IMG/VR virus record: IMGVR_UViG_3300021255_002539
Coordinates: 288,001 to 352,000 of that record
Origin: a virus
Taxonomy: Duplodnaviria; Caudoviricetes
Direction: 5' to 3' (one strand)
Length of the DNA: 64,000 nucleotides
In this document: piece by piece, positions 1-64,000 of the stretch
How the letters are laid out: each line of letters begins with the position of its first letter
Position numbering within the stretch: position 1 is the stretch's first letter
Position numbers and translations under genes: made by a program
The notes under the pieces: model-generated
Told to the model about the DNA's origin: nothing
What the model saw: the letters and a program-made list of their open reading frames with translations, nothing else
The model's database searches: none

Positions 1-598
1 CCAATGGCTCGGTCTCGCTCTCCATCCTCTCCACTATTCTGTCGATGGCCTTTTTTGACAACCCCAAGCAGCTGCTGTCGTATACGACCGAATCGTACCT
101 CATGACCAGGGCCTGATCCCAGTTCTGATTTACCTCGTTCCCCTCCAAGTCGAAGTACTTTCCCCAACAACCCTTTCCATTGCCCATCCAACCCTTCCTA
201 CGGAACGGCGCGTAGTTCATTATGTCGTAGTCGTCTGGAGTTGCGTCCAATATGGTCTGGATTTCACCCAAGTCCTTTCTGAACACGATGTCGTCCTCCA
301 GGAATAGAACATGGTTGAATTGCTGATACTGCAATCTCTTCAACAAGATATAGCATTGCAGTGTATATTCCCTGATGTTCATGGTTATCTTCTTGTTCAC
401 GCCCTTTTTCCTCCAAGTTATCATCTTGGTGAAGAACCAAGGTGTCGTGAATTCCATATCCAACCTGCCAGACCTGGAAATCCCAACCCTGTCCAACTCG
501 GACATCAACTTGGGCAACCTTTCTGCCTTGGGCGTGAAGTGCATGCAGACTATTCTGTCGAACCTGTTCCACATCGCTGAAGTTCCCTCAATCGACAT
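1..598 (-). CDS. Glycosyltransferase family 25-like protein (partial, runs off the left edge; missing from the ORF track)
   Basis: Manual translation from ATG 598: MSIEGTSAMWNRFDRIVCMHF..ER..GI..HVLFLEDDIVF..TPDDYDI..CLGLSKKA, matching GT25 motifs (FDxI.., LEDD, P.D.D.I). Confidence 0.7.
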   Translation of the reverse strand, partial: MSIEGTSAMWNRFDRIVCMHFTPKAERLPKLMSELDRVGISRSGRLDMEFTTPWFFTKMITWRKKGVNKKITMNIREYTLQCYILLKRLQYQQFNHVLFLEDDIVFRKDLGEIQTILDATPDDYDIMNYAPFRRKGWMGNGKGCWGKYFDLEGNEVNQNWDQALVMRYDSVVYDSSCLGLSKKAIDRIVERMESETEPL

Positions 599-933
599 CA
601 CTTCACCTCCATTCCAGATGGGGACAACTTGAATTCAACCACTGTCCATTCGTCTGTTGGTTCAACCTTCCAATAGAACTTGAGGTGGAATTCATTCGCC
701 AGGATTGTATCAGGCGTATTTACTGTCCCATCGCAAACCACCTTGGCCGCAGAAAGGCACTCCCCCCAATATTCGTCTACGACACCAGTGACTTTTTCGT
801 GGATTCTGCCCCATATTGTCGGACAATTCGCCTCGTACAGTGCGTTTGCCTCAATTGTCTGAGCAATATCACTATAGGCAAATGGCTTCAGGGTCATCCA
901 CCTTTCCTTTCGGGTTTGAACATTGGTTTCCAT
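598..933 (-). CDS. Hypothetical protein
   Basis: ORF in a tightly packed minus-strand operon with a GGGGA SD. Confidence 0.6.
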   Translation of the reverse strand: METNVQTRKERWMTLKPFAYSDIAQTIEANALYEANCPTIWGRIHEKVTGVVDEYWGECLSAAKVVCDGTVNTPDTILANEFHLKFYWKVEPTDEWTVVEFKLSPSGMEVK

Positions 934-935
934 GC

Positions 936-1157
936 TCAATTCCCCTTGCTCCATTCATCAACATCGTGGATGTCAAGCTTGTGCCTTGGAACTATGAGGA
1001 CTTCGCCAGAATGCCAGTCGAAGCCACAGGTCACTTCCTTCACTCCAACCACTGCACCATCTGGGCATATCCAACCTGCTGGCTCCCGAACGCATATGGA
1101 CACCTCGGCGCCTGCGTTGAAGTTGGATAGAACCTCAATCAACTCTGCTACTGTCAT
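936..1157 (-). CDS. Hypothetical phage protein (MTVAELIEVL family)
   Basis: Common small phage protein N-terminus; ATGA overlap with the upstream gene. Confidence 0.65.
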   Translation of the reverse strand: MTVAELIEVLSNFNAGAEVSICVREPAGWICPDGAVVGVKEVTCGFDWHSGEVLIVPRHKLDIHDVDEWSKGN

Positions 1158-1474
1158 TCTCCACCCCTTTGCCCATCTACTGCATCCTGTATGATCTTCT
1201 TCACGAGAAGAAAACCCTCCCCAGGGGAGACATCCTCGTTGGGTGCATCCCCATCCTCAATTGCCTTGAGCCAGTCGTTGTGCGCCTTCTCTGCTGCCTT
1301 GTCAAGCATCTGGTAGAGTTCGTCCAAGTTGTCTGGGGCGAGACTCCATCCAATCCTCCACCAATTGCCCATTGCCTTTTCCATCAGGGCTTCACAATCC
1401 TTGTTGAACAAGTCTCGCTTGTCTGCCCTTGCGTCGTCCCATATCCTTTGCTTTGATGTTTCAAAGTCAATCAT
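1154..1474 (-). CDS. Hypothetical protein
   Basis: AAGGAG SD before ATG 1474; operon packing. Confidence 0.65.
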   Translation of the reverse strand: MIDFETSKQRIWDDARADKRDLFNKDCEALMEKAMGNWWRIGWSLAPDNLDELYQMLDKAAEKAHNDWLKAIEDGDAPNEDVSPGEGFLLVKKIIQDAVDGQRGGE

Positions 1475-1478
1475 GTCT

Positions 1479-2105
1479 CTATTTCTCCTTTGTTTCAATT
1501 ATACGCCTTTTCGTCTTGTTGTAGACTATTATCCAGCCAATGTCGTCGAATATGCATCCCACGCCCCAAAGCAATATGGCAGAATTGAGGCTGGGCATTG
1601 CCAGAATAGCAATGGCGAAACCAAGCACCGCAACGCCATTTCTGAATATGGAGCTGGTGTTGTCGTACATCTCCCTTTCCTTGCCATTCCAGAGCTTGGA
1701 TTGGAACATCATGATGCACTTGCCGATGAAGGTCGTTATTATGGAGGAATACAGCAAAGTGAGGATTGCGAACACCCAGACATTGTAGTTCACGAACACC
1801 AGATACAAGGACAGGGCGAACGACCCAAGGGATTCTGCCAACGCGAACCAGGTGAAGAACCTCATTGCGAATTCCCGGGTCTTGTTCTTCCATATCGCGC
1901 CTATTACTAGCGCCGACATGCAGCACCACGCACCCTCGAACGATATGTACTCTGCTGGGAGCTTGGATATGATTTCCTTGACTATTGGTGGGTTCGCGTA
2001 GGTGTAGATTAGCCCAGATATGGCAGACGAAAACAGGAGATACCCTTGGTTCTCCTGCACTTGGATGTTTAGAACCCGCTTGAAGAAATGCCAAAACCTG
2101 GACAT
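1479..2105 (-). CDS. Multi-pass membrane protein (half-MFS-like); ends in TAG
   Basis: About 6 hydrophobic segments. Confidence 0.6.
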   Translation of the reverse strand: MSRFWHFFKRVLNIQVQENQGYLLFSSAISGLIYTYANPPIVKEIISKLPAEYISFEGAWCCMSALVIGAIWKNKTREFAMRFFTWFALAESLGSFALSLYLVFVNYNVWVFAILTLLYSSIITTFIGKCIMMFQSKLWNGKEREMYDNTSSIFRNGVAVLGFAIAILAMPSLNSAILLWGVGCIFDDIGWIIVYNKTKRRIIETKEK

Positions 2106-2107
2106 CT

Positions 2108-2299
2108 TCAGTTTTTCATGGTCTGCTTGATGTTGCTCAGGGTCCCGACTGACTCCTCGTACCACTGGTCAATCGCAGGTTTCTCCACCCCAATGTTCTG
2201 AAGAATCTGATGGAACCGCCAATCAGGGCAAGCCTCCACGGTCGCCTTGATGTGTTCGACTATCAATCTGTTCGCTTCAAGTCTTGTCATCGTCAACAT
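2108..2299 (-). CDS. Hypothetical protein (PDWRFHQIL motif)
   Basis: Small conserved-looking phage protein. Confidence 0.6.
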   Translation of the reverse strand: MLTMTRLEANRLIVEHIKATVEACPDWRFHQILQNIGVEKPAIDQWYEESVGTLSNIKQTMKN

Positions 2300-2562
2300 A
2301 TTCCCTTCAGCTTTTCATCCACCGCTGCCCAATAGCCCTCATGAAATGCCAAGTACTCCTTGGTGCAGCCGTCCTTGATGGAAATACCCCTCTCCTGCGC
2401 CAAGTCATGGACAGCATCCTGCAGGTTGTTGATTGCATAGCACATTGGCTTCGGCAATTTGTAGTCACCAGCCACAATTGAATGTGCCAAGTTGAACGCC
2501 CAAGTCAGGACATTCTGCTCGTTCTTTGTCAACCTTGGTGGTGTTGGCAGATTTGTCTTCAT
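2293..2562 (-). CDS. Hypothetical protein
   Basis: ATGA overlap, GGAG SD. Confidence 0.6.
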   Translation of the reverse strand: MKTNLPTPPRLTKNEQNVLTWAFNLAHSIVAGDYKLPKPMCYAINNLQDAVHDLAQERGISIKDGCTKEYLAFHEGYWAAVDEKLKGIC

Positions 2563-3065
2563 TTCTGTTCTCCATTGTTGTTTCTCAACACATCGATTAT
2601 ACGCCTTGCGTCCTCAATTGTCAAGCCATATTTCATGTCGGTTTTCACGACCTTTGAGTTGTCCACATATGGCAAGATGTCCACTGTCTCGTCGTCCACA
2701 ACGCAATATGCATCCACTTCTGGATGCTCTGACAGCCATTGCTTGATCTCCATGCCCCTTCTGCCCAGCTTGTCGTTCCCAGTTTGGCCAGCGAACACCT
2801 CGTCCCTGGTTCTATGCAGCATCTCGGCAAGTACATCCCTCCAGTTTCTGTCTGGTTGGTATGGCGCATAGCTAGTGTGATGCCTCCAGGACGAAGATAC
2901 CACAATCCTGCAATCGGTGTTGGCTATGATGAACCGAAGTCTGGCTACCAGTTGGGGGTTCAGTCCATAACGCCACTCGTCCAAGTCCACCCATTCGTGG
3001 TCGTCAGATGGAGTTGGATAGGCGCAATTGAGAACGCCATCTATGTCCAGGAACAGAACCTTCAT
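2559..3065 (-). CDS. HAD-superfamily phosphatase (Swiss Army Knife RNA-repair HAD type)
   Basis: MKVLFLDIDGVLN, IVVSSSWR, RGxEIKQWL and VVDD motifs. Confidence 0.85.
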   Translation of the reverse strand: MKVLFLDIDGVLNCAYPTPSDDHEWVDLDEWRYGLNPQLVARLRFIIANTDCRIVVSSSWRHHTSYAPYQPDRNWRDVLAEMLHRTRDEVFAGQTGNDKLGRRGMEIKQWLSEHPEVDAYCVVDDETVDILPYVDNSKVVKTDMKYGLTIEDARRIIDVLRNNNGEQK

Positions 3066-3099
3066 ATCAGTTGCGTGATGGAGCCTCTTCTTGCCATCG

Positions 3100-3351
3100 T
3101 CAGTGGATTCCACCGGCCTTTCGGTTTCGGCTGATCTTTTGGGAATTGCCAAAAGGCATGGACTTTCTGAACTGACCCCTTCCACTCGGTCCCATGAACA
3201 CAGGACCTCGGTTCGACTTTTTGTTGCATTTGCAAGTGCCAATCTGTTTGATTGCTGCCGATACCTGAAGGTTGGTGACGACCATTATTATCATCTGAAC
3301 CAGCAATACCATGCCACACGCGATTAGCGCAATTGTAGTTGTTGTTGTCAT
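3100..3351 (-). CDS. Small single-pass membrane protein
   Basis: N-terminal hydrophobic helix, basic tail, GGAGG SD. Confidence 0.55.
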   Translation of the reverse strand: MTTTTTIALIACGMVLLVQMIIMVVTNLQVSAAIKQIGTCKCNKKSNRGPVFMGPSGRGQFRKSMPFGNSQKISRNRKAGGIH

Positions 3352-3929
3352 GTTGCTTTCTTCCTCCTGTTTTTTGTGTTCTTTTCTTCCTTCTTCCCAC
3401 GAAACTCCCATTGCGAAACCACAGTGTAGGATTTCGAGTTGGATTTCGTGCAAATCAATCCTGTCCCACAATCCCTGTCCACTGGGATGTAGCTTTTCGC
3501 CTCGTCCACTATCCAGGTCATTGTCTGGTCAGAGAACTTGATTCCGTACTTCGAGTGTGCGTATTCCACCCCAAGCATCGTAATCCACAGTTCGTATTGG
3601 TACTTGGATGTGTCGTTCCAAGCATAGCCCTCCACTTGCGACGGAACCCGCTTCGACAACACGCAATGCGAGAGTTCGTGGAAGAACGCAATCAACATGC
3701 TCTCTATGGGGTTGTCGCAGTTGGAGTGGATTCCGTGACCCTTGACCTTATCACCCATCTTCGCCTTCACGAATGGCGAGAGCATGATTGTGTTTCCAGT
3801 GGAGCCCCCGTAGTTGTAGCCACCCATTCCCTCGTTCGCCTTGAGGAATGTGAGCTTTACGCCCTCCTGCTTGGCAATTGAGCGCATCAACTTCTTGGTG
3901 GATTCCAATGTTCGGGTGTATGTCTTCAT
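3348..3929 (-). CDS. HExxH zincin-like metallopeptidase
   Basis: FFHELSH motif with a downstream Glu. Confidence 0.55.
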   Translation of the reverse strand: MKTYTRTLESTKKLMRSIAKQEGVKLTFLKANEGMGGYNYGGSTGNTIMLSPFVKAKMGDKVKGHGIHSNCDNPIESMLIAFFHELSHCVLSKRVPSQVEGYAWNDTSKYQYELWITMLGVEYAHSKYGIKFSDQTMTWIVDEAKSYIPVDRDCGTGLICTKSNSKSYTVVSQWEFRGKKEEKNTKNRRKKAT

Positions 3930-5355
3930 CAGGCCACCTTTCTGTACACTGGCTTGTGTCCGGGCTTGAGCGAGACCATCTTGCTTTTGCCGAGGTGGCG
4001 TTTGGGGATGTGTGACTCGCCCTTTGTGGTGGTATAGAGCAGTTCTGAACGGATGCCCAGTTCCAGGCAGAGTTCGTTCAGCTTAGTACGCTCCTTCACC
4101 TTGCTGTGTACGACCGTGATGTAGTTGCTTTGCTTCAGATTCACGAGCATCTTGCGCATCTCCTGCATGTCGATGTTCACGAGGGAGTCTATCACAATCT
4201 CCTTGTGGGGCTTCGTGGCGTATTCCTCCCCCATGTACTCGTATGAGAACCGCTCAGAGTTCACGATGTACATGTTCTGGTTCCTGCCATTGATCTTGCC
4301 ATTGGACACATCTCCCTTCTTGCCATTCCTCGGACCTTCCTTCCACAGGTTGGAGTTCTCGAAGTGGTGGGCCAGGGACTCGTGTGCAGTTCTGATGAAC
4401 ATCTTGTACCCCTTGTCAACATACATCTTGCACAGGGTCTCCAAGAACTTCGTGCCCAGACCCAGACCTTGGAAGTCGGGGAGTATGACCAGACGATGGA
4501 CTGCCTTGCTGAAGTTCAACGAGCCATTCGGATATGGGCGTATTGCGCAGAATCCAACATAGGCGTCGTTCCACTTCAAGACCCAACAATCTGCCGCCAG
4601 GAGAAGATCGTGGCTCAGATAGTGATACGGAGCGAATATCTTCCAGACCTCTCCCTTGCGCTCCGATTCAACTCGCTCGAAGGAGAGGTCGATGCTTTTC
4701 CCAGGCGGAACCCCCTGAGGTCATATACCTTTTCGGTGTTCAGGTCAACGAGGATGTCCGGCTTGAGCATGGGGATGATGTCGTAGTGGCATCCACAGAA
4801 GATGACATTCTTGAGCCCGTTCTTCCGGATGTACTTCTGAACGCTATGGCTGGCACTCATTGCGCACTCCCTGTTCACCACGCTCGTGTATTCGTCAATC
4901 ATGACCTTGGATTCGAGGTTGAGCGCGAGATCGGCCCGGAAACCCTCGCCAGTGGAGAGGACATTCCTGGGACGGCACCAATGGGGAATCGAGTTCAGCC
5001 CAACTGACTTGAGCTTGGACTTGCCTTTCTTGGGGTTGTCCGGGAAGTTCGATATGATTGCCTTGGAGTTGTCGTAGACCTTGTTGGGGAAATGCCAACC
5101 AGCCTTCTCGAACGCCTTGAGGAATGTGGACTTGCCAGCACCAGAGGGACCGACAATCTGGATGATGTTCACATCCAGGTTCAGAATCTCGTTGGGGATG
5201 ACGAAGGGGTATACCTTGGACTCCCCAGTGAACTCGTAATCGAATGCCTTCTTGATGAGGTTGATGCCCTCGTCAATCGGCACCTTGCTTACTTTTGGCT
5301 CGGTGCTTCGCTTCAACTCGCAAAGCACGGGCGCGTTCTCCCAGCTTTCACTCAT
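3929..5355 (-). CDS. ABC-type ATPase / Mom-like GNAT acetyltransferase fusion made by a -1 frameshift at 4696-4702 (about 475 aa; unshifted product ends at 4615)
   Basis: Walker A GPSGAGKST, LSTGE signature, IDEYTS. The -1 frame gives WKIFAPYHYL..VGFCAI..RLVILPDFQGLGLG (GNAT motif A). Confidence 0.85.
4646..4716 (-). promoter_or_regulatory. Programmed -1 ribosomal frameshift signal
   Basis: SD-like AGGGGG, 8 nt, slippery G GGA AAA, 5 nt, stem GACCTCTCC...GGAGAGGTC. Confidence 0.8.
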
Positions 5356-5383
5356 TTCTTGCGTTTCTCCTTGTTTGCTTTTG

Positions 5384-5593
5384 TTATAGACCAATCCCAC
5401 GGAAGTTGAAGTCTCCCCTACTTACGGCCAGCCTTTCGGCATCCCTGGCGGCCTCGTAGTCGCTCCGCTCACGTTCCTCCTTGGCGCACTGCATGCAGAT
5501 GCAGTCGGTGTTGTACATCGACATCGTGCGTCCACCATCAAGGGGCGATCCACACCTGTCGCAAGTTTTCTGCGTAAAGAACTTGTCTGCCAT
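5384..5593 (-). CDS. Small Cys-rich (Zn-binding) protein
   Basis: CDRCG..RTMSMYNTDCICMQC. Confidence 0.7.
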   Translation of the reverse strand: MADKFFTQKTCDRCGSPLDGGRTMSMYNTDCICMQCAKEERERSDYEAARDAERLAVSRGDFNFRGIGL

Positions 5594-5617
5594 TGTCTAT
5601 CTCCTTTCAACACCTAT

Positions 5618-5653
5618 AGTATAGCATAATCAGGTGGTGAATGTCAATACCCC
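5618..5653 (-). promoter_or_regulatory. Class I (early, sigma70-type) promoter
   Basis: GGGGTA-TTGACA-N18-TATACT with extended -10 TG. Confidence 0.8.
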
Positions 5654-5670
5654 TTGGACAAGAAAACCAC

Positions 5671-6033
5671 TTACTCCAGGAATTCGTCAATGTCAACAAC
5701 CCCAATTCGTTGCTTCGTCGAGTCGGTCTGGCGTTGTTCAAGTGCAGGCTTCAGCCAGGACATCACCTTGGTGTCCAGGCATAGTTGAACCCTCTCCGGC
5801 GGTATGTCCCCCCAGACGCAAACCTCATCCAGTTCTGGTTGCCATGTTGTGATTGGGCAGTCAAGACCATCTATATCCACCTCAAGCAGCACCATTCCCT
5901 GTTGAATCCAACTATTGGGCTTTTCGGAAAGGGAGATGAACGCAGACTTGTGGAGACCATGTTCCCTCAACAACCCACACTTCAAGATGGAAGTGAGGTT
6001 CTTTGATGGGGTTGCATGGTAGAGGGTCTTCAT
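5671..6033 (-). CDS. ADP-ribosyltransferase/KptA-fold protein
   Basis: LYHAT..ILKCGL..ISLS..LLEVD..E..IPPE pattern. Confidence 0.6.
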   Translation of the reverse strand: MKTLYHATPSKNLTSILKCGLLREHGLHKSAFISLSEKPNSWIQQGMVLLEVDIDGLDCPITTWQPELDEVCVWGDIPPERVQLCLDTKVMSWLKPALEQRQTDSTKQRIGVVDIDEFLE

Positions 6034-6380
6034 GGCGTCAGGAATACCTTGAGGGGATACCAGTCCGAACCATCGAACAACCTGTTCTTTCCCTTGCCAT
6101 AGAGGATGATGGAGCAGGAACCACGGCTATCCTTGTCAATCACCTTCAGCCAATCCTTCGCCTCGGCGAACGTGCTGAACTTCTGCGCGTCGTTTGGCAG
6201 GTCAATCCACTTTTCCTGCTCCCAGAACATACACTCGTCCTCGGTGGAGATGTGGTCAGCCTCGTTGTAGAAGCCACCGAAGAACTTGTCCTCGTCAGTG
6301 TCTGGGTCGTGCCACACCAGCATGAACGCAATGTGGTTTTTGTCCACAGACGAAACAGTTTCGATCTTGTTCTCAGCCAT
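6030..6380 (-). CDS. Hypothetical protein
   Basis: Operon packing, SD. Confidence 0.6.
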   Translation of the reverse strand: MAENKIETVSSVDKNHIAFMLVWHDPDTDEDKFFGGFYNEADHISTEDECMFWEQEKWIDLPNDAQKFSTFAEAKDWLKVIDKDSRGSCSIILYGKGKNRLFDGSDWYPLKVFLTP

Positions 6381-6381
6381 A

Positions 6382-6603
6382 TTACTTCCCCCTCTTCGCC
6401 CGTGCCTTGGCCAGCCTCTCTGCGGCCGCCTTGCGCTGCTCGTCAGTCATGTTCCTCGCCCTCCTGGGGTTCTTGCCCAGACGATACTGCCAAAGCGGGC
6501 ATGTCTTCACAGGGCACTCCTTGACTTCGTTTCGCTCTCCACAACAGCAATCCAGACACTTTGCCTTGATTGCCTTGATTGGCGTGATGTTGGACTCGCT
6601 CAT
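6382..6603 (-). CDS. Small Cys-rich protein (KAIKAKCLDC..C..CPLW family)
   Basis: Recognisable conserved phage motif; AAGGAG SD. Confidence 0.75.
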   Translation of the reverse strand: MSESNITPIKAIKAKCLDCCCGERNEVKECPVKTCPLWQYRLGKNPRRARNMTDEQRKAAAERLAKARAKRGK

Positions 6604-6628
6604 TTGCTCGTTCTCCTTCTTTGGTCTA

Positions 6629-6657
6629 TTATACCACTTTTTGGTTGTTCTGTAAAA
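6629..6657 (-). promoter_or_regulatory. Class II promoter
   Basis: TTTACA-N17-TATAAT. Confidence 0.6.
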
Positions 6658-7539
6658 CTACGGGTGGTTACCCTTCAAGGTTTCGTCCAGGGAGTTCCAC
6701 ACCTCTGTCTTTTCGTATTCGTGCTTGTCCCCATTCCAGGACTTGTGTACAATGGAGAGTACATCCTCAGCAGCGAACAGCCTGTTGATCCTATGGTACT
6801 CCCACTTGTCGTAATAGATGGACTTGAGGTAGGTATATGCGGTCTTCACCACTGGGATATTGATTGGTTCTCCTGTTTTGTCAAGCGAAATCAAGTCGGG
6901 GTTGTAGCGATATATGATATAATCCAGTCTTCTGCTGTCGATATCCACCCTTACAGCCCGCTTGGATGGCCCGTCCACCTTCATTGTCTGCCAACCACAA
7001 TATGGAGAATTGGCGAGGTCGATTATCTTCTTCCAATCCGCAATCGTGGCGTCGTAGGTCTCAACTGACTTGTCGTCGGCCAACACCTTGTCCCGAATCT
7101 TCTCGTTGTATCGTTCAAGCAGTCGGTTCATCCACATTGGCACCTGCATATCCTCAGACACCTTGGCATTCGTCAGATTGCCATTCTTGTCCAGTTTCCC
7201 ATCCATCATGTAGATTGAGCGCAGAACCTTGTTCTTTTCGTGGACAACCGTAGCCCTCCTCCACAACTTGAAGCCATATTCCCATGTGCCATCGAAATGG
7301 TGGAGCTTCACGAACATCGGAATCCTGTCGTCCGAAAACGAATCCTTGAGTTGCTGGTACGTGGCGCACACATCCTCTATTTGGAGTTCCTCCAGTTCAC
7401 CATCGTCCTTGGACAGAACCATCGCATAGTCGTTGCTGGAATACTTGCCAGAGTGAATCGCCTCTCGTATGCTCTGCCAGAGACCGCAATTGGCAAGTTC
7501 CTTTGGCGTAATCTCCTCAACCCACTTCACTGCCTTCAT
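6658..7539 (-). CDS. Hypothetical protein; ends in TAG
   Basis: 293-aa ORF with phage-typical codon usage. Confidence 0.7.
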   Translation of the reverse strand: MKAVKWVEEITPKELANCGLWQSIREAIHSGKYSSNDYAMVLSKDDGELEELQIEDVCATYQQLKDSFSDDRIPMFVKLHHFDGTWEYGFKLWRRATVVHEKNKVLRSIYMMDGKLDKNGNLTNAKVSEDMQVPMWMNRLLERYNEKIRDKVLADDKSVETYDATIADWKKIIDLANSPYCGWQTMKVDGPSKRAVRVDIDSRRLDYIIYRYNPDLISLDKTGEPINIPVVKTAYTYLKSIYYDKWEYHRINRLFAAEDVLSIVHKSWNGDKHEYEKTEVWNSLDETLKGNHP

Positions 7540-7862
7540 GATACACTCCCTTTCTTCGACAACACATCCTCGTTCACCTTCTTCGTGCCATCGTATGTGG
7601 TCACGACCAACTGGACCACACCCCGTTTGGCGTTGGATGGTATGAACGACTTTGTTTCCACTGTATACCTCTCCATCGCGGCAGTGAAGTTGCCATAGTC
7701 AGACCTGAATGTCCTGACCTTGTTGCTCTTGTATACATACATCGCAACCACCGAGTAGATGTTCTTGTACCCACTTGAATGGCGTTTCTCCAGATGCGTT
7801 CTGCACCCGAAGTCGTCGAAGTATGGCACATATGCTGACGTTTTCTTTACCCTTTTTCCCAT
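7536..7862 (-). CDS. Hypothetical protein
   Basis: Directly behind a class I promoter. Confidence 0.6.
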   Translation of the reverse strand: MGKRVKKTSAYVPYFDDFGCRTHLEKRHSSGYKNIYSVVAMYVYKSNKVRTFRSDYGNFTAAMERYTVETKSFIPSNAKRGVVQLVVTTYDGTKKVNEDVLSKKGSVS

Positions 7863-7871
7863 AGCACACAT

Positions 7872-7900
7872 ATTGTAGCATATATGGGTCGGAATGTCAA
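7872..7900 (-). promoter_or_regulatory. Class I promoter
   Basis: TTGACA-N17-TACAAT with extended -10. Confidence 0.75.
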
Positions 7901-7919
7901 TAGACCTTGGGTATTCAAG

Positions 7920-8294
7920 TCAGAGCTGAATTTCCTCAACCTCCACGCCAGTGTTCTTGGTAATCCAATCTGCCACGAGATGTCTATGGCAGAACTCACC
8001 TGGCTTTTCGTAGCAAAGCATCACTGCGCCATCCCCCAGATTCCTGACGACTTCGTTTGGATCAAGCTTGCTCAATACAGTGTTGTTGTATTGTTCCACA
8101 TAGAACATATTTGGCAAGTGGTTGTCGTGCCAATATTGCCACCACAACTTCTTGGGTGCGAGTTCTGGCATGAAATGGGCGTTCGGCATGTCGTGGAAGG
8201 ACTTTGGGGCATATCCAGCGATGCAGACCAAGTTGTCGAACCCCATTTCCTGCAGGTTCTTGACATTTGCGAAATAGGACGTGTATATGTTCAT
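7920..8294 (-). CDS. DUF488-like protein
   Basis: MNIYTSYFA, ELAP, LCYEKPGEFCHRHLVA. Confidence 0.8.
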   Translation of the reverse strand: MNIYTSYFANVKNLQEMGFDNLVCIAGYAPKSFHDMPNAHFMPELAPKKLWWQYWHDNHLPNMFYVEQYNNTVLSKLDPNEVVRNLGDGAVMLCYEKPGEFCHRHLVADWITKNTGVEVEEIQL

Positions 8295-8305
8295 TGGGTG
8301 TCCAA

Positions 8306-8758
8306 TCACTTGAGCAAGCCTTGAAGAACCTTTGCGCAGAATTTCTTGTCGCAATTCGTGGGAAGCATCTTCATCAAGCTTCCAAAGTCCTTCTTCGTCA
8401 GACTTCTGCCAAGTTGCTCTTCGTTCTTTGCAACCAACTCCTTTATGATTGCCTCAATTTGGTCGTTGGGAATCATGGATGGAAGAAATTCAGAAACAAT
8501 GGCAAGTTCACCCCTTGCCTTCTCCTCCAAGTCTATTCTGGATGCCATCTTCGCTGATTCAATGGAGTCCTCCACCTGCTTTGCGAACTTCTTGAGGCAA
8601 GAGACCACGATTTCCTCTGTGATGTCCTTTCCCTCGTTCACGGTCTTGTTCTTGACGTCAGAAACCACCATTCTGAGGACATCACTCTTCGTGGAATTGC
8701 CCGCCTTCATGGATTGCTTGATTGCATCTTGTATTCTGTCATATGTCTCGCTTGCCAT
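8306..8758 (-). CDS. GatB/YqeY domain protein
   Basis: I..AIKQSMKA..VLR..K..DSI...E....SEFLP..K.DFG.LMK. Confidence 0.85.
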   Translation of the reverse strand: MASETYDRIQDAIKQSMKAGNSTKSDVLRMVVSDVKNKTVNEGKDITEEIVVSCLKKFAKQVEDSIESAKMASRIDLEEKARGELAIVSEFLPSMIPNDQIEAIIKELVAKNEEQLGRSLTKKDFGSLMKMLPTNCDKKFCAKVLQGLLK

Positions 8759-8776
8759 TGTTGAAGTCCTTTCTGT

Positions 8777-9073
8777 TCATCTGATTATTGGTGTGTCTGG
8801 TGTTGGCTCTTCGGAAGGTTCGCTTCCCTTTGGTGGATATTTCCTCGCAAGTTCCCTTGCTGTGAGCATGTCGTCCTCTTCGTGGTAGCCTTCAGATGCG
8901 TACATTATCTTGCAGAGTCTGGGCAACAAATTCTCAGGCTTGTACCCACCCGGGTAGTCCCCCTCGCATTGGGCAGCAAGCCGCAACTCCCGATCTATTT
9001 GACGCAGGGTATATGCCATCGAAAGTGCCTTGTCCCTCATGCTTTCGTACCGTAGTTTCTCTTCGTCTGTCAT
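8777..9073 (-). CDS. Hypothetical protein
   Basis: ORF behind a TGG-TATAAT element. Confidence 0.55.
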   Translation of the reverse strand: MTDEEKLRYESMRDKALSMAYTLRQIDRELRLAAQCEGDYPGGYKPENLLPRLCKIMYASEGYHEEDDMLTARELARKYPPKGSEPSEEPTPDTPIIR

Positions 9074-9257
9074 GTCTATATTATACCACATTTGACTTCG
9101 GGTGTTCAACCCTCACCCGGAATATCGTGGGTCTCGTGGCTTCGTCTGGGAATTCCAATCTGAATTGGGATACTGCGTCCTCGTATGTGTTGACCTCGTA
9201 CTTTCGGCTCTGCTCCTTGTCATCTTCTTGCTTGAAGTGGAACTCAACGATCTCCAT

Positions 9258-9848
9258 TCAATTTCCCCCTTGCTTGTCGAACGCCCCGTAAAGCTTGAAT
9301 TTCTTGCTTATCTTGTGCGCATCATCGTCCTTGAGGGGCTTGAACCACATACCAACTGTGCAGGTTCCATCTGGGTTCTCTGGCGTCAAGTCAGTCTTGC
9401 AGTGGTCGTTGATGTAGCCATAATCTACACCTTCTACCAGACCCAGTTCCTTGATGGGTTCCTCTGTCTTGGACTTCAGTTGCTCCAGGTTCTTGGCCTC
9501 GCAAATGGTCTTGGTGAAGATGTCGTTGATGTAGCCCTCCCAGATGTCCTTTTGGATTTCAACTGTGACGCTCACTGTATTCCTTGGAAACTGCGTCTTG
9601 ACCTTGAAGTACTTCTCCCCGGCCTTGAACGCCTCCTCTGCCTTCTTGCAGACATCTGGGTGCTTGTATGTGGCTGGCCGACCAGGACGCCACGGATCTT
9701 CTGACAACAGGGTGTCGAACTCGTTGTCCTGCACATTGCCCGACTTCAACATGTTGGTGAAGAATGCCTCTGCGCAATGTCCAACCATTGCAGCCAGTTT
9801 CCCTGGCCTCAGATGAAGGTCTTTTCGGATTATGAATATGCGTCTCAT
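9258..9848 (-). CDS. Peptidyl-tRNA hydrolase, Pth2 family
   Basis: IIRKDL...GKLAAMVGH, FTKTIC, INDxCKTDL, T.TVG..P motifs. Confidence 0.8.
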   Translation of the reverse strand: MRRIFIIRKDLHLRPGKLAAMVGHCAEAFFTNMLKSGNVQDNEFDTLLSEDPWRPGRPATYKHPDVCKKAEEAFKAGEKYFKVKTQFPRNTVSVTVEIQKDIWEGYINDIFTKTICEAKNLEQLKSKTEEPIKELGLVEGVDYGYINDHCKTDLTPENPDGTCTVGMWFKPLKDDDAHKISKKFKLYGAFDKQGGN

Positions 9849-9864
9849 AGTGGTTCAATTATAC

Positions 9865-9898
9865 AAAAATCTACACTAGGCGCGAACCTAGTGTAGAT
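9865..9898 (-). terminator. Intrinsic terminator after the tRNA
   Basis: 12-bp stem ATCTACACTAGG/CCTAGTGTAGAT, loop TTCGCG, then a T tract. Confidence 0.85.
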
Positions 9899-9901
9899 AA
9901 G

Positions 9902-9980
9902 TGGCTGATCCACCTCCTTTGCCACGGAGGACCCAGCGGGTTAGAGCCGCTTGTGCTATTAGGCATTACACTATGGATCA
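9902..9980 (-). tRNA. Amber suppressor tRNA, anticodon CUA (probably Gln), with non-canonical D and T loops
   Basis: TGATCCA-TA-GTGT-AATGCCTAATA-GCAC-A-AGCGG-CTCTAAC-CCGCT-GGGT-CCTCC-GTGGCAAA-GGAGG-TGGATCA-G-CCA: all four stems pair, encoded CCA, U1-A72, G73. Confidence 0.9.
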
Positions 9981-10030
9981 ATTGAAACTGTCTCGTTTCT
10001 CATTGCCTTCAATTATACGAAATCCCAACA

Positions 10031-13000
10031 TCAGAAATCGCCCAAATCGACAGCATCAGAATCTTGCATCTTCACCGTGTTGTCTGGGGCCATGGATGGC
10101 GCGTTCTGAATCACCATTGCGCTTCCTACTGGTATCTTGTTCACTTCCTCCACATACTCCTAGAGGTTTCCATGTAGTCCGACTGCCGTCTCCTTGACCT
10201 CGGTGAATGTCTTCTCTGAAATCTTGTCTCCACGTATCAAGGCCAGCTTCAACTCCCGTTCCTCCCTGGGCAGTTTTGCGATTCTGTTCTCTGCCTCTTG
10301 CTTGATGTTGTTCACATCGTCGCCCAGTGACTTCAAGTCCTCGTCAGTGACCTTCCCAGGATCCTCAATCAACTTGCCGAGTATAGTTTCGTAGTTCTGC
10401 TCCTGCTTTTTGATTGCCTCCGCCGCCTTGATCTTCGCTTCCGCTATTACCAATGCTTCCTTGCGCTTGGCTTCCTCCTTGAGTTTCCTCTCGCGTTCCT
10501 CCTTTGCCTTGCGCTCCTCCTCTGCTTTTCTTGCTGCCTCTTTTGCCTCCCTCTGGCGGCGTTCCTCCTCTAGCTCTGCCATCGTCTTTGGTGGTTCCAA
10601 TGGGGTGGCGTTGTCGGCAATCTGACCAGGTTTCTTGACAATCGACTGACCTTGCATCTGCGAGGATATTCGCTTCTTGCGCTCGTCTCCGAACGCCACC
10701 CACACCTTCTTGAGTTGGTCCAGGTATCTGATGTCGCCCGTGAACTTCGCCTCGTACTGTGCCTTTTGCATCAAGGGTTGCAGGAGGTCTATGTTCTTCT
10801 GCAGTTCGACATCTGTCATTTCAGACATCTTCCCCCACAGACCAAACCACGTCTTCAGTATGGTGTCCTTCTCCTTGTCGTTGGGAATTCCCAGGCTTTT
10901 TCTGTACTCATCGAGTTTCTTGCGTTGTTTAGAGTTCGCGTTCGAGTAGTCGATGAGCCTCAGTTCCATGTTCGGGAATCTGAGGTACTTCTTCATGAAT
11001 CCAAACAGAAGTGGGGGTCGGAACAGAATCAGGAGTTTGTTGATCGAATCGTCGAGTGCCTGTTTGGACTTCTTGTCCCTGTTCGTGATGAAGTTGCCCA
11101 GTGCGTCCTCCACCCTGTTCCACTGGGGGATTATCTTGAAGGAAATGTACTCCAGGAAGATTTGAGCGAAGGCCCTCTGGGATGGGAGGTCGTGGAACAT
11201 ATTCTTCCAATCGAACCCCCGTATGTTGACGAAGTTGAAGAAGTTCCATGCCAGGCTGGCCAGAGGGGTTGTCTGGATGTCGTCCCCAAAGTCCTTGTCG
11301 AATTTCTTGATTATCTTGTTCTTGACGAAGAACTCTATTATTGGGATGGCGACTTGGATGCTGTTGTGTATTTGGCCAGACGAGAACAGGTCCAGTACGC
11401 CTCCATCGAACATCAGGCTCCTGACATCGCCGTATCTTATCCCAAATGCGGTAATGTCCTTCACCTTCTGGAGGATCCGCATGGTCTCGTACATCCTCTT
11501 GGACTTCCTGGAGGCGGCCTTGGCCTTGTCCAGAATCCCATCCTCTGGCTTGGCGTCGTACTTGCTCAGGTTCTTGTCGTAGTTCAAGAACCGTTCGATG
11601 CCCGCCTGACCCTTCTGAACTGGCTTCTTGAATGCTGACGAGATTTTCGAGACGATGTTCTTGTTGATTTGAATGGAATCCTCGATGCCGAAGGCCAGTC
11701 CAAACTTGGTCTCAACCTGGGTGTTCGCGTTCTCAAGCGAGTTGTTTTCGTCGGTTATCTCGCCCTTTTGGAGTCTGGTGTAGAAGTCTGTGAACCTGTT
11801 CTTGAATATGACGTTCCGTTCAACATCGTACCCACCAACATCGTGGTCGGCCAGTGCAGAGTTCCATTGCTTCCATTGCACCGCATAGTCTGCTATGTCG
11901 AGTTCCTTGGACTTGGTTGGATCCCAGAAACTGGGCTTGCCCAGGTCCTTGCACACGTTTTCGTATATCTCCCTGATGGCCTTCGCCCTGGCCAGTTCGT
12001 ATAGAATTGGGTGCACAGATATCTTCGCCTTGTTCTGCATCCATGTGAATGGCAAGAACCCAGTTGATGTGGTCTCGGCCTCTGCTGGACTGCCGAAGTA
12101 TATGTCTGGGGTCTGGTGTATGGACTCGAATGGGTTCAGTGGTATTATCGTCCTCAAGTCGCTGGCCATCACCCGATATCCAGGGTTCCATCCACTCACT
12201 GGGTCGTACAACAGACCCTGGACATTCTTGAACCTCTGGGACTTGCTGAGTTCGGTTATGTAGATGTCGAGTGCTTGAATCTGTGGCTGGATCGTCTCGG
12301 CGATCTTCCTGGCCTTCAGTTCCTTCAACTTCCTGCCCCTCTCCCTGGCAGCCGCGAATGGGTTGTACAACAAGGGTTGGTTGGCCTTCCATTCGTCCAT
12401 GTGCTAGTCGAGTTCCTGGCTGATGGTTGTCATGTTGGCGTTCAACCTGGCCAGAAGGTCGTTTGTTCCCCTTTCCTTGAGCCTGTTCTCTGTCTCCTCC
12501 CTGGTCGTCTTCTCGTCTACGGCCTGCTCCTGAATCTCCTGCGCCTTGCTGAACGACTTGGAGTACCGCATGTCCACGCTTCGCATTATGGCTCCACGTG
12601 GGATTCCACCTTGGAGCGTGGACTTCGACTGACCCTTACCTGTCTATAGCCCTGGGATGTTCACCATCTGGTTCTTGAAGGTCTTCACGCCCCTGCCAGC
12701 CTTCTTCAGGGCAGCCATGTAGACATTTATCTGACCCTTGGAGTCAGCCATCATGTCCTGGACATTGTTCTGCATCGCCCTCTCTGCGTCTGCCTTCTTG
12801 TTGTTCCAGTGGAGCATCACTTGGGTCGAGATGAAGGTGATTATGGCTGGTATGAGCTTGACTATGAACGACAGTATTGGTCCGACCCCGGGGACAATGC
12901 TCAGAACCCAACCCAGAATCTTGGCCAGTACCCCACCAGCAGATTTCCTCACTACGCCAATCAACCATGCGCCAAACAGCTTCCTCATGGTGTTCCTGGT

Positions 13001-14683
13001 CTCTATTCCATCTCTGATGGCACCCTTCTTTCCGAACAACTTCTTCTTGATGCCCTTGAAGAACCCAGACAATCTGTCGATGAAGTTCCTCAGACCAACA
13101 GTGACGAAGTTGTATATCCCCAGACCAATTGACTTCAGTGTACTCCATCCAGGTATTGGAACCCCGAATATCGTCATCTATGAACCATCGTTCTTGGGCA
13201 TGTACGCCTATGACCACTTGTTCAGGGCGAATCTGGTCAGACCTATCAGAATCAACGCTCCCAGGGCGAACACCATGAACTTCCCAATGCCACCAAAGAA
13301 CATTCCAAGCAGGGCATTGGCCTTCGCCTTTGCCTTCAACATGAATATCTGCCTTTGGGTCTTCTTCAAGTTCTTGGCTATTTCAGACTCCCCCTTGTCG
13401 ATCTTCTTCATCTGCTGGCCCAACCCCTTTTGGATTGCGTTGTAGTTTGGGGAGAACGCATTCACGAACTTCTTGTTTTGCAGTGTCTTCTGGAGGTTGT
13501 TGTGTATCTTGCCCAATGTGGACACTACGCCAGCTCTGGTTATGGAACCACCTTCAGCCCCAGGTTCCCGAATCGCACTGGGCAATTGGGTGTCCTCTGT
13601 TGGGCCGTGTGGTTGACCCAATTGGTGTACATGTCCACATATTGGGCAAGTGCACAGACCATTTGACGCCTTTTTTGTTGGGGACACATCAATCTTCGAC
13701 TGCTTTTGATCCACCTCTGGAATCTTTGTCTTCTCCAGACCCTTGGATTCCTTCGCAAAGAGGGATATGTCGTTCTGGATTTCCTTCTCGTATTGCTTCT
13801 GTTCCTTCTCCAGTTCCCTCCATTGCTTCCCATCCTGTTCCACAACTTCTGGCTGTGTCTGATCAATTCCCCCAATTTGATTACTACCCTCGATTTCACT
13901 TACCAGTTTTCTGAGGTCAATCTGTTTTGGTGGCTTGTTGTCCTGTAACTTGACTTTCTGACCTTGTTGAATTGCCTTGTTCAACTGGTCTATGCTGGAC
14001 GAGATGCCCTGTTCAACGTCTCCAGACAAGTCCAGTGTCTTGAGCATGGACTCAATCTGGCTCAATCTCTCCAGTTTCCATTGCTCGTCCTCGTCAGCCA
14101 GATTCCCCAATGCGTCTACTGTGCCTTGACCCTGCTCGGTTAATGTCTTGTTGAGGTTGTCGATGTCCTGTTGCTGACCTTCCTTGGACTTCGCCCATTC
14201 CAGTTTCCTTCTCTCGTATTCCCTAGAGAGGTTCAGCCTAACCTGTAGAATGGCCGTCTGAAGTTCGTCCATGAAGTCCAGCACCACCTGCATTATGTCG
14301 CAGTTGTCTGGCGTGAGTGTCTTGAGGACGACTTGCTTTGTCGTCTGCGACACCATGGCGGAATCCACATTCTCTGGGGTGAGATTGGCTTGATTTGCCT
14401 TTATCACTTCTGAGATTTTGTCGACAGTCTTGGAGTCTTTGACTATGTTCAGAAACTTCTCGTCAAGCGACCGATAGATGGTCCTAGGCAAGTATTCAGA
14501 ATTTGCGCCCTATTGGGTCAATGCGCCCTGTGTAAAGTCGTCGAACAGCCTGCCGAGTCCATTGTAGATGTCCTGCATGTGCTTTGTGGAGGACACTGGC
14601 TCCACGCCACCAACAAACGAAGTGAAGTTCTTCGTTGCTGAATTGGCTACTGCCTACAGGTCTTGTGTTTTTGGCTAGGACAT
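10031..14683 (-). CDS. 1550-aa virion protein, tape-measure-like (TAG read-through, 8 internal TAG)
   Basis: Four code-11 ORFs (13208-14491, 12644-13177, 12404-12586, 10160-12400) share one frame and are separated only by TAG; helical, with central hydrophobic G-rich segments; GTAAATA upstream. Confidence 0.8.
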
Positions 14684-14708
14684 TATTTCACGGTTCTGTC
14701 ATTATCGG

Positions 14709-14718
14709 TATTTACCAT
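14709..14718 (-). promoter_or_regulatory. Late-type promoter ATGGTAAATA
   Basis: Recurrent motif resembling T4 TATAAATA, found upstream of structural genes. Confidence 0.7.
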
Positions 14719-14731
14719 TTCTGGGTAGGGG

Positions 14732-14766
14732 AAAACGAAAACGACCCCGAGGTTGAGGTCGTTTCG
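14732..14766 (-). terminator. Intrinsic terminator
   Basis: Stem AAACGACCTC/GGGGTCGTTT followed by a T-rich tail. Confidence 0.7.
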
Positions 14767-14794
14767 TCATGTTGTTCTGGATTCTGAATTGGGA

Positions 14795-15646
14795 TTATGG
14801 CAAGGTAGTTGCCTGTGGATGCATTGAGTCAATGGACACCCAGTTCTCTCCGAAGTTGTCGTTGTTCTCTTCGTCGTCCTCGTAAGGTTCGTCTGCCCTT
14901 GGAGTAGACACCCTCTTCTTTGGTTCAATATCCTTGAATGTATCTTCGTCGTCAGAATACAAATCCAATCGCTCATCGTCAGGTGTCAAAGGTTTTGCCT
15001 TTGGAATGGACACCCTCTTCTTTGGTTCAATATCCTTGAATGTATCTTCATCGTCAGAATACAAATCCAATCCTTCATCATATGGTTCGTTTGCCCTGGG
15101 GTCGAGTGACACCGTCTTGAATGTGCTTGGATCGTAGTGGAACTTGGCGCAAATCGCCTCAATCTTGTTCTGACCCAATTCTGCGTGCTGGAACACCTGT
15201 GCTGCCTTGATGTCGTCTGTCCACTCAAGCTCACCCTTGTTCAGACCTTCGTCGCTCTTCAAGTAGCCGTGCATGTCAAGGTCGTCGTCGTCTATGCGTA
15301 TCACGACTTCCTCGGAGATGTCGCCATCGTCAGCACTCTCCTGCTTCACCTCGTCGTTGTTCGTTGCCAACAACGCTCCATCAAGTTTCTTCGGATCCTT
15401 CTTGAGATTGTCAAGGGTTTTTTGGTCAACCCCCTTGTCAAGTAGGATTTTCTTCTTCTGGTCGTCCGTGAGTGAATCCGTTGAGATTTCAATGGTGTTT
15501 TCGCCATCTTCCTTCACTATGTCTGTCTTGTCGTCCTTTACCACATTGTCGTTAGCCTTTATTTCGGTGTTTACGATGCCCTTCTCAAGCATTTCCTTGT
15601 CAAGTGCCTCGTTCATCTTCACCAGTTTGTCAAAATACTTTCCCAT
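14795..15646 (-). CDS. Acidic late protein, possible internal head/scaffold protein
   Basis: ATGGTAAATA at 15677-15686; D/E-rich; MNEA/KQES motifs; internal duplication. Confidence 0.65.
   Translation of the reverse strand: MGKYFDKLVKMNEALDKEMLEKGIVNTEIKANDNVVKDDKTDIVKEDGENTIEISTDSLTDDQKKKILLDKGVDQKTLDNLKKDPKKLDGALLATNNDEVKQESADDGDISEEVVIRIDDDDLDMHGYLKSDEGLNKGELEWTDDIKAAQVFQHAELGQNKIEAICAKFHYDPSTFKTVSLDPRANEPYDEGLDLYSDDEDTFKDIEPKKRVSIPKAKPLTPDDERLDLYSDDEDTFKDIEPKKRVSTPRADEPYEDDEENNDNFGENWVSIDSMHPQATTLP
14907..15072. repeat. Direct repeat, two 64-nt copies (1 mismatch), period 102 nt
   Basis: Encodes LDLYSDDEDTFKDIEPKKRVS twice. Confidence 0.9.
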
Positions 15647-15691
15647 GTTATAACCTCTTTGGTTTAATTGTATTTGTATTTACCATTACAT

Positions 15692-16804
15692 TCATCGAAA
15701 TGGGGTCATTGCGTCGGCAACCACCTTGAACAACTTGTTCCTGGTGTCTGAATCCTGAAATTCCATCAGCCCTCTCGCCATCTTGCAGAACTCCCTGTCC
15801 GTCATTATGTCAATCAGAAAGTCAGTGGCATCTACATTGTGCAAGGTGCAGTCCAATTCAAACGACTCGAACACCCCATCTGCAGACTTCAACCAATCAT
15901 CCACCAACAGAGTCGACAACCCCTTTTTGTCCAGTTTCTCGTAATTCTCGTTCCAAATGCGGTCGATCTTCTCCTGATTGAACAACTTGTATGTCCCACC
16001 TGTTGCTGCCAACTTGTCTTGTTCGTTGCATAGTTGGTTCCAAGCCATCATCTTCACGCGGTTGGTGTATATTCCCCTTTCGTCTGCCAGGATGTGCTTG
16101 ATGAGCAATTGAGGTGGGTTTAATTCCCTCCCAGGTTTCCATGTCCCACGCAATCCAACGCCCATCTTGGTGAACTTGGACAGAAACTCGAAGTACTTGG
16201 AGAGGTTGCCTACCATGACGATGTGCTCTGCCTCTGACAACTCCTGGAAGAACTTGGGGTTCAGCATCTCGGGGAGGAACAACGAGTAGCTGAAGTCAAT
16301 CTGGTCCTTGTCCTTGGTGTCCATGAACTTCTGGATTCTGCCAACAATCATCTGCCTCAAGGTGATCTTCCTTTGCAGAACCAACATATCCTGATCCTTG
16401 ATGTTGTTGCCGAGCATCGTGAGGGGGTTGTTCAGCAGATCGAATCCCTGCATGCCGTGTTCTGTGAGGAAGTTGTCGTATTCGTCCTGCAATTGGGTAG
16501 ACCCACCATCCATCTGGTAGTTGAAGTACAGTCTGGTCACACGAGGCAGGGCAGGAAGGCAGTTGTAGAGCCTTTGCCTGAAGTCAGAACTGAATTGCTC
16601 CAGAACATCCAACTTGAACAACCAATAGGCGCAAGTGGAGAGCCTGACGGCATCGAACAGAATATCGTCGTCAACCAGGGCGCAGTTCAACTCAACCACA
16701 TCTGGTGTAGTCGTCTGTGGCATTATGATGGCATCCAAGTCCAAGGGACATTGAATATAGTCCCTTGGATTCGGTGGTTTCTGTCTTTGACCTTTCTTTG
16801 CCAT
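15692..16804 (-). CDS. Hypothetical protein (about 370 aa)
   Basis: Long ORF with biased codon usage. Confidence 0.75.
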   Translation of the reverse strand: MAKKGQRQKPPNPRDYIQCPLDLDAIIMPQTTTPDVVELNCALVDDDILFDAVRLSTCAYWLFKLDVLEQFSSDFRQRLYNCLPALPRVTRLYFNYQMDGGSTQLQDEYDNFLTEHGMQGFDLLNNPLTMLGNNIKDQDMLVLQRKITLRQMIVGRIQKFMDTKDKDQIDFSYSLFLPEMLNPKFFQELSEAEHIVMVGNLSKYFEFLSKFTKMGVGLRGTWKPGRELNPPQLLIKHILADERGIYTNRVKMMAWNQLCNEQDKLAATGGTYKLFNQEKIDRIWNENYEKLDKKGLSTLLVDDWLKSADGVFESFELDCTLHNVDATDFLIDIMTDREFCKMARGLMEFQDSDTRNKLFKVVADAMTPFR

Positions 16805-16859
16805 TTGCCACATATATTGTACAACAAATGGTAAATACAGGAAAGGAAAGCGAGAAAAC

Positions 16860-19199
16860 ATGGTACATAGAGTCGGAACACAGGAAACAGAGGAACAAGA
16901 GGATCCAAAGAAGAAGAAGGGTGGTGGTCCTTGCAGTTCGGCGTCGCAGAATGGGGATGCATCTCAGGATTCGGCGGAGTATCCATCTGGTGGAGACCCC
17001 GAGCAGGACTTGGGCGAGGTCGGGATGGACGATGTTGACGCCTCTGTCAACTCGATGTGCAAGAAAACCTATACAGTCTACCGAGCAATACACAAGGACT
17101 ACAACTGCCCATCAGCCAGAAGGGACAACGTGGCCGACCAGTTCACTCCCCAAGACGACCTGCTCGTAATGGAGAAGACCGTAAGGGACTTCCTGAAGTT
17201 GGAGGGCAAGGTATACGACCCACAGACCACCAACCCCAGGTTCTTCGCCCCAGAGGGATGGGTGCAGAACTACGAGAAGGACAAGAATGTGGTATTGGCA
17301 GCGCTGGACCAGTTCAAGGCCAACATCATCAGAATGGAACACCTCTACACGGTGGCAGACAACAATTCCTACTCGAAACTGCTGTCCATACCCAACCAGG
17401 ACTGCAAGGAGTCCTTTCAGACGAACATCTGGTGGACATCCAGGGCGTTGAAGGATTGGGCGAACAACTGGTTCATCAAGCGCAACGCATACTCCAACAC
17501 GAAACTGTACGACCAGGACTATTGGGTTCCTGGGATGACTGGGCAGATGATTCAGTGGATGAACATTGGATCGTACAACGAGTTCAACATGGACGCAATC
17601 TCGAACGAGACGATGCTCAGAAAGGTCGATCTCCTGGAGGGCGTGATTGACAGGCTCATGAACAAGACGGCTGTGCAGGAGACAATCTCCAACTACGTCA
17701 ACCTCAAGGAGGCGATAGAGTCCACGGCAGATCAGAACAAGGAGAAGATCTTCACGACAAAGGTGATAGACTCCCAAATGGGCAAGAAGTTGGGCGTGAC
17801 TGACACAGGGGTGGAGAACCAGAAGGTTGAGGGCACGACCTACATAGCACCGAAGGAAGATTCAGTGGAGGACTACACCCTGCAGTGCAAATTGAGTTGC
17901 GTCAAGAACTTGTTCAAGGAGTTCAGGGAGAAGTCGACCGAGACTATGGATGCCTGCAGGTGCGTGTCCCCAACTGGACCTGGCCCATATCCACAGATTT
18001 GGACGAACATAGATGTCCTGGCTGCCCCAGTGTACACAGATCTGGACATAATGAACGAACTCGTGATGGATGTCTACAACGACAGCGAGAACCCAGGGAA
18101 GCATTGCTCAGTGACACACCAACCATTGGATTCTCAGGAACTCATGACCAGAATAGCATCCTTCAAGTGCATCATACAGGATGGCGTGATAGACATCATG
18201 ACGAACCAAGCCCTGTTGCCGAAGAAGGGCAAGAACATCCTCGACTCCATGTTCAACCAACTGTGGGAATATGGCGAAAAGGGACCGACAGTCGATTTGC
18301 CAGACTGGTGCAAGCAAGCCATAGAGAGCATCAATGGGTTCGAGAGGACGATGATGGACGCATGGAGCGAAGTGTACGACTGTTGGGAGAGGGAGTTCAT
18401 CACCCGCCTGTGGAGCATAGAGGTCGACCACCACACATCAAATTGGGAGAGGACGCAGACGAGATCGGTGAGAACAATACACAACCACGTGCATCCATAT
18501 GTCCCCTTGACCATGATGACACTGGCCTCGATTGGGGGAGACACCAGAAACCTGGACACGACCCCACTGAAGGGCGTGATGAGCTGCCCTGGGCACTTGG
18601 AGAGGTTGATGAAGCCAGTGTGCATCCAATACAGGGTGTTCAATGTGGCGCATCTGGCCAGGAACTTCAGGACAGACGTCAAGGCACTTTGCCAATGGAT
18701 GGTGTCTGCCATAGAAGCTATTGGCATCAAGCAAGCAGCAATATCGGCAGTGATGTCCGACCCAACCTTGAATGGTGACTGTGGGAACTGTGGCTGCCAT
18801 GGCCCACTCGGCCAGATAAACAAGCTCAGGGAGAAGAACAACAAGCTGCTTGAGAAGGTGGAGAAGGCCTATGGCATCTACTCTGATGTCAACAACATGA
18901 AGAACAAGAAGGAGTACGACGAGGAAATTGCCCTCCACGAACTGCAACCCAACAAGTTCAGCAACGAGGATCAGTTGAACATGTCGTCCAGCGTCCAATC
19001 TGAATCCAACGAGACTGGACTGGACTCAGAATTGTGCCAAGGTGGGATAGACATAGAGCAATTGAGGCCATGGAACCACCTGGAATTGTCAGAGAACAAG
19101 ATCAACCCAGTTCCACTTCCAGTTGAGCCAGCATGCAACAAGTTCGACAAGATAATCCAGACTGTCGCTGGCTTCGAGACCTTCTTCAACAAGGGGTGA
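16860..19199 (+). CDS. 779-aa late protein of unknown function (probable virion protein)
   Basis: ATGGTAAATA at 16828-16837; long ORF, Cys-rich patches. Confidence 0.75.
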   Translation: MVHRVGTQETEEQEDPKKKKGGGPCSSASQNGDASQDSAEYPSGGDPEQDLGEVGMDDVDASVNSMCKKTYTVYRAIHKDYNCPSARRDNVADQFTPQDDLLVMEKTVRDFLKLEGKVYDPQTTNPRFFAPEGWVQNYEKDKNVVLAALDQFKANIIRMEHLYTVADNNSYSKLLSIPNQDCKESFQTNIWWTSRALKDWANNWFIKRNAYSNTKLYDQDYWVPGMTGQMIQWMNIGSYNEFNMDAISNETMLRKVDLLEGVIDRLMNKTAVQETISNYVNLKEAIESTADQNKEKIFTTKVIDSQMGKKLGVTDTGVENQKVEGTTYIAPKEDSVEDYTLQCKLSCVKNLFKEFREKSTETMDACRCVSPTGPGPYPQIWTNIDVLAAPVYTDLDIMNELVMDVYNDSENPGKHCSVTHQPLDSQELMTRIASFKCIIQDGVIDIMTNQALLPKKGKNILDSMFNQLWEYGEKGPTVDLPDWCKQAIESINGFERTMMDAWSEVYDCWEREFITRLWSIEVDHHTSNWERTQTRSVRTIHNHVHPYVPLTMMTLASIGGDTRNLDTTPLKGVMSCPGHLERLMKPVCIQYRVFNVAHLARNFRTDVKALCQWMVSAIEAIGIKQAAISAVMSDPTLNGDCGNCGCHGPLGQINKLREKNNKLLEKVEKAYGIYSDVNNMKNKKEYDEEIALHELQPNKFSNEDQLNMSSSVQSESNETGLDSELCQGGIDIEQLRPWNHLELSENKINPVPLPVEPACNKFDKIIQTVAGFETFFNKG

Positions 19200-19559
19200 T
19201 CAATCAGACGATTCGCCGTCCATTATCTCCAATCCACATTTCTTGGCAATCCCCAGTTCCTGCAATGTGCCCTTTGACCGCCTCCACCCAGGGAGCAGAT
19301 ATATCGCATCACAGTTTTGAAGTTGCTCCAAGTCGGTTTCGATCATTTCCCTGGCCAGTTCAGACCGTTTGCCCTTGTCTCCAGAATACAGAGCCTCAAA
19401 CGACTTCTGTATCTCGTCCCATGTTCCCAGTCTCTTTGCGATTTCAAATGGATTTACGGTTTCGTATCCATAGTCCTTCAAGACACGTTCGGTGTCATAG
19501 AACGCATCTTGGTTGAATCTTGGCATTCCTGTTATTGGTCCGGCTATGTACACCCTCAT
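19200..19559 (-). CDS. DUF4406 family (nucleoside deoxyribosyltransferase-like)
   Basis: VYIAGPITG, NP, CDAIYLLPGW..SKG...E. Confidence 0.85.
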   Translation of the reverse strand: MRVYIAGPITGMPRFNQDAFYDTERVLKDYGYETVNPFEIAKRLGTWDEIQKSFEALYSGDKGKRSELAREMIETDLEQLQNCDAIYLLPGWRRSKGTLQELGIAKKCGLEIMDGESSD

Positions 19560-19579
19560 GTTCAATTTCCTCAGTGTTA

Positions 19580-20101
19580 TCATCCAAATGTGGTGGACAG
19601 CACCCTCAATACCTCGCAGTTGAAGTGTACCTTCTCGTGGATGTTGATTGCGTTGTTCGCAACATAGTCCTCCAGGTTGCGCTCAAGCATCAGGTTGAAG
19701 TACATGTTGAACCAATACGCGATTGCCTGGGAACGGGAACGACCAGCCCAACAATGCACAACCACAGTGGCGTTGTGGTCCACCTTCCAGATGCCCATCA
19801 ACCAGTTCATGATGTCAGACGCCAGTTCCTGGTTGAAGAACACCGGCTGTCTAGTACCATCCTCGAACTTCGCCTTTACCCATGGATGTTCCATGTCGTG
19901 GTAGAAGCGATAAGGATCTATGTCGTCGAAATGGACGACCTTCGCGTTGATGTTGTTCCTCGCAATCCTTCTGTCCAGACAGGCATGCTTCTCGTCGGTC
20001 TCGGTGTCGGTGTAGGGATCGCGTATTGACAACAAGTTGCATCCAGGCCGCCTCTCGACGACCCTCAACACCTTGTTCAGACTGTATACTTCAAACTTCA
20101 A
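19580..20101 (-). CDS. Protein tyrosine/dual-specificity phosphatase-like
   Basis: HCWAGRSRS (CX5R) motif, FDDI. Confidence 0.8.
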   Translation of the reverse strand: MKFEVYSLNKVLRVVERRPGCNLLSIRDPYTDTETDEKHACLDRRIARNNINAKVVHFDDIDPYRFYHDMEHPWVKAKFEDGTRQPVFFNQELASDIMNWLMGIWKVDHNATVVVHCWAGRSRSQAIAYWFNMYFNLMLERNLEDYVANNAINIHEKVHFNCEVLRVLSTTFG

Positions 20102-20559
20102 GGCGTCTGCTTCTTTCCATATTCAAGCTTGTAGGCACCCATGTCGTCGAAACTGAGAACCTTCACTTTCCCTGGCACATTCTTCAACACAGTCGCTGGT
20201 CTGTCAGAATACCAATAGAGGGGTTTTTCCTCTGCGGTGACAAGGTTCATGAGTTTCTTCTGAAGCTCCAACTGACGGTCGTTGTACCCAGTCAAATCCC
20301 TGTTTGGATCCCACCACTGCTCCAATGGAACTATGGTTTTCACCAAAGTGACCTCCAGGTTTTTTGGCTCGAAGTTCTCTATGTTCGAGTAGTCGTATTC
20401 TATGGTTGCGACAAACGAGTTGTCAGTGAACTTGGTCACCTGTATCCCATTTGCCTCAGCAGTATCGTAGTCCACGAATGTGAAGCCTGTCCTATGTGCG
20501 CATCCAGTGGCAAATGCGCAAAACAGACCAATAATTGCAGTTTTAATAATCGTTTTCAT
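20098..20559 (-). CDS. Lipoprotein
   Basis: MKTIIKTAIIGLFCAFATG-C lipobox; GTAAATA at 20592-20598. Confidence 0.7.
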   Translation of the reverse strand: MKTIIKTAIIGLFCAFATGCAHRTGFTFVDYDTAEANGIQVTKFTDNSFVATIEYDYSNIENFEPKNLEVTLVKTIVPLEQWWDPNRDLTGYNDRQLELQKKLMNLVTAEEKPLYWYSDRPATVLKNVPGKVKVLSFDDMGAYKLEYGKKQTP

Positions 20560-20594
20560 TGTTGTTTGTGCTTGTGTTGTTTTGTTATATGTAT

Positions 20595-21488
20595 TTACAC
20601 GCAAAAGTCGCATAATTCGTTCTTTGTGATGTACTTCCCAACGAAATCTGGGAGTACCTTTGCGAACTGCCGGAAGTCGCATAGGTAGTTTGTGGCAGCA
20701 TAGAGCAGAACCTTCCGCTTGTCCAGGCTTCCATCCATCAACTGAATGTCGAACTCAGGATCAACCATGGTTTCGTTGCTTTCATACCACTTGTCCACCA
20801 TTCGCTTTTCCTTGGAGTAGCCCACGACCAAAAACTTGTCTGGGTGCTTCTCCATAACCTGGGTCAGGGCGTTCCTGCCAGCTTCACTGTCCTCCCACGC
20901 AATCACGAACTTGCGTCTCGGTGGCTTCTTCAGCCCATCCAATCCAACCAAGATTCTATTGTTGTTGTACAAATCCATGTTGACATCGAATTCAGTGAGT
21001 CCATTTGTGGAGTCAATCCATTCCATTATGGTTTCCCCAGAGCAACTGTCGTGTTCCTTCACGAGTCCCCATTCGGCGTTCATAATCCACTCGCCGCTCC
21101 CCAGTACCCTGTTCTTGTACGACTGAAATGGCGTGGATTCGTAGGTGTACCAGACAAGTTCATCCATATTTGGTTTGTTGACGAGATTCCTGGCGAACTT
21201 GGTCACATAGGGAAATCCACTTCTGCTGCTTCCAACACCGCACAATCCAATGGGGGTTCCGAACTTCGCCATCTTCAGGGAGGAGTAGAAGCCAACAAGC
21301 ATGATTGTGTTCGTGTACATCCAAGTAGGATACAGAACTATGATATTCCTCCTGGACGAAAACATCTGGTTGAACTCGCACCAGTCCACAGGGAACGACA
21401 TGTTCTTGTCCAATGGCTGGTAGATGCAATCCAACTGCATCTGACGCCACTTCGCCAAGTCCTTGAAGCTGAACTTCTTGCCACCCAT
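20595..21488 (-). CDS. Hypothetical protein, possible degenerate TOPRIM domain
   Basis: FVIAWEDSEAGRNA resembles primase D.D.AG..A. Confidence 0.55.
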   Translation of the reverse strand: MGGKKFSFKDLAKWRQMQLDCIYQPLDKNMSFPVDWCEFNQMFSSRRNIIVLYPTWMYTNTIMLVGFYSSLKMAKFGTPIGLCGVGSSRSGFPYVTKFARNLVNKPNMDELVWYTYESTPFQSYKNRVLGSGEWIMNAEWGLVKEHDSCSGETIMEWIDSTNGLTEFDVNMDLYNNNRILVGLDGLKKPPRRKFVIAWEDSEAGRNALTQVMEKHPDKFLVVGYSKEKRMVDKWYESNETMVDPEFDIQLMDGSLDKRKVLLYAATNYLCDFRQFAKVLPDFVGKYITKNELCDFCV

Positions 21489-21489
21489 G

Positions 21490-22278
21490 TCACTTGATGT
21501 ACTCTCGTAGGCGACTGCCAATGGGTGATTTCCTGATCTTCTTGAATGCACTGGACATCAACTGGGATATGCGCATCCTGCTCAACTTCATCTCAATGGA
21601 AATCTCTGTCTGTGTCTTTCCATCCATTGTCCGTCCAATTACATACCTCTCCTTCTCGTTCAGGAACTGATTCATGGTTTTGCGCAGTTCGAGCACCCCA
21701 CCCCGAATGTCGTTTTCGTGGTTGATTTCCCTCTGGGTCTTCAAGTTCTTCGACAACACGAAGTTCGGAGACACATTTTCGATGGAGATTATGTTGGACA
21801 ATGTATCACCATCGTCGTTGGATGAGGATGACTTTCCATTTGGAATGGCATTGTCAAGCGAAACCACACTGAGATGGGTGTTGTATCTGTGGTTGAGGGC
21901 AGACATCTCCTCTGAAATCAGTCCTGATCTTGAATAGGTGCTCTGATGCTGCATGATTGCCCACCTGATTGGATTGGTTATCCAGGTTGAAATCTTGCCC
22001 TTCCTCTTTGGGTCGAACTTCTTCAGAGCATCCACCATGCCTATAACGGCCTTCTGCATCACATCCTCGTTCTTGTTGAACGCCAGTTTGTTCACAATCT
22101 TGAACACCAACCCCAGGTTGTGCTTCATAGCCTCGTTCACGAACCTGTCCTTCATTGCCCTGCTTTTCCACTTCCCAGTCTTGGTGGTGCAGGTTCGGAT
22201 GAATTCGGCCTCCTCTTCACTCGTCCAGCCTGGGTTTTCTTCGGCCAGCGAGGAATACACTTCCATTACGCTTTTCAT
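21490..22278 (-). CDS. Sigma70-family RNA polymerase sigma factor
   Basis: Region 2 NLGLV..G..DA.KKFDP.R..ISTW...IR; region 4 HTH TQTEIS..M.LSR.RISQL. Confidence 0.9.
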   Translation of the reverse strand: MKSVMEVYSSLAEENPGWTSEEEAEFIRTCTTKTGKWKSRAMKDRFVNEAMKHNLGLVFKIVNKLAFNKNEDVMQKAVIGMVDALKKFDPKRKGKISTWITNPIRWAIMQHQSTYSRSGLISEEMSALNHRYNTHLSVVSLDNAIPNGKSSSSNDDGDTLSNIISIENVSPNFVLSKNLKTQREINHENDIRGGVLELRKTMNQFLNEKERYVIGRTMDGKTQTEISIEMKLSRMRISQLMSSAFKKIRKSPIGSRLREYIK

Positions 22279-22305
22279 TGGTCTCTATTACCTCCTTGCA
22301 CCAAT

Positions 22306-22334
22306 AGTATAGCAAATCTTTGGGTAAATGTCAA
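22306..22334 (-). promoter_or_regulatory. Class I promoter of the sigma gene
   Basis: TTGACA-N17-TATACT with extended -10. Confidence 0.75.
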
Positions 22335-22411
22335 TGGGGTTGGCAAAGCCAAAACCATTGTTTTCTGTCAATTGGGTTGCGAAGCAAGCCAATTGTTCAT
22401 CTAAAAGCGAA

Positions 22412-22436
22412 ACGCCACATATTATGGATGTGGCGT
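22412..22436. terminator. Hairpin terminator
   Basis: ACGCCACAT/ATGTGGCGT stem. Confidence 0.6.
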
Positions 22437-22477
22437 CTGTTTCTTGTTCTACTTGACAATTTGTCGGAATTCAGAAA

Positions 22478-22702
22478 TCAATCCCAATCGTCTGCCACAT
22501 TTCCGTAGTCGTACAACCCATAATGCTCAGACTTGCAGGGGAGTCTGATCTCGACGCACTTTACGGAATTCTTCACATCGAACACATCCAAGTTGTTCTC
22601 AATCACACCGCCACCAATATCTGCTATGCTAATTGTCGCCGTTTTTCTGAACTTCTCGTCCCCAGATTCCATTAGCCTGTCAATTAGTTCCTGGATTGTC
22701 AT
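22478..22702 (-). CDS. Hypothetical protein (MTIQELID family)
   Basis: AAGGAG SD; class II promoter TTTACG-N17-TATAAT upstream. Confidence 0.65.
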   Translation of the reverse strand: MTIQELIDRLMESGDEKFRKTATISIADIGGGVIENNLDVFDVKNSVKCVEIRLPCKSEHYGLYDYGNVADDWD

Positions 22703-23528
22703 TGTGGTTCTCCTTTGATGAAATTGTTGTTGTCGTCGTCTTTTCAATTATACCACCTGTGGAATTTGGCGTAAAGTCCTTCTGCGCATCATCCACCCTT
22801 TTTTTGGCGACATCGAAGTACTTCTGCTCCAGCTCAATGCCAATGCCCCTTCTTCCCTCCAATGCCGCTGCCACCATCGTAGTCCCCGAACCCATCGTTG
22901 CGTCAAGCACAGTCTCCCCTGGGTTGGTGTATGTGCGCACGAGCCAGCGGCAGAGATCAACGCTCTTCTCGGTTGGGTGGTTTCCAGTGCAGTGGGGTCT
23001 TGGGAAGCTCAATATGGAGCCGGGGAACTTCTTTCCCTCCACTCCACAACTCTGAAGCCGCTTCACCTCCCCATAGCACCTGTTGGTCTCCTTGTGCTTT
23101 CCCCTGCCCTGGACATGACTTGGTTCCCGACCATTGAGGTCTTCAAGTTGGACATTGTAGGTGGGCAACGAACGGTAGAACACGCAAATGTCCTCGTGCC
23201 TCCTCAATGGCATCCTCTTGGAGTTGAGGAAACCTGAAGCCCGACACTTGTCCCATATCAAGTTGTATCTCCAGTACTTTGGCTGGGACATCATCAACTG
23301 GGCAGTGAACATCCCCTGGGCGAACAACACAATTGCACCATTGGGCTTCAACACGCGCCAGAACTGCTCCCACAACGGCTCCATCGCTATTGGGGAGTCC
23401 CACTTCCCAGCTTCGCTTGCCTTGTTCGTCACGCCATATGGAAGGTCAGTTATGATGCAATCGACATGTCCATCAGGTATCGTTGGCAGAACCTTCAGGC
23501 AATCGTCATTGTACAGATAGAATCCCAT
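22680..23528 (-). CDS. DNA N4-C/N6-A methyltransferase (beta class)
   Basis: TDLPYG, HPTEK, VLDATMGSGTT, GIE. Confidence 0.9.
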   Translation of the reverse strand: MGFYLYNDDCLKVLPTIPDGHVDCIITDLPYGVTNKASEAGKWDSPIAMEPLWEQFWRVLKPNGAIVLFAQGMFTAQLMMSQPKYWRYNLIWDKCRASGFLNSKRMPLRRHEDICVFYRSLPTYNVQLEDLNGREPSHVQGRGKHKETNRCYGEVKRLQSCGVEGKKFPGSILSFPRPHCTGNHPTEKSVDLCRWLVRTYTNPGETVLDATMGSGTTMVAAALEGRRGIGIELEQKYFDVAKKRVDDAQKDFTPNSTGGIIEKTTTTTISSKENHNDNPGTN

Positions 23529-23530
23529 GG

Positions 23531-23731
23531 TCAAATGAATTCTATCGCATCTTCTTTGTACATAACCAAGTTTAGCGTTCCACCATTTTCAATATTTTTG
23601 TTGCTTTCATCAAAGCACACAAGGTAAAGTGTCTTTCCATTTATTGTCTGTGTGTGGTCAAGCGCACCGACTTTACCTGTATTCTTCACTCTAATCTTTC
23701 TTCCGTCAATATTTATCACTTTTTTGTCCAT
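23531..23731 (-). CDS. Hypothetical protein (AT-rich)
   Basis: AAGGA SD. Confidence 0.55.
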   Translation of the reverse strand: MDKKVINIDGRKIRVKNTGKVGALDHTQTINGKTLYLVCFDESNKNIENGGTLNLVMYKEDAIEFI

Positions 23732-23754
23732 GGTATATGTCCTTTCTATATGAA

Positions 23755-24429
23755 TTATACAAATAGTCGCTCCTTTGCTATGTCGTAGTACTTCTGGTCC
23801 CGTTCAATGCCAATGAAGTTTCTGTTGGTTTCCTTGCAGGCGACTCCACACGAACCAGTCCCCATGAACGGATCCATAACCAAGTCCCCTTCCTTGCTTG
23901 AATTTCGGATGTAGAACTTCAGCAAGTCAACTGGCTTTTCGCAGGGATGCGTTTTGTTGCCAATAATGTTGTTGAACTGATGCACAGTCTTGCTTCCACC
24001 AATGTCGTTGATCCACTTTGCGCGGCCCTTTCTCAGGAACAGGACATATTCGCAATTTTTCATGTAGAACTGGGATGGGGTGCAGTTGTTCTTCTCCCAT
24101 ACCAGGAGGTTGTGGAGCTTGAACCCAGCATTCTCGGCTTCTACCATCATCTCCTTCAGGTTCAGGGCGTTGGTGAAGATGTAGGCATGTGATTCTGGCT
24201 TTAGAACTTCGTACACCAATGGCATCCAGTCGCGTATCTCTATGTCGTTCTGGTGCTTGAACAGCTTTTTGTTCCCAGAGAGCATTCCCTTTGGTCTGTT
24301 GCCAGAATCCCCACCAGATATTGTTCTGTATGGAGGGTCAGTAACGAGAAGGTCTATGCACTCAGGCTCCATTCTGGCCAGCAGTTCAAGACAATCTCCA
24401 TTGAACAGTTCAATCCTCGGCATTTCCAA
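23755..24429 (-). CDS. DNA N4-C/N6-A methyltransferase (beta class)
   Basis: TDPPY, HPCEKP, DPFMGTGS, GIE. Confidence 0.92.
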   Translation of the reverse strand: MEMPRIELFNGDCLELLARMEPECIDLLVTDPPYRTISGGDSGNRPKGMLSGNKKLFKHQNDIEIRDWMPLVYEVLKPESHAYIFTNALNLKEMMVEAENAGFKLHNLLVWEKNNCTPSQFYMKNCEYVLFLRKGRAKWINDIGGSKTVHQFNNIIGNKTHPCEKPVDLLKFYIRNSSKEGDLVMDPFMGTGSCGVACKETNRNFIGIERDQKYYDIAKERLFV

Positions 24430-25288
24430 TCTCCTTCTTCAATTCAATGTTCGCTTGAGCCATCTTGACATACCGTTCGTTCAAGTCAAAGCTCAGGAAC
24501 CTGCCACCCATTTCCTTTACGACAAGACATTCAGATCCACTGCCACAGAATGGAATCAGCACATTGAACTCGCCATCTGGCCTACATGACTTGATGAGCC
24601 TGGTCGTCAATTCCATGGGCTTTTGTGTTGGATGTACAACCAGGTCGTGTTGCAGATGTTCGCCCCTGCTTCTTGGGTCGATTATCCTCCCACATGTCTC
24701 GCACCACATTATGCGCTCCTTCAAGGATGCCCCACCAGCCAGACTGGGAACATCAATCACATCCCTGGGCAACGCACCCAATGGATTTGCGTTGTAGACT
24801 GACTCCTTTTGCCCTCCACGACCAGTTCCTGATATTGGTCTTTTCTTCCCAGCGCTCCCCTTCACAAAACCCTCAGTATATGGCTCGCGGATGGCATCTC
24901 GGTTGAACATTGGATTCCCCTTCCAGGCGCAGATTATGGACTCGTGGCTCCGCTGCCAGAAGTTCAAGCTGGCGACATTCTTGTTCGTGTAGTGCCATAT
25001 CAACCAATGCTGCTTGTCAATGGGGATCATGGTGGAGATTCTGGCGAGGATTTCATCGAAACCATAGATGAACATCGTGCCAGTTGGTTTCAACAATCTT
25101 GTCCACTCCCCAACCCATGTTCTGCACAAATCAAGGTAGTCCCCCAAATCCATCTTGTCAGAATCGTTCCCAAAGTCCTTGCCAATGTTGTAGGGTGGGT
25201 AGGAGATTATGATGTCAAAGGTGTTGTCTGGGATGTCCTTCACCCCAACCATGAAGTCTCCGACCCGAATTGTGTCGTAGTTTATCAA
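24410..25288 (-). CDS. DNA methyltransferase (beta class) with YPPY in place of DPPY
   Basis: SYPPYNIGKD, HPTQKP, IPFCGSGSE. Confidence 0.8.
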   Translation of the reverse strand: MINYDTIRVGDFMVGVKDIPDNTFDIIISYPPYNIGKDFGNDSDKMDLGDYLDLCRTWVGEWTRLLKPTGTMFIYGFDEILARISTMIPIDKQHWLIWHYTNKNVASLNFWQRSHESIICAWKGNPMFNRDAIREPYTEGFVKGSAGKKRPISGTGRGGQKESVYNANPLGALPRDVIDVPSLAGGASLKERIMWCETCGRIIDPRSRGEHLQHDLVVHPTQKPMELTTRLIKSCRPDGEFNVLIPFCGSGSECLVVKEMGGRFLSFDLNERYVKMAQANIELKKEIGNAED

Positions 25289-25300
25289 TCAGAACTCCTT

Positions 25301-25729
25301 TCATTTACAAGTCAAAAGCAATTTCTTGACTTTTACAACATCTTTTTCCTTACACACTACATTGCAAACCCATTGATTCTGACTCTCCTTGTTGTCCATC
25401 ACATATCCACGGTGGACAGGACATACATGACCGTTCGACAAAGTGGCTATTGGATATTCAATTTTTGACAGCCTTTTTGCCACCATGTATCTCATCTGTT
25501 TTTTGTCAAGTCGGATATTAAACCACCCTTTTCGTATCAAAGGCAAATCCCATATTGAGGACAATCTATAGTCGTCTCCAATATGCCTTGCTATTGTCTT
25601 TTGCTCAGTAAGAACCTTTTCATAGGGAATGCCAAGGCAATATGCAATGCACCTTGATGTGCAGTTTGTTCTGGCATCTTGACTATTCGGCGTCAGTTCA
25701 ATGTATTTGAAATATTGCTTGTTTCGCAT
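25301..25729 (-). CDS. Conserved phage protein (C..R.IA...G.PY / GH...V..G family, papain-like?)
   Basis: Cys/His/Asp pattern. Confidence 0.55.
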   Translation of the reverse strand: MRNKQYFKYIELTPNSQDARTNCTSRCIAYCLGIPYEKVLTEQKTIARHIGDDYRLSSIWDLPLIRKGWFNIRLDKKQMRYMVAKRLSKIEYPIATLSNGHVCPVHRGYVMDNKESQNQWVCNVVCKEKDVVKVKKLLLTCK

Positions 25730-27138
25730 CAGAACTCCTTTTCGATTTCGTCAAGGTCCGCCAGCCACATGTCCTCTATGCTCTCTTTCTGGGTGGTCTT
25801 GATGAGTTCCTTCAATCCCTTGATCTTCTCTGTCAGCTCAGCCATCTTCTCCTTGGTGATTGAGGACATCGGCATGTTCAAGAGGTAGTTGAAGGAGCCG
25901 TCCTTTGGGACAATCTTGTCGGTCTTCTCCAACTGCTTGACGATATCATCCTTCTTCTTGTTCTTGATGTGGATTGTCTCGTCAATAACGCCCTTGCACC
26001 AGACATACTTGGAGACATCCAACTGAATCTCATCCATGTACTTGTTGAGCAGATAGGTCTTGCGCTTCTTATAGTATTCAAGACGGATCTTGATAAACGC
26101 ATCCAGAATCTCCTTGATGTTGTTGAACTCCCTGATTCTGTTGTTCTCGTCGATGCAATTCAACTGCTCGTTCAGTGGCTTCGCCAGGTTGAACACCTTT
26201 ACCCAACTGTCAATGTCCTTGTTGCTTTCGAAGAACACGCGCTTGACCTTGATGGTGAACTCAAACTTGTCGGTCTTTGGGTCAGAGAGGTCTTCGTAGT
26301 CCTCAATAGTCCCCTTCTCAACAAGATTGTCCAGAACCTTGATGTACGCCGCGTAGGTGTAGGTGATTGGTATCTCGGAAATGTGCAAAGTGTTGGAATT
26401 GACCTTCTCCACCACGCCATAGTTGACGACCTTGGTGTTGGTCTTCCCATCCGCATCCTTTTCCTTCACCAATTTCGTCTCGCCAGCAAATCCCTTGAAC
26501 CATGGCAATGCGTTCTCCACATGCGGAACCTTGTCAGCCTTGTTGAGGATTGCCCTGATGTACTTGAGGATGTCCTTGGGGTTGCGTGGGTATATTGTTG
26601 TCTTCCACCCAGTGGAGATTCCATCTGTGCCATTGAGGAACAGAATTGGAAATATTGGCATCATGTATTGAGGCTCTATTTCAGTGCCCTCGAACACTTG
26701 TGGTTTGCACAAGGCTCTGTCGGTCTCCATGAACAACTTGGAGGAGATTGGGGATATTGAGCAATATGTATAACGGGGGGCGGCTGCGCTTCCTGCTCCA
26801 CTGAATCTGGTGCCGAAGTTGCCATGTCCCTTCACCAATGGATAGTTGTTGCTTCCGACAAAGGATGCGGCCATTGTGTCCAGAACTTGAGTCAAACTCG
26901 CCTCTCCATGGAGGTACTCGGTGCATTCAGCGACAGAAGAAGCCAGTCTTGCGGTCTTGTTCTCGCTTCCTGGGTTTGGGAATTTCTTGAACAATGTGTA
27001 CATCACCTTGCGTTGGGACAGCTTCATGCCATCCACATAGGAGGCAATCTTGCGCAGGTTGTCGTATGCTCCATATGAAGGGGCGTCGTTTTCGTAGAAT
27101 TCAGAAAAGGATATCGTGTTTTTATCTGCATTGCTCAT
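25729..27138 (-). CDS. DNA topoisomerase II, gp52-like (GyrA/ParC-like) subunit
   Basis: DGMKLSQRK, YLHGE, GNFGTR, AAAPRY catalytic Tyr, NGTDGISTG. Confidence 0.95.
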   Translation of the reverse strand: MSNADKNTISFSEFYENDAPSYGAYDNLRKIASYVDGMKLSQRKVMYTLFKKFPNPGSENKTARLASSVAECTEYLHGEASLTQVLDTMAASFVGSNNYPLVKGHGNFGTRFSGAGSAAAPRYTYCSISPISSKLFMETDRALCKPQVFEGTEIEPQYMMPIFPILFLNGTDGISTGWKTTIYPRNPKDILKYIRAILNKADKVPHVENALPWFKGFAGETKLVKEKDADGKTNTKVVNYGVVEKVNSNTLHISEIPITYTYAAYIKVLDNLVEKGTIEDYEDLSDPKTDKFEFTIKVKRVFFESNKDIDSWVKVFNLAKPLNEQLNCIDENNRIREFNNIKEILDAFIKIRLEYYKKRKTYLLNKYMDEIQLDVSKYVWCKGVIDETIHIKNKKKDDIVKQLEKTDKIVPKDGSFNYLLNMPMSSITKEKMAELTEKIKGLKELIKTTQKESIEDMWLADLDEIEKEF

Positions 27139-28178
27139 TGTTTGTCGTCTCCAATTTCAAAGTGCATTGTGTCGTCTTCCAGAAGTTCTGGTGGGATGTT
27201 GTTGTATGTGAATATCGCTTGGTAGACACCCTCGTCGTTTGGTGGGAAAAGACCACCGCGATAGTGCGAATCCACATAGAACACCATCTTTCCTGACTTG
27301 TACAGTCTGTGGTTCAAGAGGTTGTCCCTCGATATCTTGTATATATCGAATCCACCATCTTCGTCCGTATGCTTGTTGAAGCAGGACGTGGACAACTTCA
27401 TCTTTCCATATGACTTCAGCCTCTCGATGTCGTCGTGGCAAAACAGATACACTCTGTCTGGATAGTTGAACAAGTCCTTGCTTGATCTCGGAACCAATCC
27501 GCGTTGACGAATCTTGTTGAAGTATCTGTGCGGCGCCACGTGAAACAGGTTTTCTGACAAATCCAAGTCTAGTCTGGAATACCTCGTCTCGAAAGACAAG
27601 TCCAAGATTCCAATCTTGTCGTAGTTGAATGGTTGTAGGGTTCTGTTGTCGGACACCTTGTCGGCAGAATCCAAGTTCCATCCACACACATACATGCTTC
27701 TCGACAGTTTCTCAACCAACTCCCTCCAATCAACGAAGTCTGAGACGAAATATGGCAATATGAATTCCACTATGTGGGAATCAGCCGAGCATAGATGCCA
27801 ATCAACAACCCTGTCCTGCCCATGTCTGGCTGGGGGATGCTTCAATACATCACACATCTTCAACTTGACCAACGTGGAATCCATCTCGTTCAAGAAGAAC
27901 TTCTTGAACTTCGCAACCAACTTGTCCAATGGGTATGTGGCAATGAGGGCTTCGTCCAATATGATGTATTCTGAATCCATCTTCCTCATCGCATTGGTCA
28001 GATTCAATGGGTGGTTCAACGAATGGAAGCAAAGTCCACATGGATGCAATGAATCGTCAGACTTGCCACTCTCAAGCAAAAGTCTGGAGGCCGGAACGGA
28101 CCTGGTTTCGTACACTGTTCCACATTTCCAATAGAAATCAGAGTATTCGTTCAATCTTTCTTTGACGTCTTTTCTCAT
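27135..28178 (-). CDS. Protein with a C-terminal ADP-ribosyltransferase-like domain
   Basis: LFHVAP..KI..RGL.P.S..YPDRVYLF..IPP. Confidence 0.6.
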   Translation of the reverse strand: MRKDVKERLNEYSDFYWKCGTVYETRSVPASRLLLESGKSDDSLHPCGLCFHSLNHPLNLTNAMRKMDSEYIILDEALIATYPLDKLVAKFKKFFLNEMDSTLVKLKMCDVLKHPPARHGQDRVVDWHLCSADSHIVEFILPYFVSDFVDWRELVEKLSRSMYVCGWNLDSADKVSDNRTLQPFNYDKIGILDLSFETRYSRLDLDLSENLFHVAPHRYFNKIRQRGLVPRSSKDLFNYPDRVYLFCHDDIERLKSYGKMKLSTSCFNKHTDEDGGFDIYKISRDNLLNHRLYKSGKMVFYVDSHYRGGLFPPNDEGVYQAIFTYNNIPPELLEDDTMHFEIGDDKQ

Positions 28179-28193
28179 GGTGATTTGCGTGTG

Positions 28194-30134
28194 TCAAACC
28201 TTCTCTATGTCCAAATTATACTCGCGGAGATATTGCTTTCGGATGTCAGTCTTGTTGGAGTTCAGCCAATCGTCCACCAAAACCCCATCCTTTTCGTCCA
28301 AACTAAAGTATTCCAGGAAGTCCTCTATGCCATTTGGGGACGAGTCGAACAGGTGCTGGAATTGCTCTGGACTCCACGACCCAAGACCCTTGAAGTAGTT
28401 TTTCTTGTATTTGGATATGTCGTGGTTGGCTTCATATGCCTTGTATTCGTCCAAAGTGTAGAACGCCTTGAATATCTTGGTCATCTTCTGGTCCGACCAC
28501 AATATCACAAGGGGTGTTCTCAATCTGGCAATCTTGTGCATGTTGAACAGCTCCTTGCCAAACTTCATCCACCACCCCAGGTATATCATCTGAATGTGCA
28601 GTCCATCTATGTCACTGTCGTTCGCAAGCACAATCTTGTCGAAGTTCAGGAACTTGTTGTCGTTCTTTGATGGGTCTATGCCAAGCAATGTGGTTATGTC
28701 AGAGAATTCCTTGTTCGAGAGCATTTGGGACACCTTGCAGTCCCACACATTCAATGGAACTCCACGTCCAGCATAGTATCCAATGCCTTTTCTGCCCAGA
28801 GCTTGGGAAATCCCGGTAGCGGCTGAAAACCCCTCCGCTATGATGAAATACTTCTTGTCGTTCCCTGTTGGCGATATGTACTTCGTGGCGTCTATCTTGA
28901 CTTTTGACCGACCCGCCTGCTTCAACGCCACGCGCTCCTTGACTTCCTCCTTCAACTTGAACGTCTCAACGATTGGGTCGAGGATGTATTCGTTCTTGAG
29001 AATGTTCTTTGCTAGCTTATTCCAATCAACAGAATCACCGAAGTACTTGGTTATCTCGGATGGCAGGTTTGTCAAGGTCTCCTTTGTCTGAGAGTCGAAC
29101 TTCAGGTTGGGGAAGTCCCGAAGGAACACAACCATGCTCAGACGGTTCTTGATGTCAGCTGGCTTGATTGTCTTGTACTTCTTCGTCAGCTTCTCCCTCA
29201 CAGGTCCAACCACTTTGTCAACTATGTAGTCGATGTGGGAACCACCACGGGTCAACGCCAGTCCATCTACATAGGTGAAGAAGTTGAATTCGTCAGAATC
29301 GTTGGGGTAGATGCCAATGAACCCTCGGTCGAATGTCTGGAAGGTGATGTGCTTGCTGAACAGATTGAGGAACGCCCGTTCGTTGACATTGACCTGTTTG
29401 CCGTTGAGGGAGAACTTGATTCCAGGAAAGGTGATGCCCAGGCAAATCAACCTCTGACGCATTAGTTCGACATATACATCCTCCACCTCGGTCATGTTGA
29501 ATCTGGCGAAATCAGGGTAGAACTTCACTCTGACTCCATGCGACTTGGATTCAGAAACCTCGGTCTGTACGGTCTCCAGGTTGTTCTTCGCAACCACCTT
29601 GCACATCTTCTTGCCATCGTCAGAAATGCCAACGAACTTCTTGGAGAAGATGGATGTGCATTTGGAGCCGAGACCATGTGAGCCAATCGTGGTCTTGTCG
29701 GCAGAATCCTTGAAGTTGGATCCAGAGAACAGGCGGGTCCACGCAATCTCTGGCAGGTAGGTGTTCGCAATCTTCTGCTTTTCCTCGTTGGACATTCTGC
29801 TGTCGGTGATGTCCTTTATGTCCTTTCGGATTACTGGGATGCCAGGCCCATCGTCCTCTATGTAGATCCACTCCTTGTCCATGACGACCTTGACCTTGCC
29901 CTTGCCCTTGCATGTCTTGATGAGGACGTCGATGCAGTTGTCTAGAACCTCGTCTATGATCTTCCTGAATGCGGGGATGAAAGTGACTTCCTTGTATTCG
30001 ACGCCCTCGCCATTCACCATGAACATCTTCTGTGTGAGTGGTGACATGCTGCCAATCCACATCTGTGGTCTCAATATGATCTGCTGTATGCCACTCAGCG
30101 CCTCAAAGTCTTCTGCTTGCTTGTTTGTCTTCAT
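28194..30134 (-). CDS. DNA topoisomerase II, gp39+gp60-like (GHKL plus TOPRIM) subunit
   Basis: RPQMWIGS, EVLDN, DDGPGIP, G.HGLGSK, EGFSA, DSDIDG, YFKGLGS. Confidence 0.95.
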   Translation of the reverse strand: MKTNKQAEDFEALSGIQQIILRPQMWIGSMSPLTQKMFMVNGEGVEYKEVTFIPAFRKIIDEVLDNCIDVLIKTCKGKGKVKVVMDKEWIYIEDDGPGIPVIRKDIKDITDSRMSNEEKQKIANTYLPEIAWTRLFSGSNFKDSADKTTIGSHGLGSKCTSIFSKKFVGISDDGKKMCKVVAKNNLETVQTEVSESKSHGVRVKFYPDFARFNMTEVEDVYVELMRQRLICLGITFPGIKFSLNGKQVNVNERAFLNLFSKHITFQTFDRGFIGIYPNDSDEFNFFTYVDGLALTRGGSHIDYIVDKVVGPVREKLTKKYKTIKPADIKNRLSMVVFLRDFPNLKFDSQTKETLTNLPSEITKYFGDSVDWNKLAKNILKNEYILDPIVETFKLKEEVKERVALKQAGRSKVKIDATKYISPTGNDKKYFIIAEGFSAATGISQALGRKGIGYYAGRGVPLNVWDCKVSQMLSNKEFSDITTLLGIDPSKNDNKFLNFDKIVLANDSDIDGLHIQMIYLGWWMKFGKELFNMHKIARLRTPLVILWSDQKMTKIFKAFYTLDEYKAYEANHDISKYKKNYFKGLGSWSPEQFQHLFDSSPNGIEDFLEYFSLDEKDGVLVDDWLNSNKTDIRKQYLREYNLDIEKV

Positions 30135-30192
30135 CAATAGTGTTCCTCAATTGTTCGATGTATTTCACACATTTACCCATATTATACACAAA

Positions 30193-30567
30193 TCATCTGT
30201 ATGCGTTTAGCATTCCCTCAATCAAGTCAGCATCTATGTTGGTGCTTCCATCGTCCGATTTGGTGATGAATATGCCTCCACTCTTGTCCACGAACATCAC
30301 CTTGTGTGTGAGGGAGACATCGAACATAAACTCAATGAACTCGTCCTTGCCCCTGTAGTTGGCGTCAGTGAATCCCACTACCCCAAAGTGGTGTGGATGA
30401 CCATCCTTGAACTTGACATCAAATACCCTCATGACAGTCTGCCGCCAACTCCATTGGGACATTATGTTCATCATGACCTCCCTTGGCATGCCATTGCGGG
30501 CCTCCAAGTCATATACATCAGACTTCAAGGTGATGGTGTTCCAGGATATGTTGTTCAGGTTTACCAT
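30193..30567 (-). CDS. TNID-family paralog 1
   Basis: FDVSLTHKV..SDDGSTNIDADLIE. Confidence 0.75.
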   Translation of the reverse strand: MVNLNNISWNTITLKSDVYDLEARNGMPREVMMNIMSQWSWRQTVMRVFDVKFKDGHPHHFGVVGFTDANYRGKDEFIEFMFDVSLTHKVMFVDKSGGIFITKSDDGSTNIDADLIEGMLNAYR

Positions 30568-30576
30568 AGATATGTT

Positions 30577-30945
30577 TCAGTCACCCACCTTTCCGACTAT
30601 TGCCTCTATGGTTTCTGCCTCAATTGGAGAACCCTCGATGGCCGTCTCCTCCACATACAAGTCGTGTGGTTCGGCAAGTCCGACGATTCTGTGGTAGTGC
30701 GCGATGTCGAACATGTCGCATATGAACTCGTCCCTTTGGCTGGACAGACAATAGTCCCTCGAAATCAGATCAACCTTTCCCAGATAGCCTCTTACGACCT
30801 TGTATATCCGAATCCAAGGGGTTTTTCCATATCCGAATGTCCACTGCAAATCCACATTCGTAATTGGATGCCGTTTAGCCCGGTCGAGGATGATTAAATC
30901 AAAGCGGTCTGCTGGATATGGTCGGTTGTCGGGCTTGAACATCAT
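30577..30945 (-). CDS. TNID-family paralog 2 (divergent)
   Basis: DMFDIAHYHRIVG..IEAETIEAIV. Confidence 0.7.
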   Translation of the reverse strand: MMFKPDNRPYPADRFDLIILDRAKRHPITNVDLQWTFGYGKTPWIRIYKVVRGYLGKVDLISRDYCLSSQRDEFICDMFDIAHYHRIVGLAEPHDLYVEETAIEGSPIEAETIEAIVGKVGD

Positions 30946-31331
30946 TTGCCAATCCCCTTCACGATTGCGTCAATCATATCAGCATCTATGTTGGTGGTGC
31001 CGTCCTTGGACTCCACGAGCGCGATGCACACCCCATAGGTCATGGTCAATACCCCTACCATCATGTGCGTAAGGGAGAGCTCCGACAGGTCTGAAACGAG
31101 GGAATCCTTTGCGTTTGGAAGCACATATAGGATGTCCCGCGCACACCACTTTCCATCCATTTGCTCTAGTTCATAGATGCGCACGAAGCCACTGCATCTT
31201 TTCTTCTTCGCACTTTGTATGCAGTCAATTGCTTTCTCGATGTCAAGGGGGACATTTGGGTTCTCCACCCATTCCCAATAGCCATTGAGTTTGTCCACCA
31301 CATACCACTTCACATTGTCGTCAAATACCAT
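30942..31331 (-). CDS. TNID-family paralog 3
   Basis: DLSELSLTHMMVG..SKDGTTNIDADMIDAIV. Confidence 0.75.
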   Translation of the reverse strand: MVFDDNVKWYVVDKLNGYWEWVENPNVPLDIEKAIDCIQSAKKKRCSGFVRIYELEQMDGKWCARDILYVLPNAKDSLVSDLSELSLTHMMVGVLTMTYGVCIALVESKDGTTNIDADMIDAIVKGIGK

Positions 31332-31728
31332 TGCCACTACCTCCTCCAATCTTCCTCACGATTGCGTCTATGACGTCTGCATCTATGTTGGTCTGGTGGT
31401 TTGGGGTCTCGGCCACTCCAATGCAGTTGTCTTGATGATTCAAGATGGGTCCAATGTAGATTATGCCATGCGAAAGGGATATCTCCGAGAGGTCAGATAT
31501 GATGCCATCTTTGTCATTGGGATTGTGGAACAGATTCTGAGCAAATGCGGGCCCACACTCGTCGCATATGATGTTTTTGATGTTGATGTCGAAGTTGTTG
31601 TCGAAATTCCATCTGTCTATCGCCTGCACAATCTCGTCCTTTGTCAGGAACCTCTTTCCCCTCCAGAAGTTGCTGCTGCATCCAGTGAGGGCAAATGTCA
31701 TGGTTCTTCTCTCGTCGTCGAACACCAT
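31321..31728 (-). CDS. TNID-family paralog 4
   Basis: DLSEISLSHGII..QTNIDADVIDAIV. Confidence 0.75.
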   Translation of the reverse strand: MVFDDERRTMTFALTGCSSNFWRGKRFLTKDEIVQAIDRWNFDNNFDINIKNIICDECGPAFAQNLFHNPNDKDGIISDLSEISLSHGIIYIGPILNHQDNCIGVAETPNHQTNIDADVIDAIVRKIGGGSGNGI

Positions 31729-31729
31729 G

Positions 31730-32194
31730 TCAACGCCACCTCGGCTTTCTGTCCTCGATTGCCTCCTTCACCACATCGACCAGGGTGGTCAGAACCTCGT
31801 CGTCTATGTTGGTACTGAAGTCCTTTGTCTTCTGGAGGTATATGCCAGTGAGGGTGTCCATGGAGGCATACCGTATTGTATAGCCCTCTATGGACGCCTG
31901 GAAGAGATATCCAACCAATTCGTCCAAGTCCTTGAGTTTTTCCATGTCAAAGGCTACTTTCTCGCATTCAACATCGTCGAATCTGCTCCAATCTGATTCT
32001 GAATTATCCCACAGAATCTTGCTGACCTTGATGTGGAACGAAGTGAAGTCCCACTTTTCCTGGAGGATGTGCAAAACCTTGTCCTTGGTGAACCACGGCA
32101 TCGTCTCGTGGTTATATGAGTGAAGCCGTCCATGGAGAAGCTCTGACTTCTCGCCTGCCCAAAGGTTGGATTTCCCGTATTTGTGCATCGTCAT
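31730..32194 (-). CDS. TNID-family paralog 5
   Basis: TKDFSTNIDDEVL. Confidence 0.7.
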   Translation of the reverse strand: MTMHKYGKSNLWAGEKSELLHGRLHSYNHETMPWFTKDKVLHILQEKWDFTSFHIKVSKILWDNSESDWSRFDDVECEKVAFDMEKLKDLDELVGYLFQASIEGYTIRYASMDTLTGIYLQKTKDFSTNIDDEVLTTLVDVVKEAIEDRKPRWR

Positions 32195-32586
32195 TCCATC
32201 CTCGCTGTGGGGATTGGCTTGAACCACTTGAGCATTCTGTTCAGAACCTTGTCGTCTATGTTCAACTCATTGGTGTCCATGGTGCTTCTGATCCAGATGA
32301 TGCCATTCCCAATCTTGACTATGCAGTGGAGGTCGGCCAGCATCCCCATCTCCGCAACGAAGTCGTCAGAGTCCACATCGAAGAAGAACCGCCGGGCCAT
32401 TGCCTTTGTCCTTAGACATTCGTCCTCCTTGCCACACAATGTAGCCACCACGACAGACGAGGACTGCATGTCGAAGTCCCGAATGGCTTTCTTCACCTGA
32501 GACAGGGACATTGCTTTTTTCAGGTAGATTTCCTTGTAGTATTTGGAATACAGCAAGTCAAAGTGCTTGATGCCTTTGTAGTTCAT
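32191..32586 (-). CDS. TNID-family paralog 6 (divergent)
   Basis: ELNIDDKVL. Confidence 0.65.
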   Translation of the reverse strand: MNYKGIKHFDLLYSKYYKEIYLKKAMSLSQVKKAIRDFDMQSSSVVVATLCGKEDECLRTKAMARRFFFDVDSDDFVAEMGMLADLHCIVKIGNGIIWIRSTMDTNELNIDDKVLNRMLKWFKPIPTARME

Positions 32587-32996
32587 ATGTTATCCTGCGC
32601 CTCCACCATCCTCTTGAATGCCTCCATCACTTCACCATCTATGTTGGTCTGGCCATCATTGGATTCCTCGAAGTACACGCGAATCGCCCAGGACGAATCT
32701 GTCCAGCCAATCCCCACTATTCTATGGGAAAGCGAGATGTCGAACAAGTCAACCAACAGTTGTTCGCCACCACCAAACTCCAATCCATACAGACGGCCCC
32801 TCTTTTTGTTCCATCGCCCTTCCTTGAATACCTCGTACACCAGCATTCCTCGCCACTTGCCAGTCTTTGTGGAGTCATCCAGTTTCTGGACAATATCCTG
32901 GGATGTCAAATTGCACTGCTTCTTCAATGTGCTTTTGTCAAGGGAGGATTGGGCACATGTGACACAATTTGACTTGTCGAACATTTTTCCTGCCAT
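32583..32996 (-). CDS. TNID-family paralog 7
   Basis: DLFDISLSHRIVG..SNDGQTNIDGEVME. Confidence 0.75.
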   Translation of the reverse strand: MAGKMFDKSNCVTCAQSSLDKSTLKKQCNLTSQDIVQKLDDSTKTGKWRGMLVYEVFKEGRWNKKRGRLYGLEFGGGEQLLVDLFDISLSHRIVGIGWTDSSWAIRVYFEESNDGQTNIDGEVMEAFKRMVEAQDNI

Positions 32997-32997
32997 G

Positions 32998-33504
32998 TCA
33001 AGTACCCTCCTCGTATTTGGCGTACTTCGCTTCGTCGCCAGGCTTCTCGTTGTCCTCCCAAGTACCCCATTTCAGAATACAACCAGCCAGGCCGACATCC
33101 CCCCACTGAGGATACGACCAATAGGCATAGGCGTTCTGAATCGACTCTGCACACAAGTCGAAGTGAAACCTTGCCTCCTTGCCCTCTGTACCATCCTTGT
33201 CAATGTCCTTGGCATAGTCAGCCATCAGCTTGACGTTCCTGACCGCATTCTCCCTCGCAGTGAGGGGCTTGAACCCAGCGTCGAAGATGTTGAAGTTGAA
33301 GTTGAGGAAAGTGGTGTCTGCTGCGAAATACTCGTTGACCCAACAAAGGTATTGATATGCCTCAGGGTTGTTGAGCGGCAGACGAATGTCGTACAAGTCC
33401 TTGTCCTTCATGTACTCAATGAACTTAATCCCAAAGCCAAGATTCCTTATGTCGTTGTACTCTGGGTCGTCCTTTTCCCGCGCCTTGATTTCAGGAATTT
33501 CCAT
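32998..33504 (-). CDS. Hypothetical early protein
   Basis: First gene after the class I promoter at 33538-33567; AAGGAG SD. Confidence 0.7.
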   Translation of the reverse strand: MEIPEIKAREKDDPEYNDIRNLGFGIKFIEYMKDKDLYDIRLPLNNPEAYQYLCWVNEYFAADTTFLNFNFNIFDAGFKPLTARENAVRNVKLMADYAKDIDKDGTEGKEARFHFDLCAESIQNAYAYWSYPQWGDVGLAGCILKWGTWEDNEKPGDEAKYAKYEEGT

Positions 33505-33537
33505 TGTTTGCCTCTCCTTGATTTCCCTACGCCACAT

Positions 33538-33573
33538 ATTATATCATATTTGATGCTGTGCTGTCAATACCCC
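33538..33573 (-). promoter_or_regulatory. Class I promoter
   Basis: GGGGTA-TTGACA-N18-TATAAT with extended -10. Confidence 0.8.
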
Positions 33574-33955
33574 CTATGGGGGACATTATGTTCAACAGAA
33601 GCTCCATTACGTCTGTGGTTATGTTTGTCTTTCCATTCTTGGATCTCGCCAGATAGATTATGGCGTTGTCTGGATTGAACTCAACTATGTTGTGCGTGAG
33701 GGAGTACTTGAACAAGTCGGACATGAACCTGTCTTTGTCCAATGGAACATTGTACGCATATGATCGCAGGATCAGAATCTCGTCTGGCGGTATACCAAAG
33801 TCCATCTCAAACACATCTATTATCACAATCCCCGAACAAAACCGACCAAGCTTGGACTTCAGTTCTGATTTCCCAATTACGTGCTTGTAGTACTCCTTCT
33901 CAATCAAATTGGGCATCTTCCAGTGTCCGTTGAGTACCATCCCATCGCCTATCAT
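33539..33955 (-). CDS. TNID-family paralog 8
   Basis: DLFKYSLTHNIV..SKNGKTNITTDVME. Confidence 0.75.
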   Translation of the reverse strand: MIGDGMVLNGHWKMPNLIEKEYYKHVIGKSELKSKLGRFCSGIVIIDVFEMDFGIPPDEILILRSYAYNVPLDKDRFMSDLFKYSLTHNIVEFNPDNAIIYLARSKNGKTNITTDVMELLLNIMSPIGGIDSTASNMI

Positions 33956-34317
33956 CGGACGACCTCCTTCCCATCCACCTTGGAATTGTCGATGGTTCCG
34001 CCATTGTTCAAGACAATTGCCTCCACCAATTCTGCGTCAATGTCGTATCCCTTCTTGCCAGCGCACTCGTCCTTGCACACCTGAAGTACTGAACACCATG
34101 AAGTCGTAAAGCCGCCTTCACCCCTTTTTGGTAGTGAGATGCATCCATACGACATCGCCTTGTGAGTCTTGGATATGTCGAACAACCTGCACATGAGGTC
34201 GTCCTGGCCGTCGGGCATGTTGAACTTCTCAAACCGCCCAGCCTCGTCTGTGTACACGATGCCAACCGAATCTGACACCCATGTGTGCCTCCATATTTCC
34301 TTGGCTAGTCTGTTCAT
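33952..34317 (-). CDS. TNID-family paralog 9
   Basis: LFDISKTH..YDIDAELVEAIV. Confidence 0.7.
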   Translation of the reverse strand: MNRLAKEIWRHTWVSDSVGIVYTDEAGRFEKFNMPDGQDDLMCRLFDISKTHKAMSYGCISLPKRGEGGFTTSWCSVLQVCKDECAGKKGYDIDAELVEAIVLNNGGTIDNSKVDGKEVVR

Positions 34318-34718
34318 GCATTCACCTTCCTTGCGTATCTTCTGTTCATCGTGTCAATCAGCTCTGGGGTGATGTTGGTCTCCCCATTCTTGGATTCAAC
34401 CACAGTAATCACATCAGACAAGAAGCTCATCTGGGAATTGTAGTCATACAGGGTTTTGCCACATTGGTAGTCTATGACATTGAATCCCAAGGACAGGTCG
34501 AACATGTGGCAGGCGAGGTCTTCAGTCCTCTCTGGAACCGGAAAAGACCATACAGTCCCAATCTTCGTCCGAGACAGCCCGCGCACCACCACCTTCTCTA
34601 TGAACAGAACCGTGTTGTGGCGTATGAAGTCCTCCAGACTCTTGTGGTCGAGCGGGAACATCCTCTCAACCATTGAATTCTGATAGTCCTGCTGCTCAAA
34701 CGATTCGCCTGCCATCAT
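34314..34718 (-). CDS. TNID-family paralog 10
   Basis: MFDLSLGF..SKNGETNITPELID. Confidence 0.75.
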   Translation of the reverse strand: MMAGESFEQQDYQNSMVERMFPLDHKSLEDFIRHNTVLFIEKVVVRGLSRTKIGTVWSFPVPERTEDLACHMFDLSLGFNVIDYQCGKTLYDYNSQMSFLSDVITVVESKNGETNITPELIDTMNRRYARKVNA

Positions 34719-34727
34719 GGTCAAATC

Positions 34728-35168
34728 TCAACTCCCCCTTCTTTTGTTGAATTGCTTGGCAACCTTCTTCTGTATTTCCATCATGGCCTCCATCACTTCG
34801 TCGTCTATGTTGGTGCTTCCATCCTTGGACTCCTCCACAACTATCTCCAGGTATTCTGCATCCAGTGCAACCAACTTGTATGTGAGGGACAAGTCGAACA
34901 AGTCTGCGCATAGATCATCAAAGTCCTTGGGCAAATAGTATTTCCCAATCATGCGAGCCTCCATGTATTCGAATGGTTTGGCCGTGTAGATGTAGTCTTC
35001 GGTATTTCGGACTTCGTAGATGTTAGTACACAAATGGAACTCAGTCACCAATTTCTTGTTCTTCGTGTCGTTGTATGACTTCCTCCAAGTGAGTCTTCGC
35101 CCCTCATGCACCAATTCTTCCAACGACTTGGACACCATCGACCAATCCCGAGTTTTGTCTATTGCCAT
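34728..35168 (-). CDS. TNID-family paralog 11
   Basis: DLFDLSLTYKLV..SKDGSTNIDDEVME. Confidence 0.75.
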   Translation of the reverse strand: MAIDKTRDWSMVSKSLEELVHEGRRLTWRKSYNDTKNKKLVTEFHLCTNIYEVRNTEDYIYTAKPFEYMEARMIGKYYLPKDFDDLCADLFDLSLTYKLVALDAEYLEIVVEESKDGSTNIDDEVMEAMMEIQKKVAKQFNKRRGS

Positions 35169-35171
35169 TTC

Positions 35172-36137
35172 TCACCTCCCAACATGGTTCAGTTTGTCGA
35201 GTTTGCTCCATTGGAAGGGCAAGTTGAAGAACTCAAGCAGGTCTGGGTACTCCAGCATCCCCTTCACCCTCCTGGGGCAGTGGTCGTAGATGTAGAGGAA
35301 CAGGTCAAGCACATCGAACTGGGTCTCCACCATGTTCATGTCGAACACAGTCTCCTCGAAGGACATCTCCTTTCCGGGTCCGGTCGCTGCCAGGTTCTTG
35401 GGACATCTGCCGTACATGTCTTCCCACAGGGCGTAGTTGAACTCGTTGCAGGGATATTCAACATCAAGCACATTGAACACCCAGTTGAAGATGTCCACCT
35501 CGTTCGCAATCAACAACTGCTTGAGCAATTCGTTCGTGGCGTGGACGAGGGGCTTGGTGTAGTTCAGGCTATTGGCGAGTGCCTTGAGAACTATGAACTG
35601 CGCCTTTGTGGAGAACCTGAGGAAGTTGTTCGCCATCAGCATCGACCGACCCAGGTACGAGTGGTTGAGGATATACCTGATATCGCGTTCGTCTTTCGTC
35701 ATGACCTCCACCAACTTGAAGAAGTCAACATCCCCAGATGCGACATTTGCGTCGTCCAGAAGCCCACCCTTGTATCCAGAACTGCGGAACTTGTAGAACT
35801 CCGGGTCTGACCTAATCACCTGCTTGAGGAAGTTCCTGATGTCGGGTCGGTAGTCCTCCTGAATCAACAGCCCCATGAGCATGTTCGTGGCGAAGCACTT
35901 GTCCACCGGCTGCAAGTTCACGATGTGCTTCACCAGGAAGTCGTTGATTCGGTATGGGTGCGCAGCGAGGTCGTAGAGGTCGTACACATAGGCACTGTGC
36001 TGGTATATCTCCCCAATCTGCTTCTCATGACCCTCCAGGAAGGACACGACAACCTCAAGGTCTGTTCCATCCAGAACCATCTCGTCCAGAACCTTGGACA
36101 AGGACACCTCGGTGGATATTGACTGGTCGTAGTTCAT
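35172..36137 (-). CDS. Hypothetical early protein (about 321 aa, helical)
   Basis: First gene after a class I promoter; GAGGT SD. Confidence 0.75.
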   Translation of the reverse strand: MNYDQSISTEVSLSKVLDEMVLDGTDLEVVVSFLEGHEKQIGEIYQHSAYVYDLYDLAAHPYRINDFLVKHIVNLQPVDKCFATNMLMGLLIQEDYRPDIRNFLKQVIRSDPEFYKFRSSGYKGGLLDDANVASGDVDFFKLVEVMTKDERDIRYILNHSYLGRSMLMANNFLRFSTKAQFIVLKALANSLNYTKPLVHATNELLKQLLIANEVDIFNWVFNVLDVEYPCNEFNYALWEDMYGRCPKNLAATGPGKEMSFEETVFDMNMVETQFDVLDLFLYIYDHCPRRVKGMLEYPDLLEFFNLPFQWSKLDKLNHVGR

Positions 36138-36163
36138 TGTGGCATTACCTCTCAACGCCACAT

Positions 36164-36199
36164 ATTATATCATATTCGAGCTGGAATTGTCAATACCCC
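36164..36199 (-). promoter_or_regulatory. Class I promoter
   Basis: GGGGTA-TTGACA-N18-TATAAT. Confidence 0.8.
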
Positions 36200-36207
36200 T
36201 AAATATA

Positions 36208-37428
36208 TCATTCTCGTGGTGGTTTTTTACACGTAAATCCTAATATACTTTGATTCAAATCATTTTTCGTATCATTTATTCCCTTTTCCAGACCTTTGCT
36301 TGCATCTGAACCAAAGTTGTTCAAACCATTGACAAATGAGTCTCGTATATTATCTTTATCTTCCTGTGTGGCGTCTTCAGGCAAAGGCTTTGGTAATTCT
36401 GTGGATATGTTACCATGTTCCTGGCTATATTCTTCTATATCATTAATGATTTTGTTTATGCTATCTTCAGTAATGTCGCCACTAGCCAATAGATCAGCAA
36501 TATCTTTTGCAATTTCCTCAAGACCCTATAACGCTTCGTTCATTTTCTATAAGGTTTCCGATAAACCATTTATGTAGTCGATTATTGGATCATCGGGCTC
36601 AAAATATGGACACCAATCGTCAAATGAATTGAATGCCTCAAAACTAGATTCCGCACAATCCAATGTTCCATTTACAGCACCCTTCTCCAAACCAGCAACC
36701 AATCCAGTCAAAAGAGTGGTCAAACATGCGCCAATTTTAGTTGGGTCTTTGTCATATGCTATTTCGTCTGCATATTCCTTGCCAAATGAAATGAATATTT
36801 GATTTACGGTCTTTAATGTATCAACTATTTTCCCCTATTCAATAATCCACTAAAGCATTTTTAGTTTGCATTCACACTCATATGGGGTGTCTGTCGTCAC
36901 ACGATATACCAAGACACCAGTTTCTATAGTCAAGTCAACTGGAAGTATCACTGTTTGTGTGCAAATTCCAGTAACTTCCCCCAAAATGTTGGATATATCC
37001 TTCAACGCATCGTATGGGTGTAGTGTTGCGGTGTCTTTTGCGAAATCCCATATATTGCCCAATGCTCGTCCAAGCCCATTAGCCACATCGCAAAAATAAT
37101 TACCCAAACCCCTTGAACTCAAGTTTCTTGAACTCAGGTTTCTTGTATTTGATTCGTCTGGATATCGTTCATTCACCAAGTCAATCAATTCTTGGGTATC
37201 GTGTTCAACTGGTTCACACCCATCCCATATATGTGGGTTTTGGTCGTATTTTTGTTGGCACATATCCAATACAGAACCGCCTATGTCATAGATATCCTTG
37301 ATTAGATTATGGGTTGTTGGCTGCCAATTTTGTTGCGCATCATTTAACTGTTGCCTAACCAATTTAAGTTGGTATTCGGGCGACAATACCGATAATTTGG
37401 TAGACTTGAATCGTTTTATGTATACCAT
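36208..37428 (-). CDS. AT-rich 406-aa late protein (TAG read-through, 4 internal TAG)
   Basis: ORFs 36850-37494 and 36208-36489 are in frame, joined through 4 TAGs with no TAA/TGA; GTAAATA at 37460-37466. Confidence 0.75.
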
Positions 37429-37502
37429 GACATTAATGTGTTGATGATTTAGATATATATATTTACAAAAAATTTTGATTATCGTATAATTCAATAGATA
37501 TC

Positions 37503-38069
37503 ATGGACATAGAACTAAAGCTGATAGAAGACGAACAGGGAAGGGATCTCGCCAAGAACATTGTCGAGAAACACCATTCCTATGTTCCGACATATAAATC
37601 TGTCGGTCGCAGGGTGGATTGGCTCGTCTACATAGATGGCGAACTGTGTGGCATGATTGGCATTGGCAGTTCCACATATCCGCCCTGCAAGGACATTCTT
37701 CGGCACTTGGGCATGACCAAGGACGACTACAAGGAGCAGTTTAACTCGTTCGCCAACAACTGGAGGTTCTGCATGATGAAGTCGGTGAAGAATGCTGGAA
37801 CCCAAATACTCAAGCAATTGAGAAACAAGGCGAAGGTGGAGTGGAAGCGGAAGTATGGCGACGACTTGAAGTACCTCATCACATTTGTCGGGGCTGGGCA
37901 CAATGGGGCAGTATACCGAGCCGACAATTGGAGCTGCATTGGCAAGACCAGCGGACTTCCCTCACACAAGTCGGTCTCCATGAAATGGGACAACGGAGAG
38001 CAAATCAAGGAGAAGTTCGTCAAGCCCACTGGCGAGAACGCAAAGCTGATATTCTTGAAGAAACTCTAA
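37503..38069 (+). CDS. DUF4338/DruA-like (Mom-related GNAT-fold) protein
   Basis: HHSY..GRR..WLV..G.IGIGS, NNWRF, W..KYG..L.TFV..G.VYRADNW..IG.T.G. Confidence 0.8.
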   Translation: MDIELKLIEDEQGRDLAKNIVEKHHSYVPTYKSVGRRVDWLVYIDGELCGMIGIGSSTYPPCKDILRHLGMTKDDYKEQFNSFANNWRFCMMKSVKNAGTQILKQLRNKAKVEWKRKYGDDLKYLITFVGAGHNGAVYRADNWSCIGKTSGLPSHKSVSMKWDNGEQIKEKFVKPTGENAKLIFLKKL

Positions 38070-38085
38070 AGGAGAGAAACAGACG

Positions 38086-39123
38086 ATGATAGACTTTGAG
38101 GAAGACATATTGGAGAACACTGGAACGGGGGATTTCGCCCCAACAAGGGAAGCTGGTCTCTGGGTGACGAAGTACAGACCACGCACATTGGAGCATTTCT
38201 GCCTTGACGAAAAGCTCAAGACGATGTTCCAGAGGCAAATTGACGAGAACGATGTACAGAATGTATGTTTGGTTGGTGGTCCAGGGATTGGAAAGACGAC
38301 ATTGGCCCTGATTCTGGCCAATTCAAGCAAGGATTCTGACATATTGTTCGTTTCCTGCGCATCTGGCGAGGGCAAGGTGGAGTCGATTCAGTCGAAGATT
38401 ATTCCATTCTGCCAAAGCGCATCCAAGGGCAGGAAATTCGTGATACTTGACGAATTGGACTCCGCTTCCTCCACGCAGGCAAACTCATTCCAAAAGGCGT
38501 TGAGGAATGTGGTCGAGGCATATCCAGATTGCAGGTTCATAGCGACCGCAAACTATCAATCCAACATCATTGGGCCGCTTTGCCCATCAAGGCTTCCACC
38601 TGTGTCCTTGAGCTTCTCTGTTTCAGAAATGATTTCCAACCTGCTCTATATTCTAAGCGAGGAGAACATAGAGATTGTGAGCGAAGCCAGCAAGACAAAG
38701 CAGTTTCTCGGGAGCCTCATCAAGTCCTACTACCCAGACATGAGAAGCGTTGTTGGTCAACTTCAAGCGGCTTGCGTCGGTGGGAAGTTGGATGTGGAAA
38801 GCATCGCCATCAACAACAAGGAGGCAATCAAGAACGCAATATCGGAGTTTCTGGCTCTGGTTAAGTCCTCTGGGACTCCACTTGAGATGCGCAAGGCGTA
38901 CAACAACCAGATCCTGGCGTTTGGCAACAATGGCAACTTGTCGAAACTGTGCAGTCCATTGGGGTTGGCAGAGGAGATTCTGAACTACATAATCGAGAAC
39001 CACAACGCCAGCATGGAGGACTTGATGGCATTGGTGGAGTACATCTACAAGATTGAAAGAAGTGTTGACGGTGAAACACAATTCTTCGGCTTCTTGCTCA
39101 AAGTGAAATCAATGGCATTATGA
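38086..39123 (+). CDS. Clamp loader subunit (gp44/RFC-like AAA+)
   Basis: LWV.KYRP, GGPGIGKTT, VILDELD, Q.ALR..E, CRFI.TAN. Confidence 0.92.
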   Translation: MIDFEEDILENTGTGDFAPTREAGLWVTKYRPRTLEHFCLDEKLKTMFQRQIDENDVQNVCLVGGPGIGKTTLALILANSSKDSDILFVSCASGEGKVESIQSKIIPFCQSASKGRKFVILDELDSASSTQANSFQKALRNVVEAYPDCRFIATANYQSNIIGPLCPSRLPPVSLSFSVSEMISNLLYILSEENIEIVSEASKTKQFLGSLIKSYYPDMRSVVGQLQAACVGGKLDVESIAINNKEAIKNAISEFLALVKSSGTPLEMRKAYNNQILAFGNNGNLSKLCSPLGLAEEILNYIIENHNASMEDLMALVEYIYKIERSVDGETQFFGFLLKVKSMAL

Positions 39124-39707
39124 AGTTCAACATCAGATTGGAGCAATGCAAGCGCACAGATCCCCGATACAAGGAGATTCGGGATCGTCACTACATCCCA
39201 AACCACGGGTGCATAGGTCAGCAAATACACTACCTCGTGTTCCTTGAAGACGAAGTTGTGGGCATCATATCGGGCGCGTCTGCCGTGTATGCTGTAAAGG
39301 CAAGGGACGACTACTTTGGGCTGAACAAGGACAACAAACGCCCTGGGCTGAACTCAATCATCAACAATGTGGTGTTCCGCCTTGAGAAGAACATCAAGAA
39401 CCTTGGTTCTCAGATTCTGGCGTTGTGGAGAAGGACGATAGCAAGGGACTGGGAGGCGAAGTATGGGGTCAAGGTACATGGCTTCGAGACCTTCATCATA
39501 GGCAACGAGGTCAGGTTTGGGGCGTTGTACAAGGCGGACAACTGGACATTCGTTGGCATGACAGCGGGAAGCACCAAGACGCACAAGGGCATCAACAACA
39601 AGGGTGGCAGGCAGGACACATGCCAGAAGATGATATTCTGCAAGAAGATCCCAAAGACGAAACTTTGCTCCGAATACACCTCGACTTGGCGTGGAGATTC
39701 TGTATAA
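39120..39707 (+). CDS. Second DUF4338/DruA-like protein
   Basis: RHY..GQQIHYLV..G.ISGAS..RD, NNVVFR, W..KYG...FETF..G.LYKADNW..VG.TAG. Confidence 0.8.
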   Translation: MKFNIRLEQCKRTDPRYKEIRDRHYIPNHGCIGQQIHYLVFLEDEVVGIISGASAVYAVKARDDYFGLNKDNKRPGLNSIINNVVFRLEKNIKNLGSQILALWRRTIARDWEAKYGVKVHGFETFIIGNEVRFGALYKADNWTFVGMTAGSTKTHKGINNKGGRQDTCQKMIFCKKIPKTKLCSEYTSTWRGDSV

Positions 39708-39734
39708 TTGAAGTAACCTAAAAAGTGAATAGCA

Positions 39735-39775
39735 AAGAACCGTGACTGCTGGGTGGCAACCACGGTTTCTTGTTT
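39735..39775. terminator. Bidirectional terminator between convergent genes
   Basis: AAGAACCGTG...CACGGTTTCTT. Confidence 0.7.
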
Positions 39776-39790
39776 GGTCTGGACTGTCAA

Positions 39791-40441
39791 TCAGCCATTT
39801 AGGTAGCAACCACAGGCATACTCCCTCTGGAACTTCTCCCAAATGTCGTCGTCCCAGTCTCTTGGGTCTCCCAGCGCCTCCACATCAGGCTCATCTTCAG
39901 CCATTTCGTGCGCCTGTTCGTAGATGTCACCACAGAACAGCCAAAGTAGAATTTGGGCGAGTTCGTTGTCTGTCTTGGATTCAAGTTCCTCCTTGTCCCA
40001 GGCACCGTACTGCTAAAGATGTTCAATTGCAGCCTCCCTTGGCAGACCAACATCGAACTTGAGATCGTCCACCCACATGGCAATCTCATCGTCCTTTGAG
40101 CCTGGTCCTGAGCAGTCAACCACGCAATAGCCAGGAATTGGCTTCGTGAGTTCATAGGAGTTTCCGCCAATCTTGTGAAACCACTCAGACTTCTGTTCAT
40201 CAACCGACTCCTCGAATTCCTCTGGTCCGTCGTATGCGGTGTAATCCATCTGACCAGCCAATTCCTTGATCTCGTAGAAAGCATCGTCTGCCTGGTGCTT
40301 CCAATAGGTCTTCTCCTTTATGTCGTCGTCTGCCGTGGCAATTCCCATGCCCTCGCAGGCCTTGCCATATTCTATTACAAGCTGAATGAGCTTCTTCGAC
40401 TGCTCGTTGTTGAATGTCGTCTTTTCGTTGAACTTCCTCAT
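39791..40441 (-). CDS. 216-aa late protein (TAG read-through, 1 TAG)
   Basis: Read-through at 40013 gives EHL-Q-QYGAWDKEEL...LLW...DI; ATGGTAAATA at 40465-40474. Confidence 0.75.
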
Positions 40442-40467
40442 TGTAGTTTCCTCTCGTGTAATGTTAT

Positions 40468-41217
40468 TTACCATGTTTGTCCATATCTGTCTATGAAGTC
40501 CTGTCTTGCCTGCCTTTGCATTTCGAGTCTTTGCTTGTCCTCCTCGGATTCCACCGCTGGCGCATTCATCTGCTGCTCCAACCCGCTCTTGTCCAATATG
40601 ACGAAGTGGGTATATGCGCATGTGAACGAGTGTTGTATCTCGTCAGTTTCAGAATACGACAATTGCAAATCAGAGAACGCCTTGATCCAGCAGTTCTTGA
40701 ACCTGAACGCCACTATGGGCTTCTTGTAGGGCGATAGCAAGGTAACATCAATGTCGCACACATGTGTCAAACCATTGGCATCCACATTGCCAGTGTCCAG
40801 CGCATTCGCACCCTTGTTCACAGGGGCGTTGTTCATGCACCAGTTGTACAAGGCCCTGTAATCCGTCCAATCCGAGCGGATGAAGTAGTTGAAGGTGATT
40901 TCCTTGCTTCCAGGTGACATTGTATATGTTGGTCTCTCTATTTCGATTCCACGATAGGACACCTTGTCAGTTCCCATCTCTATTGATGGGATTGTGAAGG
41001 TCGAAAGACGGAGGTTCACATTCTAATAATCGGGGCCTAAAACAAGATATAACGGAACATCTGCTATCCACTTGTTTTTAGCGGCGAACGTGTTCTAATC
41101 CGATACTCCATCAGAGGCTGGAACATTTACACCCGGATATACCAACTACTAGTTCCTGTTGAGGTTCCTAGTCTAGTTTGGGTGTTGGAAGTGATTTACA
41201 TTACTTGGTACTGCCAT
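40468..41217 (-). CDS. Tail tube / tail completion protein (gp19/gp3-like), 249 aa (TAG read-through, 5 TAG)
   Basis: FTIPSI.MG..P..ITF.Y..DW..Y..LYNW..F.NCW..L.Y..F.Y pattern; GGAGGTG SD before ATG 41217. Confidence 0.75.
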
Positions 41218-41392
41218 CGTCTTTCACCTCCTGCTTGTTCTCTTCGATGAAGAATATCCCATTCTCGAAATCCCTTCTGGCCTGCTCCAACTGGTTCAAA
41301 TCCTCTATGCCATCCGCATCACGCTCCATTTGCTTGCGCAGCTTATCGAATTCCTCTGGCGTCATGGTATAGAATCTGACTGGGTTTCCCAT
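41201..41392 (-). CDS. Small late protein
   Basis: AGGAGG SD; follows the late motif at 41420. Confidence 0.6.
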   Translation of the reverse strand: MGNPVRFYTMTPEEFDKLRKQMERDADGIEDLNQLEQARRDFENGIFFIEENKQEVKDDGSTK

Positions 41393-41419
41393 GGTGGTAG
41401 TGTCCTCCTTGTTTGGTAC

Positions 41420-41450
41420 TATTTACCATCAGTGCGACGAAATGGTAAAT
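41420..41450. promoter_or_regulatory. Back-to-back divergent late-type promoters
   Basis: TATTTACCAT-N12-ATGGTAAAT inverted arrangement. Confidence 0.65.
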
Positions 41451-41477
41451 GTATTGAACAACACAAAGCAAAGGAAT

Positions 41478-41654
41478 ATGGGTACACTTTCAACGGTTAA
41501 TCCACGCAAGGATTGGGTATTTTTGAAGCTTGGTGAGCTTTCTGAAGCAGTGAAGATGGACAGTTTCAACCTCACCAGGGACGAACAAGACATCATAGAC
41601 ATCAAGATACAGGAGTTGAGGCAATTTCTTGACCAGAAGTACGCGGGCAAGTGA
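41478..41654 (+). CDS. Small late protein (58 aa)
   Basis: AAGGA SD; followed by a terminator. Confidence 0.55.
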   Translation: MGTLSTVNPRKDWVFLKLGELSEAVKMDSFNLTRDEQDIIDIKIQELRQFLDQKYAGK

Positions 41655-41677
41655 TCCAGTACTGCAGCAATTAAACC

Positions 41678-41712
41678 AAAGGTTGGTGGCTTTTTGAGAA
41701 CCATCAACCTTT
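41678..41712. terminator. Bidirectional terminator
   Basis: AAAGGTTGGTGG...CCATCAACCTTT. Confidence 0.7.
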
Positions 41713-41740
41713 CAGTTTCGTGTGATTTGAGTTGGATTCG

Positions 41741-43417
41741 TCAATCTTCCGCAACGCAGATATCGTAGTATTCCTTGAACGCCGATTCGCACTTCCTCAT
41801 GCAGTTCTGGAAGAACTCCATTCTGTTCACCCTGTCCTGGCGCGTGTACTCCCACAACCTCTGGCGGAACTCGTCGAATGCTGCTCCAACCTCAGCCCAT
41901 TCGTCGTCGTATGATTCGTTGACCAGTTCATCCTAGTCGATGTAGTCGTATTTGTCCTTGATTCTGGTAAGACCCTTGCTTACTATTCTGTCGTGGGATA
42001 TGCCATCAGGGGACAGTTCCAACTCAGAAGGGACGACCTCGTTGCCCTTTCTGTCCTTTGTCGCAAGAACGTCGCACATTTCGTCTGATGTTGAATAGGA
42101 CATCCTTTCGCCCTCGAAAGAGCCAACTCCACCATCAGAACCGATGAAGAACACATATCCATCTGGCGCGATTACGGTATACCTTTCGTAGAAGTCGAAG
42201 TCTGGACCAAAGTCGAAGACATGCCATTGACCATCTCCAACAGAATCATCTTCCTCGTTGTTGTCTTCAATGGACTCGTCATATTCCTCGTTTTCGTCGT
42301 CAAGGTTTTCTTCTTCTTCCTTCTCGGCGCGGTCGTAGATGCTCTGGTGTCCGCCATTTACTGCGTCAGCCAGGTCAGGCGCATTGAGTTCAAGCTTCTC
42401 TATGTCACCATAGAACTCCCTGCCTTCAACACCAACATGGTCAGACTCGATTGGCTTGTCCGTGGGCAAGTCGGCATGTACCCATCCCCAACCATAGTCA
42501 AAGGCAATGTCCATTTCCTGATTCTCAAGTTCATCGTGGAGTTCATCGTCGGCTTCGTCTTCGTCGTAGCTGTTGCAGGAATATGCAATGGTGGCGACAC
42601 CGCCATCAATCTTGGCATATGCCTTGTCTCCAATTTCATGCTCTTGCCAGAAGAAGTCGTTGTAGTAGTCCTCGGCTTCAACTTCGTATTCGCCAGGGAG
42701 GATTTCAACCTTGCATTCGTGGTAGCTCTCGTACTTCTTCTTCTGCTCAATGTACTTCTTGTCCAGAATCTTGCCGAACTTCAAGCCCTTGATGCGAACA
42801 GTATAGCCAGCACCAGCACCTTCCTTCACGAGCTTCTTTGATTCAAGCCCCAATTTCCTCTTTGTGTATTCATCAGCGTTCTCGGCGATGTCCTCCGCCT
42901 CAATCATCGTTCTGCACTGCCCTATGTTCAAGCCATTCTTGTTCGTAACAATGAAGCAATCTCCCATATCATGGATATTGCATCCATTTGCTGCTGGAAT
43001 GACCTTTCTGCCCGCTTCCTTGGCAAGTTTCTTGGATTCTGCCATTCCCGCCTTCCTCTTGTTCCACCAATCCTTCAGTTCCTTGTTGGGGTCGTCCAAA
43101 TGTACTGTCTCGCCAACATCCAATTCCTTCAACTGCTTGGTTGGAATATCCTTGTGACCATAGGTGTGGAGGAATGAGTGAATGTGGGTAAGGGTCGTTC
43201 CGGAGAGGTAGTCGTCGAGAAGCGAGAAGTCCTGTCCGTTTCCGTCTTCACACCTTTCAATCCTGGCAACTGGAGTGCCGTAGGAAATGAGAGTGAAACC
43301 ATCTCCATCGTCCTCTACATACGCCTTGCGTCCAAATGAGGCGCGTCCATTTGTGGGTTCAAGCTCCTTTCTGACATTCTCAGTCACGGGCTTTTTCGTT
43401 TCGTCTATGTGTTTCAT
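41741..43417 (-). CDS. 558-aa acidic multi-module late protein, possible internal head protein (TAG read-through, 1 TAG)
   Basis: Read-through at 41933 continues to TGA 41741; repeated xES motifs (MAES, GLES, YDES, VNES). Confidence 0.7.
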
Positions 43418-44019
43418 CTTTTTGCTTCCTCGTTTTTCCAAATTGCTATTACAGGGGCTTCTTCTTCCTCCACATCGTCGTCAAGGACAATCTCGAATTG
43501 TCCATGCATGTTGTTCTTGTCGATGTATTCGTCAGATATCCTGGGGTCTTCGTACTTGAATATCTAGCCGAATTTGTCCACCAAGAAACCCACAACCTCG
43601 TCGTAGAACAAAATTGCAGAATCGCACTTCTCATCGTAGTCTGGGTCATACTTGTCGAAGTCGAACCAACATATGATTTGGTCGTCATGCAAGGTGATGT
43701 TGGTCTTGATGAAGTTGTCGCTGAACAACTGGCCATTGTATTCCCTTGCCACTGCGTGGTATATTTCGTCCAATGTGGGTTCTTTTGATGTGATGTACGA
43801 ATCAAGCATCTTCTTTACAACATCTGGGTTGAATTGGCACCAATCCTCGAAGTCCCTCAATTTCTTGTCCTGTGGGTATTTGCTGAGGTATGTCGCCTCC
43901 AGGTCGTCGAAGAACGCATCTGGGTCTATTGTCTACCCTTTGTACACCAGAAGTTCCCTGGAATCGTCGAATGTGACTCCTGGGATGCCATAGAAGCCGT
44001 CTTGTTGTAGTTTGTCCAT
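43414..44019 (-). CDS. 201-aa late protein (TAG read-through, 2 TAG)
   Basis: Joined ORF ends in an ATGA overlap with the next gene; GTAAATA at 44028-44034. Confidence 0.75.
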
Positions 44020-44045
44020 GATAACATTATTTACAAAAAACGCTA

Positions 44046-45050
44046 TCAAAACATGGCAGTTAGCTTCAATCCAATAACGGTGACATAGATTTCGGACTTC
44101 GCGGCGCTGGACAACACATTGAGGTTGAGGTGGATGAGGTTGGGCTTGGAGATGACGATTTCGATGTCCTTTGCCTTTGAGTTCGCCACGAAGCTTCTGC
44201 ATGTGGAGGACAGGGTGTCGAGTATGGCCTTGTTGCAGAGGAACACGAAGTTCTGGGTGGTGGATGTGTAGCAGCAGATGTCCTTGTAGTTGGGTGCTGC
44301 GTATGTCATCCTTCCGAACTCCACGCTCACCTTGTTGCCGATGTTGGACTTCACGAGCTTCTGGTTGTCAGAGACAGTTGCGTATAGGGTGTTCTGGGTT
44401 GTGTTGGACACGACATCGCTCTCAATCGCGGCCTGCTCGGGGGTCTGAATCTTGATTGAGCTTTCCTCTGACTCTGACAATGTGGACAACAGTTCGTTCA
44501 CCTCACTGAACTTGTTGGCTGGGATGTTGGCGGTGAGGAGGAAGTTTGGTTGCAGATCATCTGGGTTTGGCGTCTTGTGGACGACCTCGCCATACTTGGA
44601 GGGGACCAGAACCTTCTCTATCGAGCCCAGTTGGGTGCTGACTGCTGCAGAAGTGGACAACTGGAACTTGATGTTGTACTTCGGGGACGATATCTTGATG
44701 CTTGCCTTGGAGCAAACAGAAACCTTCACCTTGCCAGAACTGAACAGAGTTGCGTCCTTGGTGTCGTAGTACTTCCCGATGTTCTTCAGCACCACTATGA
44801 ACTTCTTGACATTTGGCAGGAACAGCGTGATGTCATCCACTTCACAAGAGTCGTCCAGGTGGATTGCCGTGGTAAACAGGTCTGACTTGCCAGTGGCCCA
44901 TTTGTTGAACATCGTGGTCTCGGTCTTGTTGATGGTGACTTGGCAGCATGATGCAGCAAGCGTAGTGTCGAATGTGGTGATGGATCCCAGCAACTGCTCA
45001 AAGTCCTCCACCTTCAACATCAATTCTTCGTTTTTGTTGTTGTTATCCAT
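44046..45050 (-). CDS. Probable sliding clamp (gp45-like)
   Basis: Size, alternating beta/alpha pattern (TLFLPNVKKF..VLK.I), location near helicase and clamp loader. Confidence 0.45.
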   Translation of the reverse strand: MDNNNKNEELMLKVEDFEQLLGSITTFDTTLAASCCQVTINKTETTMFNKWATGKSDLFTTAIHLDDSCEVDDITLFLPNVKKFIVVLKNIGKYYDTKDATLFSSGKVKVSVCSKASIKISSPKYNIKFQLSTSAAVSTQLGSIEKVLVPSKYGEVVHKTPNPDDLQPNFLLTANIPANKFSEVNELLSTLSESEESSIKIQTPEQAAIESDVVSNTTQNTLYATVSDNQKLVKSNIGNKVSVEFGRMTYAAPNYKDICCYTSTTQNFVFLCNKAILDTLSSTCRSFVANSKAKDIEIVISKPNLIHLNLNVLSSAAKSEIYVTVIGLKLTAMF

Positions 45051-45072
45051 TGTGTATTCTGTTCTCCCTTCA

Positions 45073-45765
45073 TCAATATGACGAAATCATCCAAAACCTG
45101 TCGCTTGGACTGGACTGGTCCATCGCCTTGCCAGTCTGGACAAGCTTCTCCATGTAGTGTTCCATGTCGTGGATGTCCACATACGAGTCGTTCACGCACA
45201 GTTCCAATTGGCAATCCTGGAGAATCCTGCTTCCCACATTTGGGAAGAAGTACCCAATCCACTGCGCAATCTTCAGCTTTGTCCTTTTCCCAACCCAAAG
45301 CTTGACCAATTTCAGTACCTTCTCCTGGTCCAGCTCGACAACATAGTCTCCATCGGGGCCGAAGTTGTCCTTGGCCCTGCACCCCAATAGAATTCGGTGG
45401 AGGTTTCTGGAACAGGAGAACCACAAGTCCTTCGCTGGGAACTTGCCGTAGTCGAAGTTGAGGTGCGTGTTCCCATCTTCGTGGGGGGATATGGAATCAA
45501 CGAGCATCCCCAAGTATACCTTGAACTGAACTTCGTCCAATGATCGCATGAACTCTGTTAGTCTGACTTCCTCTGGTGGCAACTTGTCCAGAACCTGATT
45601 CTTCGTGAGCGTCATGCATTTGTTCTTCAGCTCAATCCACCTCTCGGCCCGTTTGCTTCTGTCGTCACCAAGGTACCAGTCCATCTCGCGCACAGCATCG
45701 TGGACAGCATACAATTCCTCCAAGTTGACCCCGGTCGTCTTCGCAACTGTTATCTCAAGACCCAT
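45073..45765 (-). CDS. Hypothetical protein
   Basis: GAGGTG SD; class II promoter upstream. Confidence 0.65.
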   Translation of the reverse strand: MGLEITVAKTTGVNLEELYAVHDAVREMDWYLGDDRSKRAERWIELKNKCMTLTKNQVLDKLPPEEVRLTEFMRSLDEVQFKVYLGMLVDSISPHEDGNTHLNFDYGKFPAKDLWFSCSRNLHRILLGCRAKDNFGPDGDYVVELDQEKVLKLVKLWVGKRTKLKIAQWIGYFFPNVGSRILQDCQLELCVNDSYVDIHDMEHYMEKLVQTGKAMDQSSPSDRFWMISSY

Positions 45766-45801
45766 TCGTTCACCTCTTTCGCATTTCTTCTCAACCATTG
45801 A

Positions 45802-45860
45802 ATTATACGCCAGAAATGTGACATTGTAAAGTTTACGGCAAATCGTCGTTGGTGTATAAT
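45802..45860. promoter_or_regulatory. Divergent class II promoters
   Basis: Minus strand TTTACA-N17-TATAAT; plus strand TTTACG-N17-TATAAT. Confidence 0.65.
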
Positions 45861-45882
45861 TGAACAAGGAATTTGACATACG

Positions 45883-47400
45883 ATGGCTATTACGACGACA
45901 ACAGACAACAAATCTACATTCTTCAAGGAGGAGCTGTCAGACAAGACCCTGGAGTTGATGCTGTTCCGGGAGATGGTGCTCAATTCTGACTTCATGGACA
46001 AGATCTCCAATGTAGTCGACTTCAGGTGGTTCAGAACACCATGCATCCAGTTCATGGCGAAGTTCGCAGTAGGCTACTTCAAGAAGAATGGCATATTGGT
46101 GACCCGGGACATAATGGAGTCCGTAATCCAGAGGGTCAACGAGAACCAAGCGATTGCTGCGAACAAGATTGACCTGAACGCCGCCATGTTCGACTTCAAC
46201 AAGGCAACAACGCTGAACCTGGGAGAGATGTCCGACAAGGACAGAATGGCGAAGATCCAGGAGTATGTGAAGCAGGAGGCGATGAGGAACGCCCTTCTGG
46301 ATTCCGCAACCGACCTGGAGCGCAAGAACACAGATGGATTGGTGGAGAACACGCTGAAGAAGTTCGACGACATCCAGAAGTTGGTTTTCGAGGAACTGGA
46401 CTTTGGAGTTGAGATGTCATCGGATGAAGTTGACAATTCCCTTGAAGACCACATCGACTTCCTCACGAATCCATCTGCGAGGATTCCGACTCTTTGGAAT
46501 TGCCTGGACGACGTGACGCATGGTGGCTTCTTCAAGGATGGCAAGTTCCTGGGTGTGTTCATGGCTCAGGCTGGACTGGGCAAGTCGAACATCTTGGCGA
46601 ACCTAGGGTACAACTTCCTCAAGCAGAACCTCAAGGTTGTGGTGATCTCGATGGAAATGAGCCAGAATGTGTATCTGCGCCGATTCGACTCCCTCATCTC
46701 CAAGATCGACATCGACGATTTGGGGTTGTCCAGCATGGTTGGTCAGTTGAAGGACAAGGTAGAGAGGTTCTACAAGCAAGACTACCCAGGGGCGAGGCTC
46801 AACATCAAGGAATTTCCACCAAACAGCAAGTCAGCGAAGAGCTTGGGGCAGTATGTGGAGAAATTGGTGGTCGCGAAGGGTTGGAAGCCGGATGTCCTCA
46901 TAGTGGACTACCTCAACCTGCTCAAGCCGAATGCTGGTTCCTCCCATGGCGATTCCACGATGTACGAAGATGGCAAGGCGGTGTCCGAGGAACTGCGCAA
47001 GTTGTCGTATGACTTGTCCATTCCCATAATAACTGCGGTCCAGTGCAACTCCAGTGGCTTCAACACCGCCGACATTGGAATGCAGAACATAGCAGAATCC
47101 AGGGGAATCGCCCACACCGCCGACTTCATAGCTGGACTCTACCAAACCGAGGACGAGCAGGAGCAAGGGGTGTTCCACATGAAGATATTGAAGTCCAGAC
47201 TGGGCGAGAGCAAGAACCTCAAGTTCGAGTTCAACAAGCGCACGATGGAGTTCACCGACATCAACGATGTTGACGATGGGATGGAAGCTGTGAAGGAAAG
47301 CGTTGATCAGGGCAAGAAACCGACAACCAATTCACTGACCCCTGTCAGATGCGAAGTCGACGACAAGGATCTGTTCATGGGAGACTTGGGGATGCCGTAA
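45883..47400 (+). CDS. Replicative DnaB-like helicase (gp41-like)
   Basis: AQAGLGKS, ISMEMS, IVDYLNL, TAVQ.N, AES.GI..TAD, KSR.G. Confidence 0.95.
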   Translation: MAITTTTDNKSTFFKEELSDKTLELMLFREMVLNSDFMDKISNVVDFRWFRTPCIQFMAKFAVGYFKKNGILVTRDIMESVIQRVNENQAIAANKIDLNAAMFDFNKATTLNLGEMSDKDRMAKIQEYVKQEAMRNALLDSATDLERKNTDGLVENTLKKFDDIQKLVFEELDFGVEMSSDEVDNSLEDHIDFLTNPSARIPTLWNCLDDVTHGGFFKDGKFLGVFMAQAGLGKSNILANLGYNFLKQNLKVVVISMEMSQNVYLRRFDSLISKIDIDDLGLSSMVGQLKDKVERFYKQDYPGARLNIKEFPPNSKSAKSLGQYVEKLVVAKGWKPDVLIVDYLNLLKPNAGSSHGDSTMYEDGKAVSEELRKLSYDLSIPIITAVQCNSSGFNTADIGMQNIAESRGIAHTADFIAGLYQTEDEQEQGVFHMKILKSRLGESKNLKFEFNKRTMEFTDINDVDDGMEAVKESVDQGKKPTTNSLTPVRCEVDDKDLFMGDLGMP

Positions 47401-49225
47401 CTGGCATGGATGCCGTAAGCAATTCCTGCTCATCTTCGGTTATTTCCTTGCACTCCCAGATGTACACCTCTATGTGTGGTGGTATGTTGTCGTGTGGAAT
47501 CGTGACCGTGTGCGTATTCGACGATTCTGGGTACTCCAATGGGGACATCTGGTAGTTTACCTTCACATTCTTCACAGTGTTGGTTTCTGAGTACTCGTTC
47601 AGGGTTCCAATTGGGGTGGTCTTCACATTGACTACTGCGGCCTGTTTCCCACTGATGCCCCCTTGCAGCCAATCTTGACCTTGTGTAGTGGACTTTTCCT
47701 CCAACGTCTCGTCGTGTGTGTGGATTGGAACATTGGATTCGCGCAGACACACATATTCCTCCCCGAATCTCCTGCCCAACTTCGCGGCCTCGTCCACTCC
47801 CCGGAGGAAGTTCTCTATTCTTCTCCACCGCTTGCCACCATAGTGGTTGATTACCTTTTGCTCTATGTCGTCTGTGGTGGATATGACGACCCTCCCAACA
47901 TATGTCAATGGCCTCACAGACACGAGCAACTACCGAACCAAATCGATCTTCCCACCAATAACCTTGATTTGCTCCATCATCTTGTGGCAGCGGACATTGA
48001 ATTCCTGTCTTGATTCGAGCAGTACATCCAGGAATGGGGTCAGAATCTCGGAAATGGATCTTCCATCCTCCCCCTTGAGTTCCCTACCAGCAACATCTGT
48101 GAATATGTCCAAAAGCTGACCAACCCCCTGCCGCATCATCTTGATGTCATCCTCAATCGAATCTTCCTCAATCTGCAACCGAAGCAGACAATCGGATGGT
48201 GTAAGGTTCTCCACTTGGTATTTCACCAGTCCATTTACGGTGCTCGACTGGTATTGGGCCTCCACCATCGAATCCTTCTTGACCTTCAGTGGTTGCCCAA
48301 CAACATCCCTGCTTGATGAGGATTCCTGTTTGATGGTGGTATATGGGAATGTCACTGCCTGTCGTCCGATGGATGTATTGTTGCTGCTTTCCATGTACTT
48401 GACATATACATTCAGGCAGGGAGGTACATTGTTGTGCCTCTTGTTGGGGGTTCTCCAGTCCAGGATGTTCTGACCATAGAGTGGGAACGTGAGTTGGTCA
48501 GTTGTGGAAGAATTGCATTTGATTGGGTGAACCCGAACCCCCTTTGGAGAACCCCTGTTGTCGTCTTGGGAGACCAATTGGTAGTTCCCCTATGCGAATA
48601 TGCCCAGAACATCGCCACCCAGTTTGTTTCTGGAAATTGGCACGGTAAGGGTTTCTGCCTTCGTATTTGGGTGGTCATGACTGGGAACCTGCCCGACAAT
48701 GGATTCCTCAAAGTCGCTCTGGGGTAGTTCTGCTCCAAATGTCTGACACCATATCTGACCAAGTGCCTTTTTGAAGTTTTCGTATTTCACCAAATCAGGA
48801 ATGGCCGATTCCTTGATGGATTGGATTTCGGTGGCACCAGAGTAGTTCAAGACACCCTTCCTTCTCAATTTCAGAATGTCGTTGTCCAGTCGTTCCTCCA
48901 ATTGGTCGAGTCTAGTCTATAGGTCCGAAATGAAATCCTCTGCAACCGATCTTCTAGCATATTGGGTGAATTGCCCAGCAAGATCCTTTGGCTTCACTCC
49001 TGTTGGATCCAAGTAGGGATGTCCCTGCTAGTCGAACTTCACCAGTTGTCCGAATATGGTCTGGTAGAACTCGTTGAACATCTGCCATTGGGTGACTGCG
49101 ATGTATCCACGAGGCTCTTCCTGCATGGGGAAGAACAAGAAGCAATCGTTGTCGTTGCTGGACAGCGAAAGGTCCAGTACGGAAATCGGATTTACTCTGA
49201 GGTATTCTCTTACATCTATGTTCAT
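47375..49225 (-). CDS. 616-aa baseplate/fibre-like protein with two Gp10-C-like modules (TAG read-through, 4 TAG)
   Basis: Four code-11 ORFs in one frame joined by TAG; HNNVPPCLNVY and HDNIPPHIEVYIW motifs, GG.W.R..FL.G, P.H.H; GTAAATA at 49234-49240. Confidence 0.75.
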
Positions 49226-49236
49226 TGTAGATGTAT

Positions 49237-49581
49237 TTACAATCGAGTGCGTCGTTTTCCCTTCATCTTCTTGATCGGAATGGATTTCTTGAACGATGAG
49301 TTCTTCAGGTTGTACAGAACTGAATAGACCTCATCGAGTGCGGGGTTCATCAGAACATTGAAGTCGGCCAGCAGGTTCATCAGGTTCTGGTCGCAACCAC
49401 CTTGGGTTTCTGGGTTGTTCAATCCGGCCTCAAGAATCGCCTCCTTGGTCTTGGTTGCCTCCTTCGACAGCTTCTGCAACTTGCTGCGCATATCCTTGAA
49501 CCTCCAATAGAAGTCCACCACAGACTTCTTGAACTTGGAGAACCTGTCCTTTACGCGCTTAGCGTCTGGCTCCCGTTTCAT
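49237..49581 (-). CDS. Hypothetical coiled-coil protein
   Basis: ATGA overlap in an operon. Confidence 0.6.
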   Translation of the reverse strand: MKREPDAKRVKDRFSKFKKSVVDFYWRFKDMRSKLQKLSKEATKTKEAILEAGLNNPETQGGCDQNLMNLLADFNVLMNPALDEVYSVLYNLKNSSFKKSIPIKKMKGKRRTRL

Positions 49582-49883
49582 GCGTTATTCTTCTTTCCCT
49601 TGTTATATACGTCTCTTCCAAACTCAAATGGATGGAACATTGGGCATTTCGACAACCACCCAACTGCCCCACCAATCACTTTCTCCAGATGCCCATTGCT
49701 CAACAAGGTTTCCAGTGGAATGTACATCCAGAAAACCAACAGAGCGACCATCACAAACGGCCAAACGAAGAACACGCTTGGCTTGGACGAACATTCCTCC
49801 AATATCCCAGCATATCCACATAAGAACATCGTGATCCACCAACCGGCGAACCACCCAACCACAATAGTCAAGGCAACTTCCAT
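49578..49883 (-). CDS. Membrane protein
   Basis: Two hydrophobic segments. Confidence 0.6.
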   Translation of the reverse strand: MEVALTIVVGWFAGWWITMFLCGYAGILEECSSKPSVFFVWPFVMVALLVFWMYIPLETLLSNGHLEKVIGGAVGWLSKCPMFHPFEFGRDVYNKGKKNNA

Positions 49884-49913
49884 GTCATATTCTCCAGTTT
49901 TAATTGTACCACT

Positions 49914-50285
49914 TCACCATTTCATTGTAAACACGATTCCCATCTTCTCGCGCCGTTTTCTCCATATGGTGACTACATCCACGATTTGTTCTATGATGTC
50001 CCAGGTTATGTTGGTGTTGCCATCCTTGCTTTCAGTGAGTGAGAACAGAACGCTTCTTGTCCAGGAGTTCTCCACCTCCACATAATCCATGGTATATGCC
50101 AAAGACCACTTGGCGAGGGTTTCTATGAGTTGATCCTTGTTGATTTGCTTGACATCCAGTGTATCGCCAAATTGACCATTTGACAAGTATATGGAGTGGA
50201 CATCCTCTGTCTGGACGAGCAGGAGGACTTGTCCAATCGCCTCCACCAGCTCGTAGTCGTCGTGTATCCAAATTGCCCGTTCCAT
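49914..50285 (-). CDS. TNID-family paralog 12
   Basis: LAKWSLAY..SKDGNTNITWDIIE. Confidence 0.7.
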   Translation of the reverse strand: MERAIWIHDDYELVEAIGQVLLLVQTEDVHSIYLSNGQFGDTLDVKQINKDQLIETLAKWSLAYTMDYVEVENSWTRSVLFSLTESKDGNTNITWDIIEQIVDVVTIWRKRREKMGIVFTMKW

Positions 50286-50304
50286 TGTGGTTGGTTTCTC
50301 TGCT

Positions 50305-50481
50305 TTAGATGTTCAACGCCATGGACAATATGGAGAAGGTAGCCATCGCCAGAAAGAACACCCCAGACGCGCACAACATCCAATTTGCAGTCCTGACGAG
50401 CCCAAACCAAGCAACCACGATGGACAGAACCAATGTGATGGTGCCAGCGAAGTACATGGGAATAGCAATCAAGTTGAACAT
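50305..50481 (-). CDS. 58-aa two-TM membrane protein (not in the ORF track)
   Basis: AGGAG SD; MFNLIAIPMYFAGTITLVLSIVVAWFG... Confidence 0.6.
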   Translation of the reverse strand: MFNLIAIPMYFAGTITLVLSIVVAWFGLVRTANWMLCASGVFFLAMATFSILSMALNI

Positions 50482-50496
50482 GTCTCGGTCTCCTGT

Positions 50497-50877
50497 TTAG
50501 AATTCTGAATCAAACTTGTCATCAACAACCTGTCTTTCCCTTAGACGCTTCTGCTCTATTGCTTGTGCCACCCCAACCAATGCGTCAATCACATCTGCGT
50601 CTATGTTGGTGGAGAAGTCGGTCGAGGGTGTAATTCCAATTTCCAGACATGTGGAGTTTGGGATGCACAAAGACGTTATGGCGCACTTGAGGGAGAGGTC
50701 TGGCAGAATGTCAATCAGTTTTGATGGGGTTGGGTTCTGGTGCATCTTCCAACAATGGTCGTACACATACATGTCGAGATCGAAGTCGAGCATTGGGTTC
50801 GCCAATATGTTCTGCCCAAATGCCGCAATCTTCTGCAACATGTATTGCTTGCCAATCTCGCCAGACAGGTTGGTCAT
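50497..50877 (-). CDS. TNID-family paralog 13
   Basis: LPDLSLKC..STDFSTNIDADVIDALV. Confidence 0.7.
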   Translation of the reverse strand: MTNLSGEIGKQYMLQKIAAFGQNILANPMLDFDLDMYVYDHCWKMHQNPTPSKLIDILPDLSLKCAITSLCIPNSTCLEIGITPSTDFSTNIDADVIDALVGVAQAIEQKRLRERQVVDDKFDSEF

Positions 50878-50880
50878 AGG

Positions 50881-52260
50881 TCAAATGTGCCTGTAGTCGG
50901 GCTTGTAGACCATCTTCTCGCCCCACTCCACGAAGTCCTTGGGTGCGTCAGGAGTGAGGACGAAGAGGGTCGGATAGGGCGGCGGATAGGTGGGCATGTC
51001 AATGTACCCATCCGTGAAGGTGATGCAACAGTTGAAGTCGTCGCCAAGCTCGCGCAGCTTCTTGAAGGCCGGCCGGAAGTCGGACCCACCACCACCCTTC
51101 GCGCTGAACTTGTCGAACTCCATCGGCGTCTCGGGGTCGTAGGTCTTGACATCCTGCACATCGGCATCACACTGAATCATCGTGATTTCGTACTTGCCAA
51201 AGGACTCGACCAGGGACTTGAACTCCGCAAGGAACTTGGGGAGGTCGCCCAGGTAGGAACCCGAGGTGTCGAGGATGAGCGCGGCCTTGATCTTCATGTC
51301 GGTCTTTCCAGGGAGGTACATTCCCCTGCCAAGCGCGTGGCGGGAGCAACGGGACCAGGAGTGATCGCCACCCAGGGTCTTCGTCACGAATTGACTGAGA
51401 GATTCTTTCCAATTGATCTCGGGCTTGAGCATTTCCTTCACCAGATTGTCGATGCCAGCAGGAAGATGCCCCTGCTTGCGCTCAATGCTCTGCGCCACGG
51501 CCGTGACCATTTCCTTGATCCTGTTCTCAGTATCGCGGGCGTCTCCCATCTTGGGGTTGAAGTCGGGGTCGTCTCCCCTCTTGCCAAACTTGCCCTCCTG
51601 CTCCTGGGCGTCACCATTTCCATCGCCCTCGTAGATGTGCTTGTCGAACTGGTTGCCATACTGCCCCTGGTTGTTGCCATTGTTCTGGTTGCCACCACCG
51701 GACGAAGAACCACCACCCTGGGAGTCGCCATCCTGGTCTCCAGAACCACCATCCTGACCCTGGCCGTTGCCCTGACCATTTCCCTGACCACCCTTGCCAT
51801 TTTTCTTCTGCTGCTTCTGCATCTGCTTCATCAAATAGGCGTAGATGTCCTCGGCGTTCTTGCCAGCCACGATGGGATCCGGGAAGCAACCACTCTTGGG
51901 GACTTCAAGACCCTCGTTCTGGAGCATGTGGTTGATCTCCATGTCGGTCGCAATATTCCAAATCTCCTTGTCTCGGGCCTGACGACGGGTGAAGTGGAGG
52001 AAGATGTTGTGCCAAACCTCGTGGGCCAGGACGAATTCGCGTTGTCCAGGGGTGAGATTGGAGTAGAATTCGCAATCGAAGAAGATCCTGTTGCCATCGG
52101 TTGCGGCCGTCAGGCAATTGCGGTCATAGGTGGGGGTGATGGAGAAGCGCAGAAGCATCTCCCCAATGAAGGGATGCTTCTCAAGCAACTTCCAACGGGC
52201 AACCTCCAGCCCCTTGCCAACCTTTTCCTTGACTTCCTTGATGTCAACCTTCTCTGCCAT
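50881..52260 (-). CDS. DUF2201-type metallopeptidase plus vWA domain protein
   Basis: TAATDG, LAHEVWH, WNIATDMEIN, G/Q linker, DTSGS, GGG.DF.P.F, FTDG. Confidence 0.9.
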   Translation of the reverse strand: MAEKVDIKEVKEKVGKGLEVARWKLLEKHPFIGEMLLRFSITPTYDRNCLTAATDGNRIFFDCEFYSNLTPGQREFVLAHEVWHNIFLHFTRRQARDKEIWNIATDMEINHMLQNEGLEVPKSGCFPDPIVAGKNAEDIYAYLMKQMQKQQKKNGKGGQGNGQGNGQGQDGGSGDQDGDSQGGGSSSGGGNQNNGNNQGQYGNQFDKHIYEGDGNGDAQEQEGKFGKRGDDPDFNPKMGDARDTENRIKEMVTAVAQSIERKQGHLPAGIDNLVKEMLKPEINWKESLSQFVTKTLGGDHSWSRCSRHALGRGMYLPGKTDMKIKAALILDTSGSYLGDLPKFLAEFKSLVESFGKYEITMIQCDADVQDVKTYDPETPMEFDKFSAKGGGGSDFRPAFKKLRELGDDFNCCITFTDGYIDMPTYPPPYPTLFVLTPDAPKDFVEWGEKMVYKPDYRHI

Positions 52261-52331
52261 GTTTCCTTCAACCTTCCTGGGTGGCTCTCGGGTGCCACGC
52301 CAAACCCTATTCTCTCCCTCACAACACACAT

Positions 52332-52367
52332 ATTATACCATATTCGGCGGTAAAAAGTCAATACCCC
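52332..52367 (-). promoter_or_regulatory. Class I promoter
   Basis: GGGGTA-TTGACT-N18-TATAAT. Confidence 0.8.
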
Positions 52368-52419
52368 TTATGTTGGAAAAAGGTAAATAATATATCCAAC
52401 AAATGGAGGATACATAGAC

Positions 52420-53244
52420 ATGATTACGATTAACAAATTGGTGACAACTAGATTTGACATGACAACTGGAGGGGGGGAATTAAATAACCCACTGTGCTTT
52501 ACGGCGGTAGATGCTGGTGCTACGATAGCATTCAACAAAGTCGGCAGTCCAGATGCGGCAAGCATCGTGACTTCTACAGATGGACAGAATTGGATAGATT
52601 ATACATTTAATGATGTTATCACTCTTGTCAATGTAGGCGACAAGGTGTATTTCAGAGCAACTGACGAGAACGACATCTCGTTCTACAAAGATGGCAGCAA
52701 CTACTACAGATTTGCTACGACAGATGGAAAGAAGATAGCGGCAAGTGGAAATATCTAGACATTGATGAAGGCAGATGGTTCAAGATTGGACATATCTGGA
52801 AAGGACAGTTGCTATTTCAACATGTTCTACAAATGCACATCCTTGACATCCGCTCCAAGTTTGCAGGCAACAACACTTGCTAATCATTGCTACTAGAGCA
52901 TGTTCTATGGTTGCACATCCTTGATGACGACTCCTGCCCTGCCAGCAACGACTCTTACTGAATACTGTTACGGCAGCATGTTCTAGGGCTGCACATCTTT
53001 GACAACAGCTCCAAGCTTGCCAGCAACGACCCTCGCCAGCGGCTGCTACTTAAATATGTTCCGAGATTGTAGCAATCTCGCTACAATAGATGTCAGCTTT
53101 ACTGCATGGAACCCGACAAACGCAACATCGAGCTGGGTGTATCGCGTTGCAGCATCTGGCACATTCACTTGCCCAGCAGATTTGCCAACGGAGACGACTG
53201 GAAGGAACAACATCCCATCTGGTTGGACTATAGTAGAGAAATGA
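52420..53244 (+). CDS. BspA-like leucine-rich-repeat protein, 274 aa (TAG read-through, 3 TAG)
   Basis: ASGNI-Q-TL, CY-Q-SMFYGCTSL, CYGSMF-Q-GCTSLTTAPSLPATTLA; GGTAAATA at 52382. Confidence 0.88.
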
Positions 53245-53294
53245 CAATAGGATATCGCAAGCAACTCTGATTCCCAATTCAGAATCAGAATATG

Positions 53295-53325
53295 GCCGAG
53301 ATGGGTTGTTCTCCATCTCGGCTTT
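53295..53325 (+). terminator. Intrinsic terminator
   Basis: GCCGAGATGG/CCATCTCGGC followed by TTT. Confidence 0.7.
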
Positions 53326-53358
53326 ACATTTCCCCACATTTCGCGTATAATATGACAT

Positions 53359-54345
53359 ATGAAGATACGTATATTCTCAGACATCCATGTTGACATCAAC
53401 GAGCATTTCCCCTTTTCCTTCAAGGGAGAAGACAAGGACATCTTTACCTTGATCCCAGGGGATGTATCTGGCAATGTCAAGTTGACAGCAAATTGGATTG
53501 AGCAGAACATCCACAATGGCATGTTCATAGCAGGCAACCATGACCCCGCCTACAACGATCTTGGATGGACAATCAAGAGGCAGAAGCAATATCTCGCAGA
53601 CAGGTTCCCCCTTGATGGCAATGTGACATTCCTGGACGAACAGGTTGGGGTGATGTCAAAGCCAATACCCAATACCAACATCCTCGTTGTTGGCTCCACG
53701 CTCTATACCGACTACCAGTATGCGTCTGAATGGACAGTCAAGGCAATCGAGGACGCCAACAACAGAAGGAAGGAATATGACGAGCCGCAACTCACACTGG
53801 ACGAGGTAAACACATCTGCCGCATTCAGGGGACTCAATGACTTTCGGTGGGGTCATGTTGAGGACGAAATTGAGATTGGCAAGCAAAGGTATGTCCGTCC
53901 CCACGACTACAAGAAGTGGTTTGACATCACCTTCAAGAAGATCCAGGAGATTGTGGAGTCCAACCCTGACCAGGACATAATCGTGATGACCCACCATTGT
54001 CCGACGCCAAAGTGCATCTCAGAGCGGTATGTGCAGAACAACATGAACGCATCCTATGTCTCTGACCTGGAGGACTTCATCTTCAAGCATCCGAACATCA
54101 AGGTGTGGTGCTGTGGGCATGTCCATTCGCAGTTCATGTCCCAAATTGGCGACAACAAGCAGTGGATAGTCTGCAACCCCAGAGGATACGAGAGGGAGAT
54201 GGAGAGTCAGACATGGAACCCCAACACCCTCATAGACACCGACACTTGGGAATTGACCACTGCTCCATACGAGAACAAAAAGCTCGACGATGCGAGAAAG
54301 AAGTTCCACGACGACTTCATGAAATACGCACCGTTGTTCTTCTGA
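53359..54345 (+). CDS. Calcineurin-like metallophosphoesterase
   Basis: SDIH, GD, GNHD, THH.P, GHVH, NPRGY; class II promoter at 53323-53351. Confidence 0.9.
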   Translation: MKIRIFSDIHVDINEHFPFSFKGEDKDIFTLIPGDVSGNVKLTANWIEQNIHNGMFIAGNHDPAYNDLGWTIKRQKQYLADRFPLDGNVTFLDEQVGVMSKPIPNTNILVVGSTLYTDYQYASEWTVKAIEDANNRRKEYDEPQLTLDEVNTSAAFRGLNDFRWGHVEDEIEIGKQRYVRPHDYKKWFDITFKKIQEIVESNPDQDIIVMTHHCPTPKCISERYVQNNMNASYVSDLEDFIFKHPNIKVWCCGHVHSQFMSQIGDNKQWIVCNPRGYEREMESQTWNPNTLIDTDTWELTTAPYENKKLDDARKKFHDDFMKYAPLFF

Positions 54346-54346
54346 T

Positions 54347-54718
54347 ATGCGGAACATCCCTAGACTCTCCAGCAATTCCCTCCCAATCATCGTGAAGAGG
54401 TTGGGGAAGAAGGCTGCACAATCGAAGTCCAAGTACAGAATCTCGGCAATGGGCTTCGACAAGCGGGGAGAATTCATGGCGCAGGCATTCAATGGGCTTC
54501 CACAGGATGGCGTCATTGGTCCAGGGTCAGGAAGACACGCCGAAGCCCTGTTGATGGCGAAATATGGTGACTTGCTCAAAACCATAGTCATATCCAGAAT
54601 TGGACATGGTGGGGAATGGAGACCAATTGAACCATGCCACAACTGCAGGAAGATGGCCGACAAACTGGGCGTGAAGTTGATAACGATTGACCAGTGCAAG
54701 GGAGAATCAGATGGTTAA
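54347..54718 (+). CDS. Cytidine/dCMP deaminase-fold protein
   Basis: HAE...PCxxC. Confidence 0.8.
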   Translation: MRNIPRLSSNSLPIIVKRLGKKAAQSKSKYRISAMGFDKRGEFMAQAFNGLPQDGVIGPGSGRHAEALLMAKYGDLLKTIVISRIGHGGEWRPIEPCHNCRKMADKLGVKLITIDQCKGESDG

Positions 54719-55019
54719 GCGGAGTTGTGTACACTACAGATGGAATGGAGACTATTCTCAGGACTTGTGCATGAGGGGTGGTGAACACGCAATCACCGAC
54801 TTCAATTGCAAGAATTGTCAGGACTTCATCACGCACAACAGGGGACTAAAACCATGTCCATTCTGTGGTGGTAAGGCGTACTTGGACAGAACCTACGACT
54901 TGAAGGACGAATGGGAGGTCTTCTGCCAGAAGTGCTTGGTCTCGATGAAGAAGCGTGGAGACATCAAGCGGGTTGTTGATGCTTGGAATTGCCGCAAGAG
55001 CGGCAACAAGCTTCCTTGA
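54711..55019 (+). CDS. Lar-like (restriction alleviation) zinc-finger protein
   Basis: LKPCPFCGG.A..C..C..AWN.R. Confidence 0.75.
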   Translation: MVKRSCVHYRWNGDYSQDLCMRGGEHAITDFNCKNCQDFITHNRGLKPCPFCGGKAYLDRTYDLKDEWEVFCQKCLVSMKKRGDIKRVVDAWNCRKSGNKLP

Positions 55020-55650
55020 CAATCTCCTGGCATGACTTGAAGGGATTTGCGAATGGCGAGAACTCCCCATAGTGGATTCCAGCCTTGAACCTCCACCACT
55101 GATACCCTTCCTCATATGTGTCGAATGTCTCGTTGACGAAGCAGGTTCTGTTTTTGCTCATGTACTGAAACTCACCTGACCTCAAACCTTCCTCAGCATC
55201 TGCCATTGTTGGATATGACTTGCTAAAGGTGAATCTCCATTTGCCATTCTTGAGTTGATGCCCGTGGTGCTTTTCGCAATTCCAGCCATTCTGAATTGGG
55301 GAGCAAGGACGCAAGTTCTGGATTCTGTTGTCCAGTCTGTTCCGATTTTTGTGGTCAATAACCTCTCCCCAAGCCGGTATCATGTCGTTCAAGTAGGCTA
55401 CAACCTGATGCAGAGGGACTCCAAAGCAGAAGACATAGCCATTCTTGTTGACCTTCCACCCAGACCAAGGCAACTGTAGCCAAGTCTTGTCGTCCAATAT
55501 GAATTCGTTGTATTCCCCATTTGAATTACATTGGTAGTTCAACGGTTTTACTACAGCAATGCCATTGACAATGTGGAATTGGTTCTCAATCCCAGGTTCC
55601 TTGATTTGTTGATAATGGTTGCCAAACCTACGGACGAAGTTGTATGTCAT
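54964..55650 (-). CDS. HNH homing endonuclease (HNH_3 plus AP2-like tail)
   Basis: VIDHKNRNRLDNRIQNLR.CS..QN..N, HYGEF. Confidence 0.85.
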   Translation of the reverse strand: MTYNFVRRFGNHYQQIKEPGIENQFHIVNGIAVVKPLNYQCNSNGEYNEFILDDKTWLQLPWSGWKVNKNGYVFCFGVPLHQVVAYLNDMIPAWGEVIDHKNRNRLDNRIQNLRPCSPIQNGWNCEKHHGHQLKNGKWRFTFSKSYPTMADAEEGLRSGEFQYMSKNRTCFVNETFDTYEEGYQWWRFKAGIHYGEFSPFANPFKSCQEIVKEACCRSCGNSKHQQPA

Positions 55651-55670
55651 CTGTATCTCCTTGATGTCGT

Positions 55671-56855
55671 TTACCGATATCGCCCAATTACCTGCAATCT
55701 GAATTGGTTCTTGCACGGCACTCCTACATTGTACTTCTTGAGGGAGTTGAAGTGGGTGTGGATGGGCAGGACTATTGTGAAGCCAGACGCGCTTTTGTTC
55801 ATGAGCATTGGCATCGACACAATGGCGTCGTAGGTTGGCTCCACCTTGTTCTCCAGATCTGTCTTGTCGTACCCAAACACGAACTGCCCTGGCTCGTATG
55901 TGTCGAAGAACACCATGTACTCGTCGTTGGCGAAGTCCTCGTCGAACACAATCTGCTTGAAGAAGATGTTGGTGCCATACCTCAAGTTGTTGAACTGCTG
56001 CACTGGTGGGTCCTCCCAATCGTCAACCTCCCACACATCCCTCATCAAGTCCTCGTTCAGAAGGACTGGGAACAGATTCTGGTTCTCGATGTACTTCTGA
56101 GAGAATATGGTCTGGTCTGACTCGTCCCACACCGGCGACTTCATCCTGAAGTACCTTCTGTCGGCAATCTTGACCTGTTGGTTCGCCTTTTCGTCGAATC
56201 CATACTTGATGCTCATCTCCATTATGCCATTGGTGGACTTCCTGATCTCGCCATATGCCGTTTCCTTGACCTCGTTCACCAATGTGTGCTTCTTGCTCTC
56301 AATCCTCCATGGGGTCTGCAGGTTCGAGTAGTCCTTCCTCAGCAAGTTGCTCTCAATCTCGTTCGCCCCAATCAAGCCATGATCCTCAGCAACATGCTCG
56401 TCCAGAAGCCCCTTGAACACATCCACCACGACATCCCTGAGCCCATTCAAGTCCTGAAGCAAGTACGACATCGGATTCAGAAGAACCCAATTCGTCTTGC
56501 TGAAGTCTGGTATGCCATCCACCATGTCGTATCCTGGCATCGCGTTGTTCAGTTGCTCGGATGTGGACATCAACAGGAACACGAACTCCCTCTTGCCTTG
56601 CTCCACAGTGTTCTGGTTGTCTTGCTTGAAGTACAGAACCACATCCCCCTTGTTGTACGATACAGTGGAATCCCACATCGTTATCGCCTTCCCAATCGAA
56701 TCTACCCCAATCCTCTTCTTCACATCATCGGTGAGGCACTGCATCTATTTCAAAACCCTGTGTATCCCCTGTATGGTCAAGGGTTCGTTGGGGGAGAGGA
56801 ACTACACATCTTGTATCCTCTGCTTGAACCAGCTATAGTCAATCTTCGTTGCCAT
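55671..56855 (-). CDS. 394-aa probable virion protein (TAG read-through, 2 TAG)
   Basis: Extends upstream through two TAGs to ATG 56855, which overlaps the previous gene; WD..SY..GDVV module. Confidence 0.7.
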
Positions 56856-57264
56856 GTCTCTTGCTCAAATCGTAGTCAATTATGTCCTTAAGCTCGTCCT
56901 CGTACTCCGACTGGAAGGAGCCAAACCCCAGAACCTTGTTGTTATATATGCAATAGAAGCACTGTCCATAGTCGTCCAGGAAAACAGGAACAGAAACCCC
57001 TTTGTAGGTTATGGTCTCCACATAATCCTCCAACTCAATCTTGAAGGTGTCAATCCCAACGAAGAAGTCCTGAAACTCCGACAGCGACTTGAACAAACCA
57101 CAACACTCCCAATTGTCCCTGTCCACAGAGTATTCGCATGGTCTGTCCATATCGACCACCCCACTCAAGTTGTATGTGTACCTGTAGTAGCCAGGCTGCA
57201 AGTGGCGGCCGTCCTTGTCAATCTCAGAATCCAGTTTGTGTATTATGTAGAATGTCGTGTTCAT
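56839..57264 (-). CDS. Hypothetical late protein
   Basis: ATGGTAAATA at 57279-57288. Confidence 0.6.
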   Translation of the reverse strand: MNTTFYIIHKLDSEIDKDGRHLQPGYYRYTYNLSGVVDMDRPCEYSVDRDNWECCGLFKSLSEFQDFFVGIDTFKIELEDYVETITYKGVSVPVFLDDYGQCFYCIYNNKVLGFGSFQSEYEDELKDIIDYDLSKRHGNED

Positions 57265-57334
57265 ATCTTAATTATATGTATTTACCATTTCCATCCAATG
57301 TTGTATAATATAATGGCAAGGAAAGGCTAAAAAC

Positions 57335-58429
57335 ATGAGGATAATCGAGGAAACGCAGTTGGACTTCAGCGACTTGTTGATTTCGCCGAAGAGAAGCACA
57401 TTGAACTCACGAAGCGAGGTAAGTCTGCTCAGGACATTCAATTGGACAGGTCTGGATGGAAAGACCACCAACACATTGGAGTGCATTCCGATAATGGCGT
57501 CGAACATGGCGACTACTGGTACGCCAGAGATGGCGAGGATATTGACAAAGCGGGGCTTCATGTGTTGCCTGGAGAAGCACATCCCAATTCAGGAGATTTG
57601 CGACTTGTATGTTGAACTTGAAAGAGCGGGGGTGCAGAGCTGGAAGTCAAATCCAATTGAATACACCCAGAGACTGGTACCATCAATTGGCATCAAGGAA
57701 AGTCTGGATGGGTTCAAGCGGTTGGCGGAGGAACACAAGGTCACTTGCGTGTGCGTGGATGTCCCAAATGGCTACATCCCCAACTTCATGACGCGGGTGA
57801 AGGATGTCGTGAATCTGTTTCCAAATGCTCTGGTGTTCGCAGGGAATGTGGTGACTGGGGACATTTGCCAGGATCTCATATTCAATCACGCCACGGTGCC
57901 GAAATGTGGCTTAGGTAACGGAAGCGTCTGTGTTACTCGAGCAAAGACAGGCGTTGGTCGTCCACAGGCATCCACCTTGATTGAATGTGCAGACGAATGC
58001 CATCAGGTTGGGGGCTTCTGCTTGTGCGATGGTGGATGCACGACCCCAGGAGACATCGTAAAGGCGTTTGGCTGCGGGGCAGACTTCGTGATGCTTGGTG
58101 GCATGTTCGCTGGCGTAGAGGAAGCTGCTGGCGAGATCGTGGAGATTGACGGCAAGCGGTTCAAGCAATTCTATGGCATGTCGTCCAACCTGGCCCAGGA
58201 GAAGCACTTTGGGGGAGTCCGCTCGTATTCAACCACAGAGGGTCGGGAGGTTCTGATTCCAGTCACAGGGACGCTTGACGAAGCACTGGACGACATAGAG
58301 GGTGGCATCAAGTCAGCGATGTGCTACATTGGTGCCAGGCAGTTGAAGAACATCCCAAAGAACTGCACGTTCTACAAGGTACACAACCAGTTGAACACCA
58401 GGTTCGCAAACTGCCAGCACATACGCTAA
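57335..58429 (+). CDS. guaC: GMP reductase
   Basis: LDF.D.LI.PKRSTL.SRSEV, DV.NGY, G.GSVC.TR..TGVG.PQ, FYGMSS, EG. Confidence 0.93.
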   Translation: MRIIEETQLDFSDLLISPKRSTLNSRSEVSLLRTFNWTGLDGKTTNTLECIPIMASNMATTGTPEMARILTKRGFMCCLEKHIPIQEICDLYVELERAGVQSWKSNPIEYTQRLVPSIGIKESLDGFKRLAEEHKVTCVCVDVPNGYIPNFMTRVKDVVNLFPNALVFAGNVVTGDICQDLIFNHATVPKCGLGNGSVCVTRAKTGVGRPQASTLIECADECHQVGGFCLCDGGCTTPGDIVKAFGCGADFVMLGGMFAGVEEAAGEIVEIDGKRFKQFYGMSSNLAQEKHFGGVRSYSTTEGREVLIPVTGTLDEALDDIEGGIKSAMCYIGARQLKNIPKNCTFYKVHNQLNTRFANCQHIR

Positions 58430-58430
58430 A

Positions 58431-59567
58431 TCAATAAGGCGTATAGTCGTCTGTCCCTTCTGGGTTCTCGGCTTGCAGTTCTTCCTCGGTTGGTGCTATG
58501 TTCTCGTCAACATCCACCCAAGGCCTGGTTTCGATTGGCTAATAAGGTAGACCCCATTGATTCATGTAGTTTTGGGATTGTATCAACTGCGTCATGTGAT
58601 CTGGCGTAATCTCAACTTCTTGGTCATACAACCTATGCCTTGGACTCACCCATGTCAATCCGTCTCCGGCCTCTGGCTTGTATCCAAATGGCTTGTTTAT
58701 CCAATCTGGGGCCTCTAGTTCCCCTGTGTCTGGGTTCTTCTGGTAGTCTATGATCCAATCCAACATCTCGTATTCTGGATATGGAATCTGCCCATTGTCG
58801 AGCTTGTCCATGTAGTTCTCTATGGACATCTGATGCTGCTCAATCTCTGATGGCTGGTCGATTCTCCCCGTGTTGTTCTTTGGCACATTGTCCTGGTCTG
58901 GCTCCAGATATGGAACAGCGTGGATTTCCGCCGATACCTTCGTGATTGGCGCGATGAATGGATTGGTGAGACCGAGTTCACCTTGCTCAGTTCCCCCGAA
59001 TATGTGCGTCTTGTAGGTGAAGTTCAAGGTTGCTGTGTGTATCTCGTCAGTGTCCTTGGATATGTCTGGCGAGGACTCTATGTTTATGTCAGGGGACATC
59101 ACGACCTGGGATGTGTACTTGACGTTTCGGTACTTCGGGTGTCTGCTCGACACATAGACATCAGTGTTGAAGAATGGCATAATCTGCCCCAGCATCATGT
59201 CTATGTCCGACAACCATCGAGAGGCCAATACCACCGTGTACTGGATGTCTATTGGGCATGGCGTGTAGAGGTTGTAGTTTACGCGGCCTTCCTGTTCCTG
59301 GTTCTTGATTTCGTTGTGGAGGTTGGTTATCCTGGCAGTCGCTATGGACAACCCAGTCCTCTGGACAGTAATCAATGGAAGCGTCAACCCCTCCTTCTCC
59401 AAGTTCTTGAATATGCGGTTTCTGTCGGCCAGAACTACTGGAACATCTATTGTAACACGGGTCTTGTTCTCGTCGTCCTATGACCTCGTTATCCTGAAGT
59501 TCCTGAACAACCCCGAGAACAGGATGTTCGCCAATTTCAATTCGTTGTTGAAGTTTCTTATCTACAT
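58431..59567 (-). CDS. Tail sheath stabilizer/terminator (gp15-like), 378 aa (TAG read-through, 3 TAG, one at codon 2)
   Basis: F..LF.N..I.R..I.VP..LP.I..P.P..I.Y..QI.PFF; the recoded ORF ends 2 nt from the guaC stop; ATGGTAAATA at 59586-59595. Confidence 0.8.
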
Positions 59568-59588
59568 GGAATATACCTCAATTGGTAT

Positions 59589-59885
59589 TTACCATGTTCC
59601 ATCGTAGAAATATCTGTCATAGTCCCAAACTGGGCAAGGTGGCGACCCCACAATGGTGTAGTCCTTGTAGTTTGCACATATGTCGAGTCCCCTTTGCCTC
59701 ATTGCGTCAAGTAGGATGCCGAAATCAGCATCTTCCTCCAAATAGGCATAGTCACCGTCCATAAATGAGAACTCGCTTATCTTATCGGCTATTCCCAAGG
59801 CAACCAAATCCTTTTTTGGAACTCTCATCCATCCATGGCTTGGATCTTCGTAGAAGCAATAGTCTTCGGATTGTTTGAACTTCAT
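59589..59885 (-). CDS. Conserved small phage protein (DP.HGW..V / YLEED family)
   Basis: Motifs; class II promoter TTTACA-N17-TATAAT at 59912-59940. Confidence 0.7.
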   Translation of the reverse strand: MKFKQSEDYCFYEDPSHGWMRVPKKDLVALGIADKISEFSFMDGDYAYLEEDADFGILLDAMRQRGLDICANYKDYTIVGSPPCPVWDYDRYFYDGTW

Positions 59886-59912
59886 TGTATACTATTCCTT
59901 TCTTCAACCACA

Positions 59913-61451
59913 TTATACGCCAATTCCAAATGTCTGTAAAGTCAAGTTCTTGATGTCTTTGCCCCGAAGGATTATGACATTGTTCGCCAACATACACTGG
60001 TGCTTGGCTTCCATGACTTTGCATTTCCATTCGTATTCCTCGTCAGACAAGTCTCCCTTCCAAGTCAAGTACATTTCTTCTTTTCCAGTTGATTCGTTGA
60101 TTCTGAAGAAGTTATCGCCCTTGACTTCCACTATTCTGTCACCAACAAGAAAGTCTGGATGATATGTATGATGCGTTCCTTCACAATCAAATGGAATTCC
60201 TATTGATGGTTGGTACTCGAAGGGAATGTGGTTCTCAGTCAGGAAGTCATAGACCTTGAATTCCCACGAATTCCAAAATGTCATGTCTGGGTACTTGGGG
60301 TTCGTATACCGCTTGTGTGCCTTGGATGCGAATTCATTGGATTGCGAATAATGTGAAACGCCATATTTGCGCTCACATGTTTCACATATCTTCTCCTTCA
60401 CCTCCTCTGCCTGAAACGAATACTCAACTCCAAAACGTTCCTTGCATGTCTCCCGACTTTGTTGCTTCGATGATTCCAATTGGGAAGTGAATTCAACTCC
60501 ATGCTTCTCCAAGTTGTCCCTCTTCATCTTCTCAAATATCTCTTTGGATTGAAGTGGATGCTCAACACCATGATTCGCAAGGCAAGTCGCCTTTGACTTT
60601 TCCAGCAACTCGGTGTTTTGCAGAGGATGCTCGACATTAAAGTGCAGTTTTGTCGTCTGCTTGGCCTTCTCCATGAAAACCTTGCTTTCCAACGCATGCT
60701 TGACGCCGTGGCGTTCAAGCATCGTCTCCTCAATTCTTCTTCTGATGGTTGGAGACTGCAATCCAGTTCCGCCATGCCTCTCCATGTTCGTCCTGCGTAT
60801 CTTCTCCTTCGTTTTCTCCAACCTGCATGTCGCCTGTGCCTTTTCGCGTATCTCTTTTATCTGATATGGATTCGTGACGCCGTGCCTCCTGACCATCGTC
60901 TGCCTCATCTTCTCCTGAACCTCCTTGTTTTGGCATGGATTTTTGCACCCATATCTTAGTTCGCAAGTCTTCTCAATCCTCTCACGAATCTCCTTTGATT
61001 GAAATACGGACGAAACTCCATATCTGCTCTCGCAGGTTCGTTTCAACTTGTTTTTGGTCTCATCCAACTGCATCATGTTCTTGACACCATGGAGTCTGAT
61101 GCATGTTTCCTCTCTACGCTTCACGACATCCTCATCCTTGCCCATGCATGCATAGCAGCAATGTTCCCTGAATGCCTTTTTGCGCTTGTTCCATCTAGTT
61201 GGGTTCTTCCCACATGTTTTGCAGATGGGGGCAGATTTCAACCCATGCTCAAGGCAGTACAGACGCGCCTCGAACATAATGTCTCGTTCTGCCAAGAAGT
61301 CAGTTCTGCGCTTGACCTCTCCTATTATGTTCGCGCATGCTTTTCTGAACTTATTCGGCGAATATCCAAGAGACTTGACTTGCAAAAGGAGCTCTTCGTC
61401 AGATAGTTGCTTTAGTTCGTCAGAAGTATAGTGTATAATTGACTTAGCCAT
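59913..61451 (-). CDS. Homing-endonuclease-like protein: T...(R/K)(Y/H)GV repeats plus a C-terminal PD-(D/E)xK nuclease
   Basis: About 11 repeats of about 25 aa, N-terminal CxxC...C..C, S.WE, YHPDF..IVEVKG. Confidence 0.8.
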   Translation of the reverse strand: MAKSIIHYTSDELKQLSDEELLLQVKSLGYSPNKFRKACANIIGEVKRRTDFLAERDIMFEARLYCLEHGLKSAPICKTCGKNPTRWNKRKKAFREHCCYACMGKDEDVVKRREETCIRLHGVKNMMQLDETKNKLKRTCESRYGVSSVFQSKEIRERIEKTCELRYGCKNPCQNKEVQEKMRQTMVRRHGVTNPYQIKEIREKAQATCRLEKTKEKIRRTNMERHGGTGLQSPTIRRRIEETMLERHGVKHALESKVFMEKAKQTTKLHFNVEHPLQNTELLEKSKATCLANHGVEHPLQSKEIFEKMKRDNLEKHGVEFTSQLESSKQQSRETCKERFGVEYSFQAEEVKEKICETCERKYGVSHYSQSNEFASKAHKRYTNPKYPDMTFWNSWEFKVYDFLTENHIPFEYQPSIGIPFDCEGTHHTYHPDFLVGDRIVEVKGDNFFRINESTGKEEMYLTWKGDLSDEEYEWKCKVMEAKHQCMLANNVIILRGKDIKNLTLQTFGIGV

Positions 61452-61587
61452 GTTCAATACCCTTTTATTGGATGTGGTCAGAGGTTGGTTGGAGAACGGT
61501 CAATTCCAATCGACCTCGTTTGTTTTCATCTATAATTATACAGTTTTTTTGTAAATATACAATGTACCAAACAAAGGTGATTAAACT

Positions 61588-62325
61588 ATGAACAAGAAAC
61601 TTAGAGTAAAGCATCTCATAACAGAATCCGATATACATGATTATGACTTGGTGAAGGAATCCACAAAGGATGGTTCCACTATATTGAAGTTGGCTGGTCC
61701 ATTCGCGGTATGCGAGACCTTGAACAACAACAACCGTATGTATCACTTGGAGGAGATGGTTGAGGAATGCAAGAAGTTCCAGGAGGTAATAGACAACCAC
61801 CGCGCACTTGCTGAACTTGAGCATCCAGACGACATCAACATCAATCCAGACAGAGTTTGCGCCAGAATCACGAAGTTCTATCAGGATCCCCATGACGAAA
61901 AGACCTTCTTGGGCGAGGCTATCATAATGGGTGGTGATCCTGCACACGGCATTCCTGGAACGCCTTGTGGTCAAATCGTCTCGTCGCTGCTCCAGTATGG
62001 AACCAGGATGGGATTCTCCACCCGTGGTCTTGGAAATCCAGAGGAGGACATGGATGGCAACACATATGTTGGCGATTTCCAGCTGATCACGGCGGACCTC
62101 GTCTGCGACCCGTCAATTGGCAGATTCTGCGACGCCAAGTAGGAATCGAAGGCTGTTCATGGCATTCTGGAGTCGGTTGAATATCTAGTGGACTCCAATA
62201 GGCTGGTAGTTGAATCCAGGGTTGTTGACCAACTCAAGAAGGACTTGAAGGTTCTGCCAAACGATTCTGCCGAGAGGTACATGAAGATGAAGGGCGCAGT
62301 AGACAGGTTCTTGCGTGGGATTTAA
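61588..62325 (+). CDS. Prohead core protease (gp21-like), 245 aa (TAG read-through, 1 TAG)
   Basis: N.N.R.Y, ELEHP, TP.G, G.S.RG.G, D.V.DPS; read-through restores the conserved V.GILES.E C-terminal motif; GTAAATA at 61551-61557. Confidence 0.92.
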
Positions 62326-62362
62326 TGCTGCATAGATGACAAGCAAACGAGGTAAAAGCGAC

Positions 62363-62962
62363 ATGATTACGATTCACAAATTGGTGGCGAACAGCATAAC
62401 GATAACTACTGGACCAATTGTAAAGGCTGAGACGCACATCAAGTTCGTCGATGGAACAGAAGACAACTACTTGATAGAAGGAGCTATGGACTGCCAAGCA
62501 TTGATTGACGCAGGATTGATGCCACCTGGAAGTGGAATAGAAGAGCCACCATCTTGGATAACATATCCAGCTGAAGTCGAAATTGGAAGCGCGGTGACGA
62601 GCATTGGGGATAATGCGTTCTGGGAGTGCAGAAGTCTTACGAGTGTGACGATACCAGACAGCGTGACGAGCGTTGGGAAGTTTGCGTTCTTGAGCTGTAG
62701 CGGGCTGACGAGTGTGACGATCCCCGACGGTGTTACGAGCATTGGATCTTCTGCTTTTCAAGGTTGCAGCGGTCTTACGAGCGTGACGATTCCTGATTCG
62801 GTGACGAATATCGGGGATAATGCGTTTGACGGCAACATGAGGTTGATGAGCGCGACCTTCTCTGGAAAGACCAAGGCAACTGTCCGAACCATGGCACACT
62901 ACTATTGGGGGTTTCCTCCCGGCTGCACTATCCATTGCACAGATGATGATATTACAGTGTAA
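62363..62962 (+). CDS. BspA-type (LRR_5) leucine-rich-repeat protein
   Basis: Repeats VTSIG..AF..C..LTSVTIPD. Confidence 0.9.
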   Translation: MITIHKLVANSITITTGPIVKAETHIKFVDGTEDNYLIEGAMDCQALIDAGLMPPGSGIEEPPSWITYPAEVEIGSAVTSIGDNAFWECRSLTSVTIPDSVTSVGKFAFLSCSGLTSVTIPDGVTSIGSSAFQGCSGLTSVTIPDSVTNIGDNAFDGNMRLMSATFSGKTKATVRTMAHYYWGFPPGCTIHCTDDDITV

Positions 62963-62995
62963 TATGAGCATTACAATGTAATGAGAACATCACAT

Positions 62996-63031
62996 AGAAA
63001 GAGACCACCATCAACTTGGTGGTCTCTTTCT
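62996..63031. terminator. Bidirectional terminator
   Basis: Perfect 15-bp stem AGAAAGAGACCACCA/TGGTGGTCTCTTTCT. Confidence 0.85.
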
Positions 63032-63148
63032 TCATTTAATCATCGTGACGATGACAACGCCAATGAAAACCAACCAAGCAATCAATGTTCCCCAAATGAT
63101 TGTGGCGAACACCAATGCGAGAAAGACATTCTTCAATCGGTCAATCAT
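63032..63148 (-). CDS. 38-aa membrane peptide (not in the ORF track)
   Basis: MIDRLKNVFLALVFATIIWGTLIAWLVFIGVVIVTMIK; ATGA overlap with the upstream gene. Confidence 0.55.
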   Translation of the reverse strand: MIDRLKNVFLALVFATIIWGTLIAWLVFIGVVIVTMIK

Positions 63149-64000
63149 AATGTAATCAAGTCCTTGTTCTTGAGATACGGAGTTGGATCAAGCAGCCTCT
63201 TGTCCCTATCACCCTCAAGTTTCCAACCATCAAGGTGACAAGTCTCTGTGCGCAGTTCAAGGTGGAGCATCGCAACCGAGTGGTTCCTGATGTCGGGTCG
63301 ATACTTCTCTGGCCTGAGGACGGGTGTGACACGTCCTACAATAGTAACTCCCCTAATCACGCCTTCCCCAACCTTAATGGTTGGCTTCTTAAGCTCGCCA
63401 TATGTGACCACGCCGGATTTGCCTTCGACCTTTACGCACCAAGTTGGGTTCCACCATGGGCAATCAGCCTTCTGGCCAGTGAACTCGTATACTGCCGTGA
63501 CAATTCCATCTTCAACAGCATATACAGGGGCATCTGCATGGGTGTAGATGTCCACTCCCTCGTGGATGTCGAACTTGCGTATTGCGCCAAATGCACCTGG
63601 CTCGTAGAACCTCGGAATGTAGTCCCTGAACTTCTCCCTGCACTTTCCACGGACGAACTCGTTGCTGTTTGCGTCATACACGAATTTGCCGAACATGCCC
63701 TTGTCGTTCTCGGATTGTCCATTGTATACGGGCTTTCCAAGCAAGTCCTCCTGCTTGATGGGTTGATACCAGACATGTCCCTCAACGATGTTCTTGATTG
63801 TGGTGATGTCAGCGAGACCACCGATTCCAATTCCACCACATGCCAGGTTCTTGACAGTAGGCTCTATGAACCTGACGAAATCGAGTGAGTCGAGATATGT
63901 CCTGTTCTTCTGGTAAATCGGCCCTTGGTACATCATCGAGTTCATCGCCTCGCAAATGTAGAGCTTCTTTCCACAACCCATCCATGCAGCAAGGATACTG
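63145..64000 (-). CDS. CoaC-like (HFCD) flavoprotein fused to an M23 peptidase (partial, starts beyond the right edge)
   Basis: AW..K.LYICEAMNSMM, P..K.LACG..G.G.LA; then HEGVD, PVYAV.DG.V, HLE. Confidence 0.75.
   Translation of the reverse strand, partial: SILAAWMGCGKKLYICEAMNSMMYQGPIYQKNRTYLDSLDFVRFIEPTVKNLACGGIGIGGLADITTIKNIVEGHVWYQPIKQEDLLGKPVYNGQSENDKGMFGKFVYDANSNEFVRGKCREKFRDYIPRFYEPGAFGAIRKFDIHEGVDIYTHADAPVYAVEDGIVTAVYEFTGQKADCPWWNPTWCVKVEGKSGVVTYGELKKPTIKVGEGVIRGVTIVGRVTPVLRPEKYRPDIRNHSVAMLHLELRTETCHLDGWKLEGDRDKRLLDPTPYLKNKDLITL

Follow-up and report, generated by a model that had tools for sequence, protein, structure and literature searches.

How one phage gene might yield two proteins from overlapping reading frames is the question raised by a locus on the minus strand of the stretch analyzed here (the window; 64,000 nt), which spans positions 288001-352000 of a complete phage genome (414,060 bp) with direct terminal repeats, a tmRNA, and a large tRNA cluster. 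The gene is single-copy in this genome, sits among small minus-strand genes behind a candidate promoter, and encodes an ABC-type ATPase in one frame and a GNAT domain in another. An earlier note, made from the sequence alone, had proposed that the two halves are fused by programmed -1 frameshifting. We followed this proposal computationally through a family of homologous loci.

Reading frames of the ATPase-GNAT gene

The candidate promoter and the two frames are as follows:

5618..5647, minus strand: sigma70-type promoter candidate (TTGACA, 18 nt, TG-TATACT; 11/12 consensus match, a pattern match only)
4615..5355, minus strand: 0-frame ORF encoding the short product, an ABC-type ATPase (246 aa, 27.6 kDa)
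3929..4696, minus strand: -1 frame encoding the GNAT domain and a C-terminal domain, giving a fusion of 475 aa (220 + 255; 54.2 kDa)

The promoter candidate is upstream of a 69-aa ORF and the ATPase gene, which has an AAGGAG Shine-Dalgarno (SD) sequence at its start (5372-5367). The ATPase carries Walker A (residues 69-77), an LSTGE signature (133), Walker B (153), and an H-loop (189), and its frame ends at a TGA (4617-4615). A 26-aa tail ending in ITI closes the short product; structure prediction gave pLDDT <50 over residues 222-246, and a folded role for the tail was rejected on that basis. Bounded by a TGA at 4723, the -1 frame opens no earlier than 4720 and runs to a TGA at 3931-3929; the two frames overlap at 4720-4615. 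It holds the GNAT motifs W..F..(H/Y)HYL and HRLVILPDFQGLG, with WKIFAPYHYL at residues 238-247 of the 475-aa fusion, followed by a C-terminal domain of ~95 aa with no Pfam match. The coordinates thus confirm the earlier reading of a 0 frame that stops at 4615 and a -1 frame that supplies WKIFAPYHYL before continuing into the GNAT.

The shift had also been regarded as a second layer of recoding in the same genome, and genome-wide codon use agrees that TAG is a sense codon: coding-like codon use continues past TAG in 65% of cases, compared with 4% for TGA and 8% for TAA. TAG recoding does not explain the split gene, because neither frame of the locus contains TAG, and TAG readthrough was ruled out as its cause. 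Elsewhere, many long genes contain TAG codons read as sense (e.g., at minus-strand window positions 10162 and 6660). Were the TAG at 6660 read, its ORF would continue in frame into the 73-aa gene that follows, so some TAGs in the genome may still act as stops. ARAGORN found no CUA suppressor tRNA in the genome, relaxed score included; beside the tmRNA (genome positions 367853-367926), it called a tRNA whose two-letter anticodon is unassigned.

The -1 split recurs among homologs

Across 297 loci (redundant ones included), 203 were in frame and 89 were split by -1, while the other five comprised one +1 locus (containing N), one with an in-frame stop, and three without a readable GNAT. An in-phase heptamer or a G5 run was present at the joint in 59 of 62 non-redundant -1 loci (G_GGA_AAA, A_AAA_AAA, T_TTT_TTT, A_AAT_TTT, G_GGG_GAR, or similar), and 7 of 180 in-frame loci had a heptamer. 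The idea, put forward in the earlier note, that homologs might be split at the same joint on a conserved heptamer was thereby borne out. Most of the best ATPase homologs (106/120) end in L-(GK/KK/GE) followed by a tail closing with I(T/I)(I/T), the other-frame reading of the HHY motif of the -1 frame.

The earlier note would have taken close homologs that are in frame and lack the heptamer and stem as refuting a shift. Part of this was observed: close in-frame homologs lacking the heptamer or stem exist (P0273-P0281, L266, and L267), yet they do not refute the shift, because they confirm the fusion length and because the best 56 homologs (64%-96% identical) are all split. From the heptamer on, nine natural in-frame proteins (69%-73% identical, 471-482 aa) align to the -1 frame.

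Two loci illustrate how family members have been annotated. In Tenacibaculum phage pT24 (L255:2366-3538), the joint is in frame, but the annotation divides the gene into two ORFs at a later break, within the GNAT. In Streptococcus prophage 315.4 (L258:2851-3920), a -1 split at G_GTT_TTT_C is annotated as an ABC transporter and a hypothetical protein.

The slippery heptamer and its 3' structure

The elements of the putative recoding site are listed below:

4716-4711, minus strand: SD-like AGGGGG, 8 nt before the heptamer, without synonymous constraint
4702-4696, minus strand: slippery heptamer G_GGA_AAA in X_XXY_YYZ phase, codons 219-220 (GGA AAA)
4680..4690, minus strand: stem 1, 5' strand, its start separated from the heptamer by 5 nt (pairing in 97% of cells across 11 homologs)
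4646..4657, minus strand: stem 1, 3' strand, with a 1-nt bulge
4659..4665, minus strand: stem 2, 5' strand CGGAGCG, within the stem 1 loop
4628..4634, minus strand: stem 2, 3' strand CGCTCCG, 11 nt past stem 1, closing the putative H-type pseudoknot

The in-phase GGGAAAA within the frame overlap, as originally described, held up in position, phase, and conservation. Among 11 close homologs, the heptamer shows no synonymous divergence (0), the stem zone 0.18, and the SD zone 0.42, compared with 0.43-0.49 in the remainder of the gene; in some close relatives, the heptamer is A_AAA_AAA. The G_GGA_AAA motif is described as inefficient in Escherichia coli, yet it is used by IS elements (PMC4066793). 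The genome holds 250 in-phase heptamers, 18 of which have the right geometry (a short 0 frame with a long -1 frame after), and the heptamer at this locus has by a wide margin the most stable 3' fold of the 18 (-23.0 kcal/mol; runner-up -15.3).

The SD upstream of the heptamer fared differently. AGGGGG is present where it had been placed, but a role as conserved -1 stimulator was rejected: its synonymous divergence is at background (0.42 vs 0.43-0.46), it is missing in three of the 11 homologs (L002, L251, and L252), and its 8-nt spacing falls slightly under the 9-14 nt given for -1-stimulating SDs (PMC5009743). The element may be a relic of the SD in the +1 cassette of in-frame relatives (described below), because in-frame L284 and L296 of the wider clade keep the cassette SD at the matching place (AGG GGG TTA CTT, where the window has AGG GGG TTC CGC).

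The 3' stem stood in part. Its 9-bp core (4690-4682/4654-4646; 11 bp counting G-U) is present at a distance of 5 nt, within the 5-8 nt expected of -1 sites, and is conserved across the 11 homologs as 8 bp, a 1-nt bulge, and a further 3-4 bp. A simple hairpin, however, probably does not describe it, since the loop is predicted to pair with a conserved downstream GCTCC. All 11 homologs carry GGAG in the loop, and they do so in two different codon phases (background 14-nt windows have it in 6.5% of cases), whereas the two in-frame relatives compared lack it; GCTCC is invariant in 11/11, 9-15 nt past the stem. In the window, the H-type layout would comprise S1 of 11 bp, L1 of 14, S2 of 7 bp, L2 of 1, and L3 of 11. 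Stem 2 would form 5-9 bp in all 11 homologs with no compensatory change, and compared with synonymous shuffles, it reached P <0.05 in 3/11 (0.084 in the window), a per-sequence result that is weak partly because the fixed amino acids themselves carry GGAG. On this comparative evidence, we consider it reasonably likely that the 3' element is an H-type pseudoknot rather than a hairpin.

Covariation in this 3' structure is thin: stem 1 is mostly invariant, with one compensatory G-C to A-U change (44/500 shuffles scored equally high). The hairpin alone only modestly beats dinucleotide shuffles (z -2.0), and the case for frameshifting rests on conservation. Folding of the 3' region relative to synonymous shuffles gave a median z of -1.22 in -1 loci versus +0.07 in in-frame loci (P = 4e-9). 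Sister gut-phage loci have different stems of 12-14 bp at a spacing of 4-6 nt; the sister-clade stem, named by hand, showed 79% pairing and four pairs with two-sided changes (a -2 slide scored 69%), and RNAalifold did not recover it. By sequence comparison, the site appears to be a real and conserved instance of -1 frameshifting, a known kind of mechanism, and -1 shifting very probably occurs at the window locus.

In-frame homologs carry a putative +1 cassette

The HHY codons of in-frame genes are biased, being CAT CAC TAT even in GC-rich genes (TAT in 32/34 vs 10 expected), and the shadow frame of these homologs was tested for that reason. Over codons -20 to -1, the +1 frame of 122 in-frame loci contained 0 stops, where synonymous shuffles had ~64; the other frame over the same codons had 129 versus 151, and flanking bins were close to expected. 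Among representatives <55% identical, 0/29 had a shadow stop (mean of 11.3 and minimum of 5 over 1,000 shuffles).

At codon -24/-25, where -1 loci place the heptamer (starts mostly at -26), 88 of the 122 in-frame loci have an SD, 3 nt, and CTT-Y or GTT-Y, seven of the 88 being looser variants (1.9 expected; 2/1,220 in control windows). The cassette was present in 42 of 59 divergent representatives (<60% identity), and the signal spans seven named phyla, including Actinomycetota, Pseudomonadota, and Planctomycetota. Cultured in-frame members that carry it include Gordonia phages Jace (gene 86) and BiggityBass (gene 2). CTT is the Leu codon of the cassette in 77/78 cases (14 expected), and pairing with the anti-SD is strongest at a spacer of 2-3 nt; the SD spacing reported for +1 shifting is 3 nt (PMC5009743). 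A-site codons were CGG (31), CAA (25), AGG (6), CAT (6), and others, i.e., sense codons, with no UGA stop in the A site of the +1 cassettes. The tail of the predicted +1 product ends in an ITI-type triplet and a stop in 76/125 loci and is somewhat longer in the rest. This cassette, at the joint of the -1 loci, is new in this analysis.

The layout (SD, 3 nt, CUU-Y) is shared with E. coli prfB (RF2), some homologs having the same TAT spacer. In these homologs, the A site holds a sense codon and not the UGA stop that drives the prfB shift by release-factor sensing, and shifting would give a shorter protein where in prfB it completes one. The cassette would be prfB-like in its working but not RF2-autoregulatory, and the likeness applies to the in-frame homologs, not to the window gene.

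Given these signals, +1 shifting at the in-frame cassettes is likely, and we hold this with good confidence. The main competing view accepts -1 shifting and takes the +1-type signal for a pausing element, or for a remnant of -1 ancestry, in genes that make the fusion only. The A site without a stop, the lack of the cassette in some in-frame loci, and a disordered tail that is poorly conserved save for ITI would all fit such a view. Nonetheless, a relic would not retain CTT, the SD at its spacer, and a stop-free +1 frame over seven phyla, and a pause element would not need an open +1 frame, so that we regard this view as unlikely. Close in-frame relatives L266 and L267 have neither a -1 nor a +1 cassette, and the short product can hence be dispensable or lost in some lineages.

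Two further loci depart from the general pattern. L283 (1900-2000) is a -1 locus without a heptamer but with an SD, 3 nt, and CTC, possibly of +1 type with a 1-nt assembly loss. L096 (Nonomuraea; 4400-4460) has an in-frame TAG three codons upstream of a +1-type cassette, where relatives have GAG or GCC, and is probably a pseudogene or a sequencing error.

Evolution of the putative frameshift polarity

The -1 loci form at least four groups with in-frame loci between them: gut/rumen phages, an aquatic T9 clade, Bacteroidota A-run loci, and a group with Streptococcus prophage 315.4. Monophyly of the -1 loci was rejected (p-AU 2e-30, in a test that left out L021, L022, L266, L283, and L205), and a single origin of the -1 state was rejected with it. 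L266 is an in-frame gene nested in the window phage's own clade. The family tree is unrooted, so it does not set the direction of change between states. Ribosomal frameshift direction has been observed as conserved among orthologs (PMC3711429). Based on the sequences, it is fairly probable that this family needs both subunits and has switched repeatedly between opposite ribosomal signals at one codon: a prfB-like +1 shift on a sense codon, truncating an in-frame gene, and a -1 shift with a hairpin or pseudoknot, extending a split gene.

Two loci, L021 and L022, carry in-frame T10 runs, ~55 nt before the GNAT W codon, and are nested in the T9 -1 clade; the runs could be homopolymer miscalls, phase variants, or slippage-type alleles. 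Phase variation at the window locus was rejected, as it has no long homopolymer.

Transcriptional slippage, in which RNA polymerase would add one base in an A run and the ribosome would stay in frame, could draw on this nesting, on the 9-10-nt A or T runs used by other -1 clades, and on the treatment of both-direction families as slippage cases in PMC3711429. The window run is only G3A4, however; the phasing with codons, the 5-nt spacer, and the conservation of a 3' structure all point to the ribosome, and the +1 cassettes consist of SD/CUU signals rather than homopolymers. Slippage is thus quite improbable here, and a ribosomal frameshift is highly likely.

Two probable products from one gene

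The GNAT had been described as having no good start of its own, and indeed the earliest ATG, GTG, or TTG of the -1 frame is TTG 4579, downstream of WKIFAPYHYL. The first GNAT strand and helix are encoded upstream of the 0-frame stop, and a confident model (pLDDT 91) of one in-frame relative places them before both that stop and TTG 4579. Reinitiation at the annotated start would consequently give a crippled GNAT. This bears on the possibility of two separate genes without a fusion, with the GNAT translated from TTG 4579 or a near-cognate start through coupling or reinitiation, as the annotation by gene callers and the presence of a 216-aa TTG ORF might suggest. Such a start would lose the W..F..HHYL motif together with the first strand and helix, is not conserved, and leaves the heptamer unexplained, which makes two genes a very improbable reading. 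An assembly indel or a pseudogene, for which the existence of in-frame close homologs could be cited, is scarcely credible: the same split and heptamer recur in independent assemblies of the 64%-96% identical relatives, the same split falls on a G5 run in the cultured Thomasclavelia phage TR-TP1, there are 89 -1 loci versus one +1 locus, and the GNAT is without stops. By sequence comparison, the split is judged to be genuine, with an assembly error excluded because it is conserved across these 89 of 297 loci.

One gene with two proteins made by programmed -1 frameshifting is probably the best explanation as a whole, with a two-product output as a family trait. The sequence evidence supports the earlier view that an ATPase of ~246 aa and an ATPase-GNAT of ~475 aa would be the outputs. 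Most ribosomes would stay in the 0 frame as far as TGA 4615, yielding the 246-aa ABC ATPase with its disordered tail. A minority would be held up over GGA (P site) and AAA (A site) by the pseudoknot 5 nt downstream; their tRNAs would then re-pair on GGG and AAA, giving the 475-aa ATPase-GNAT. In-frame members would make the long form by default and the same short form via a prfB-like +1 shift at the homologous codon, on an SD, 3 nt, CUU/GUU-Y, and then mostly CGG or CAA.

Known systems share parts of this arrangement. In IS3-family orfA/orfAB and phage lambda gpG/gpGT, an X_XXY_YYZ heptamer with a 3' structure leads to a longer fusion, as proposed here, although the window gene encodes no transposase or tail chaperone; G_GGA_AAA is found in IS elements, IS3 uses a pseudoknot (PMC4066793), and lambda gpG/gpGT have a set product ratio (PMC5009743). 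As proposed for the window gene, dnaX (tau/gamma) gives an ATPase-only short form and a long form, although the two proteins are unrelated. The -1 shift of E. coli dnaX leads to truncation, whereas the window shift would extend. Recoding of dnaX yields a short or long subunit by a ribosomal or transcriptional route, but a -1/+1 ribosomal swap among orthologs is not described (PMC3711429).

Protein family and predicted function

Both halves of the gene match one 357-aa family, phrog_11143, and the features tested for that family were present (ABC nucleotide-binding domain motifs, then a GNAT with W..F..HHYL and HRxVVLPD(Y/F)QG). The JGI label is "ABC-type ATPase with predicted acetyltransferase domain." The same two domains in the same order make up the GNAT + ABC ATPase system, a family set apart from Mom and predicted to acylate DNA bases (PMC7824862, citing its authors' own earlier work), and a tblastn search matched Tenacibaculum phage pT24, which the paper names. 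The window fusion differs in needing a -1 shift and in having an additional C-terminal domain. The word "frameshift" does not occur in PMC7824862, and full-text searches, which did not extend to the 2013 DNA-base-modification and 2020 ABC ATPase classification papers, returned no paper on recoding in this family.

The description of the GNAT as "Mom-like" was not upheld. Phage Mu Mom is likewise phage-encoded with a GNAT fold, but it has no ABC domain, and membership of the window GNAT in the Mom family was rejected: Pfam Mom (PF25680) gave no match at E 0.1 (Mu Mom itself matches at 2e-75), and hhalign to Mu Mom gave a probability of 0.2% (E 0.28), aligning a short HY-bearing stretch. Mom is a tRNA-dependent enzyme (PMC13219725). 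PADLOC and NCBIfam searches returned generic Walker A or GNAT matches only, and a PDB sequence search found no close GNAT. Fold searches recovered generic ABC and GNAT folds with no standout (best Z 14.9, rmsd 3.4, 136 aligned) and no Mom in the top 50.

Upstream of 40 of the ~220 non-redundant members lies a ParB-like gene, and downstream neighbors are often formyltransferase and terminase genes; none of the three adjoins the window gene. These neighbors fit a DNA-directed role across the family. That DNA is the acylation substrate, a prediction from the literature, is tentative, at somewhat under even odds. In the Mu-like Burkholderia phage phiE255 (L260:2723-4616), a small gene, the ABC-GNAT gene with a +1 cassette, and a formyltransferase gene lie just past the tail-fiber genes, about where Mu keeps com-mom. 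Formyltransferase neighbors occur at 15 loci, one in a Gordonia phage being annotated as a tRNA-methyltransferase. Five members (L163, L294, L295, L296, and P0282) have an insertion of at least ~125 aa in the ATPase past Walker B; P0282 has matches to Pfam PF05204 and PF14528, presumably intein or homing-endonuclease domains.

Structure prediction shows the short form as an entire nucleotide-binding domain followed by a disordered tail. ABC domains function as dimers. Prediction of a short-plus-long complex, with a 70% identical relative as the long chain, scored 0.46 versus 0.00 for the best control, on a scale where scores ≤0.60 hold only 7/80 solved complexes and both passing mismatches and where ABC dimers are textbook pairs; runs agreed in at least 85% of contacts, with partner pLDDT of at least 78. 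The model lends weak support to such a complex, and we give co-assembly of the two forms an even chance. The best reading would be a mixed oligomer, of which -1 members would have an excess of ATPase subunits and +1 members a deficit. Recoding would likely serve to fix the proportion between ATPase-only and ATPase-acyltransferase subunits within a single oligomer, whose task would be to acylate a nucleic acid, most likely phage DNA.

The family looks like a counter-example to the conserved direction of frameshifting described in PMC3711429, with many natural variants, and it places -1 and +1 cassettes side by side at one site for reporter tests. It also offers a probable pseudoknot stimulator in a bacterial system and an SD-driven +1 site without a stop codon. 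Annotation would be corrected on both sides, as split genes currently miss the catalytic N-terminus of the GNAT and in-frame genes miss a product. If the two-product reading is true, hundreds of genes annotated as plain fusions hide a +1 product that is invisible to frame-break scans, and the product ratio of the +1 form may depend on the supply of CGG/CAA tRNAs. Tests of the predicted DNA-acylation activity would then need both forms to be co-expressed.

Follow-up and report, generated by a model that had tools for sequence, protein, structure and literature searches.

Gut phages of genetic code 15, such as the Lak and crAss-like phages, encode CUA tRNAs and read TAG mostly as glutamine; they have no cognate synthetase, and hence charging by the host is assumed (bioRxiv 10.1101/2021.08.26.457843). 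Proteomics has demonstrated TAG as glutamine in other gut phages (PMC9523058). In the Jade phage ‘code change module’ a suppressor tRNA is combined with TrpRS and RF1 (bioRxiv 10.1101/2021.08.26.457843). About 40-60% of recoded phages are without a detected suppressor tRNA. The CUA tRNAs of the code-15 gut phages are found by standard scanners; in contrast, the family described here was missed by ARAGORN in 5/5 copies. This hidden tRNA with an odd elbow, together with the cassette slot that it occupies, is our main result, rather than the helper module of suppressor tRNA, Pth2 and YqeY which an earlier note on this DNA had proposed.

The recoded genome and the layout of the locus

The window analysed is a stretch of 64,000 nucleotides, positions 288001-352000 of the phage genome G000. 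This genome is complete (414,060 bp with terminal repeats, 48% GC) and carries the Gp23 capsid gene of a T4-like phage; a search for a close cultured relative found none, the best capsid match being 31%. Both the sample source and the best-matching sequencing runs are animal gut, and we refer to a ruminant-gut phage; runs of small share were left out of the evidence. TAG read-through is confirmed in G000, where ORFs ended by TAG run on for a median of 279 codons, compared with 24-28 in two standard-code phages. Around 35 tRNA genes and a tmRNA gene are clustered, with the CUA tRNA lying 65 kb away from the cluster. No GlnRS or GluRS, GatB, release factor or Pth1 was found in G000, and no GatB_N in seven phages searched. 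The tmRNA (G000:368037-368369) encodes the tag GNDYRMAA, which is identical in the standard-code phage G002 and so hints at a common host group; the tag had no match among those of the Fibrobacter, Treponema, Lachnospiraceae and Bacilli genomes checked.

The earlier note placed the CUA tRNA, Pth2, two small ORFs and a stand-alone YqeY in this order on one strand; the sequence and the matches to PF01981 and PF09424 agree with it, and the strand is the minus strand. Upstream, a 1550-aa gene (10031..14683, minus strand like all features that follow) contains eight in-frame TAGs, at codons 3, 10, 58, 492, 502, 680, 760 and 1508; it bounds the tRNA slot upstream and is probably a late gene. Just behind its stop and ahead of the tRNA lies a promoter-like GTATAAT motif (10012..10018), which is kept before the slot in relatives and occurs 124 times in G000 with a strand bias. 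A short leader hairpin, GAAAC...GTTTC (9984..9999), is conserved ahead of the tRNA while the tRNA bodies change. The tRNA (9902..9980) is followed by a terminator-like 13-bp hairpin with a T run (9869..9898) and a second GTATAAT motif (9858..9864), 10 nt ahead of the Pth2 start, which would give a near-leaderless message. The Pth2 gene itself (9258..9848, 196 aa, assigned by PF01981 and fold) starts 54 bp behind the tRNA. Next come a 58-aa ORF of no family that is conserved in relatives (9081..9257), a sigma-70-like promoter match (9080..9109), a 98-aa ORF of no family that immediately precedes yqeY in all, or almost all, of 8 clade loci (8777..9073), and the stand-alone YqeY gene (8306..8758, 150 aa, PF09424). 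RNA run X10 of the same sample has two short contigs, 8513-8643 and 9053-9246, and none on the tRNA, a result that neither shows nor excludes its expression. Further along, a TAG at 6658-6660 of the window ends a 293-aa early-block gene and has a promoter match behind it; it may be a true stop, or may give an in-frame extension into a 73-aa gene once the suppressor is made.

The G000 locus resembles the Jade module in having a suppressor beside genes of translation at the margin of the recoded genes. It has, however, no synthetase or release factor, its tRNA, Pth2 and YqeY genes are separated by the terminator and the further promoter motifs, and YqeY appears dispensable. It is not a Jade-type code-change module.

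A CUA tRNA without the canonical elbow

The candidate amber suppressor is 79 nt long and is identified by sequence, fold and covariation. Its anticodon, CUA (9942..9944), reads UAG and is invariant in 13 slot tRNAs. Neither ARAGORN in bacterial mode, with thresholds down to 50%, nor Rfam calls the tRNA; ARAGORN does so in mitochondrial mode alone. The acceptor has U1:A72, G2:C71, G73 and an encoded CCA, the D-arm a 3-bp stem and a 13-nt loop with CC instead of GG, and the anticodon loop reads CU-CUA-AC. The variable loop is 4 nt, and a T-stem closed by C53:G61 carries an 8-nt T-loop (GUGGCAAA; GUGGYRAA over the family). The 7-bp acceptor, the 5-bp anticodon and T stems and the 3' CCA of the RF00005 cloverleaf are present, and G18-G19, G53:C61 and T54-Psi55-C56 in a 7-nt T-loop are absent; most other tRNAs of G000 keep GG and C56. 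To our knowledge, the D-loop GG/TPsiC elbow is nearly universal in non-mitochondrial tRNAs. We place the odd tRNA with the code-15 phage suppressors by anticodon and context, though canonical elbow features fail.

Homologues were found in the slot of G007 and L129 and elsewhere in L264 and L286, giving five sequences with G000. Across these, 99% of the cells are paired, and two-sided changes occur at 9 of the 24 pairs and in all four arms. One pair appears as A:U, G:C, C:G and U:A, which is hard to obtain otherwise. This level of covariation was reached by 0/500 shuffles and no slid register came close, controls that lean in favour of the structure since it was derived from the same five sequences. 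Also invariant in the five are U8, A14, A15 and, just ahead of the T-stem, the Levitt U, which suggests U8-A14 and purine15-pyrimidine48 pairing. The folding z-score (-1.5) is weak by itself; within the 414 kb, however, there is no second perfect 5-bp CUA arm and no other CUA cloverleaf. The comparison thus shows the tRNA to be real, its structure being kept by compensatory changes, and the earlier note’s reading of a suppressor tRNA in a recoded phage is supported by the anticodon, the in-frame TAGs of the genome and the covariation.

A covariance model built from the five copies recovers them at >100 bits and found no further copy in the other genomes examined. A complete recoded genome can therefore look free of suppressors to ARAGORN and Rfam and yet hold a conserved non-canonical one, and the recovery of the family by a small covariance model makes the question of the ‘missing suppressors’ directly testable. 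Cruder searches for homologues were discarded: a 15-mer anticodon-arm scan returned chance matches along with canonical CUA tRNAs that are unrelated, the matches to a loose CUA...CCA pattern were overwhelmingly due to chance, and L189 and L190 were false matches. Separately, C33 replaces the near-universal U33 in two different bodies, the G007 slot tRNA (L181:14646-14724) and L126:9558-9636.

What holds the molecule together in place of the elbow may be a helix between its loops. UGCC in the D-loop (positions 16-19; 9962..9965) is predicted to pair with its complement GGCA in the T-loop (9920..9923), and the two strands are complementary in 19/20 cells of the five sequences. One of the pairs changes on both sides in G007, from G:C to A:U, two never vary, and one varies among U:A, U:G and a C-A mismatch. 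These patterns are consistent with a 3-4-bp D/T-loop helix that replaces the GG/TPsiC elbow. Suppressors in which a double helix joins the D- and T-loops were reportedly selected in the laboratory by Kotlova et al. 2007. These, too, were reportedly amber suppressors in which complementary D- and T-loop strands replace the elbow, the difference being that they came from E. coli libraries whereas the odd tRNAs are a natural family. A natural, apparently essential tRNA without the GG/TPsiC elbow would be of interest to tRNA biology and as a scaffold for amber suppression.

The cassette slot and its neighbour Pth2

In 13 related loci a CUA tRNA occupies the corresponding position, behind the large gene’s stop and the GTATAAT motif; for L128 the contig covers only the last 21 nt of this tRNA. 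Six tRNA builds occur in this slot: the odd one, a near-canonical one, one whose variable loop is short and three kinds whose variable arms are long, so that relatives hold at least five CUA bodies besides the odd tRNA. Common to all are A72, G2:C71, U1 or A1, and CUA; L126, L199 and G006 have an A1-A72 mismatch. In G005 and L194 the 5' remnant of another tRNA body lies ahead of the slot tRNA, and a sheep-gut contig matches both flanks of our locus but has different sequence from 9904 to 9979. Relatives thus use the slot as a cassette for unrelated CUA tRNA bodies. The six bodies keep only the marks of Gln identity, an indication of the features that matter and a hint of selection by host defences; as a guess, body turnover may be an escape from tRNA-directed host defences.

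The L194 body (2095-2240, minus strand) has a long variable arm and an odd D-arm and is missed by ARAGORN; behind it lies an orphan CUA anticodon hairpin, and the remnant ahead of it comes from a different tRNA. HNH/endonuclease genes, some with a TAG at codon 12, lie between slot tRNA and pth2 in L199, L236, L129, G006 and G007, and could drive body exchange by homing. Outside the slot, L264 and L286 carry the odd tRNA among recoded genes far from Pth2 or YqeY; both are fragments, and their phages may therefore hold Pth2 elsewhere. At L264:2271-2431 a canonical CUA tRNA and an odd-elbow CUA tRNA stand in tandem between HNH-like and structural genes.

We think it likely that the locus holds a stand-alone, loop-helix suppressor, charged with Gln by the host and sitting in a cassette slot, with Pth2 and YqeY as ordinary neighbours. 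Equipped with a promoter and a terminator of its own, the tRNA gene would sit where a TAG-containing gene meets a block of small genes free of TAG. The suppressor would be made early, so that late genes with in-frame TAG can be translated. Its L-shape would be held by the short Watson-Crick helix of D- and T-loop in place of the G18/G19-Psi55/C56 contacts, and host enzymes would charge it with Gln through U1:A72, G2:C71, G73 and U35. The slot would act as a cassette for unrelated CUA bodies, and Pth2 and YqeY would belong to the neighbouring mosaic block, Pth2 most likely as a general peptidyl-tRNA recycler and YqeY without part in charging.

The Pth2 protein matches PF01981 (E 5e-9, 36.8 bits against a cut-off of 23) and falls below the NCBIfam equivalog cut-offs. 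The top matches of its predicted fold are all Pth2 (target TM 0.70-0.76). K17, H24, D148 and T152 are invariant, K17, D148 and T152 in 17 sequences aligned to solved Pth2. These three correspond to the catalytic Lys, Asp and Thr of the archaeal enzymes. Fold and conserved residues are thus those of archaeal-type Pth2 (PF01981), the difference being some 50 inserted residues that characterise a subfamily of rumen phages; the insertion spans residues about 38-92, is modelled confidently, is also found in standard-code phages and is absent from Treponema copies.

Pth2 follows the slot at a distance of 54-2194 bp in 13/13 relatives. The 13 loci, however, represent one inherited gene order, in which the upstream gene and a DUF488 gene are about as fixed. 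The proposal in the earlier note that Pth2 may clear drop-off caused by early TAGs has in its favour that Pth2 stays within 2.2 kb of the slot in the clade; against it, Pth2 is also found where there is no CUA tRNA, and the enrichment of early TAGs is weak.

A rival reading makes tRNA and Pth2 a two-part unit, with Pth2 recycling peptidyl-suppressor tRNA after drop-off at TAG: bodies that evade surveillance lose features that host Pth1 reads, and the phage would therefore need Pth2. We regard this as possible, though doubtful. Pth2 is said to tolerate a 1:72 mismatch in a study of the Sulfolobus enzyme. For E. coli Pth1, G53 is the sole base-specific contact and an unpaired 1:72 blocks the enzyme (PMC3488237), and C53:G61 is present in 5/5 members of the odd family, as is the A1-A72 mismatch in the three bodies named above. 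The constant position of Pth2 and its invariant catalytic residues fit as well, as do the TAGs at codons 3 and 10 of the upstream gene and a 2-3x enrichment of early TAGs in G005 (p=0.005) and G006. That excess is, however, not significant in G000 (5 seen vs 2.6 expected, p=0.12) or G007, and Pth2 is also kept beside bodies with canonical U1:A72 and G53 (G005, L201, L235 and L236). Members of the subfamily are present in two phages of standard code, G001 and G002, as well as in genomes of Treponema and Fibrobacter, which carry Pth1 too. The Pth2 genes of L131 and L196 (75-76% identical) lie in an NAD-salvage cluster with no CUA tRNA within 8-10 kb. Furthermore, a terminator and a promoter motif stand between tRNA and Pth2, and the odd tRNA occurs away from Pth2. 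More speculative, and in our judgement improbable, is a wider scheme in which rebuilt-elbow suppressors cycle through the slot to evade host defences, Pth2 is their dedicated recycler as the bodies are poor Pth1 substrates, and such families explain part of the recoded phages without a found suppressor.

Two observations accompany these Pth2 loci. Directly before pth2 most relatives have an ORF of 91-95 aa and no family (L126:9721-9999; L129, L131, L196, L198, L201, L234, L235 and L236), present even in the NAD-salvage context and missing in the window; the real partner of Pth2 may be this ORF. In L196 a TnpB gene (994-2280) is interrupted by one in-frame TAG, and a second phage lineage (42% GC) is therefore probably recoded too.

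Decoding of TAG and the place of YqeY

The reading of the odd tRNA as the working suppressor has to be set against one in which it serves as a tRNA-like decoy, or is a weak copy in decay, TAG being read by a host suppressor or by near-cognate reading. The loss of the GG/TPsiC elbow, the C33 of G007 and the canonical CUA tRNA right beside the odd one in L264 would fit such a role. We nevertheless hold it unlikely, for the complete G000 genome has no other CUA tRNA, no release factor and no synthetase, and the odd tRNA takes the exact place of its relatives’ canonical suppressors with stems that covary in four arms.

As a suppressor the tRNA probably inserts Gln. In alignments with three relatives, Gln stands opposite TAG in 17/68, 19/86 and 11/67 columns, a share of only 16-25% that is nonetheless the commonest residue in two of the three comparisons. 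Glu (12/68, 9/86 and 11/67), Asp and Ser come next, and against G007 Asp and Glu tie with Gln, so that Gln has a plurality and no majority. Conversely, the TAGs of relatives align to Gln of G000 more than to any other amino acid. The bacterial Gln identity set matches the tRNA at U1:A72, G2:C71, G10, U35, A37 and G73 (PMC9976931). All of these are shared with bacterial tRNA-Gln; A3:U70, C38, the CUA anticodon, the absence of GG, the 8-nt T-loop and C53:G61 set the odd tRNA apart from bacterial and E. coli tRNA-Gln. The acceptor stems of the L264 and L286 copies resemble the phage’s own tRNA-Gln(UUG). That A72 and G2:C71 are kept in all slot bodies points to Gln charging by host enzymes, and we infer that these would charge whichever body is present, with no phage helper needed. 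An alternative assignment for the long-arm bodies, insertion of Ser, was rejected, as the TAGs of G005 align to Gln and none to Ser.

It is also conceivable that TAG is not Gln alone, the tRNA being charged with Glu or, if GatCAB cannot read the odd D-loop, left in part as Glu-tRNA to give mixed Gln and Glu. To this we attach little weight. Glu is second at the TAG columns and a long D-loop is an anti-determinant for GatCAB; however, Gln lies far above background, the proteomic assignment in other gut phages is Gln (PMC9523058), and Glu is expected at TAG columns anyway because GAG is one mutation from TAG.

YqeY (8306-8758) is a full-length match to PF09424 (E 1.6e-27; phrog_1460) and, unlike the tails of GatB and GlnRS, is unfused. 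GatB tails read the D-loop and contain a Lys-rich KxGKxK motif (PMC2811023), which is absent from the YqeY sequence; in Deinococcus, the YqeY domain on its own does not bind tRNA and is inactive in trans (PMC1865053). The gene is present in 8 slot loci but missing from G005 and G006, two complete recoded genomes with a slot suppressor, and from the slots of L128 and L201. It stands equally beside canonical bodies (L126, L199, L234, L235 and L236) and occurs in phages of standard code (XacN1, Xoo-sp13, Sundance, G002 and L239); the earlier note had remarked that both genes are found in other large phages. The nearest YqeY (95%) accompanies a canonical tRNA body and a 59% Pth2, and the locus with the nearest Pth2 (95%) has a different tRNA body and no yqeY in its slot. 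The YqeYs of the three odd-tRNA phages are only 62-70% alike and do not group, and the YqeY tree disagrees with both the Pth2 tree and the tRNA type. A scan of viral contigs for YqeY found nothing. An apparent rule that YqeY goes with CUCUAAC and not with CUCUAAA loops was broken by L235 and L236.

In the comparison of co-occurrence and synteny called for earlier, pth2 was near the slot in 13/13, yqeY was lost in recoded relatives, and both genes were found in standard-code phages. A three-part module in which YqeY would attach to the odd elbow and assist a host synthetase or GatCAB in charging the tRNA is very unlikely: the D-loop reading by GatB tails, the long D-loop without GG and the presence of yqeY within 5.2 kb of all three slot odd tRNAs (G000, G007 and L129) are outweighed by its loss in G005 and G006, the disagreement of the trees, its equal presence beside canonical bodies and in standard-code phages, and the inactivity of the free domain (PMC1865053). 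On this comparative evidence YqeY seems clearly dispensable, and the charging role given to it in the earlier note can be dropped. After yqeY comes a DUF488-N3a gene (window 7920-8294), which is kept in the block more consistently than yqeY.

Follow-up and report, generated by a model that had tools for sequence, protein, structure and literature searches.

A scanner-invisible amber tRNA on a tRNA-Gln scaffold in a TAG-recoded jumbo phage, with a remodelled elbow that may be a D-loop/T-loop helix

Which tRNA reads UAG in a phage that uses this codon for glutamine, and can a cloverleaf devoid of both hallmarks of the tRNA elbow be that tRNA? These questions are raised by a 79-nt element on the minus strand of the window, that is, the 64,000-nt stretch of phage DNA analyzed here. 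Amber suppressors were detected in only 40% of TAG-recoded phages by Borges et al., whose guess was that non-canonical tRNAs escape detection (bioRxiv 10.1101/2021.08.26.457843), and in 61% in a survey of jumbo phages, where the guess was borrowing from hosts (PMC13037316).

The source record (414,060 bp, with terminal repeats) is rated complete and carries T4-like capsid, portal and terminase genes. When TAG is taken as a sense codon, the coding cover goes up to 89% (from 85%), genes as long as 3,880 codons are joined, and about 110 called genes contain in-frame TAG; the portal gene has a TAG inside its Pfam match, and the terminase gene needs read-through. The homologue residues aligned to TAG are Gln in 40 cases, Glu in 17 and Lys in 11, those opposite homologue stops are Gln in 31 and Lys in 18, and the residue preference at TAG follows the order at true Gln codons except that Glu and Lys are swapped. 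Judged from these alignments, the phage genome reads TAG as Gln. According to rough in-house gene calls, TAG is present in 37 of the 74 genes behind the late-type RTAAATA motif (139 TAG in total) and in 6 of the 68 genes behind GTATAAT (8 in total). A release factor, GlnRS/GluRS and GatB were sought in the phage genome and none was found, which should leave charging to the host. The element under study is the only standard-sized CUA cloverleaf found in the complete 414-kb genome; a large tRNA cluster located about 64 kb away, together with a tmRNA, includes no CUA tRNA. The tmRNA (L219:13038-13370, minus strand; 85 bits in Rfam) appears to encode a tag ending YRMAA; ARAGORN, run for tRNAs only, did not list it.

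Both the minimum-energy and the centroid structures of the element are cloverleaves (-26.5 kcal/mol, z -1.33), with a 7-bp acceptor stem that includes U1-A72 and G2-C71, G73 followed by an encoded CCA, a 2-nt linker, a 4-bp D-stem with an 11-nt D-loop, a 5-bp anticodon stem with the loop CT-CTA-AC, a 4-nt variable loop, and a 5-bp T-stem with C-G as the closing pair and an 8-nt T-loop (Table 1). A loop-agnostic cloverleaf finder at strict settings returned 23 matches in 414 kb, all 23 of them tRNA-like, which, along with the stem covariation in homologues, places the cloverleaf far above chance. A preliminary description of this DNA had reported the full CUA cloverleaf with these acceptor-end and anticodon-loop features, a dedicated TATAAT near 10013, a terminator, the absence of both the D-loop GG and the T-loop TTCRA, and the exact reverse complementarity of TGCC in the D-loop (9965-9962) and GGCA in the T-loop (9923-9920). 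All of this is confirmed here, with both predicted folds and the stem covariation in agreement, the hexamer placed at 10017-10012, and a 13-pair hairpin with a T-run identified downstream, at 9898-9869. The promoter scanner made no call at the TATAAT; support for the promoter comes from its conserved position in relatives. The leader (9981-10005, minus strand) contains a small GAAAC/GTTTC hairpin ahead of the tRNA that is common to different cassette types and is a possible processing signal.

Table 1. Features of the amber tRNA gene and its neighbours in the window
Feature	Position	Strand	Evidence
Amber tRNA gene, anticodon CUA, tRNA-Gln scaffold, encoded CCA	9902..9980	-	cloverleaf fold and covariation in five variants
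11-nt D-loop without GG; conserved RCC at 9964-9962	9957..9967	-	
Anticodon CUA, identical in 5/5 variants	9942..9944	-	
8-nt T-loop, consensus GTGGYRRA, closed by C-G; GGY at 9923-9921	9918..9925	-	
-10 hexamer TATAAT, predicted tRNA promoter, no -35 match	10012..10017	-	hexamer in this slot in ten relatives
Intrinsic terminator, hairpin of 13 pairs followed by a T-run	9864..9898	-	hairpin shared with L222 and L240
Upstream gene of 1550 codons, function unknown, marks the conserved slot	10031..14683	-	open only with TAG as sense
Downstream Pth2-family peptidyl-tRNA hydrolase gene, no TAG	9258..9848	-	PF01981, E 5e-9
Stand-alone YqeY gene, optional neighbour	8306..8758	-	PF09424, E 2e-27

The expectation that standard scanners would struggle with such a tRNA was borne out: ARAGORN did not report it even with the threshold lowered to 60%, and Rfam did not match it at E values up to 10. 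The tRNA lacks the canonical RF00005 attributes, i.e. G18-G19, T54-psi55-C56, A58, G53-C61, a 7-nt T-loop and a score at the gathering level. Several ordinary tRNAs of the phage (Gly GCC and TCC, Lys CTT, Gln CTG, Ser GCT and GGA) likewise go unreported by ARAGORN.

Relatives of the locus were reached via the protein of the upstream gene, at 40-57% identity. In ten relative loci, the corresponding slot, again behind a TATAAT, holds a CUA tRNA of one design or another, namely the remodelled one in L222 (= G005) and L223, tRNAs with a long variable arm and a canonical elbow in L220, L226, L228, L229 and L242, and tRNAs with an A18.G55 elbow in L240, L241 and L271 (one long-armed and two short). 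The presence of different CUA tRNAs in one slot makes it an exchangeable amber-decoder cassette; the tree of the upstream protein has no well-supported branch, and we therefore claim no order of events. Two further remodelled variants (L235-238 and L239) reside in tRNA clusters of other contigs, which brings the remodelled set to five variants, the window tRNA and four more, all of which are missed by both ARAGORN and Rfam. All 21 stem pairs are kept across the five variants, with double-sided changes in 8, and the loop residues CC, GTGG and the last A are fixed even in variants whose stems have diverged. G73 is replaced by A in L239, and C33 is found in the L222 variant. No full-length relative was recovered when the tRNA and Pth2 were compared by BLAST with GenBank phages, BLAST of the L237 tRNA gave only partial matches to crAss tRNA-Gln, a GTDB scan produced four chance matches, none with a cloverleaf, and loose DNA pattern searches returned mostly chance matches.

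Several peculiarities of the slot deserve mention in their own right. L223 (4893-5102) carries tandem CUA tRNAs, one canonical and one remodelled, each with its own TATAAT. The amber tRNAs with a long variable arm occur in phages that read TAG as Gln (L220, L226, L228, L229, L240, L242), an unusual build for a Gln acceptor. Directly upstream of the canonical CUA tRNA of G001, a 30-nt remnant of an acceptor stem and D-arm (L220:5228-5257) suggests a mini-helix or what is left of a replaced cassette. AT-rich, TAG-containing homing-endonuclease-like genes are inserted immediately after the tRNA terminator in L222 (4560-5330), L240 (4500-5488; called Phage_endo_I) and L271 (4547-5072).

With regard to the other neighbours, the upstream gene has 8 in-frame TAG codons, 6 of these past the first ten codons. 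The Pth2 gene, a constant neighbour of the slot, has its own TATAAT (9863-9858) behind the tRNA terminator, and YqeY was found only in this phage (G000) and in G005 among the loci and genomes tested. An obligatory tRNA-Pth2-YqeY module was accordingly rejected, given also that L237 and L239 carry the remodelled tRNA inside tRNA clusters.

The identity set of E. coli tRNA-Gln consists of U1-A72, G2-C71, G3-C70, G10-C25, Y34, U35, G36, A37, U38 and G73. The window tRNA has U1-A72, G2-C71, G10-C25, Y34, U35, A37 and G73, with A3-U70, A36 and C38 in place of G3-C70, G36 and U38; A36 is required for UAG reading, and the phage's own tRNA-Gln genes also partly lack G3-C70 or U38. The D-stem and the first two acceptor pairs, U1-A72 and G2-C71, are identical to those of the phage tRNA-Gln(UUG) and of annotated crAss tRNA-Gln(CUA), in accord with the GlnRS identity elements (U1-A72, U35, G73) pointed out in the preliminary description. 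By these sequence features, the element is a genuine amber tRNA on a tRNA-Gln scaffold, of the code-15 suppressor class. U1-A72 serves both GlnRS and the bacterial GatCAB, and GatCAB does not accept tRNAs whose D-loop has an additional base (PMC2811023); given the long D-loop, the direct charging route seems the likelier one.

We propose that this tRNA would be the amber decoder of the phage, transcribed alone from the TATAAT promoter, aminoacylated with Gln by the enzymes of the host and employed in UAG reading in late genes, such that packaging and virion genes would be translated only after the tRNA accumulates. We consider such a decoder function very probable, with transcription, charging, suppression and timing all deduced from the gene and its context. 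The opposite view, that the gene is a decoy or a decayed tRNA and that UAG is read by a 153-nt tRNA-like RNA or by a host tRNA, appears highly unlikely. It could account for the canonical CUA tRNA beside the remodelled one in L223, for C33 in one variant and for the conservation of the 153-nt RNA in G000, G001 and G005. However, it is at odds with the stem covariation, the invariant anticodon, the intact promoter and terminator, and the replacement of canonical CUA tRNAs by the remodelled one at the same slot; moreover, C33 is found in 6 of the 112 ordinary tRNAs of these phages as well, and the 153-nt RNA is present also in G001, which has a canonical suppressor. This RNA (L219:12410-12562, minus strand, = G000 367409-367561) combines an acceptor stem, CCA and a T-arm with a long stem and an invariant loop containing CTCTAGA, shows compensatory stem changes in G001 and G005, has no match in Rfam, and is possibly a decoy or an unusual amber-related RNA.

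If the tRNA is the decoder, how is its elbow built? In the arrangement that we favour, the D-loop RCC (9964-9962) would run antiparallel to the T-loop GGY (9923-9921) in a 3-bp helix that would replace G18.U55 and G19-C56 and keep the L-shape; both loops would have been lengthened to permit the helix, and a fourth pair would be optional. The RCC/GGY complementarity is found in all five variants as a 3-bp Watson-Crick core, with one G-C to A-U double change, a single compensatory event, in L222/G005; the CC and GG never vary and hence provide no covariation signal. The fourth (U-A) pair is formed as U-A in one variant and as U.G in two, and is open in the remaining two, so that three pairs of the 4-bp loop-loop helix envisaged in the preliminary description are conserved throughout and the 4-bp version, broken in two of the five variants, was abandoned. 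Complementarity by itself is not beyond chance, considering that the 4-nt D/T match gives p values of 0.08 (shuffle) and 0.057 (uniform) and that D/T complements of 3-5 nt occur in 10 of the 112 ordinary tRNAs. Both loops are, however, longer than those of nearly all the 112 comparison tRNAs, as the helix would need: the T-loop has 8 nt versus 7 nt in 111 of the 112, and 4-5 nt lie between positions 19 and 21 in the remodelled tRNAs versus 1-3 nt in 109 of the 112.

The same loops can also be accommodated in a near-canonical elbow of the same decoder with a flipped C19-G56 stack, an alternative that is somewhat less probable. With the T-loop numbered from its first base as G54, U55, G56, G57 and Y58, G 9964 would be G18 facing U55 (9924), C 9963 and G 9923 would form C19-G56, G 9922 would be the intercalating purine 57, G54 would pair with Y58, the extra base would lie in the 59/60 bulge, and the reverse complementarity would be a by-product. 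On the same five-variant alignment, 100% of the cells are paired in this register too; the D/T covariation that the preliminary description had proposed to look for in homologues is represented by one double change (L222), which the flipped register pairs equally well. Starting from a canonical crAss-type D-loop, only G19-to-C and an insertion would be needed; G54 and Y58 are paired in all five variants; and position 57, G here, is a purine in 112 of the 112 pool tRNAs. An argument that position 57 is a pyrimidine was discarded, as it holds under one numbering only. Precedents for the flip exist, with C19-G56 in the phage tRNA-Ala(UGC) and in 3 of the 112 pool tRNAs, A19-U56 in 3 more, and, within one crAss-like TAG-recoded lineage, G19-C56 (L299), C19-G56 (L290), A19-U56 (L294) and A18.U55 (L291), all in canonical register with C20 constant. 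Against the flipped stack, G54.Y58 (G54.C58) is found in 0 of the 112 pool tRNAs, and G54.C58 is not a known trans Watson-Crick/Hoogsteen pair; A18 is combined with U55 in 0 of the 74 pool tRNAs that have U55; the lengthening of both loops is left without a reason; and the L222 double change must be a coincidence.

A functional suppressor without any stable D/T contact, its loops being conserved for protein binding or the like, would have parallels in tRNA-Pyl and type II mitochondrial tRNAs, which function without G18/G19 and T-psi-C (PMC7609411). This is the least probable of the readings, in view of the invariance of CC, GTGG and the last A despite diverged stems and the preservation of the complementarity. 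[quoted passage not shown]

The ribosome, RNase P and the enzymes that modify the T-loop all read the surface of the tRNA elbow. Several unrelated amber tRNAs depart from the standard elbow in different ways, and the altered elbow would fit selection against elbow-reading host factors, in line with the evasion of host nucleases or modification enzymes that the preliminary description put forward as a possibility, but it would also fit drift. Elbow change is not special to the suppressor, given that 44 of the 112 ordinary tRNAs of these phages also have an elbow other than G18.U55/G19-C56. One published case of evasion, going by its title, concerns changes to the anticodon loop (PMC10264068). 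In the L219:6900-16000 region (minus strand; G000 362-371 kb), many ordinary tRNAs combine A18.G55 with G54.G58, A54.U58 or C54.A58. Amber tRNAs with non-canonical loops in other TAG-recoded contigs (L305:1911-1989, L293:2001-2077, L206:2642-2720, L324:3911-3986) have T-loops that start with AGC or AGA, one of them 6 nt long, and constitute a separate remodelled family.

Whichever geometry applies, the phage carries a natural amber tRNA in which the elbow is strongly altered, and the remodelled family, found by our model R1, is a concrete class of missed suppressors. The helix and the flipped stack make opposite predictions for three point mutations and are thus directly testable. Amber suppressor tRNAs as such are known; the remodelled natural build seems to be undescribed, no account of it having been found in the largely non-subscription literature on natural and phage elbow variants that we covered, and the flipped-stack rival to the helix is new here. 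The composite proposition, namely a natural, translation-active tRNA with a D/T-helix elbow that is conserved in several recoded jumbo phages, is invisible to scanners and explains part of the missing suppressors, we hold tentatively, at just under an even chance.

The closest known tRNAs are the suppressors of the crAss phages cr60_1 (KNV49_gt02) and cr53_1 (KNV47_gt01), which, at 49-50 bits, are among the canonical CUA tRNAs that are the best outside matches to R1. They share with the remodelled tRNA the CUA anticodon, the anticodon loop, the D-stem, U1, G2, the 4-nt variable loop, the encoded CCA and a genome in which TAG means Gln. Only the crAss tRNAs have the D-loop GG, a 7-nt TTCGA loop and G53-C61, in contrast to the RCC, 8-nt loop and C-G closing pair of the remodelled tRNA, and they are reported by both ARAGORN and Rfam, which miss the latter. 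The other crAss-like amber tRNAs (L290:2898-2973, L294:229-305, L291:784-859, L299:3040-3116) belong to four types, three of which ARAGORN misses. The elbow-variant tRNAs of these same phages and of crAss-like phages (A18.G55, C19-G56, A19-U56) also depart from G18.U55/G19-C56, and the GCC/TGG sub-motif is found again in L290, but their T-loops stay at 7 nt, G53-C61 is mostly kept, and position 58 is a purine or another non-complementary base. The tRNA-Pyl is similar in having CUA, G73 and neither G18/G19 nor T-psi-C; its 1-nt linker, 5-nt D-loop, 6-bp anticodon stem and 3-nt variable loop (PMC7609411) contrast with 2 nt, 11 nt, 5 bp and 4 nt, respectively, in the phage tRNA, and tRNA-Pyl identity was rejected on account of this architecture and the alignment of TAG with Gln. 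[quoted passage not shown] Those tRNAs were selected in the laboratory and the phage tRNA is natural, so that, if the helix is real, it would be a natural case of an architecture hitherto described from selection experiments.

Follow-up and report, generated by a model that had tools for sequence, protein, structure and literature searches.

Eleven genes in the window, a 64,000-nucleotide stretch of a complete, 414,060-bp phage genome (G000), are interrupted by in-frame TAG codons. The phage is T4-like, comes from the gut, has terminal repeats and a GC content of 48%, and carries the T4-type genes gp15, gp17, gp20, gp21 and gp23. Comparisons were made with three relatives, G001, G002 and G006, the latter two of which are also complete; GC content is 45–48% across the four genomes. 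The closest cultured phages are only 34% (terminase) and 31% (capsid) identical, the best cultured terminase matches are enterobacterial phages (32–34% identity), and a host search based on NrdD returned mixed gut phyla. Counted in genome order, the 11 genes contain 8, 4, 1, 5, 1, 2, 4, 3, 2, 3 and 1 TAGs, which is exactly the 34 that the first-pass annotation had estimated. Their 5,087 codons include no in-frame TAA or TGA, while the other two frames hold 86 TAG, 77 TAA and 285 TGA. All 11 genes lie inside units headed by GTAAATA, again as claimed; this motif occurs at 14 sites in the window (2.0 +/- 1.6 expected), and late promoters of this type number 112 genome-wide, with 91 genes having one at most 250 nt upstream.

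The 1550-aa late gene (10031–14683, minus strand; GTAAATA at 14709–14715) has eight TAGs, at codons 3, 10, 58, 492, 502, 680, 760 and 1508. Its orthologs are 37–47% identical and have Gln at codons 3, 10 and 58 in all three relatives, while those of G002 and G006 carry different early TAGs, at codons 18 and 8, respectively. The tail-tube-like gene (40468–41217, minus strand; unit promoter 41420–41426; PHROG 45 tail tube, E 1e-15) has five TAGs in its first 65 codons, at 15, 23, 24, 41 and 65, and the corresponding ortholog positions are Gln or TAG in 14 of 15 cases. The gp15-like tail sheath stabilizer (58431–59567, minus strand; promoter 59586–59592; PHROG 227, E 2e-16) has TAG at codons 2, 30 and 343; each of the three relatives has CAA or CAG at codon 2, and in G006 the ortholog is TAG-free. 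In the gp21-like head maturation protease (61588–62325, plus strand; promoter 61551–61557; PHROG 207, E 7e-34), TAG codon 185 is CAG, CAG and CAA in the relatives. The early TAGs reported previously in three of these genes were placed correctly, and the family matches for tail tube, gp15 and gp21 bear out the proposal that read-through restores recognizable proteins.

The remaining interrupted genes on the minus strand are an AT-rich (38% GC) 406-aa late gene without a family match (36208–37428; four TAGs; promoter 37460–37466), a 216-aa gene (39791–40441; TAG at codon 143; promoter 40465–40471), a 558-aa gene (41741–43417; TAG at codon 495), a 201-aa gene (43414–44019; two TAGs; promoter 44028–44034), a 616-aa gene with a weak tail-protein match (47375–49225; four TAGs; promoter 49234–49240) and a 394-aa gene (55671–56855; TAG at codons 18 and 37; unit promoter 57279–57285). 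The BspA-type LRR gene (52420–53244, plus strand; promoter 52383–52389) has TAG at three of its five Gln codons and a below-cut-off LRR_5 score of 19 bits. Orthologs were found for nine of the 11 genes, and one or more of the relatives have Gln or TAG at 19 of the 26 TAG sites that could be aligned. The other two genes, 36208–37428 and the LRR gene, lack counterparts in the three relatives, and the case for reading them through is made by frame and promoter, to which the LRR gene adds its weak LRR_5 match.

TAG had been described as confined to late genes. All 11 genes are indeed late, but several late genes in the window are TAG-free, such as a 779-aa gene (16860–19199, plus strand; promoter 16831–16837) with 38 Gln codons and no TAG, a counter-example to a general lock. 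Early genes had been said to lack internal TAGs, and the exception in the window, 6658–6660, proved to be a true stop: it ends an early-class gene at codon 294 (6658–7539, minus strand), where the G001 and G002 orthologs also end, and the next in-frame gene downstream (6382–6603) has its own ATG and is a separate 78-aa gene in G006. A gp55-like gene outside the window, described below, does contain two. With TAG read through, genes are contiguous and full length, and coding density is 88.3% compared with 84.5%, a gain of 3.8 points obtained with our own gene caller; it lies below the threshold of Borges et al., which applies to Prodigal calls on contigs >100 kb and requires code 15 to raise coding density by over 5% (bioRxiv 10.1101/2021.08.26.457843). 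For many of the large late genes PHROG gave no match, and no endolysin, holin or spanin was identified among the proteins scanned.

In orthologs from the three relatives, the residues aligned to TAG were Q 75, E 32, D 15 and K 14 of 204, and the likelihood favored Gln, as first proposed, over Glu (lnL -469 versus -633). In late units, 9.2% of the codons for Gln are TAG, compared with 1.2% in sigma70-like units (P 3e-28), with classes assigned by motifs and our own gene caller and some structural genes, including two baseplate hub genes, misplaced in the early class; the trend is repeated in the three relatives. Judged from these alignments, TAG is Gln in the late genes of this phage, and such recoding of late genes is already published (Borges, Devoto, Peters). 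Another residue, namely Glu arising by mischarging without transamidation, or an ambiguous meaning, is very improbable, even though Glu is the second most common partner and U1:A72 tRNAs pass through Glu-tRNA in GatCAB-using hosts (PMC2811023). The likelihood led us to reject Glu, whose share among non-Gln partners is not different from that at CAA/CAG sites (P 0.2), and relatives have CAG or CAA at conserved sites, among them codon 185 of gp21 and codons 49 and 76 of the portal gene. Sequencing errors, pseudogene stops or a host that constitutively reads TAG as Gln are scarcely credible and already largely refuted: the frames are interrupted by TAG only, the pattern recurs in three independently assembled relatives and essential genes (terminase, portal, gp21) are hit. 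Moreover, early genes shun TAG and sometimes end with it, which a recoded host would not require; that some early genes still terminate at TAG is compatible with a host that uses the standard code and with recoding being switched on as infection proceeds.

Immediately downstream of the 1550-aa gene lies a tRNA gene with anticodon CUA (9902–9980, minus strand), the predicted suppressor. It has a Gln-type acceptor (U1:A72, G2:C71, G73), an encoded CCA and a 7-nt anticodon loop containing CUA, and both its MFE and centroid structures are cloverleaves. These acceptor, cloverleaf and CCA features are shared with bacterial tRNA-Gln, but the canonical elbow (G18 G19 and a TPsiC loop) is not. Instead of the usual GG and TPsiC, the elbow is swapped, with CC in the D-loop and an 8-nt T-loop, GUGGCAAA, which carries GG; the two loops are complementary over 4 nt. 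Neither ARAGORN (normal or relaxed) nor Rfam RF00005 detected this tRNA, and a pattern requiring a TTC-type T-loop missed it too; the reading that the phage has no suppressor was considered and dropped. With our own scanner, it is the only standard-size CUA cloverleaf in the genome; a loose DNA pattern returned chance matches only, and stricter ones returned no or one further copy. The G001 homolog keeps CUA and, in this comparison of two sequences only, shows four two-sided changes, one of them in the proposed D-loop/T-loop pairing. Folding z-scores do not set either CUA RNA apart (-1.3 and -0.9), so that support comes from shape and covariation.

The tRNA is preceded by a sigma70-like -10 box, TCG-TATAAT (10012–10017, minus strand), a putative promoter, and this motif also precedes the CUA tRNAs of G001 and G006. 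It is followed by a TAG-free gene for the peptidyl-tRNA hydrolase Pth2 (9258–9848, minus strand; PF01981, 36.8 bits, cut-off 23). Each of the three relatives has its Pth2 ortholog some 2 kb away from the CUA tRNA. The two are neighbors in four of four genomes, though the tRNA bodies are of three different kinds. A stand-alone, TAG-free YqeY gene (8306–8758, minus strand; PF09424, 96.8 bits) is present in G000 and G001, which have the swapped-elbow tRNA, and absent from the complete G002 and G006, which have a normal T-loop. YqeY is therefore a candidate helper for the swapped-elbow tRNA; we found no report of it with a phage suppressor, which, given incomplete coverage of the literature, is weak evidence of novelty. 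No GlnRS/GluRS core was found in the phage, and this, together with U1:A72 and G73, suggests charging by the host Gln route. Release-factor domains were likewise missing (no PF00472 in G000, no PF03462 in the four genomes).

In T4, which uses the standard code, late transcription depends on gp55 and a TATAAATA promoter. The phage resembles T4 in having a gp55 homolog and an octamer late promoter before structural genes; it differs in the consensus, [TG]GTAAATA, and in a 34-residue N-terminal extension of gp55 that bears TAG. The gp55-like gene lies behind a sigma70-like promoter and has two internal TAGs in G000. Its identity is supported by PHROG 234 (E 3e-17) and by the T4 gp55 chain of PDB 7d7c (E 1.6e-5), to which it matches from residue 35 on, so that the TAGs precede the T4-homologous part. 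All 10 lineages compared (70–89% identity; four are database proteins chosen as full-length or truncated) have TAG within codons 24–33 at shifting positions, and those without TAG at codon 24 all have it at 25, 26 or 30. Within the extension, TAG accounts for 21 of 43 Gln codons, about half and five times the rate of late genes, as against 3 of 63 elsewhere in the gene (P 1e-7). Between lineages, the extension retains 53% of its TAGs, compared with 13% for late genes overall. Of 141 early-class three-way orthologs, only gp55 is internally interrupted by TAG in each of the three complete genomes, and the rule that sigma70-promoter genes lack internal TAGs would exclude this best-conserved TAG, in an early-class regulator.

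Other properties of the extension bear on how its TAGs might act. In G000, there is no ATG, GTG or TTG between gp55 codons 27 and 51; in some relatives, TTG or GTG soon after the TAGs could permit re-initiation. Fourfold sites are more conserved in the extension (0.65–0.69) than in the rest of the gene (0.40–0.47), and with the shared ancestry of the lineages this means that part of the TAG retention may reflect a constraint at the RNA level. Under generous neutral rates, five unbiased relatives would all retain a TAG with a probability of 0.007–0.05, which is supportive and not decisive. The literature searched contained no recoded late sigma factor, again weak evidence of novelty in view of incomplete coverage.

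These observations suggest a model, with a probability of roughly 0.6, in which synthesis of gp55 depends on the suppressor, the start of late transcription depends in turn on gp55, and the majority of late TAGs are drift that is tolerated. As the CUA tRNA, Pth2 and YqeY are TAG-free behind a sigma70-like promoter, host machinery could make them first, and the host Gln-charging route would then load the tRNA. The gp55 mRNA would also come from its sigma70-like promoter, but the extension TAGs would halt the product as a 23–25-residue peptide until the suppressor sufficed. Thereafter gp55, by analogy with T4 and from the promoter motif, would start transcription at [TG]GTAAATA. Late mRNAs would exist only once suppression is on, so that TAG could be tolerated there and act like any rare, non-optimal codon for Gln, whereas early genes would purge it or go on using it to terminate; there may be secondary gates in terminase and portal. 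Recoding would thus probably act as a single-point switch for the late program rather than as a lock on each virion gene. For the ruminant-gut T4-like jumbo clade, it is an even bet that the code switch is a checkpoint on transcription, that selection keeps the gp55 extension as an amber gate, that late transcription waits for a phage suppressor tRNA (in this phage one with a rebuilt elbow, possibly served by YqeY), and that structural TAGs are mostly a by-product.

The translational lock on virion assembly put forward in the first-pass annotation held as to Gln, late enrichment and a suppressor tRNA; support for it did not extend across the structural genes, as about half of the late genes are TAG-free. 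A distributed version, in which TAGs in many structural genes are each under selection to cut short the translation of leaky late transcripts while the suppressor is still building up, seems improbable. The eight-fold enrichment in late units speaks for it, and such locks are published for the lysis cassettes of crAss-like and Agate phages. In contrast, TAG-bearing late genes number 61 of 116, below the 73 expected (95% range 64–81; counts overdispersed), and the major capsid gene has no TAG among 23, 18 and 20 Gln codons in the three complete genomes. The TAG share falls from 15.9% to 5.9% as codon adaptation rises. A 1.4–2.7-fold 5' excess of TAG would also suit a lock, but was rejected as evidence because the rare Leu codons CTA and TTA show an equal excess. 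TAG sites turn over; TAG-to-TAG retention is 15%, relative to background no higher than for the rare codon CTA, and the early TAG sites listed beforehand are mostly CAA/CAG in relatives (gp15 codon 2, and 1550-aa codons 3, 10 and 58, in all three). Nevertheless, the terminase, portal, 1550-aa and 2402-aa genes keep a TAG in their first 40 codons in all three complete genomes (four observed versus 1.2 expected among 88 late orthologs), making a partial lock possible.

It is also conceivable, though we consider it doubtful, that there is no regulation at all: the suppressor would serve another purpose, such as disturbing host termination or defence genes, TAG would drift into late-translated genes including gp55, and the gp55 cluster would be ancestral and RNA-constrained. 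TAG does behave as a rare codon at tolerant sites, where Gln conservation is 37% versus 52% at CAA/CAG sites, and the late-gene TAG/CAG ratio is 0.17 compared with 1.44 for TTG/CTG; the raised synonymous conservation of the extension points the same way. Drift does not readily account for the five-fold excess of TAG in the extension, for the substitute TAGs of lineages lacking the one at codon 24, or for the fact that no other early-class gene behaves like gp55.

To date, the debate on whether phage stop-codon recoding is regulatory or tolerated has drawn only on enrichment by gene class. The present clade supplies one small testable element, namely two or three codons near the start of gp55; should late timing shift when they are altered, then recoding is regulatory, and the structural-gene enrichment is explained without gene-by-gene selection. 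Less usual than recoding itself are the TAG-marked gp55 and the swapped-elbow suppressor beside Pth2 and YqeY. To make a protein with 20 TAGs, read-through must reach about 90% at each site, and no phage release factor gene was found; natural suppressors working at this level are relevant to genetic-code engineering.

The code-15 gut phages of Borges et al. (473 genomes; bioRxiv 10.1101/2021.08.26.457843) share with this phage TAG aligned to Gln, recoded codons in dispersed structural modules, a suppressor tRNA and early genes in the standard code, and a timing role was proposed. There, lysis and tail genes are named as regulated targets and a sigma factor is mentioned 0 times, whereas here the target would be gp55; the recoding was also tied to low GC, a feature absent here. 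TAG suppressors were found in 40% of those genomes and non-canonical tRNAs were suspected, which is what this phage shows: the swapped elbow is a concrete example, and such tRNAs may be a reason why most recoded phages seem to lack a suppressor. Lak megaphages (Devoto et al., 10.1101/356790; Crisci et al., PMC8346664) are likewise very large gut phages with mainly structural TAG-to-Gln recoding, a CUA suppressor, Pth and Glu as second aligned residue, but are about 540–560 kb, mostly of about 26% GC and encode RF2, unlike the present phage of 414 kb and 48% GC without a release-factor domain. In crAss-like code-15 phages, a different group, proteomics validated TAG as Gln in structural and not early proteins (Peters et al., PMC9523058). 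Their recoded genes form one contiguous late block, whereas here they occupy dispersed late units with a T4-type promoter.

The 11 TAG-bearing late genes of the window contain exactly 34 in-frame TAGs, at the positions reported by the first-pass annotation. Together, these genes span 5,087 codons with no in-frame TAA or TGA, and their other two frames hold 86 TAG, 77 TAA and 285 TGA. GTAAATA occurs 14 times in the window versus 2 expected and, as had been proposed, each of the 11 genes lies in a unit headed by this motif.

The phage (G000) has a complete genome of 414,060 bp and 48% GC that bears direct terminal repeats; the window is its bases 288,001–352,000. Its head, tail and packaging genes are T4-type, and identity to the nearest cultured phages is at most 34% (terminase) and 31% (capsid protein). 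Close relatives came from goat and sheep gut sequencing runs. Three relatives with a mean protein identity of about 57–61% were recovered: G001 (202 kb, partial), G002 (434 kb, complete) and G006 (418 kb, complete). All four genomes are recoded, with 109–279 TAGs per genome in called genes. Coding density, which like the TAG counts comes from our own gene caller and not Prodigal, is 88.3% when read in code 15 versus 84.5% in the standard code. As the Borges screen for recoded genomes (10.1101/2021.08.26.457843) sets its threshold at 5%, above this rise, genomes of this kind could escape that screen. Across the whole genome, ~70% of genes terminate at TGA and TAG hardly ever serves as the stop, early units included; thus, at 48% GC, low GC is not needed here for the loss of TAG as a stop.

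Alignment to homologs bears out the proposed reading of TAG as Gln. Genome-wide, the residues opposite TAG in relatives (n=204) include Q 75, E 32, D 15 and K 14, and a substitution-profile fit at TAG sites gives an lnL of -469 for Gln versus -633 for Glu, the next best. Glu was rejected, as its lnL is worse and its share among non-Gln partners does not differ from that at CAA/CAG sites (P 0.2). In the window, Gln or TAG lies opposite 19 of 26 alignable TAG sites. Reassignment of TAG to Gln, its late-gene enrichment and the timing hypothesis are already published (10.1101/2021.08.26.457843; for Lak phages, 10.1101/356790 and PMC8346664), and in crAss-like phages the reassignment was validated by proteomics (PMC9523058). 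The late enrichment as first noted is therefore a known phenomenon in another phage.

The promoter class of a gene was taken from the nearest upstream motif. By these classes, which rest on motifs only and put a few structural genes wrongly among the early ones, TAG accounts for 9.2% of Gln codons (218 of 2,376) in [TG]GTAAATA units versus 1.2% (17 of 1,435) in sigma70-like units (P 3e-28). In the relatives, the shares are 7.0–8.1% and 0.8–2.7%, respectively. The genome-wide comparison thus supports the link between TAG density and promoter class, but strict confinement of TAG to late genes does not hold: codons 24 and 26 of the gene for a gp55 homolog, which is preceded by a TATAAT box, are TAG. 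Some early genes still end at TAG, including window 6658–7539 (-), where orthologs also end; in G006, what follows in frame is a gene of its own. We infer that such true stops fit a host using the standard code and a switch in the course of infection. The gene that follows this early gene shares its frame across the TAG stop (window 6382–7539, -), and late read-through would therefore fuse both proteins. In two further genes, one for a gp46-like SbcC nuclease (L217:17436-19364, -) and the other an early-class gene of 279 aa (L220:9907-10746, -), each of the three complete genomes has a TAG close to the C-terminal end, with 0–17 codons beyond it. Such conserved amber stops would acquire a short tail late in infection.

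In T4, late transcription requires gp55. The gp55 homolog lies outside the window at genome 79,305-79,961 (L217:2823-3479; PHROG 234, E 3e-17; T4 gp55 chain 7d7c). The match to 7d7c begins at residue 35, and both TAGs fall within an N-terminal extension absent from T4 gp55. Codons 27–51 contain no ATG, GTG or TTG as an alternative start. The TATAAT box is ~100 nt upstream, and no sense-strand late promoter was found before the gene. A TAG occurs within codons 24–33 in 10 of 10 lineages (70–89% identity), six of which were collected without regard to annotation, and its position shifts among them (24, 25, 26, 28, 30, 33, also 13). Across these lineages, the extension has 43 Gln codons, 21 of them TAG, and the remainder 63, 3 of them TAG (P 1e-7). 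Among 141 early-class three-way orthologs, gp55 alone contains an internal TAG in each of the complete genomes, and TAG retention is 53% in its extension versus 13% in late genes. The gp55 of a distant 291-kb T4-like phage has no internal stop. Between the -10 box and the start codon of gp55, 9 of 10 lineages have a late-promoter motif on the opposite strand (here L217 about 2750-2760, 62–72 nt upstream of the start), through which gp55 could repress its own transcription.

These patterns favor a model, to which we give a probability of roughly 0.6, in which a host-type promoter would yield the suppressor tRNA first. TAG read-through would then license gp55, which would start late transcription. 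From then on, TAG would be a tolerated, rare Gln codon in late genes, and early genes would purge it. The data show the meaning of the codon by homology, its late enrichment, the conservation patterns and the shape of the tRNA; we infer all timing, the charging of the tRNA and the gate function of gp55. That there is no regulation at all seems rather unlikely. A rough neutral calculation for TAG retention in the gp55 extension gives P 0.007–0.05. Here, 4-fold sites are more conserved than elsewhere and 2-fold sites are not.

The first-pass annotation had instead proposed a translational lock on virion assembly through the TAGs of late and structural genes. A lock on each structural gene is improbable and mostly not upheld. 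Internal TAGs are present in 61 of 116 late genes, where random placement predicts 73 (64–81), and counts per gene are overdispersed. In none of the three complete genomes does the major capsid gene carry a TAG among its Gln codons (23, 18 and 20). The TAG share is 15.9% in the lowest codon-adaptation tercile, 8.8% in the middle one and 5.9% in the highest (Spearman -0.37, P 0.001). At Gln-aligned sites, TAG is kept in a relative in 15% versus a background of 5–6%, and this retention is no greater than for the rare Leu codon CTA. The 5' bias was likewise discarded as evidence for a lock, as the excess of TAG (1.4–2.7 fold) is equaled by control CTA/TTA (1.4–2.3 fold). The TAGs at codon 2 of gp15 and codons 3, 10 and 58 of the 1550-aa gene (window 10031-14683, -) are CAA/CAG in all three relatives. 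Residual support for the lock comes from 4 of 88 late orthologs, large terminase and portal among them, in which every complete genome has a TAG by codon 40, versus 1.2 such orthologs expected. Late genes that lack an ortholog and show atypical codon usage reach the highest TAG shares (window 36208-37428, 52420-53244 and comparable genes elsewhere), suggesting that newly acquired genes gain TAG fast; in the LRR gene at 52420-53244, TAG is 3 of 5 Gln codons. Another late gene (L231:11874-13082, +) encodes a BspA-type LRR and a weak Hint/intein-like domain.

Standard tools, including ARAGORN, found no CUA tRNA in G000. However, window 9902-9980 folds into a cloverleaf with U1:A72, G2:C71, G73, CCA and the loop CU-CUA-AC. 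Its elbow is swapped: the D-loop carries CC and the T-loop GG, where GG and TPsiC are usual. In the G001 homolog, the CUA anticodon is retained and there are four two-sided changes, one within the proposed D-loop/T-loop pairing, in a comparison of two sequences only. In G002 and G006, different CUA tRNAs with normal T-loops and unrelated bodies (L159:6487-6576 and L147 about 1420-1500, both -) occupy the same locus upstream of Pth2; that of G002 has a long variable arm and A73. In a sheep-gut contig, exactly the CUA tRNA stretch is replaced. YqeY occurs together with the swapped-elbow tRNA in G000 and G001, and neither G002 nor G006 has it, a co-occurrence that is probably one evolutionary event. 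YqeY-like domains of GatB and Deinococcus GlnRS bind the tRNA-Gln D-loop (PMC2811023), and a role for YqeY with this tRNA is our guess. A domain search of phage proteins found no release factor or Gln/Glu synthetase domain, although a 3,880-aa protein with 20 TAGs requires ~90% read-through per site. Neither an amber-gated late sigma factor nor a swapped-elbow suppressor tRNA was found in the literature searched.

More than 30 tRNAs and a tmRNA (tag GNDYRMAA) cluster at L001 about 6800-16000 (genome 361.8–371 kb). Several of the tRNAs were missed by ARAGORN and show unusual T-loops, C33 or long insertions; they include Ser GCU/GGA, Gly GCC/UCC, Lys CUU and a CGU element whose insert is ~100 nt. 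The cluster also holds a second CUA-tipped tRNA-like RNA of ~153 nt (L001:12409-12561, genome 367,409-367,561, -), which has no Rfam or ARAGORN match. It combines an 8-bp acceptor, a large D-region insert, an 11-bp arm tipped CU-CUA-GA, a long variable arm and a 3-bp T-stem. Five sequences conserve this RNA, with 8 two-sided changes among them. A second suppressor, a decoy or another role are candidates for its function. Its loop, UCUAGA, is self-complementary.

Follow-up and report, generated by a model that had tools for sequence, protein, structure and literature searches.

Eleven of the twelve small, tightly packed minus-strand genes at positions 30193-35168 of the window, the whole 64,000-nucleotide stretch of phage DNA analyzed here, belong to one paralogous family, and the twelfth is unrelated to it. 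The family has no counterpart among known families and solved structures. Within the array, its genes are arranged as two operons with translational coupling, each preceded by a consensus promoter of host type. This array, the largest of seven clusters that together hold 27 family copies in the 414-kb genome of an uncultured phage, may well be part of a battery of early host-directed binding proteins.

The array and its genes

A first-pass annotation had described 11 mostly coupled paralogs of 120-155 aa in this region. When each gene was scored against a profile HMM built without that gene, all 11 members were recovered, with E-values from 1.5e-14 to 1.4e-4 (Z = 1e6), and several pairwise BLAST scores between members are significant even at a database size of 1e8 residues. 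Both results bear out the array of 11 paralogs, and the alignment underlying it is statistically significant. After refinement of the starts of g3 (ATG at 31331, a column that is Met in 131 of 141 aligned family sequences) and g5 (ATG at 32194), the members span 121-154 aa, and the proposed coupling of stops and starts is confirmed by ATGA overlaps or gaps of 1-9 nt. The family proteins are small and soluble, and most of them are mildly acidic (pI mostly 4.3-6.3). The features are as follows, with E-values from the leave-one-out test unless otherwise stated; L014, L015, L016, and L018 denote related contigs.

28194-30137, minus strand: type II DNA topoisomerase large subunit, GyrB-like (ATPase, Toprim; Pfam)
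30193-30567, minus strand: family member g1, 124 aa, last gene of the array; E 4.3e-10; orthologs in L014, L015, and L018
30577-30945, minus strand: family member g2, 122 aa; E 1.7e-7; ortholog L014_7960
30942-31331, minus strand: family member g3, 129 aa, the modeled copy; E 9.1e-13
31321-31728, minus strand: family member g4, 135 aa; E 3.5e-12
31730-32194, minus strand: family member g5, 154 aa, its start in an ATGA overlap with the g6 stop; E 1.2e-4
32191-32586, minus strand: family member g6, 131 aa, basic (pI 8.7); E 1.4e-4
32583-32996, minus strand: family member g7, 137 aa; E 1.6e-10; P0004 cluster
32998-33504, minus strand: g8, 168 aa, start ATG 33504 with an AAGGAG Shine-Dalgarno sequence; not a family member
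33567-33538, minus strand: promoter P2, TTGACA-N18-TATAAT (12/12), with the stem-loop CCCCC-ATA-GGGGG (33582-33570) abutting it upstream
33539-33955, minus strand: family member g9, 138 aa; E 1.8e-12; P0001 about 80% identical in both halves
33952-34317, minus strand: family member g10, 121 aa; E 4.7e-5, and alignment
34314-34724, minus strand: family member g11, 136 aa, TTG start; E 1.5e-7; ortholog L014_4262
34728-35168, minus strand: family member g12, 146 aa; E 1.5e-14; ortholog in L014; P0003 60% identical
35172-36134, minus strand: lead gene g13, 320 aa, start ATG 36134; not a family member
36164-36193, minus strand: promoter P1, TTGACA-N18-TATAAT (12/12) with a TG extended -10, driving g13 and the upstream sub-array
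49914-50285, minus strand: further family member, 123 aa, 15 kb from the array; E 6.7e-9 with an array-only profile HMM
50497-50877, minus strand: further family member, 126 aa; E 5.2e-9 with the same profile

The most divergent member is g10, in which a Cys-rich insert replaces the ESxDGxTN loop, and g2 carries SP in place of the motif TN. The g5 ortholog L014_8016 is 65% identical, and g6 falls in a well-supported ortholog clade spanning all four relatives. The lead gene g13, which has no match in Pfam, PHROGs, or the PDB and whose listed GTG start at 36161 overlaps promoter P1, has homologues of 36-52% identity heading the array in L014, L015, and L018. The array is divided in two by g8, a Trp/Tyr-rich conserved protein whose homologues (46-50% identical) occupy the corresponding position in L014, L015, L016, and L018. 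That g8 is a hidden family member was ruled out by the lack of a leave-one-out hit for 32998-33537 and an hhalign probability of 0.1%. Downstream, the topoisomerase gene begins 55 nt beyond g1 and serves as a conserved anchor, its 70% identical homologues likewise anchoring the arrays of the relatives.

Promoters and predicted timing

Near-consensus promoters had been proposed at 36164 and 33538, and P1 and P2 are indeed both perfect sigma70-type promoters ending exactly at these positions, with P2 lying inside the 3′ end of g9. A longer motif is common to these two and the 26 other perfect promoters found genome-wide (about 0.2 expected by chance), and all but one of the 27 family genes have such a promoter 3-3765 bp upstream on their own strand. 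From promoter sequence alone, we infer that the family genes are early. The P1-type arrangement also precedes the g13 homologue in L014, L015, and L018, and in L014 and L018 the g8 homologue follows a promoter with a palindromic stem abutting its -35 (TAGACC-AAA-GGTCTA and similar in the relatives). Such a short stem is found at only about 10 of the 28 promoters of this genome, P1 having no clear one, and the sequences preceding the promoters are not richer in RNA structure overall (mean -7.6 kcal/mol vs. -6.5 kcal/mol at random sites). Placement of a family cluster inside a large terminal redundancy, as in SPO1 or T5, was rejected because the terminal repeat is only 107 bp.

Family size and distribution

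No significant match to the family was found in Pfam, PHROGs, NCBIfam, or PADLOC with the array genes, all 27 copies, or the 141 family sequences, nor in the PDB by sequence profile; this is not a characterized family, and the first-pass annotation had not recognized it either. The curated-family and PDB sequence searches returned only isolated single-member hits (E 6e-4 to 8e-3). Against GenBank phages, megablast of the array region gave no match and tblastn of three members nothing relevant, and the family is absent from other GenBank phages with T4-type topoisomerases. Scans for the motifs ESKDG[ST]TN and KDG[ST]TNID in IMG/VR and in 185,579 prokaryote genomes returned the same phage lineage or nothing, and an ESM Atlas search with g12 gave no usable match. 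Fusion partners sought among longer proteins were not found, which the search tool itself rates as weak evidence, and the longer homologues carry no Pfam domain. By database and motif searches, the distribution of the family is phage-only. Two related complete genomes hold 21 and 25 copies, and public metagenomes contain 490 family clusters at 50% identity, none of which has a name.

Fold and conserved signature

The AlphaFold model of g3, built from the 141-sequence alignment (pLDDT 90.3, pTM 0.83), was used in place of an earlier g12 model, which took the 27 paralogs as its alignment and was poor in the N-terminal half (pLDDT 66). The g3 model is a single compact domain in which helix 1, a hairpin of strands 1 and 2, helix 2, a hairpin of strands 3 and 4, and helix 3 follow one another, with both halves of the protein contributing to one four-stranded sheet. 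The first-pass proposal of a constant docking domain joined to a separate specificity domain is not supported by this model. The shared C-terminal module that it described is real but extends over about 55-60 aa, from helix 2 to helix 3, rather than 45. The family signature in this half is D-x-L-x-x-L-F-D-L-S-L-T-H, following helix 2, together with E-S-x-D-G-x-T-N-I-D, preceding helix 3. The N-terminal halves, described as unrelated, are so by residue identity (12% between paralogs), but helix 1 and strands 1 and 2 align in at least 90% of the 141 sequences, and a conserved hydrophobic pattern runs through this half of the profile. The first half keeps its secondary structure with a sequence that is specific to each copy and conserved between orthologs.

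In the 141-sequence alignment and the model, the strictly conserved Ser, Thr, Asn, and Ile are located in turns and a helix cap. The conserved His is often Tyr or Lys, and the conserved residues look structural or interface-like more than catalytic. An equally good reading of the cluster of conserved acidic and polar residues (D, D/E, S, E, S, D, T, N, D), and one that counts against host-directed binders, is a site for a metal or ligand.

Structure comparison yielded no clear relative. Foldseek against the PDB and BFVD returned nothing usable (best E 0.14-0.28, and 0.26 in the comparison bearing on a beta-grasp fold), and VIA-align against 48,161 representatives gave a best Z of 3.1 and, in a second look, 3.7, with no solved structure scoring higher; according to the tool's own note, unmatched models typically reach a best Z of 7-8. 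The latter score comes from a weak beta-grasp-like resemblance, in which residues 53-115 of the g3 model (strands 1 and 2, helix 2, and strands 3 and 4) superpose on the protein L B1 domain (1kh0_A; Z 3.7, rmsd 3.1 Å over 59 residues), and a similarly weak likeness to the glutamine synthetase N-domain has a Z of about 3. These scores are far below those that signal a shared fold, helices 1 and 3 are left uncovered, and there is no sequence relation.

Divergence, orthologs, and copy number

Between paralogs, identity is 12% in the N-terminal half and 28% in the C-terminal half, in line with the earlier view of copy-specific N-terminal halves and a common C-terminal half. Between orthologs it rises to 28-79% and 44-80%, respectively, so the N-terminal half is both copy-specific and conserved. 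The duplications are old, and paralogs have one-to-one orthologs in the relatives. At the syntenic locus, the relatives carry 4, 6, at least 5 (the locus being cut by the contig end), and 13 family genes, compared with 11 here, and all of their arrays lie between a conserved g13 or g8 and the topoisomerase gene. Among near-identical metagenome variants, the N-terminal part varies no more than the C-terminal part and there is no sign of ongoing hypervariation, in a comparison that covered proteins only and was disturbed by truncated variants. Ancient duplications without excess change in the N-terminal part do not look like a rapid arms race, which counts against host-directed binders.

Comparison with known systems

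In the hyperplastic regions of T4-type phages, small accessory genes lie between core genes and vary in content between related phages, and near-perfect TTGACA-N17/18-TATAAT promoters, some with a short G/C stem-loop immediately before them, form promoter-early stem-loop (PeSL) cassettes (Arbiol et al., 2010, PMC2839356; Comeau et al., 2014, PMC4122927). The array resembles such a region in that its gene content varies between relatives while its flanks are conserved, and P2 with its stem-loop at 33538-33582, like the promoters of the relatives, resembles a PeSL in having a stem-loop abutting a consensus sigma70 promoter. However, most of the 28 promoters here lack the stem, and T4-type regions mostly hold unrelated ORFans, whereas a single family with 4-13 copies per locus, in seven clusters, is found here. 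With topoisomerases 70% identical, the relatives have diverged beyond the point at which indel break points could be placed relative to the cassettes.

The host-takeover module of Bacillus phage SPO1 is a cluster of small genes, about two dozen in number, with strong early promoters in front of them, and its role has been shown. The likeness lies in the many small genes packed behind strong host-type early promoters, an arrangement to be expected of proteins acting on the host without delay. In contrast, the SPO1 genes are not known to form one paralog family, and the host-takeover role demonstrated in SPO1 is here only inferred. Sequence similarity to the SPO1 module was not found in PHROGs or GenBank phages. 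A further likeness, in concept, is to Panacea antitoxins and the immunity arrays of polymorphic toxins, where one small scaffold is diversified against many partners, sometimes with many copies per genome, and the family could work in this way. Immunity arrays have tandem diverged small paralogs beside a toxin gene. Tandem diverged paralogs are present here, and in the conserved but uncharacterized neighbors g13 and g8 no toxin domain is recognizable by Pfam.

Possible functions

The best explanation, with about an even chance of being correct, is that the array belongs to a battery of early host-directed binders. Host RNA polymerase would transcribe the family genes immediately after infection, and the surface of the N-terminal half, being particular to each copy, would direct each to a different macromolecule of host or phage. 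Holding the fold would fall to the conserved half, which may also contact a common partner, and the copies together would act as a battery of early host-takeover or defense-neutralizing binders. The old duplications and selectively kept copies point to a standing repertoire rather than a recent gene accordion. A bolder and rather unlikely version of this proposal is that the 400-kb phage lineage diversified a new fold into 20-27 neutralizers, each blocking a different host defense effector or toxin.

Several other roles were weighed against the host-directed binders. The members might be small enzymes or ligand- or metal-binding proteins, with the S-L-T-H and E-S-x-D-G-x-T-N-I-D loops forming a shared site and the variable half tuning substrate choice; the strong conservation is nearly all polar or acidic and falls in two loops, after helix 2 and strand 4, with Ser, Thr, and Asn near-invariant in the 141 sequences. 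We consider this improbable. The candidate catalytic His is replaced by Tyr or Lys in 41 of the 141 sequences and the Glu by Pro or Lys in 34, the T-N pair is missing from g2 and g10, which are nevertheless kept with orthologs, sequence and structure searches found no matching enzyme family or fold, and a need for 27 copies of a single enzyme in one phage would be difficult to explain. About equally improbable is a role in the phage's own early processes, as accessory factors for replication, the topoisomerase, or transcription. In all five related contigs, the downstream sub-array is immediately followed by the type II topoisomerase genes, with a gap of only 55 nt here, and the flanking g13 and g8 are also conserved. 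However, only one of the seven clusters adjoins the topoisomerase genes, the variable copy number speaks against a core role, and phages in GenBank with T4-type topoisomerases otherwise do without the family.

It is still less probable that the copies assemble as subunits into one or more hetero-oligomers, joined through the conserved half with each paralog taking a different position, even though that half is common to all copies, translational coupling favors set amounts, and the paralogs are old and stably kept. Copy numbers of 4-13 at the same locus and totals of 21-27 among related phages fit poorly with structures of fixed stoichiometry, and the family is scattered over seven clusters with separate promoters. 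The chance that it is a distant branch of the Panacea antitoxin domain (SocA/PanA, PF13274) is very slight. This idea came from an ESM Atlas feature search with the homologue P0216, in which 25 of 30 hits fell in clusters carrying PF13274 (score 0.92), an agreement that, as the tool warns, arises in one third of shuffled proteins. PF13274 matched nothing in the whole genome (E ≤ 1), in the 141 members (E ≤ 0.01), or in 10 members (E ≤ 10). Furthermore, Panacea/PanA folds into six helices and a small three-stranded sheet and carries a conserved GPV motif (PMC8832971), whereas in the g3 model a four-stranded sheet bears three main helices, and the 141-sequence alignment has no GPV column. Membership was rejected on these grounds, namely the lack of a Pfam match, the different predicted fold, and the missing motif.

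If the copies are host-directed binders, they would provide ready-made natural variants on one scaffold, which could be used to study how a phage targets many host functions or defenses and might offer a new binding scaffold. Should the neutralizer version be true, the family would be a functional phage-side counterpart of Panacea antitoxins and immunity-protein arrays, and the largest single-scaffold counter-defense repertoire known in a phage. If the role is instead enzymatic or structural, the family would still be a new one, probably with a new fold. For the majority of genes in very large phages no role is known, and here one unnamed family accounts for 27 genes in a single genome and serves as a marker for this phage lineage.

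Array composition and flanking genes

The window covers bases 288001-352000 of a virus record of 414,060 bp, which has a terminal overlap of 107 bp and a G+C content of 48%. Between positions 30193 and 35168, the minus strand carries 12 small, tightly packed genes (g1 to g12, numbered from the topoisomerase end). Their stop/start junctions are either 4-nt overlaps or spacings of 1-9 nt, and the starts are preceded by Shine-Dalgarno-like runs. With refined starts, the family members in the array are 121-154 aa long; g3 begins at ATG 31331, an alignment column in which 131 of 141 sequences have Met, and g5 at ATG 32194, overlapping the stop before it as ATGA.

Features flanking or interrupting the family genes
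25729-27138, type II topoisomerase medium subunit of the T4-type split (Pfam), downstream of the array
28194-30137, minus strand, type II topoisomerase subunit of the T4-type split (Pfam), downstream of the array
32998-33504, minus strand, g8, interrupting gene of 168 aa, Trp/Tyr-rich, with ATG 33504 behind AAGGAG
33538-33567, minus strand, P2, promoter before g8
35172-36134, minus strand, g13, lead gene of ~320 aa, upstream of the array and directly behind P1
36164-36193, minus strand, P1, promoter before g13

The best matches to the topoisomerase medium subunit among GenBank phages share 36-38% identity with it. At 30138-30192 (minus strand), 55 nt separate the last family gene from the topoisomerase gene, with the sequence TGTGTATAAT then GGTAAATG; at the equivalent site, a TTTACA-N17-TATAAT promoter is present in two related phage contigs (L015 and L018). 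A promoter of their own, from another class, may serve the topoisomerase genes.

Reality of the family

The first-pass annotation had described 11 diverged paralogs. In leave-one-out scoring, with each array gene compared to a profile of the remaining members, the same 11 of the 12 genes were recovered at significant E-values of 1.5e-14 to 1.4e-4 (Z = 1e6 sequences); the other gene, g8 (32998-33537), had no match. Several array pairs are significant by BLASTP even at a database size of 1e8 residues. No characterised family was matched, as searches of Pfam, PHROGs, NCBIfam, and PADLOC returned only isolated single-member matches (E 6e-4 to 8e-3) and PDB sequence-profile searches returned none. 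The annotation had named two grounds for rejecting the family, an insignificant alignment and a profile match to a characterised family; on these results neither holds. The proteins are mostly acidic (pI 4.3-6.3 in 22 of 27 copies; maximum 8.7), inspection of their translations revealed no membrane-type hydrophobic segments, and no fusions to other domains were found.

A profile-profile probability of 0.1% ruled out g8 as a hidden family member. Homologs of g8 with 46-50% identity occupy the equivalent position in four related contigs, and blocks such as L-P-x-N-N-P-x-A-Y-Q-Y-L and G-L-A-G-C-x-x-K-W-G-T-x-E-D-N are invariant across four genomes; by this comparison, g8 is not a recent intruder. 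Its position is constant, behind P2 and leading the downstream sub-array, and a functional link with the family is possible. The lead gene g13 has homologs in three relatives (36-52% identity). Neither g8 nor g13 matches known families or solved structures.

Size and spread

A profile built from the array alone detects two more copies in the window (49914-50285 and 50497-50877), and an iterated profile search of the whole genome converges on 27 copies in seven clusters.

Family clusters (genome positions)
6.1-9.5 kb, 6 copies
68.5-70.7 kb, 5 copies
189 kb, 1 copy
217 kb, 1 copy
318.2-323.2 kb, 11 copies (the window array)
337.9-338.9 kb, 2 copies
390.5 kb, 1 copy

Five related contigs were fetched with the topoisomerase gene as anchor, and four of them carry the array at the equivalent place.

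Number of family genes preceding the topoisomerase gene in related contigs
L014, 13
L015, 6
L016, at least 5 (the contig end cuts the locus)
L018, 4

The conserved order is P1, g13, 0-5 family genes, P2, g8, 4-8 family genes, and topoisomerase. The complete relatives (418 and 434 kb) encode 25 and 21 copies, respectively, in five to seven clusters. Matches to the profile among 1.84 billion cluster representatives number 490 at E<=1e-3, of which 71 reach E<=1e-10; nearly all of these proteins are 100-190 aa long, and none of the matched metagenome proteins bears a name. Searches of GenBank phages with family members by tblastn found none, and motif scans of IMG/VR and 185,579 prokaryote genomes confined the family to this phage lineage.

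Divergence among copies

Before helix 2 of the predicted fold, the 11 array paralogs share 12% identity, compared with 28% in the remainder; for all 27 paralogs the values are 10% and 25%. Orthologs in related genomes share 28-79% in the N-part and 44-80% in the C-part. Thus, the N-half is copy-specific yet conserved, a pattern consistent with copies that serve distinct, maintained functions. In a maximum-likelihood tree of 55 members, terminal branches are long (median 0.95 changes per site) and at least 7 of the 11 array genes fall into well-supported one-to-one ortholog pairs or clades, which indicates that the duplications are older than the split of these phages. The arrays then differ in which copies were kept or gained. 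In metagenome variants sharing at least 90% identity, N- and C-part variation was 22% and 22% in one cluster and 12% and 23% in another, so that this weak test gives no sign of ongoing N-part hypervariation.

Predicted structure and conserved residues

A model of g12 built from an alignment of the 27 paralogs only is confident in the C-half only. The g3 model, built from a 141-sequence alignment, has a mean pLDDT of 90.3 and a pTM of 0.83, with no residue below 50.

Elements of the g3 model
Residues 23-27, short helix
Residues 37-49, helix 1
Residues 55-64 and 67-76, strands 1-2
Residues 81-91, helix 2
Residues 95-103 and 106-113, strands 3-4
Residues 123-133, helix 3

The family protein is accordingly modeled as a single compact domain, in agreement with the occupancy of helix 1 and strands 1-2 in 90-99% of the 141 sequences and the conservation of their hydrophobic positions. 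The strongly conserved residues lie in the second half. These are the acidic residue that opens helix 2 (96 Asp and 31 Glu of 141), the Leu-Phe-Asp-Leu-Ser-Leu-Thr-His stretch (Ser in 135 of 141; His in 74, Tyr in 26, Lys in 15), and the Glu-Ser-x-Asp-Gly-x-Thr-Asn-Ile-Asp loop that runs into helix 3 (Thr in 129, Asn in 138, and Ile in 134 of 141).

Foldseek with the g3 model found nothing convincing (best E 0.26), and VIA-align against 48,161 PDB representatives reached a best Z of 3.1. A second pass over the Foldseek top 1000 reached Z 3.7 at best, for a protein L B1 design (rmsd 3.1 A over 59 residues), and glutamine synthetase N-domains scored Z ~3. Since the best structural Z is only 3.7, the predicted strand-strand-helix-strand-strand core is at most beta-grasp-like. 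According to the structure tool's note, the best Z of unmatched models is typically 7-8, which makes the g3 model unusually isolated, though a missing structural match does not prove a new fold.

Promoters

The two near-consensus promoters proposed in the first-pass annotation, P1 and P2, proved to be exact 12/12 matches to TTGACA-N18-TATAAT, each with a TG extended -10 element. Genome-wide, 28 perfect TTGACA-N16-19-TATAAT sites occur against ~0.2 expected from base counts; 27 are minus-strand sites, and a longer motif downstream of the spacer, AATATG-N-TATAATAT-N-GG(C/T)G, is common to nearly all. These sites look like a phage-specific early promoter class, and from their sequence we infer early transcription by host polymerase. 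A slightly relaxed pattern finds 53 sites compared with 2-9 in shuffles, and such a site lies 3-3765 bp upstream of 26 of the 27 family genes, on the same strand; because the genes are clustered, this count amounts to ~6 of 7 independent clusters.

P2 lies within the 3′ end of g9, and a stem-loop, CCCCC-ATA-GGGGG, directly precedes it. Relatives have promoters at both the P1 and P2 places, with palindromic stems abutting the -35 box. The same composite design is known from T4-type phages as PeSL, a promoter/stem-loop element exemplified by the RB49/phi1 pair, in which near-perfect sigma70 boxes accompany G(n)-loop-C(n) stems (PMC4122927). A short C/G palindrome directly adjoins the -35 box in only ~10 of the 28 perfect promoters, and folding energy upstream of the promoters overall does not differ from random sites.

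Possible roles

These data establish a multigene family that is old, restricted to phages and made up of one-domain proteins, with genes behind consensus host-type promoters, N-halves that are copy-specific and conserved, and a copy number that varies at a syntenic locus. The most economical reading, to which we give an even chance, is a repertoire of early proteins, each binding a different target in the infected cell. It is unlikely that the conserved loops instead form a shared ligand or catalytic site, and the copies are quite improbable as subunits of a hetero-oligomer. One sub-array is always linked to the topoisomerase genes, which prompts a reading as phage-internal accessory factors, a role we hold to be an outside prospect comparable to that of the shared site. 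Membership in Panacea, a lead from a language-model search, failed every test run, and Panacea survives only as a functional analogy to such a repertoire of early proteins.

Variant members

In g10 (33952-34317, minus strand), a 20-residue insert with three Cys replaces the E-S-x-D-G-x-T-N loop and the flanking helices are kept; a metal-binding or functionally shifted variant is possible. Four metagenome homologs, P0123 (230 aa), P0175 (350 aa), P0036 (193 aa), and P0150 (191 aa), have N- or C-terminal extensions of 60-200 residues in which no Pfam domains were found, and which could be fused forms or mis-called starts. The 27 copies end in TGA (19), TAA (6), or TAG (2), and in-frame TAG is absent from the family genes. 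The TAG-terminated copies, at genome positions 70276-70668 and 189121-189567, both lie outside the window, and would gain C-terminal extensions if TAG were read through late in infection.
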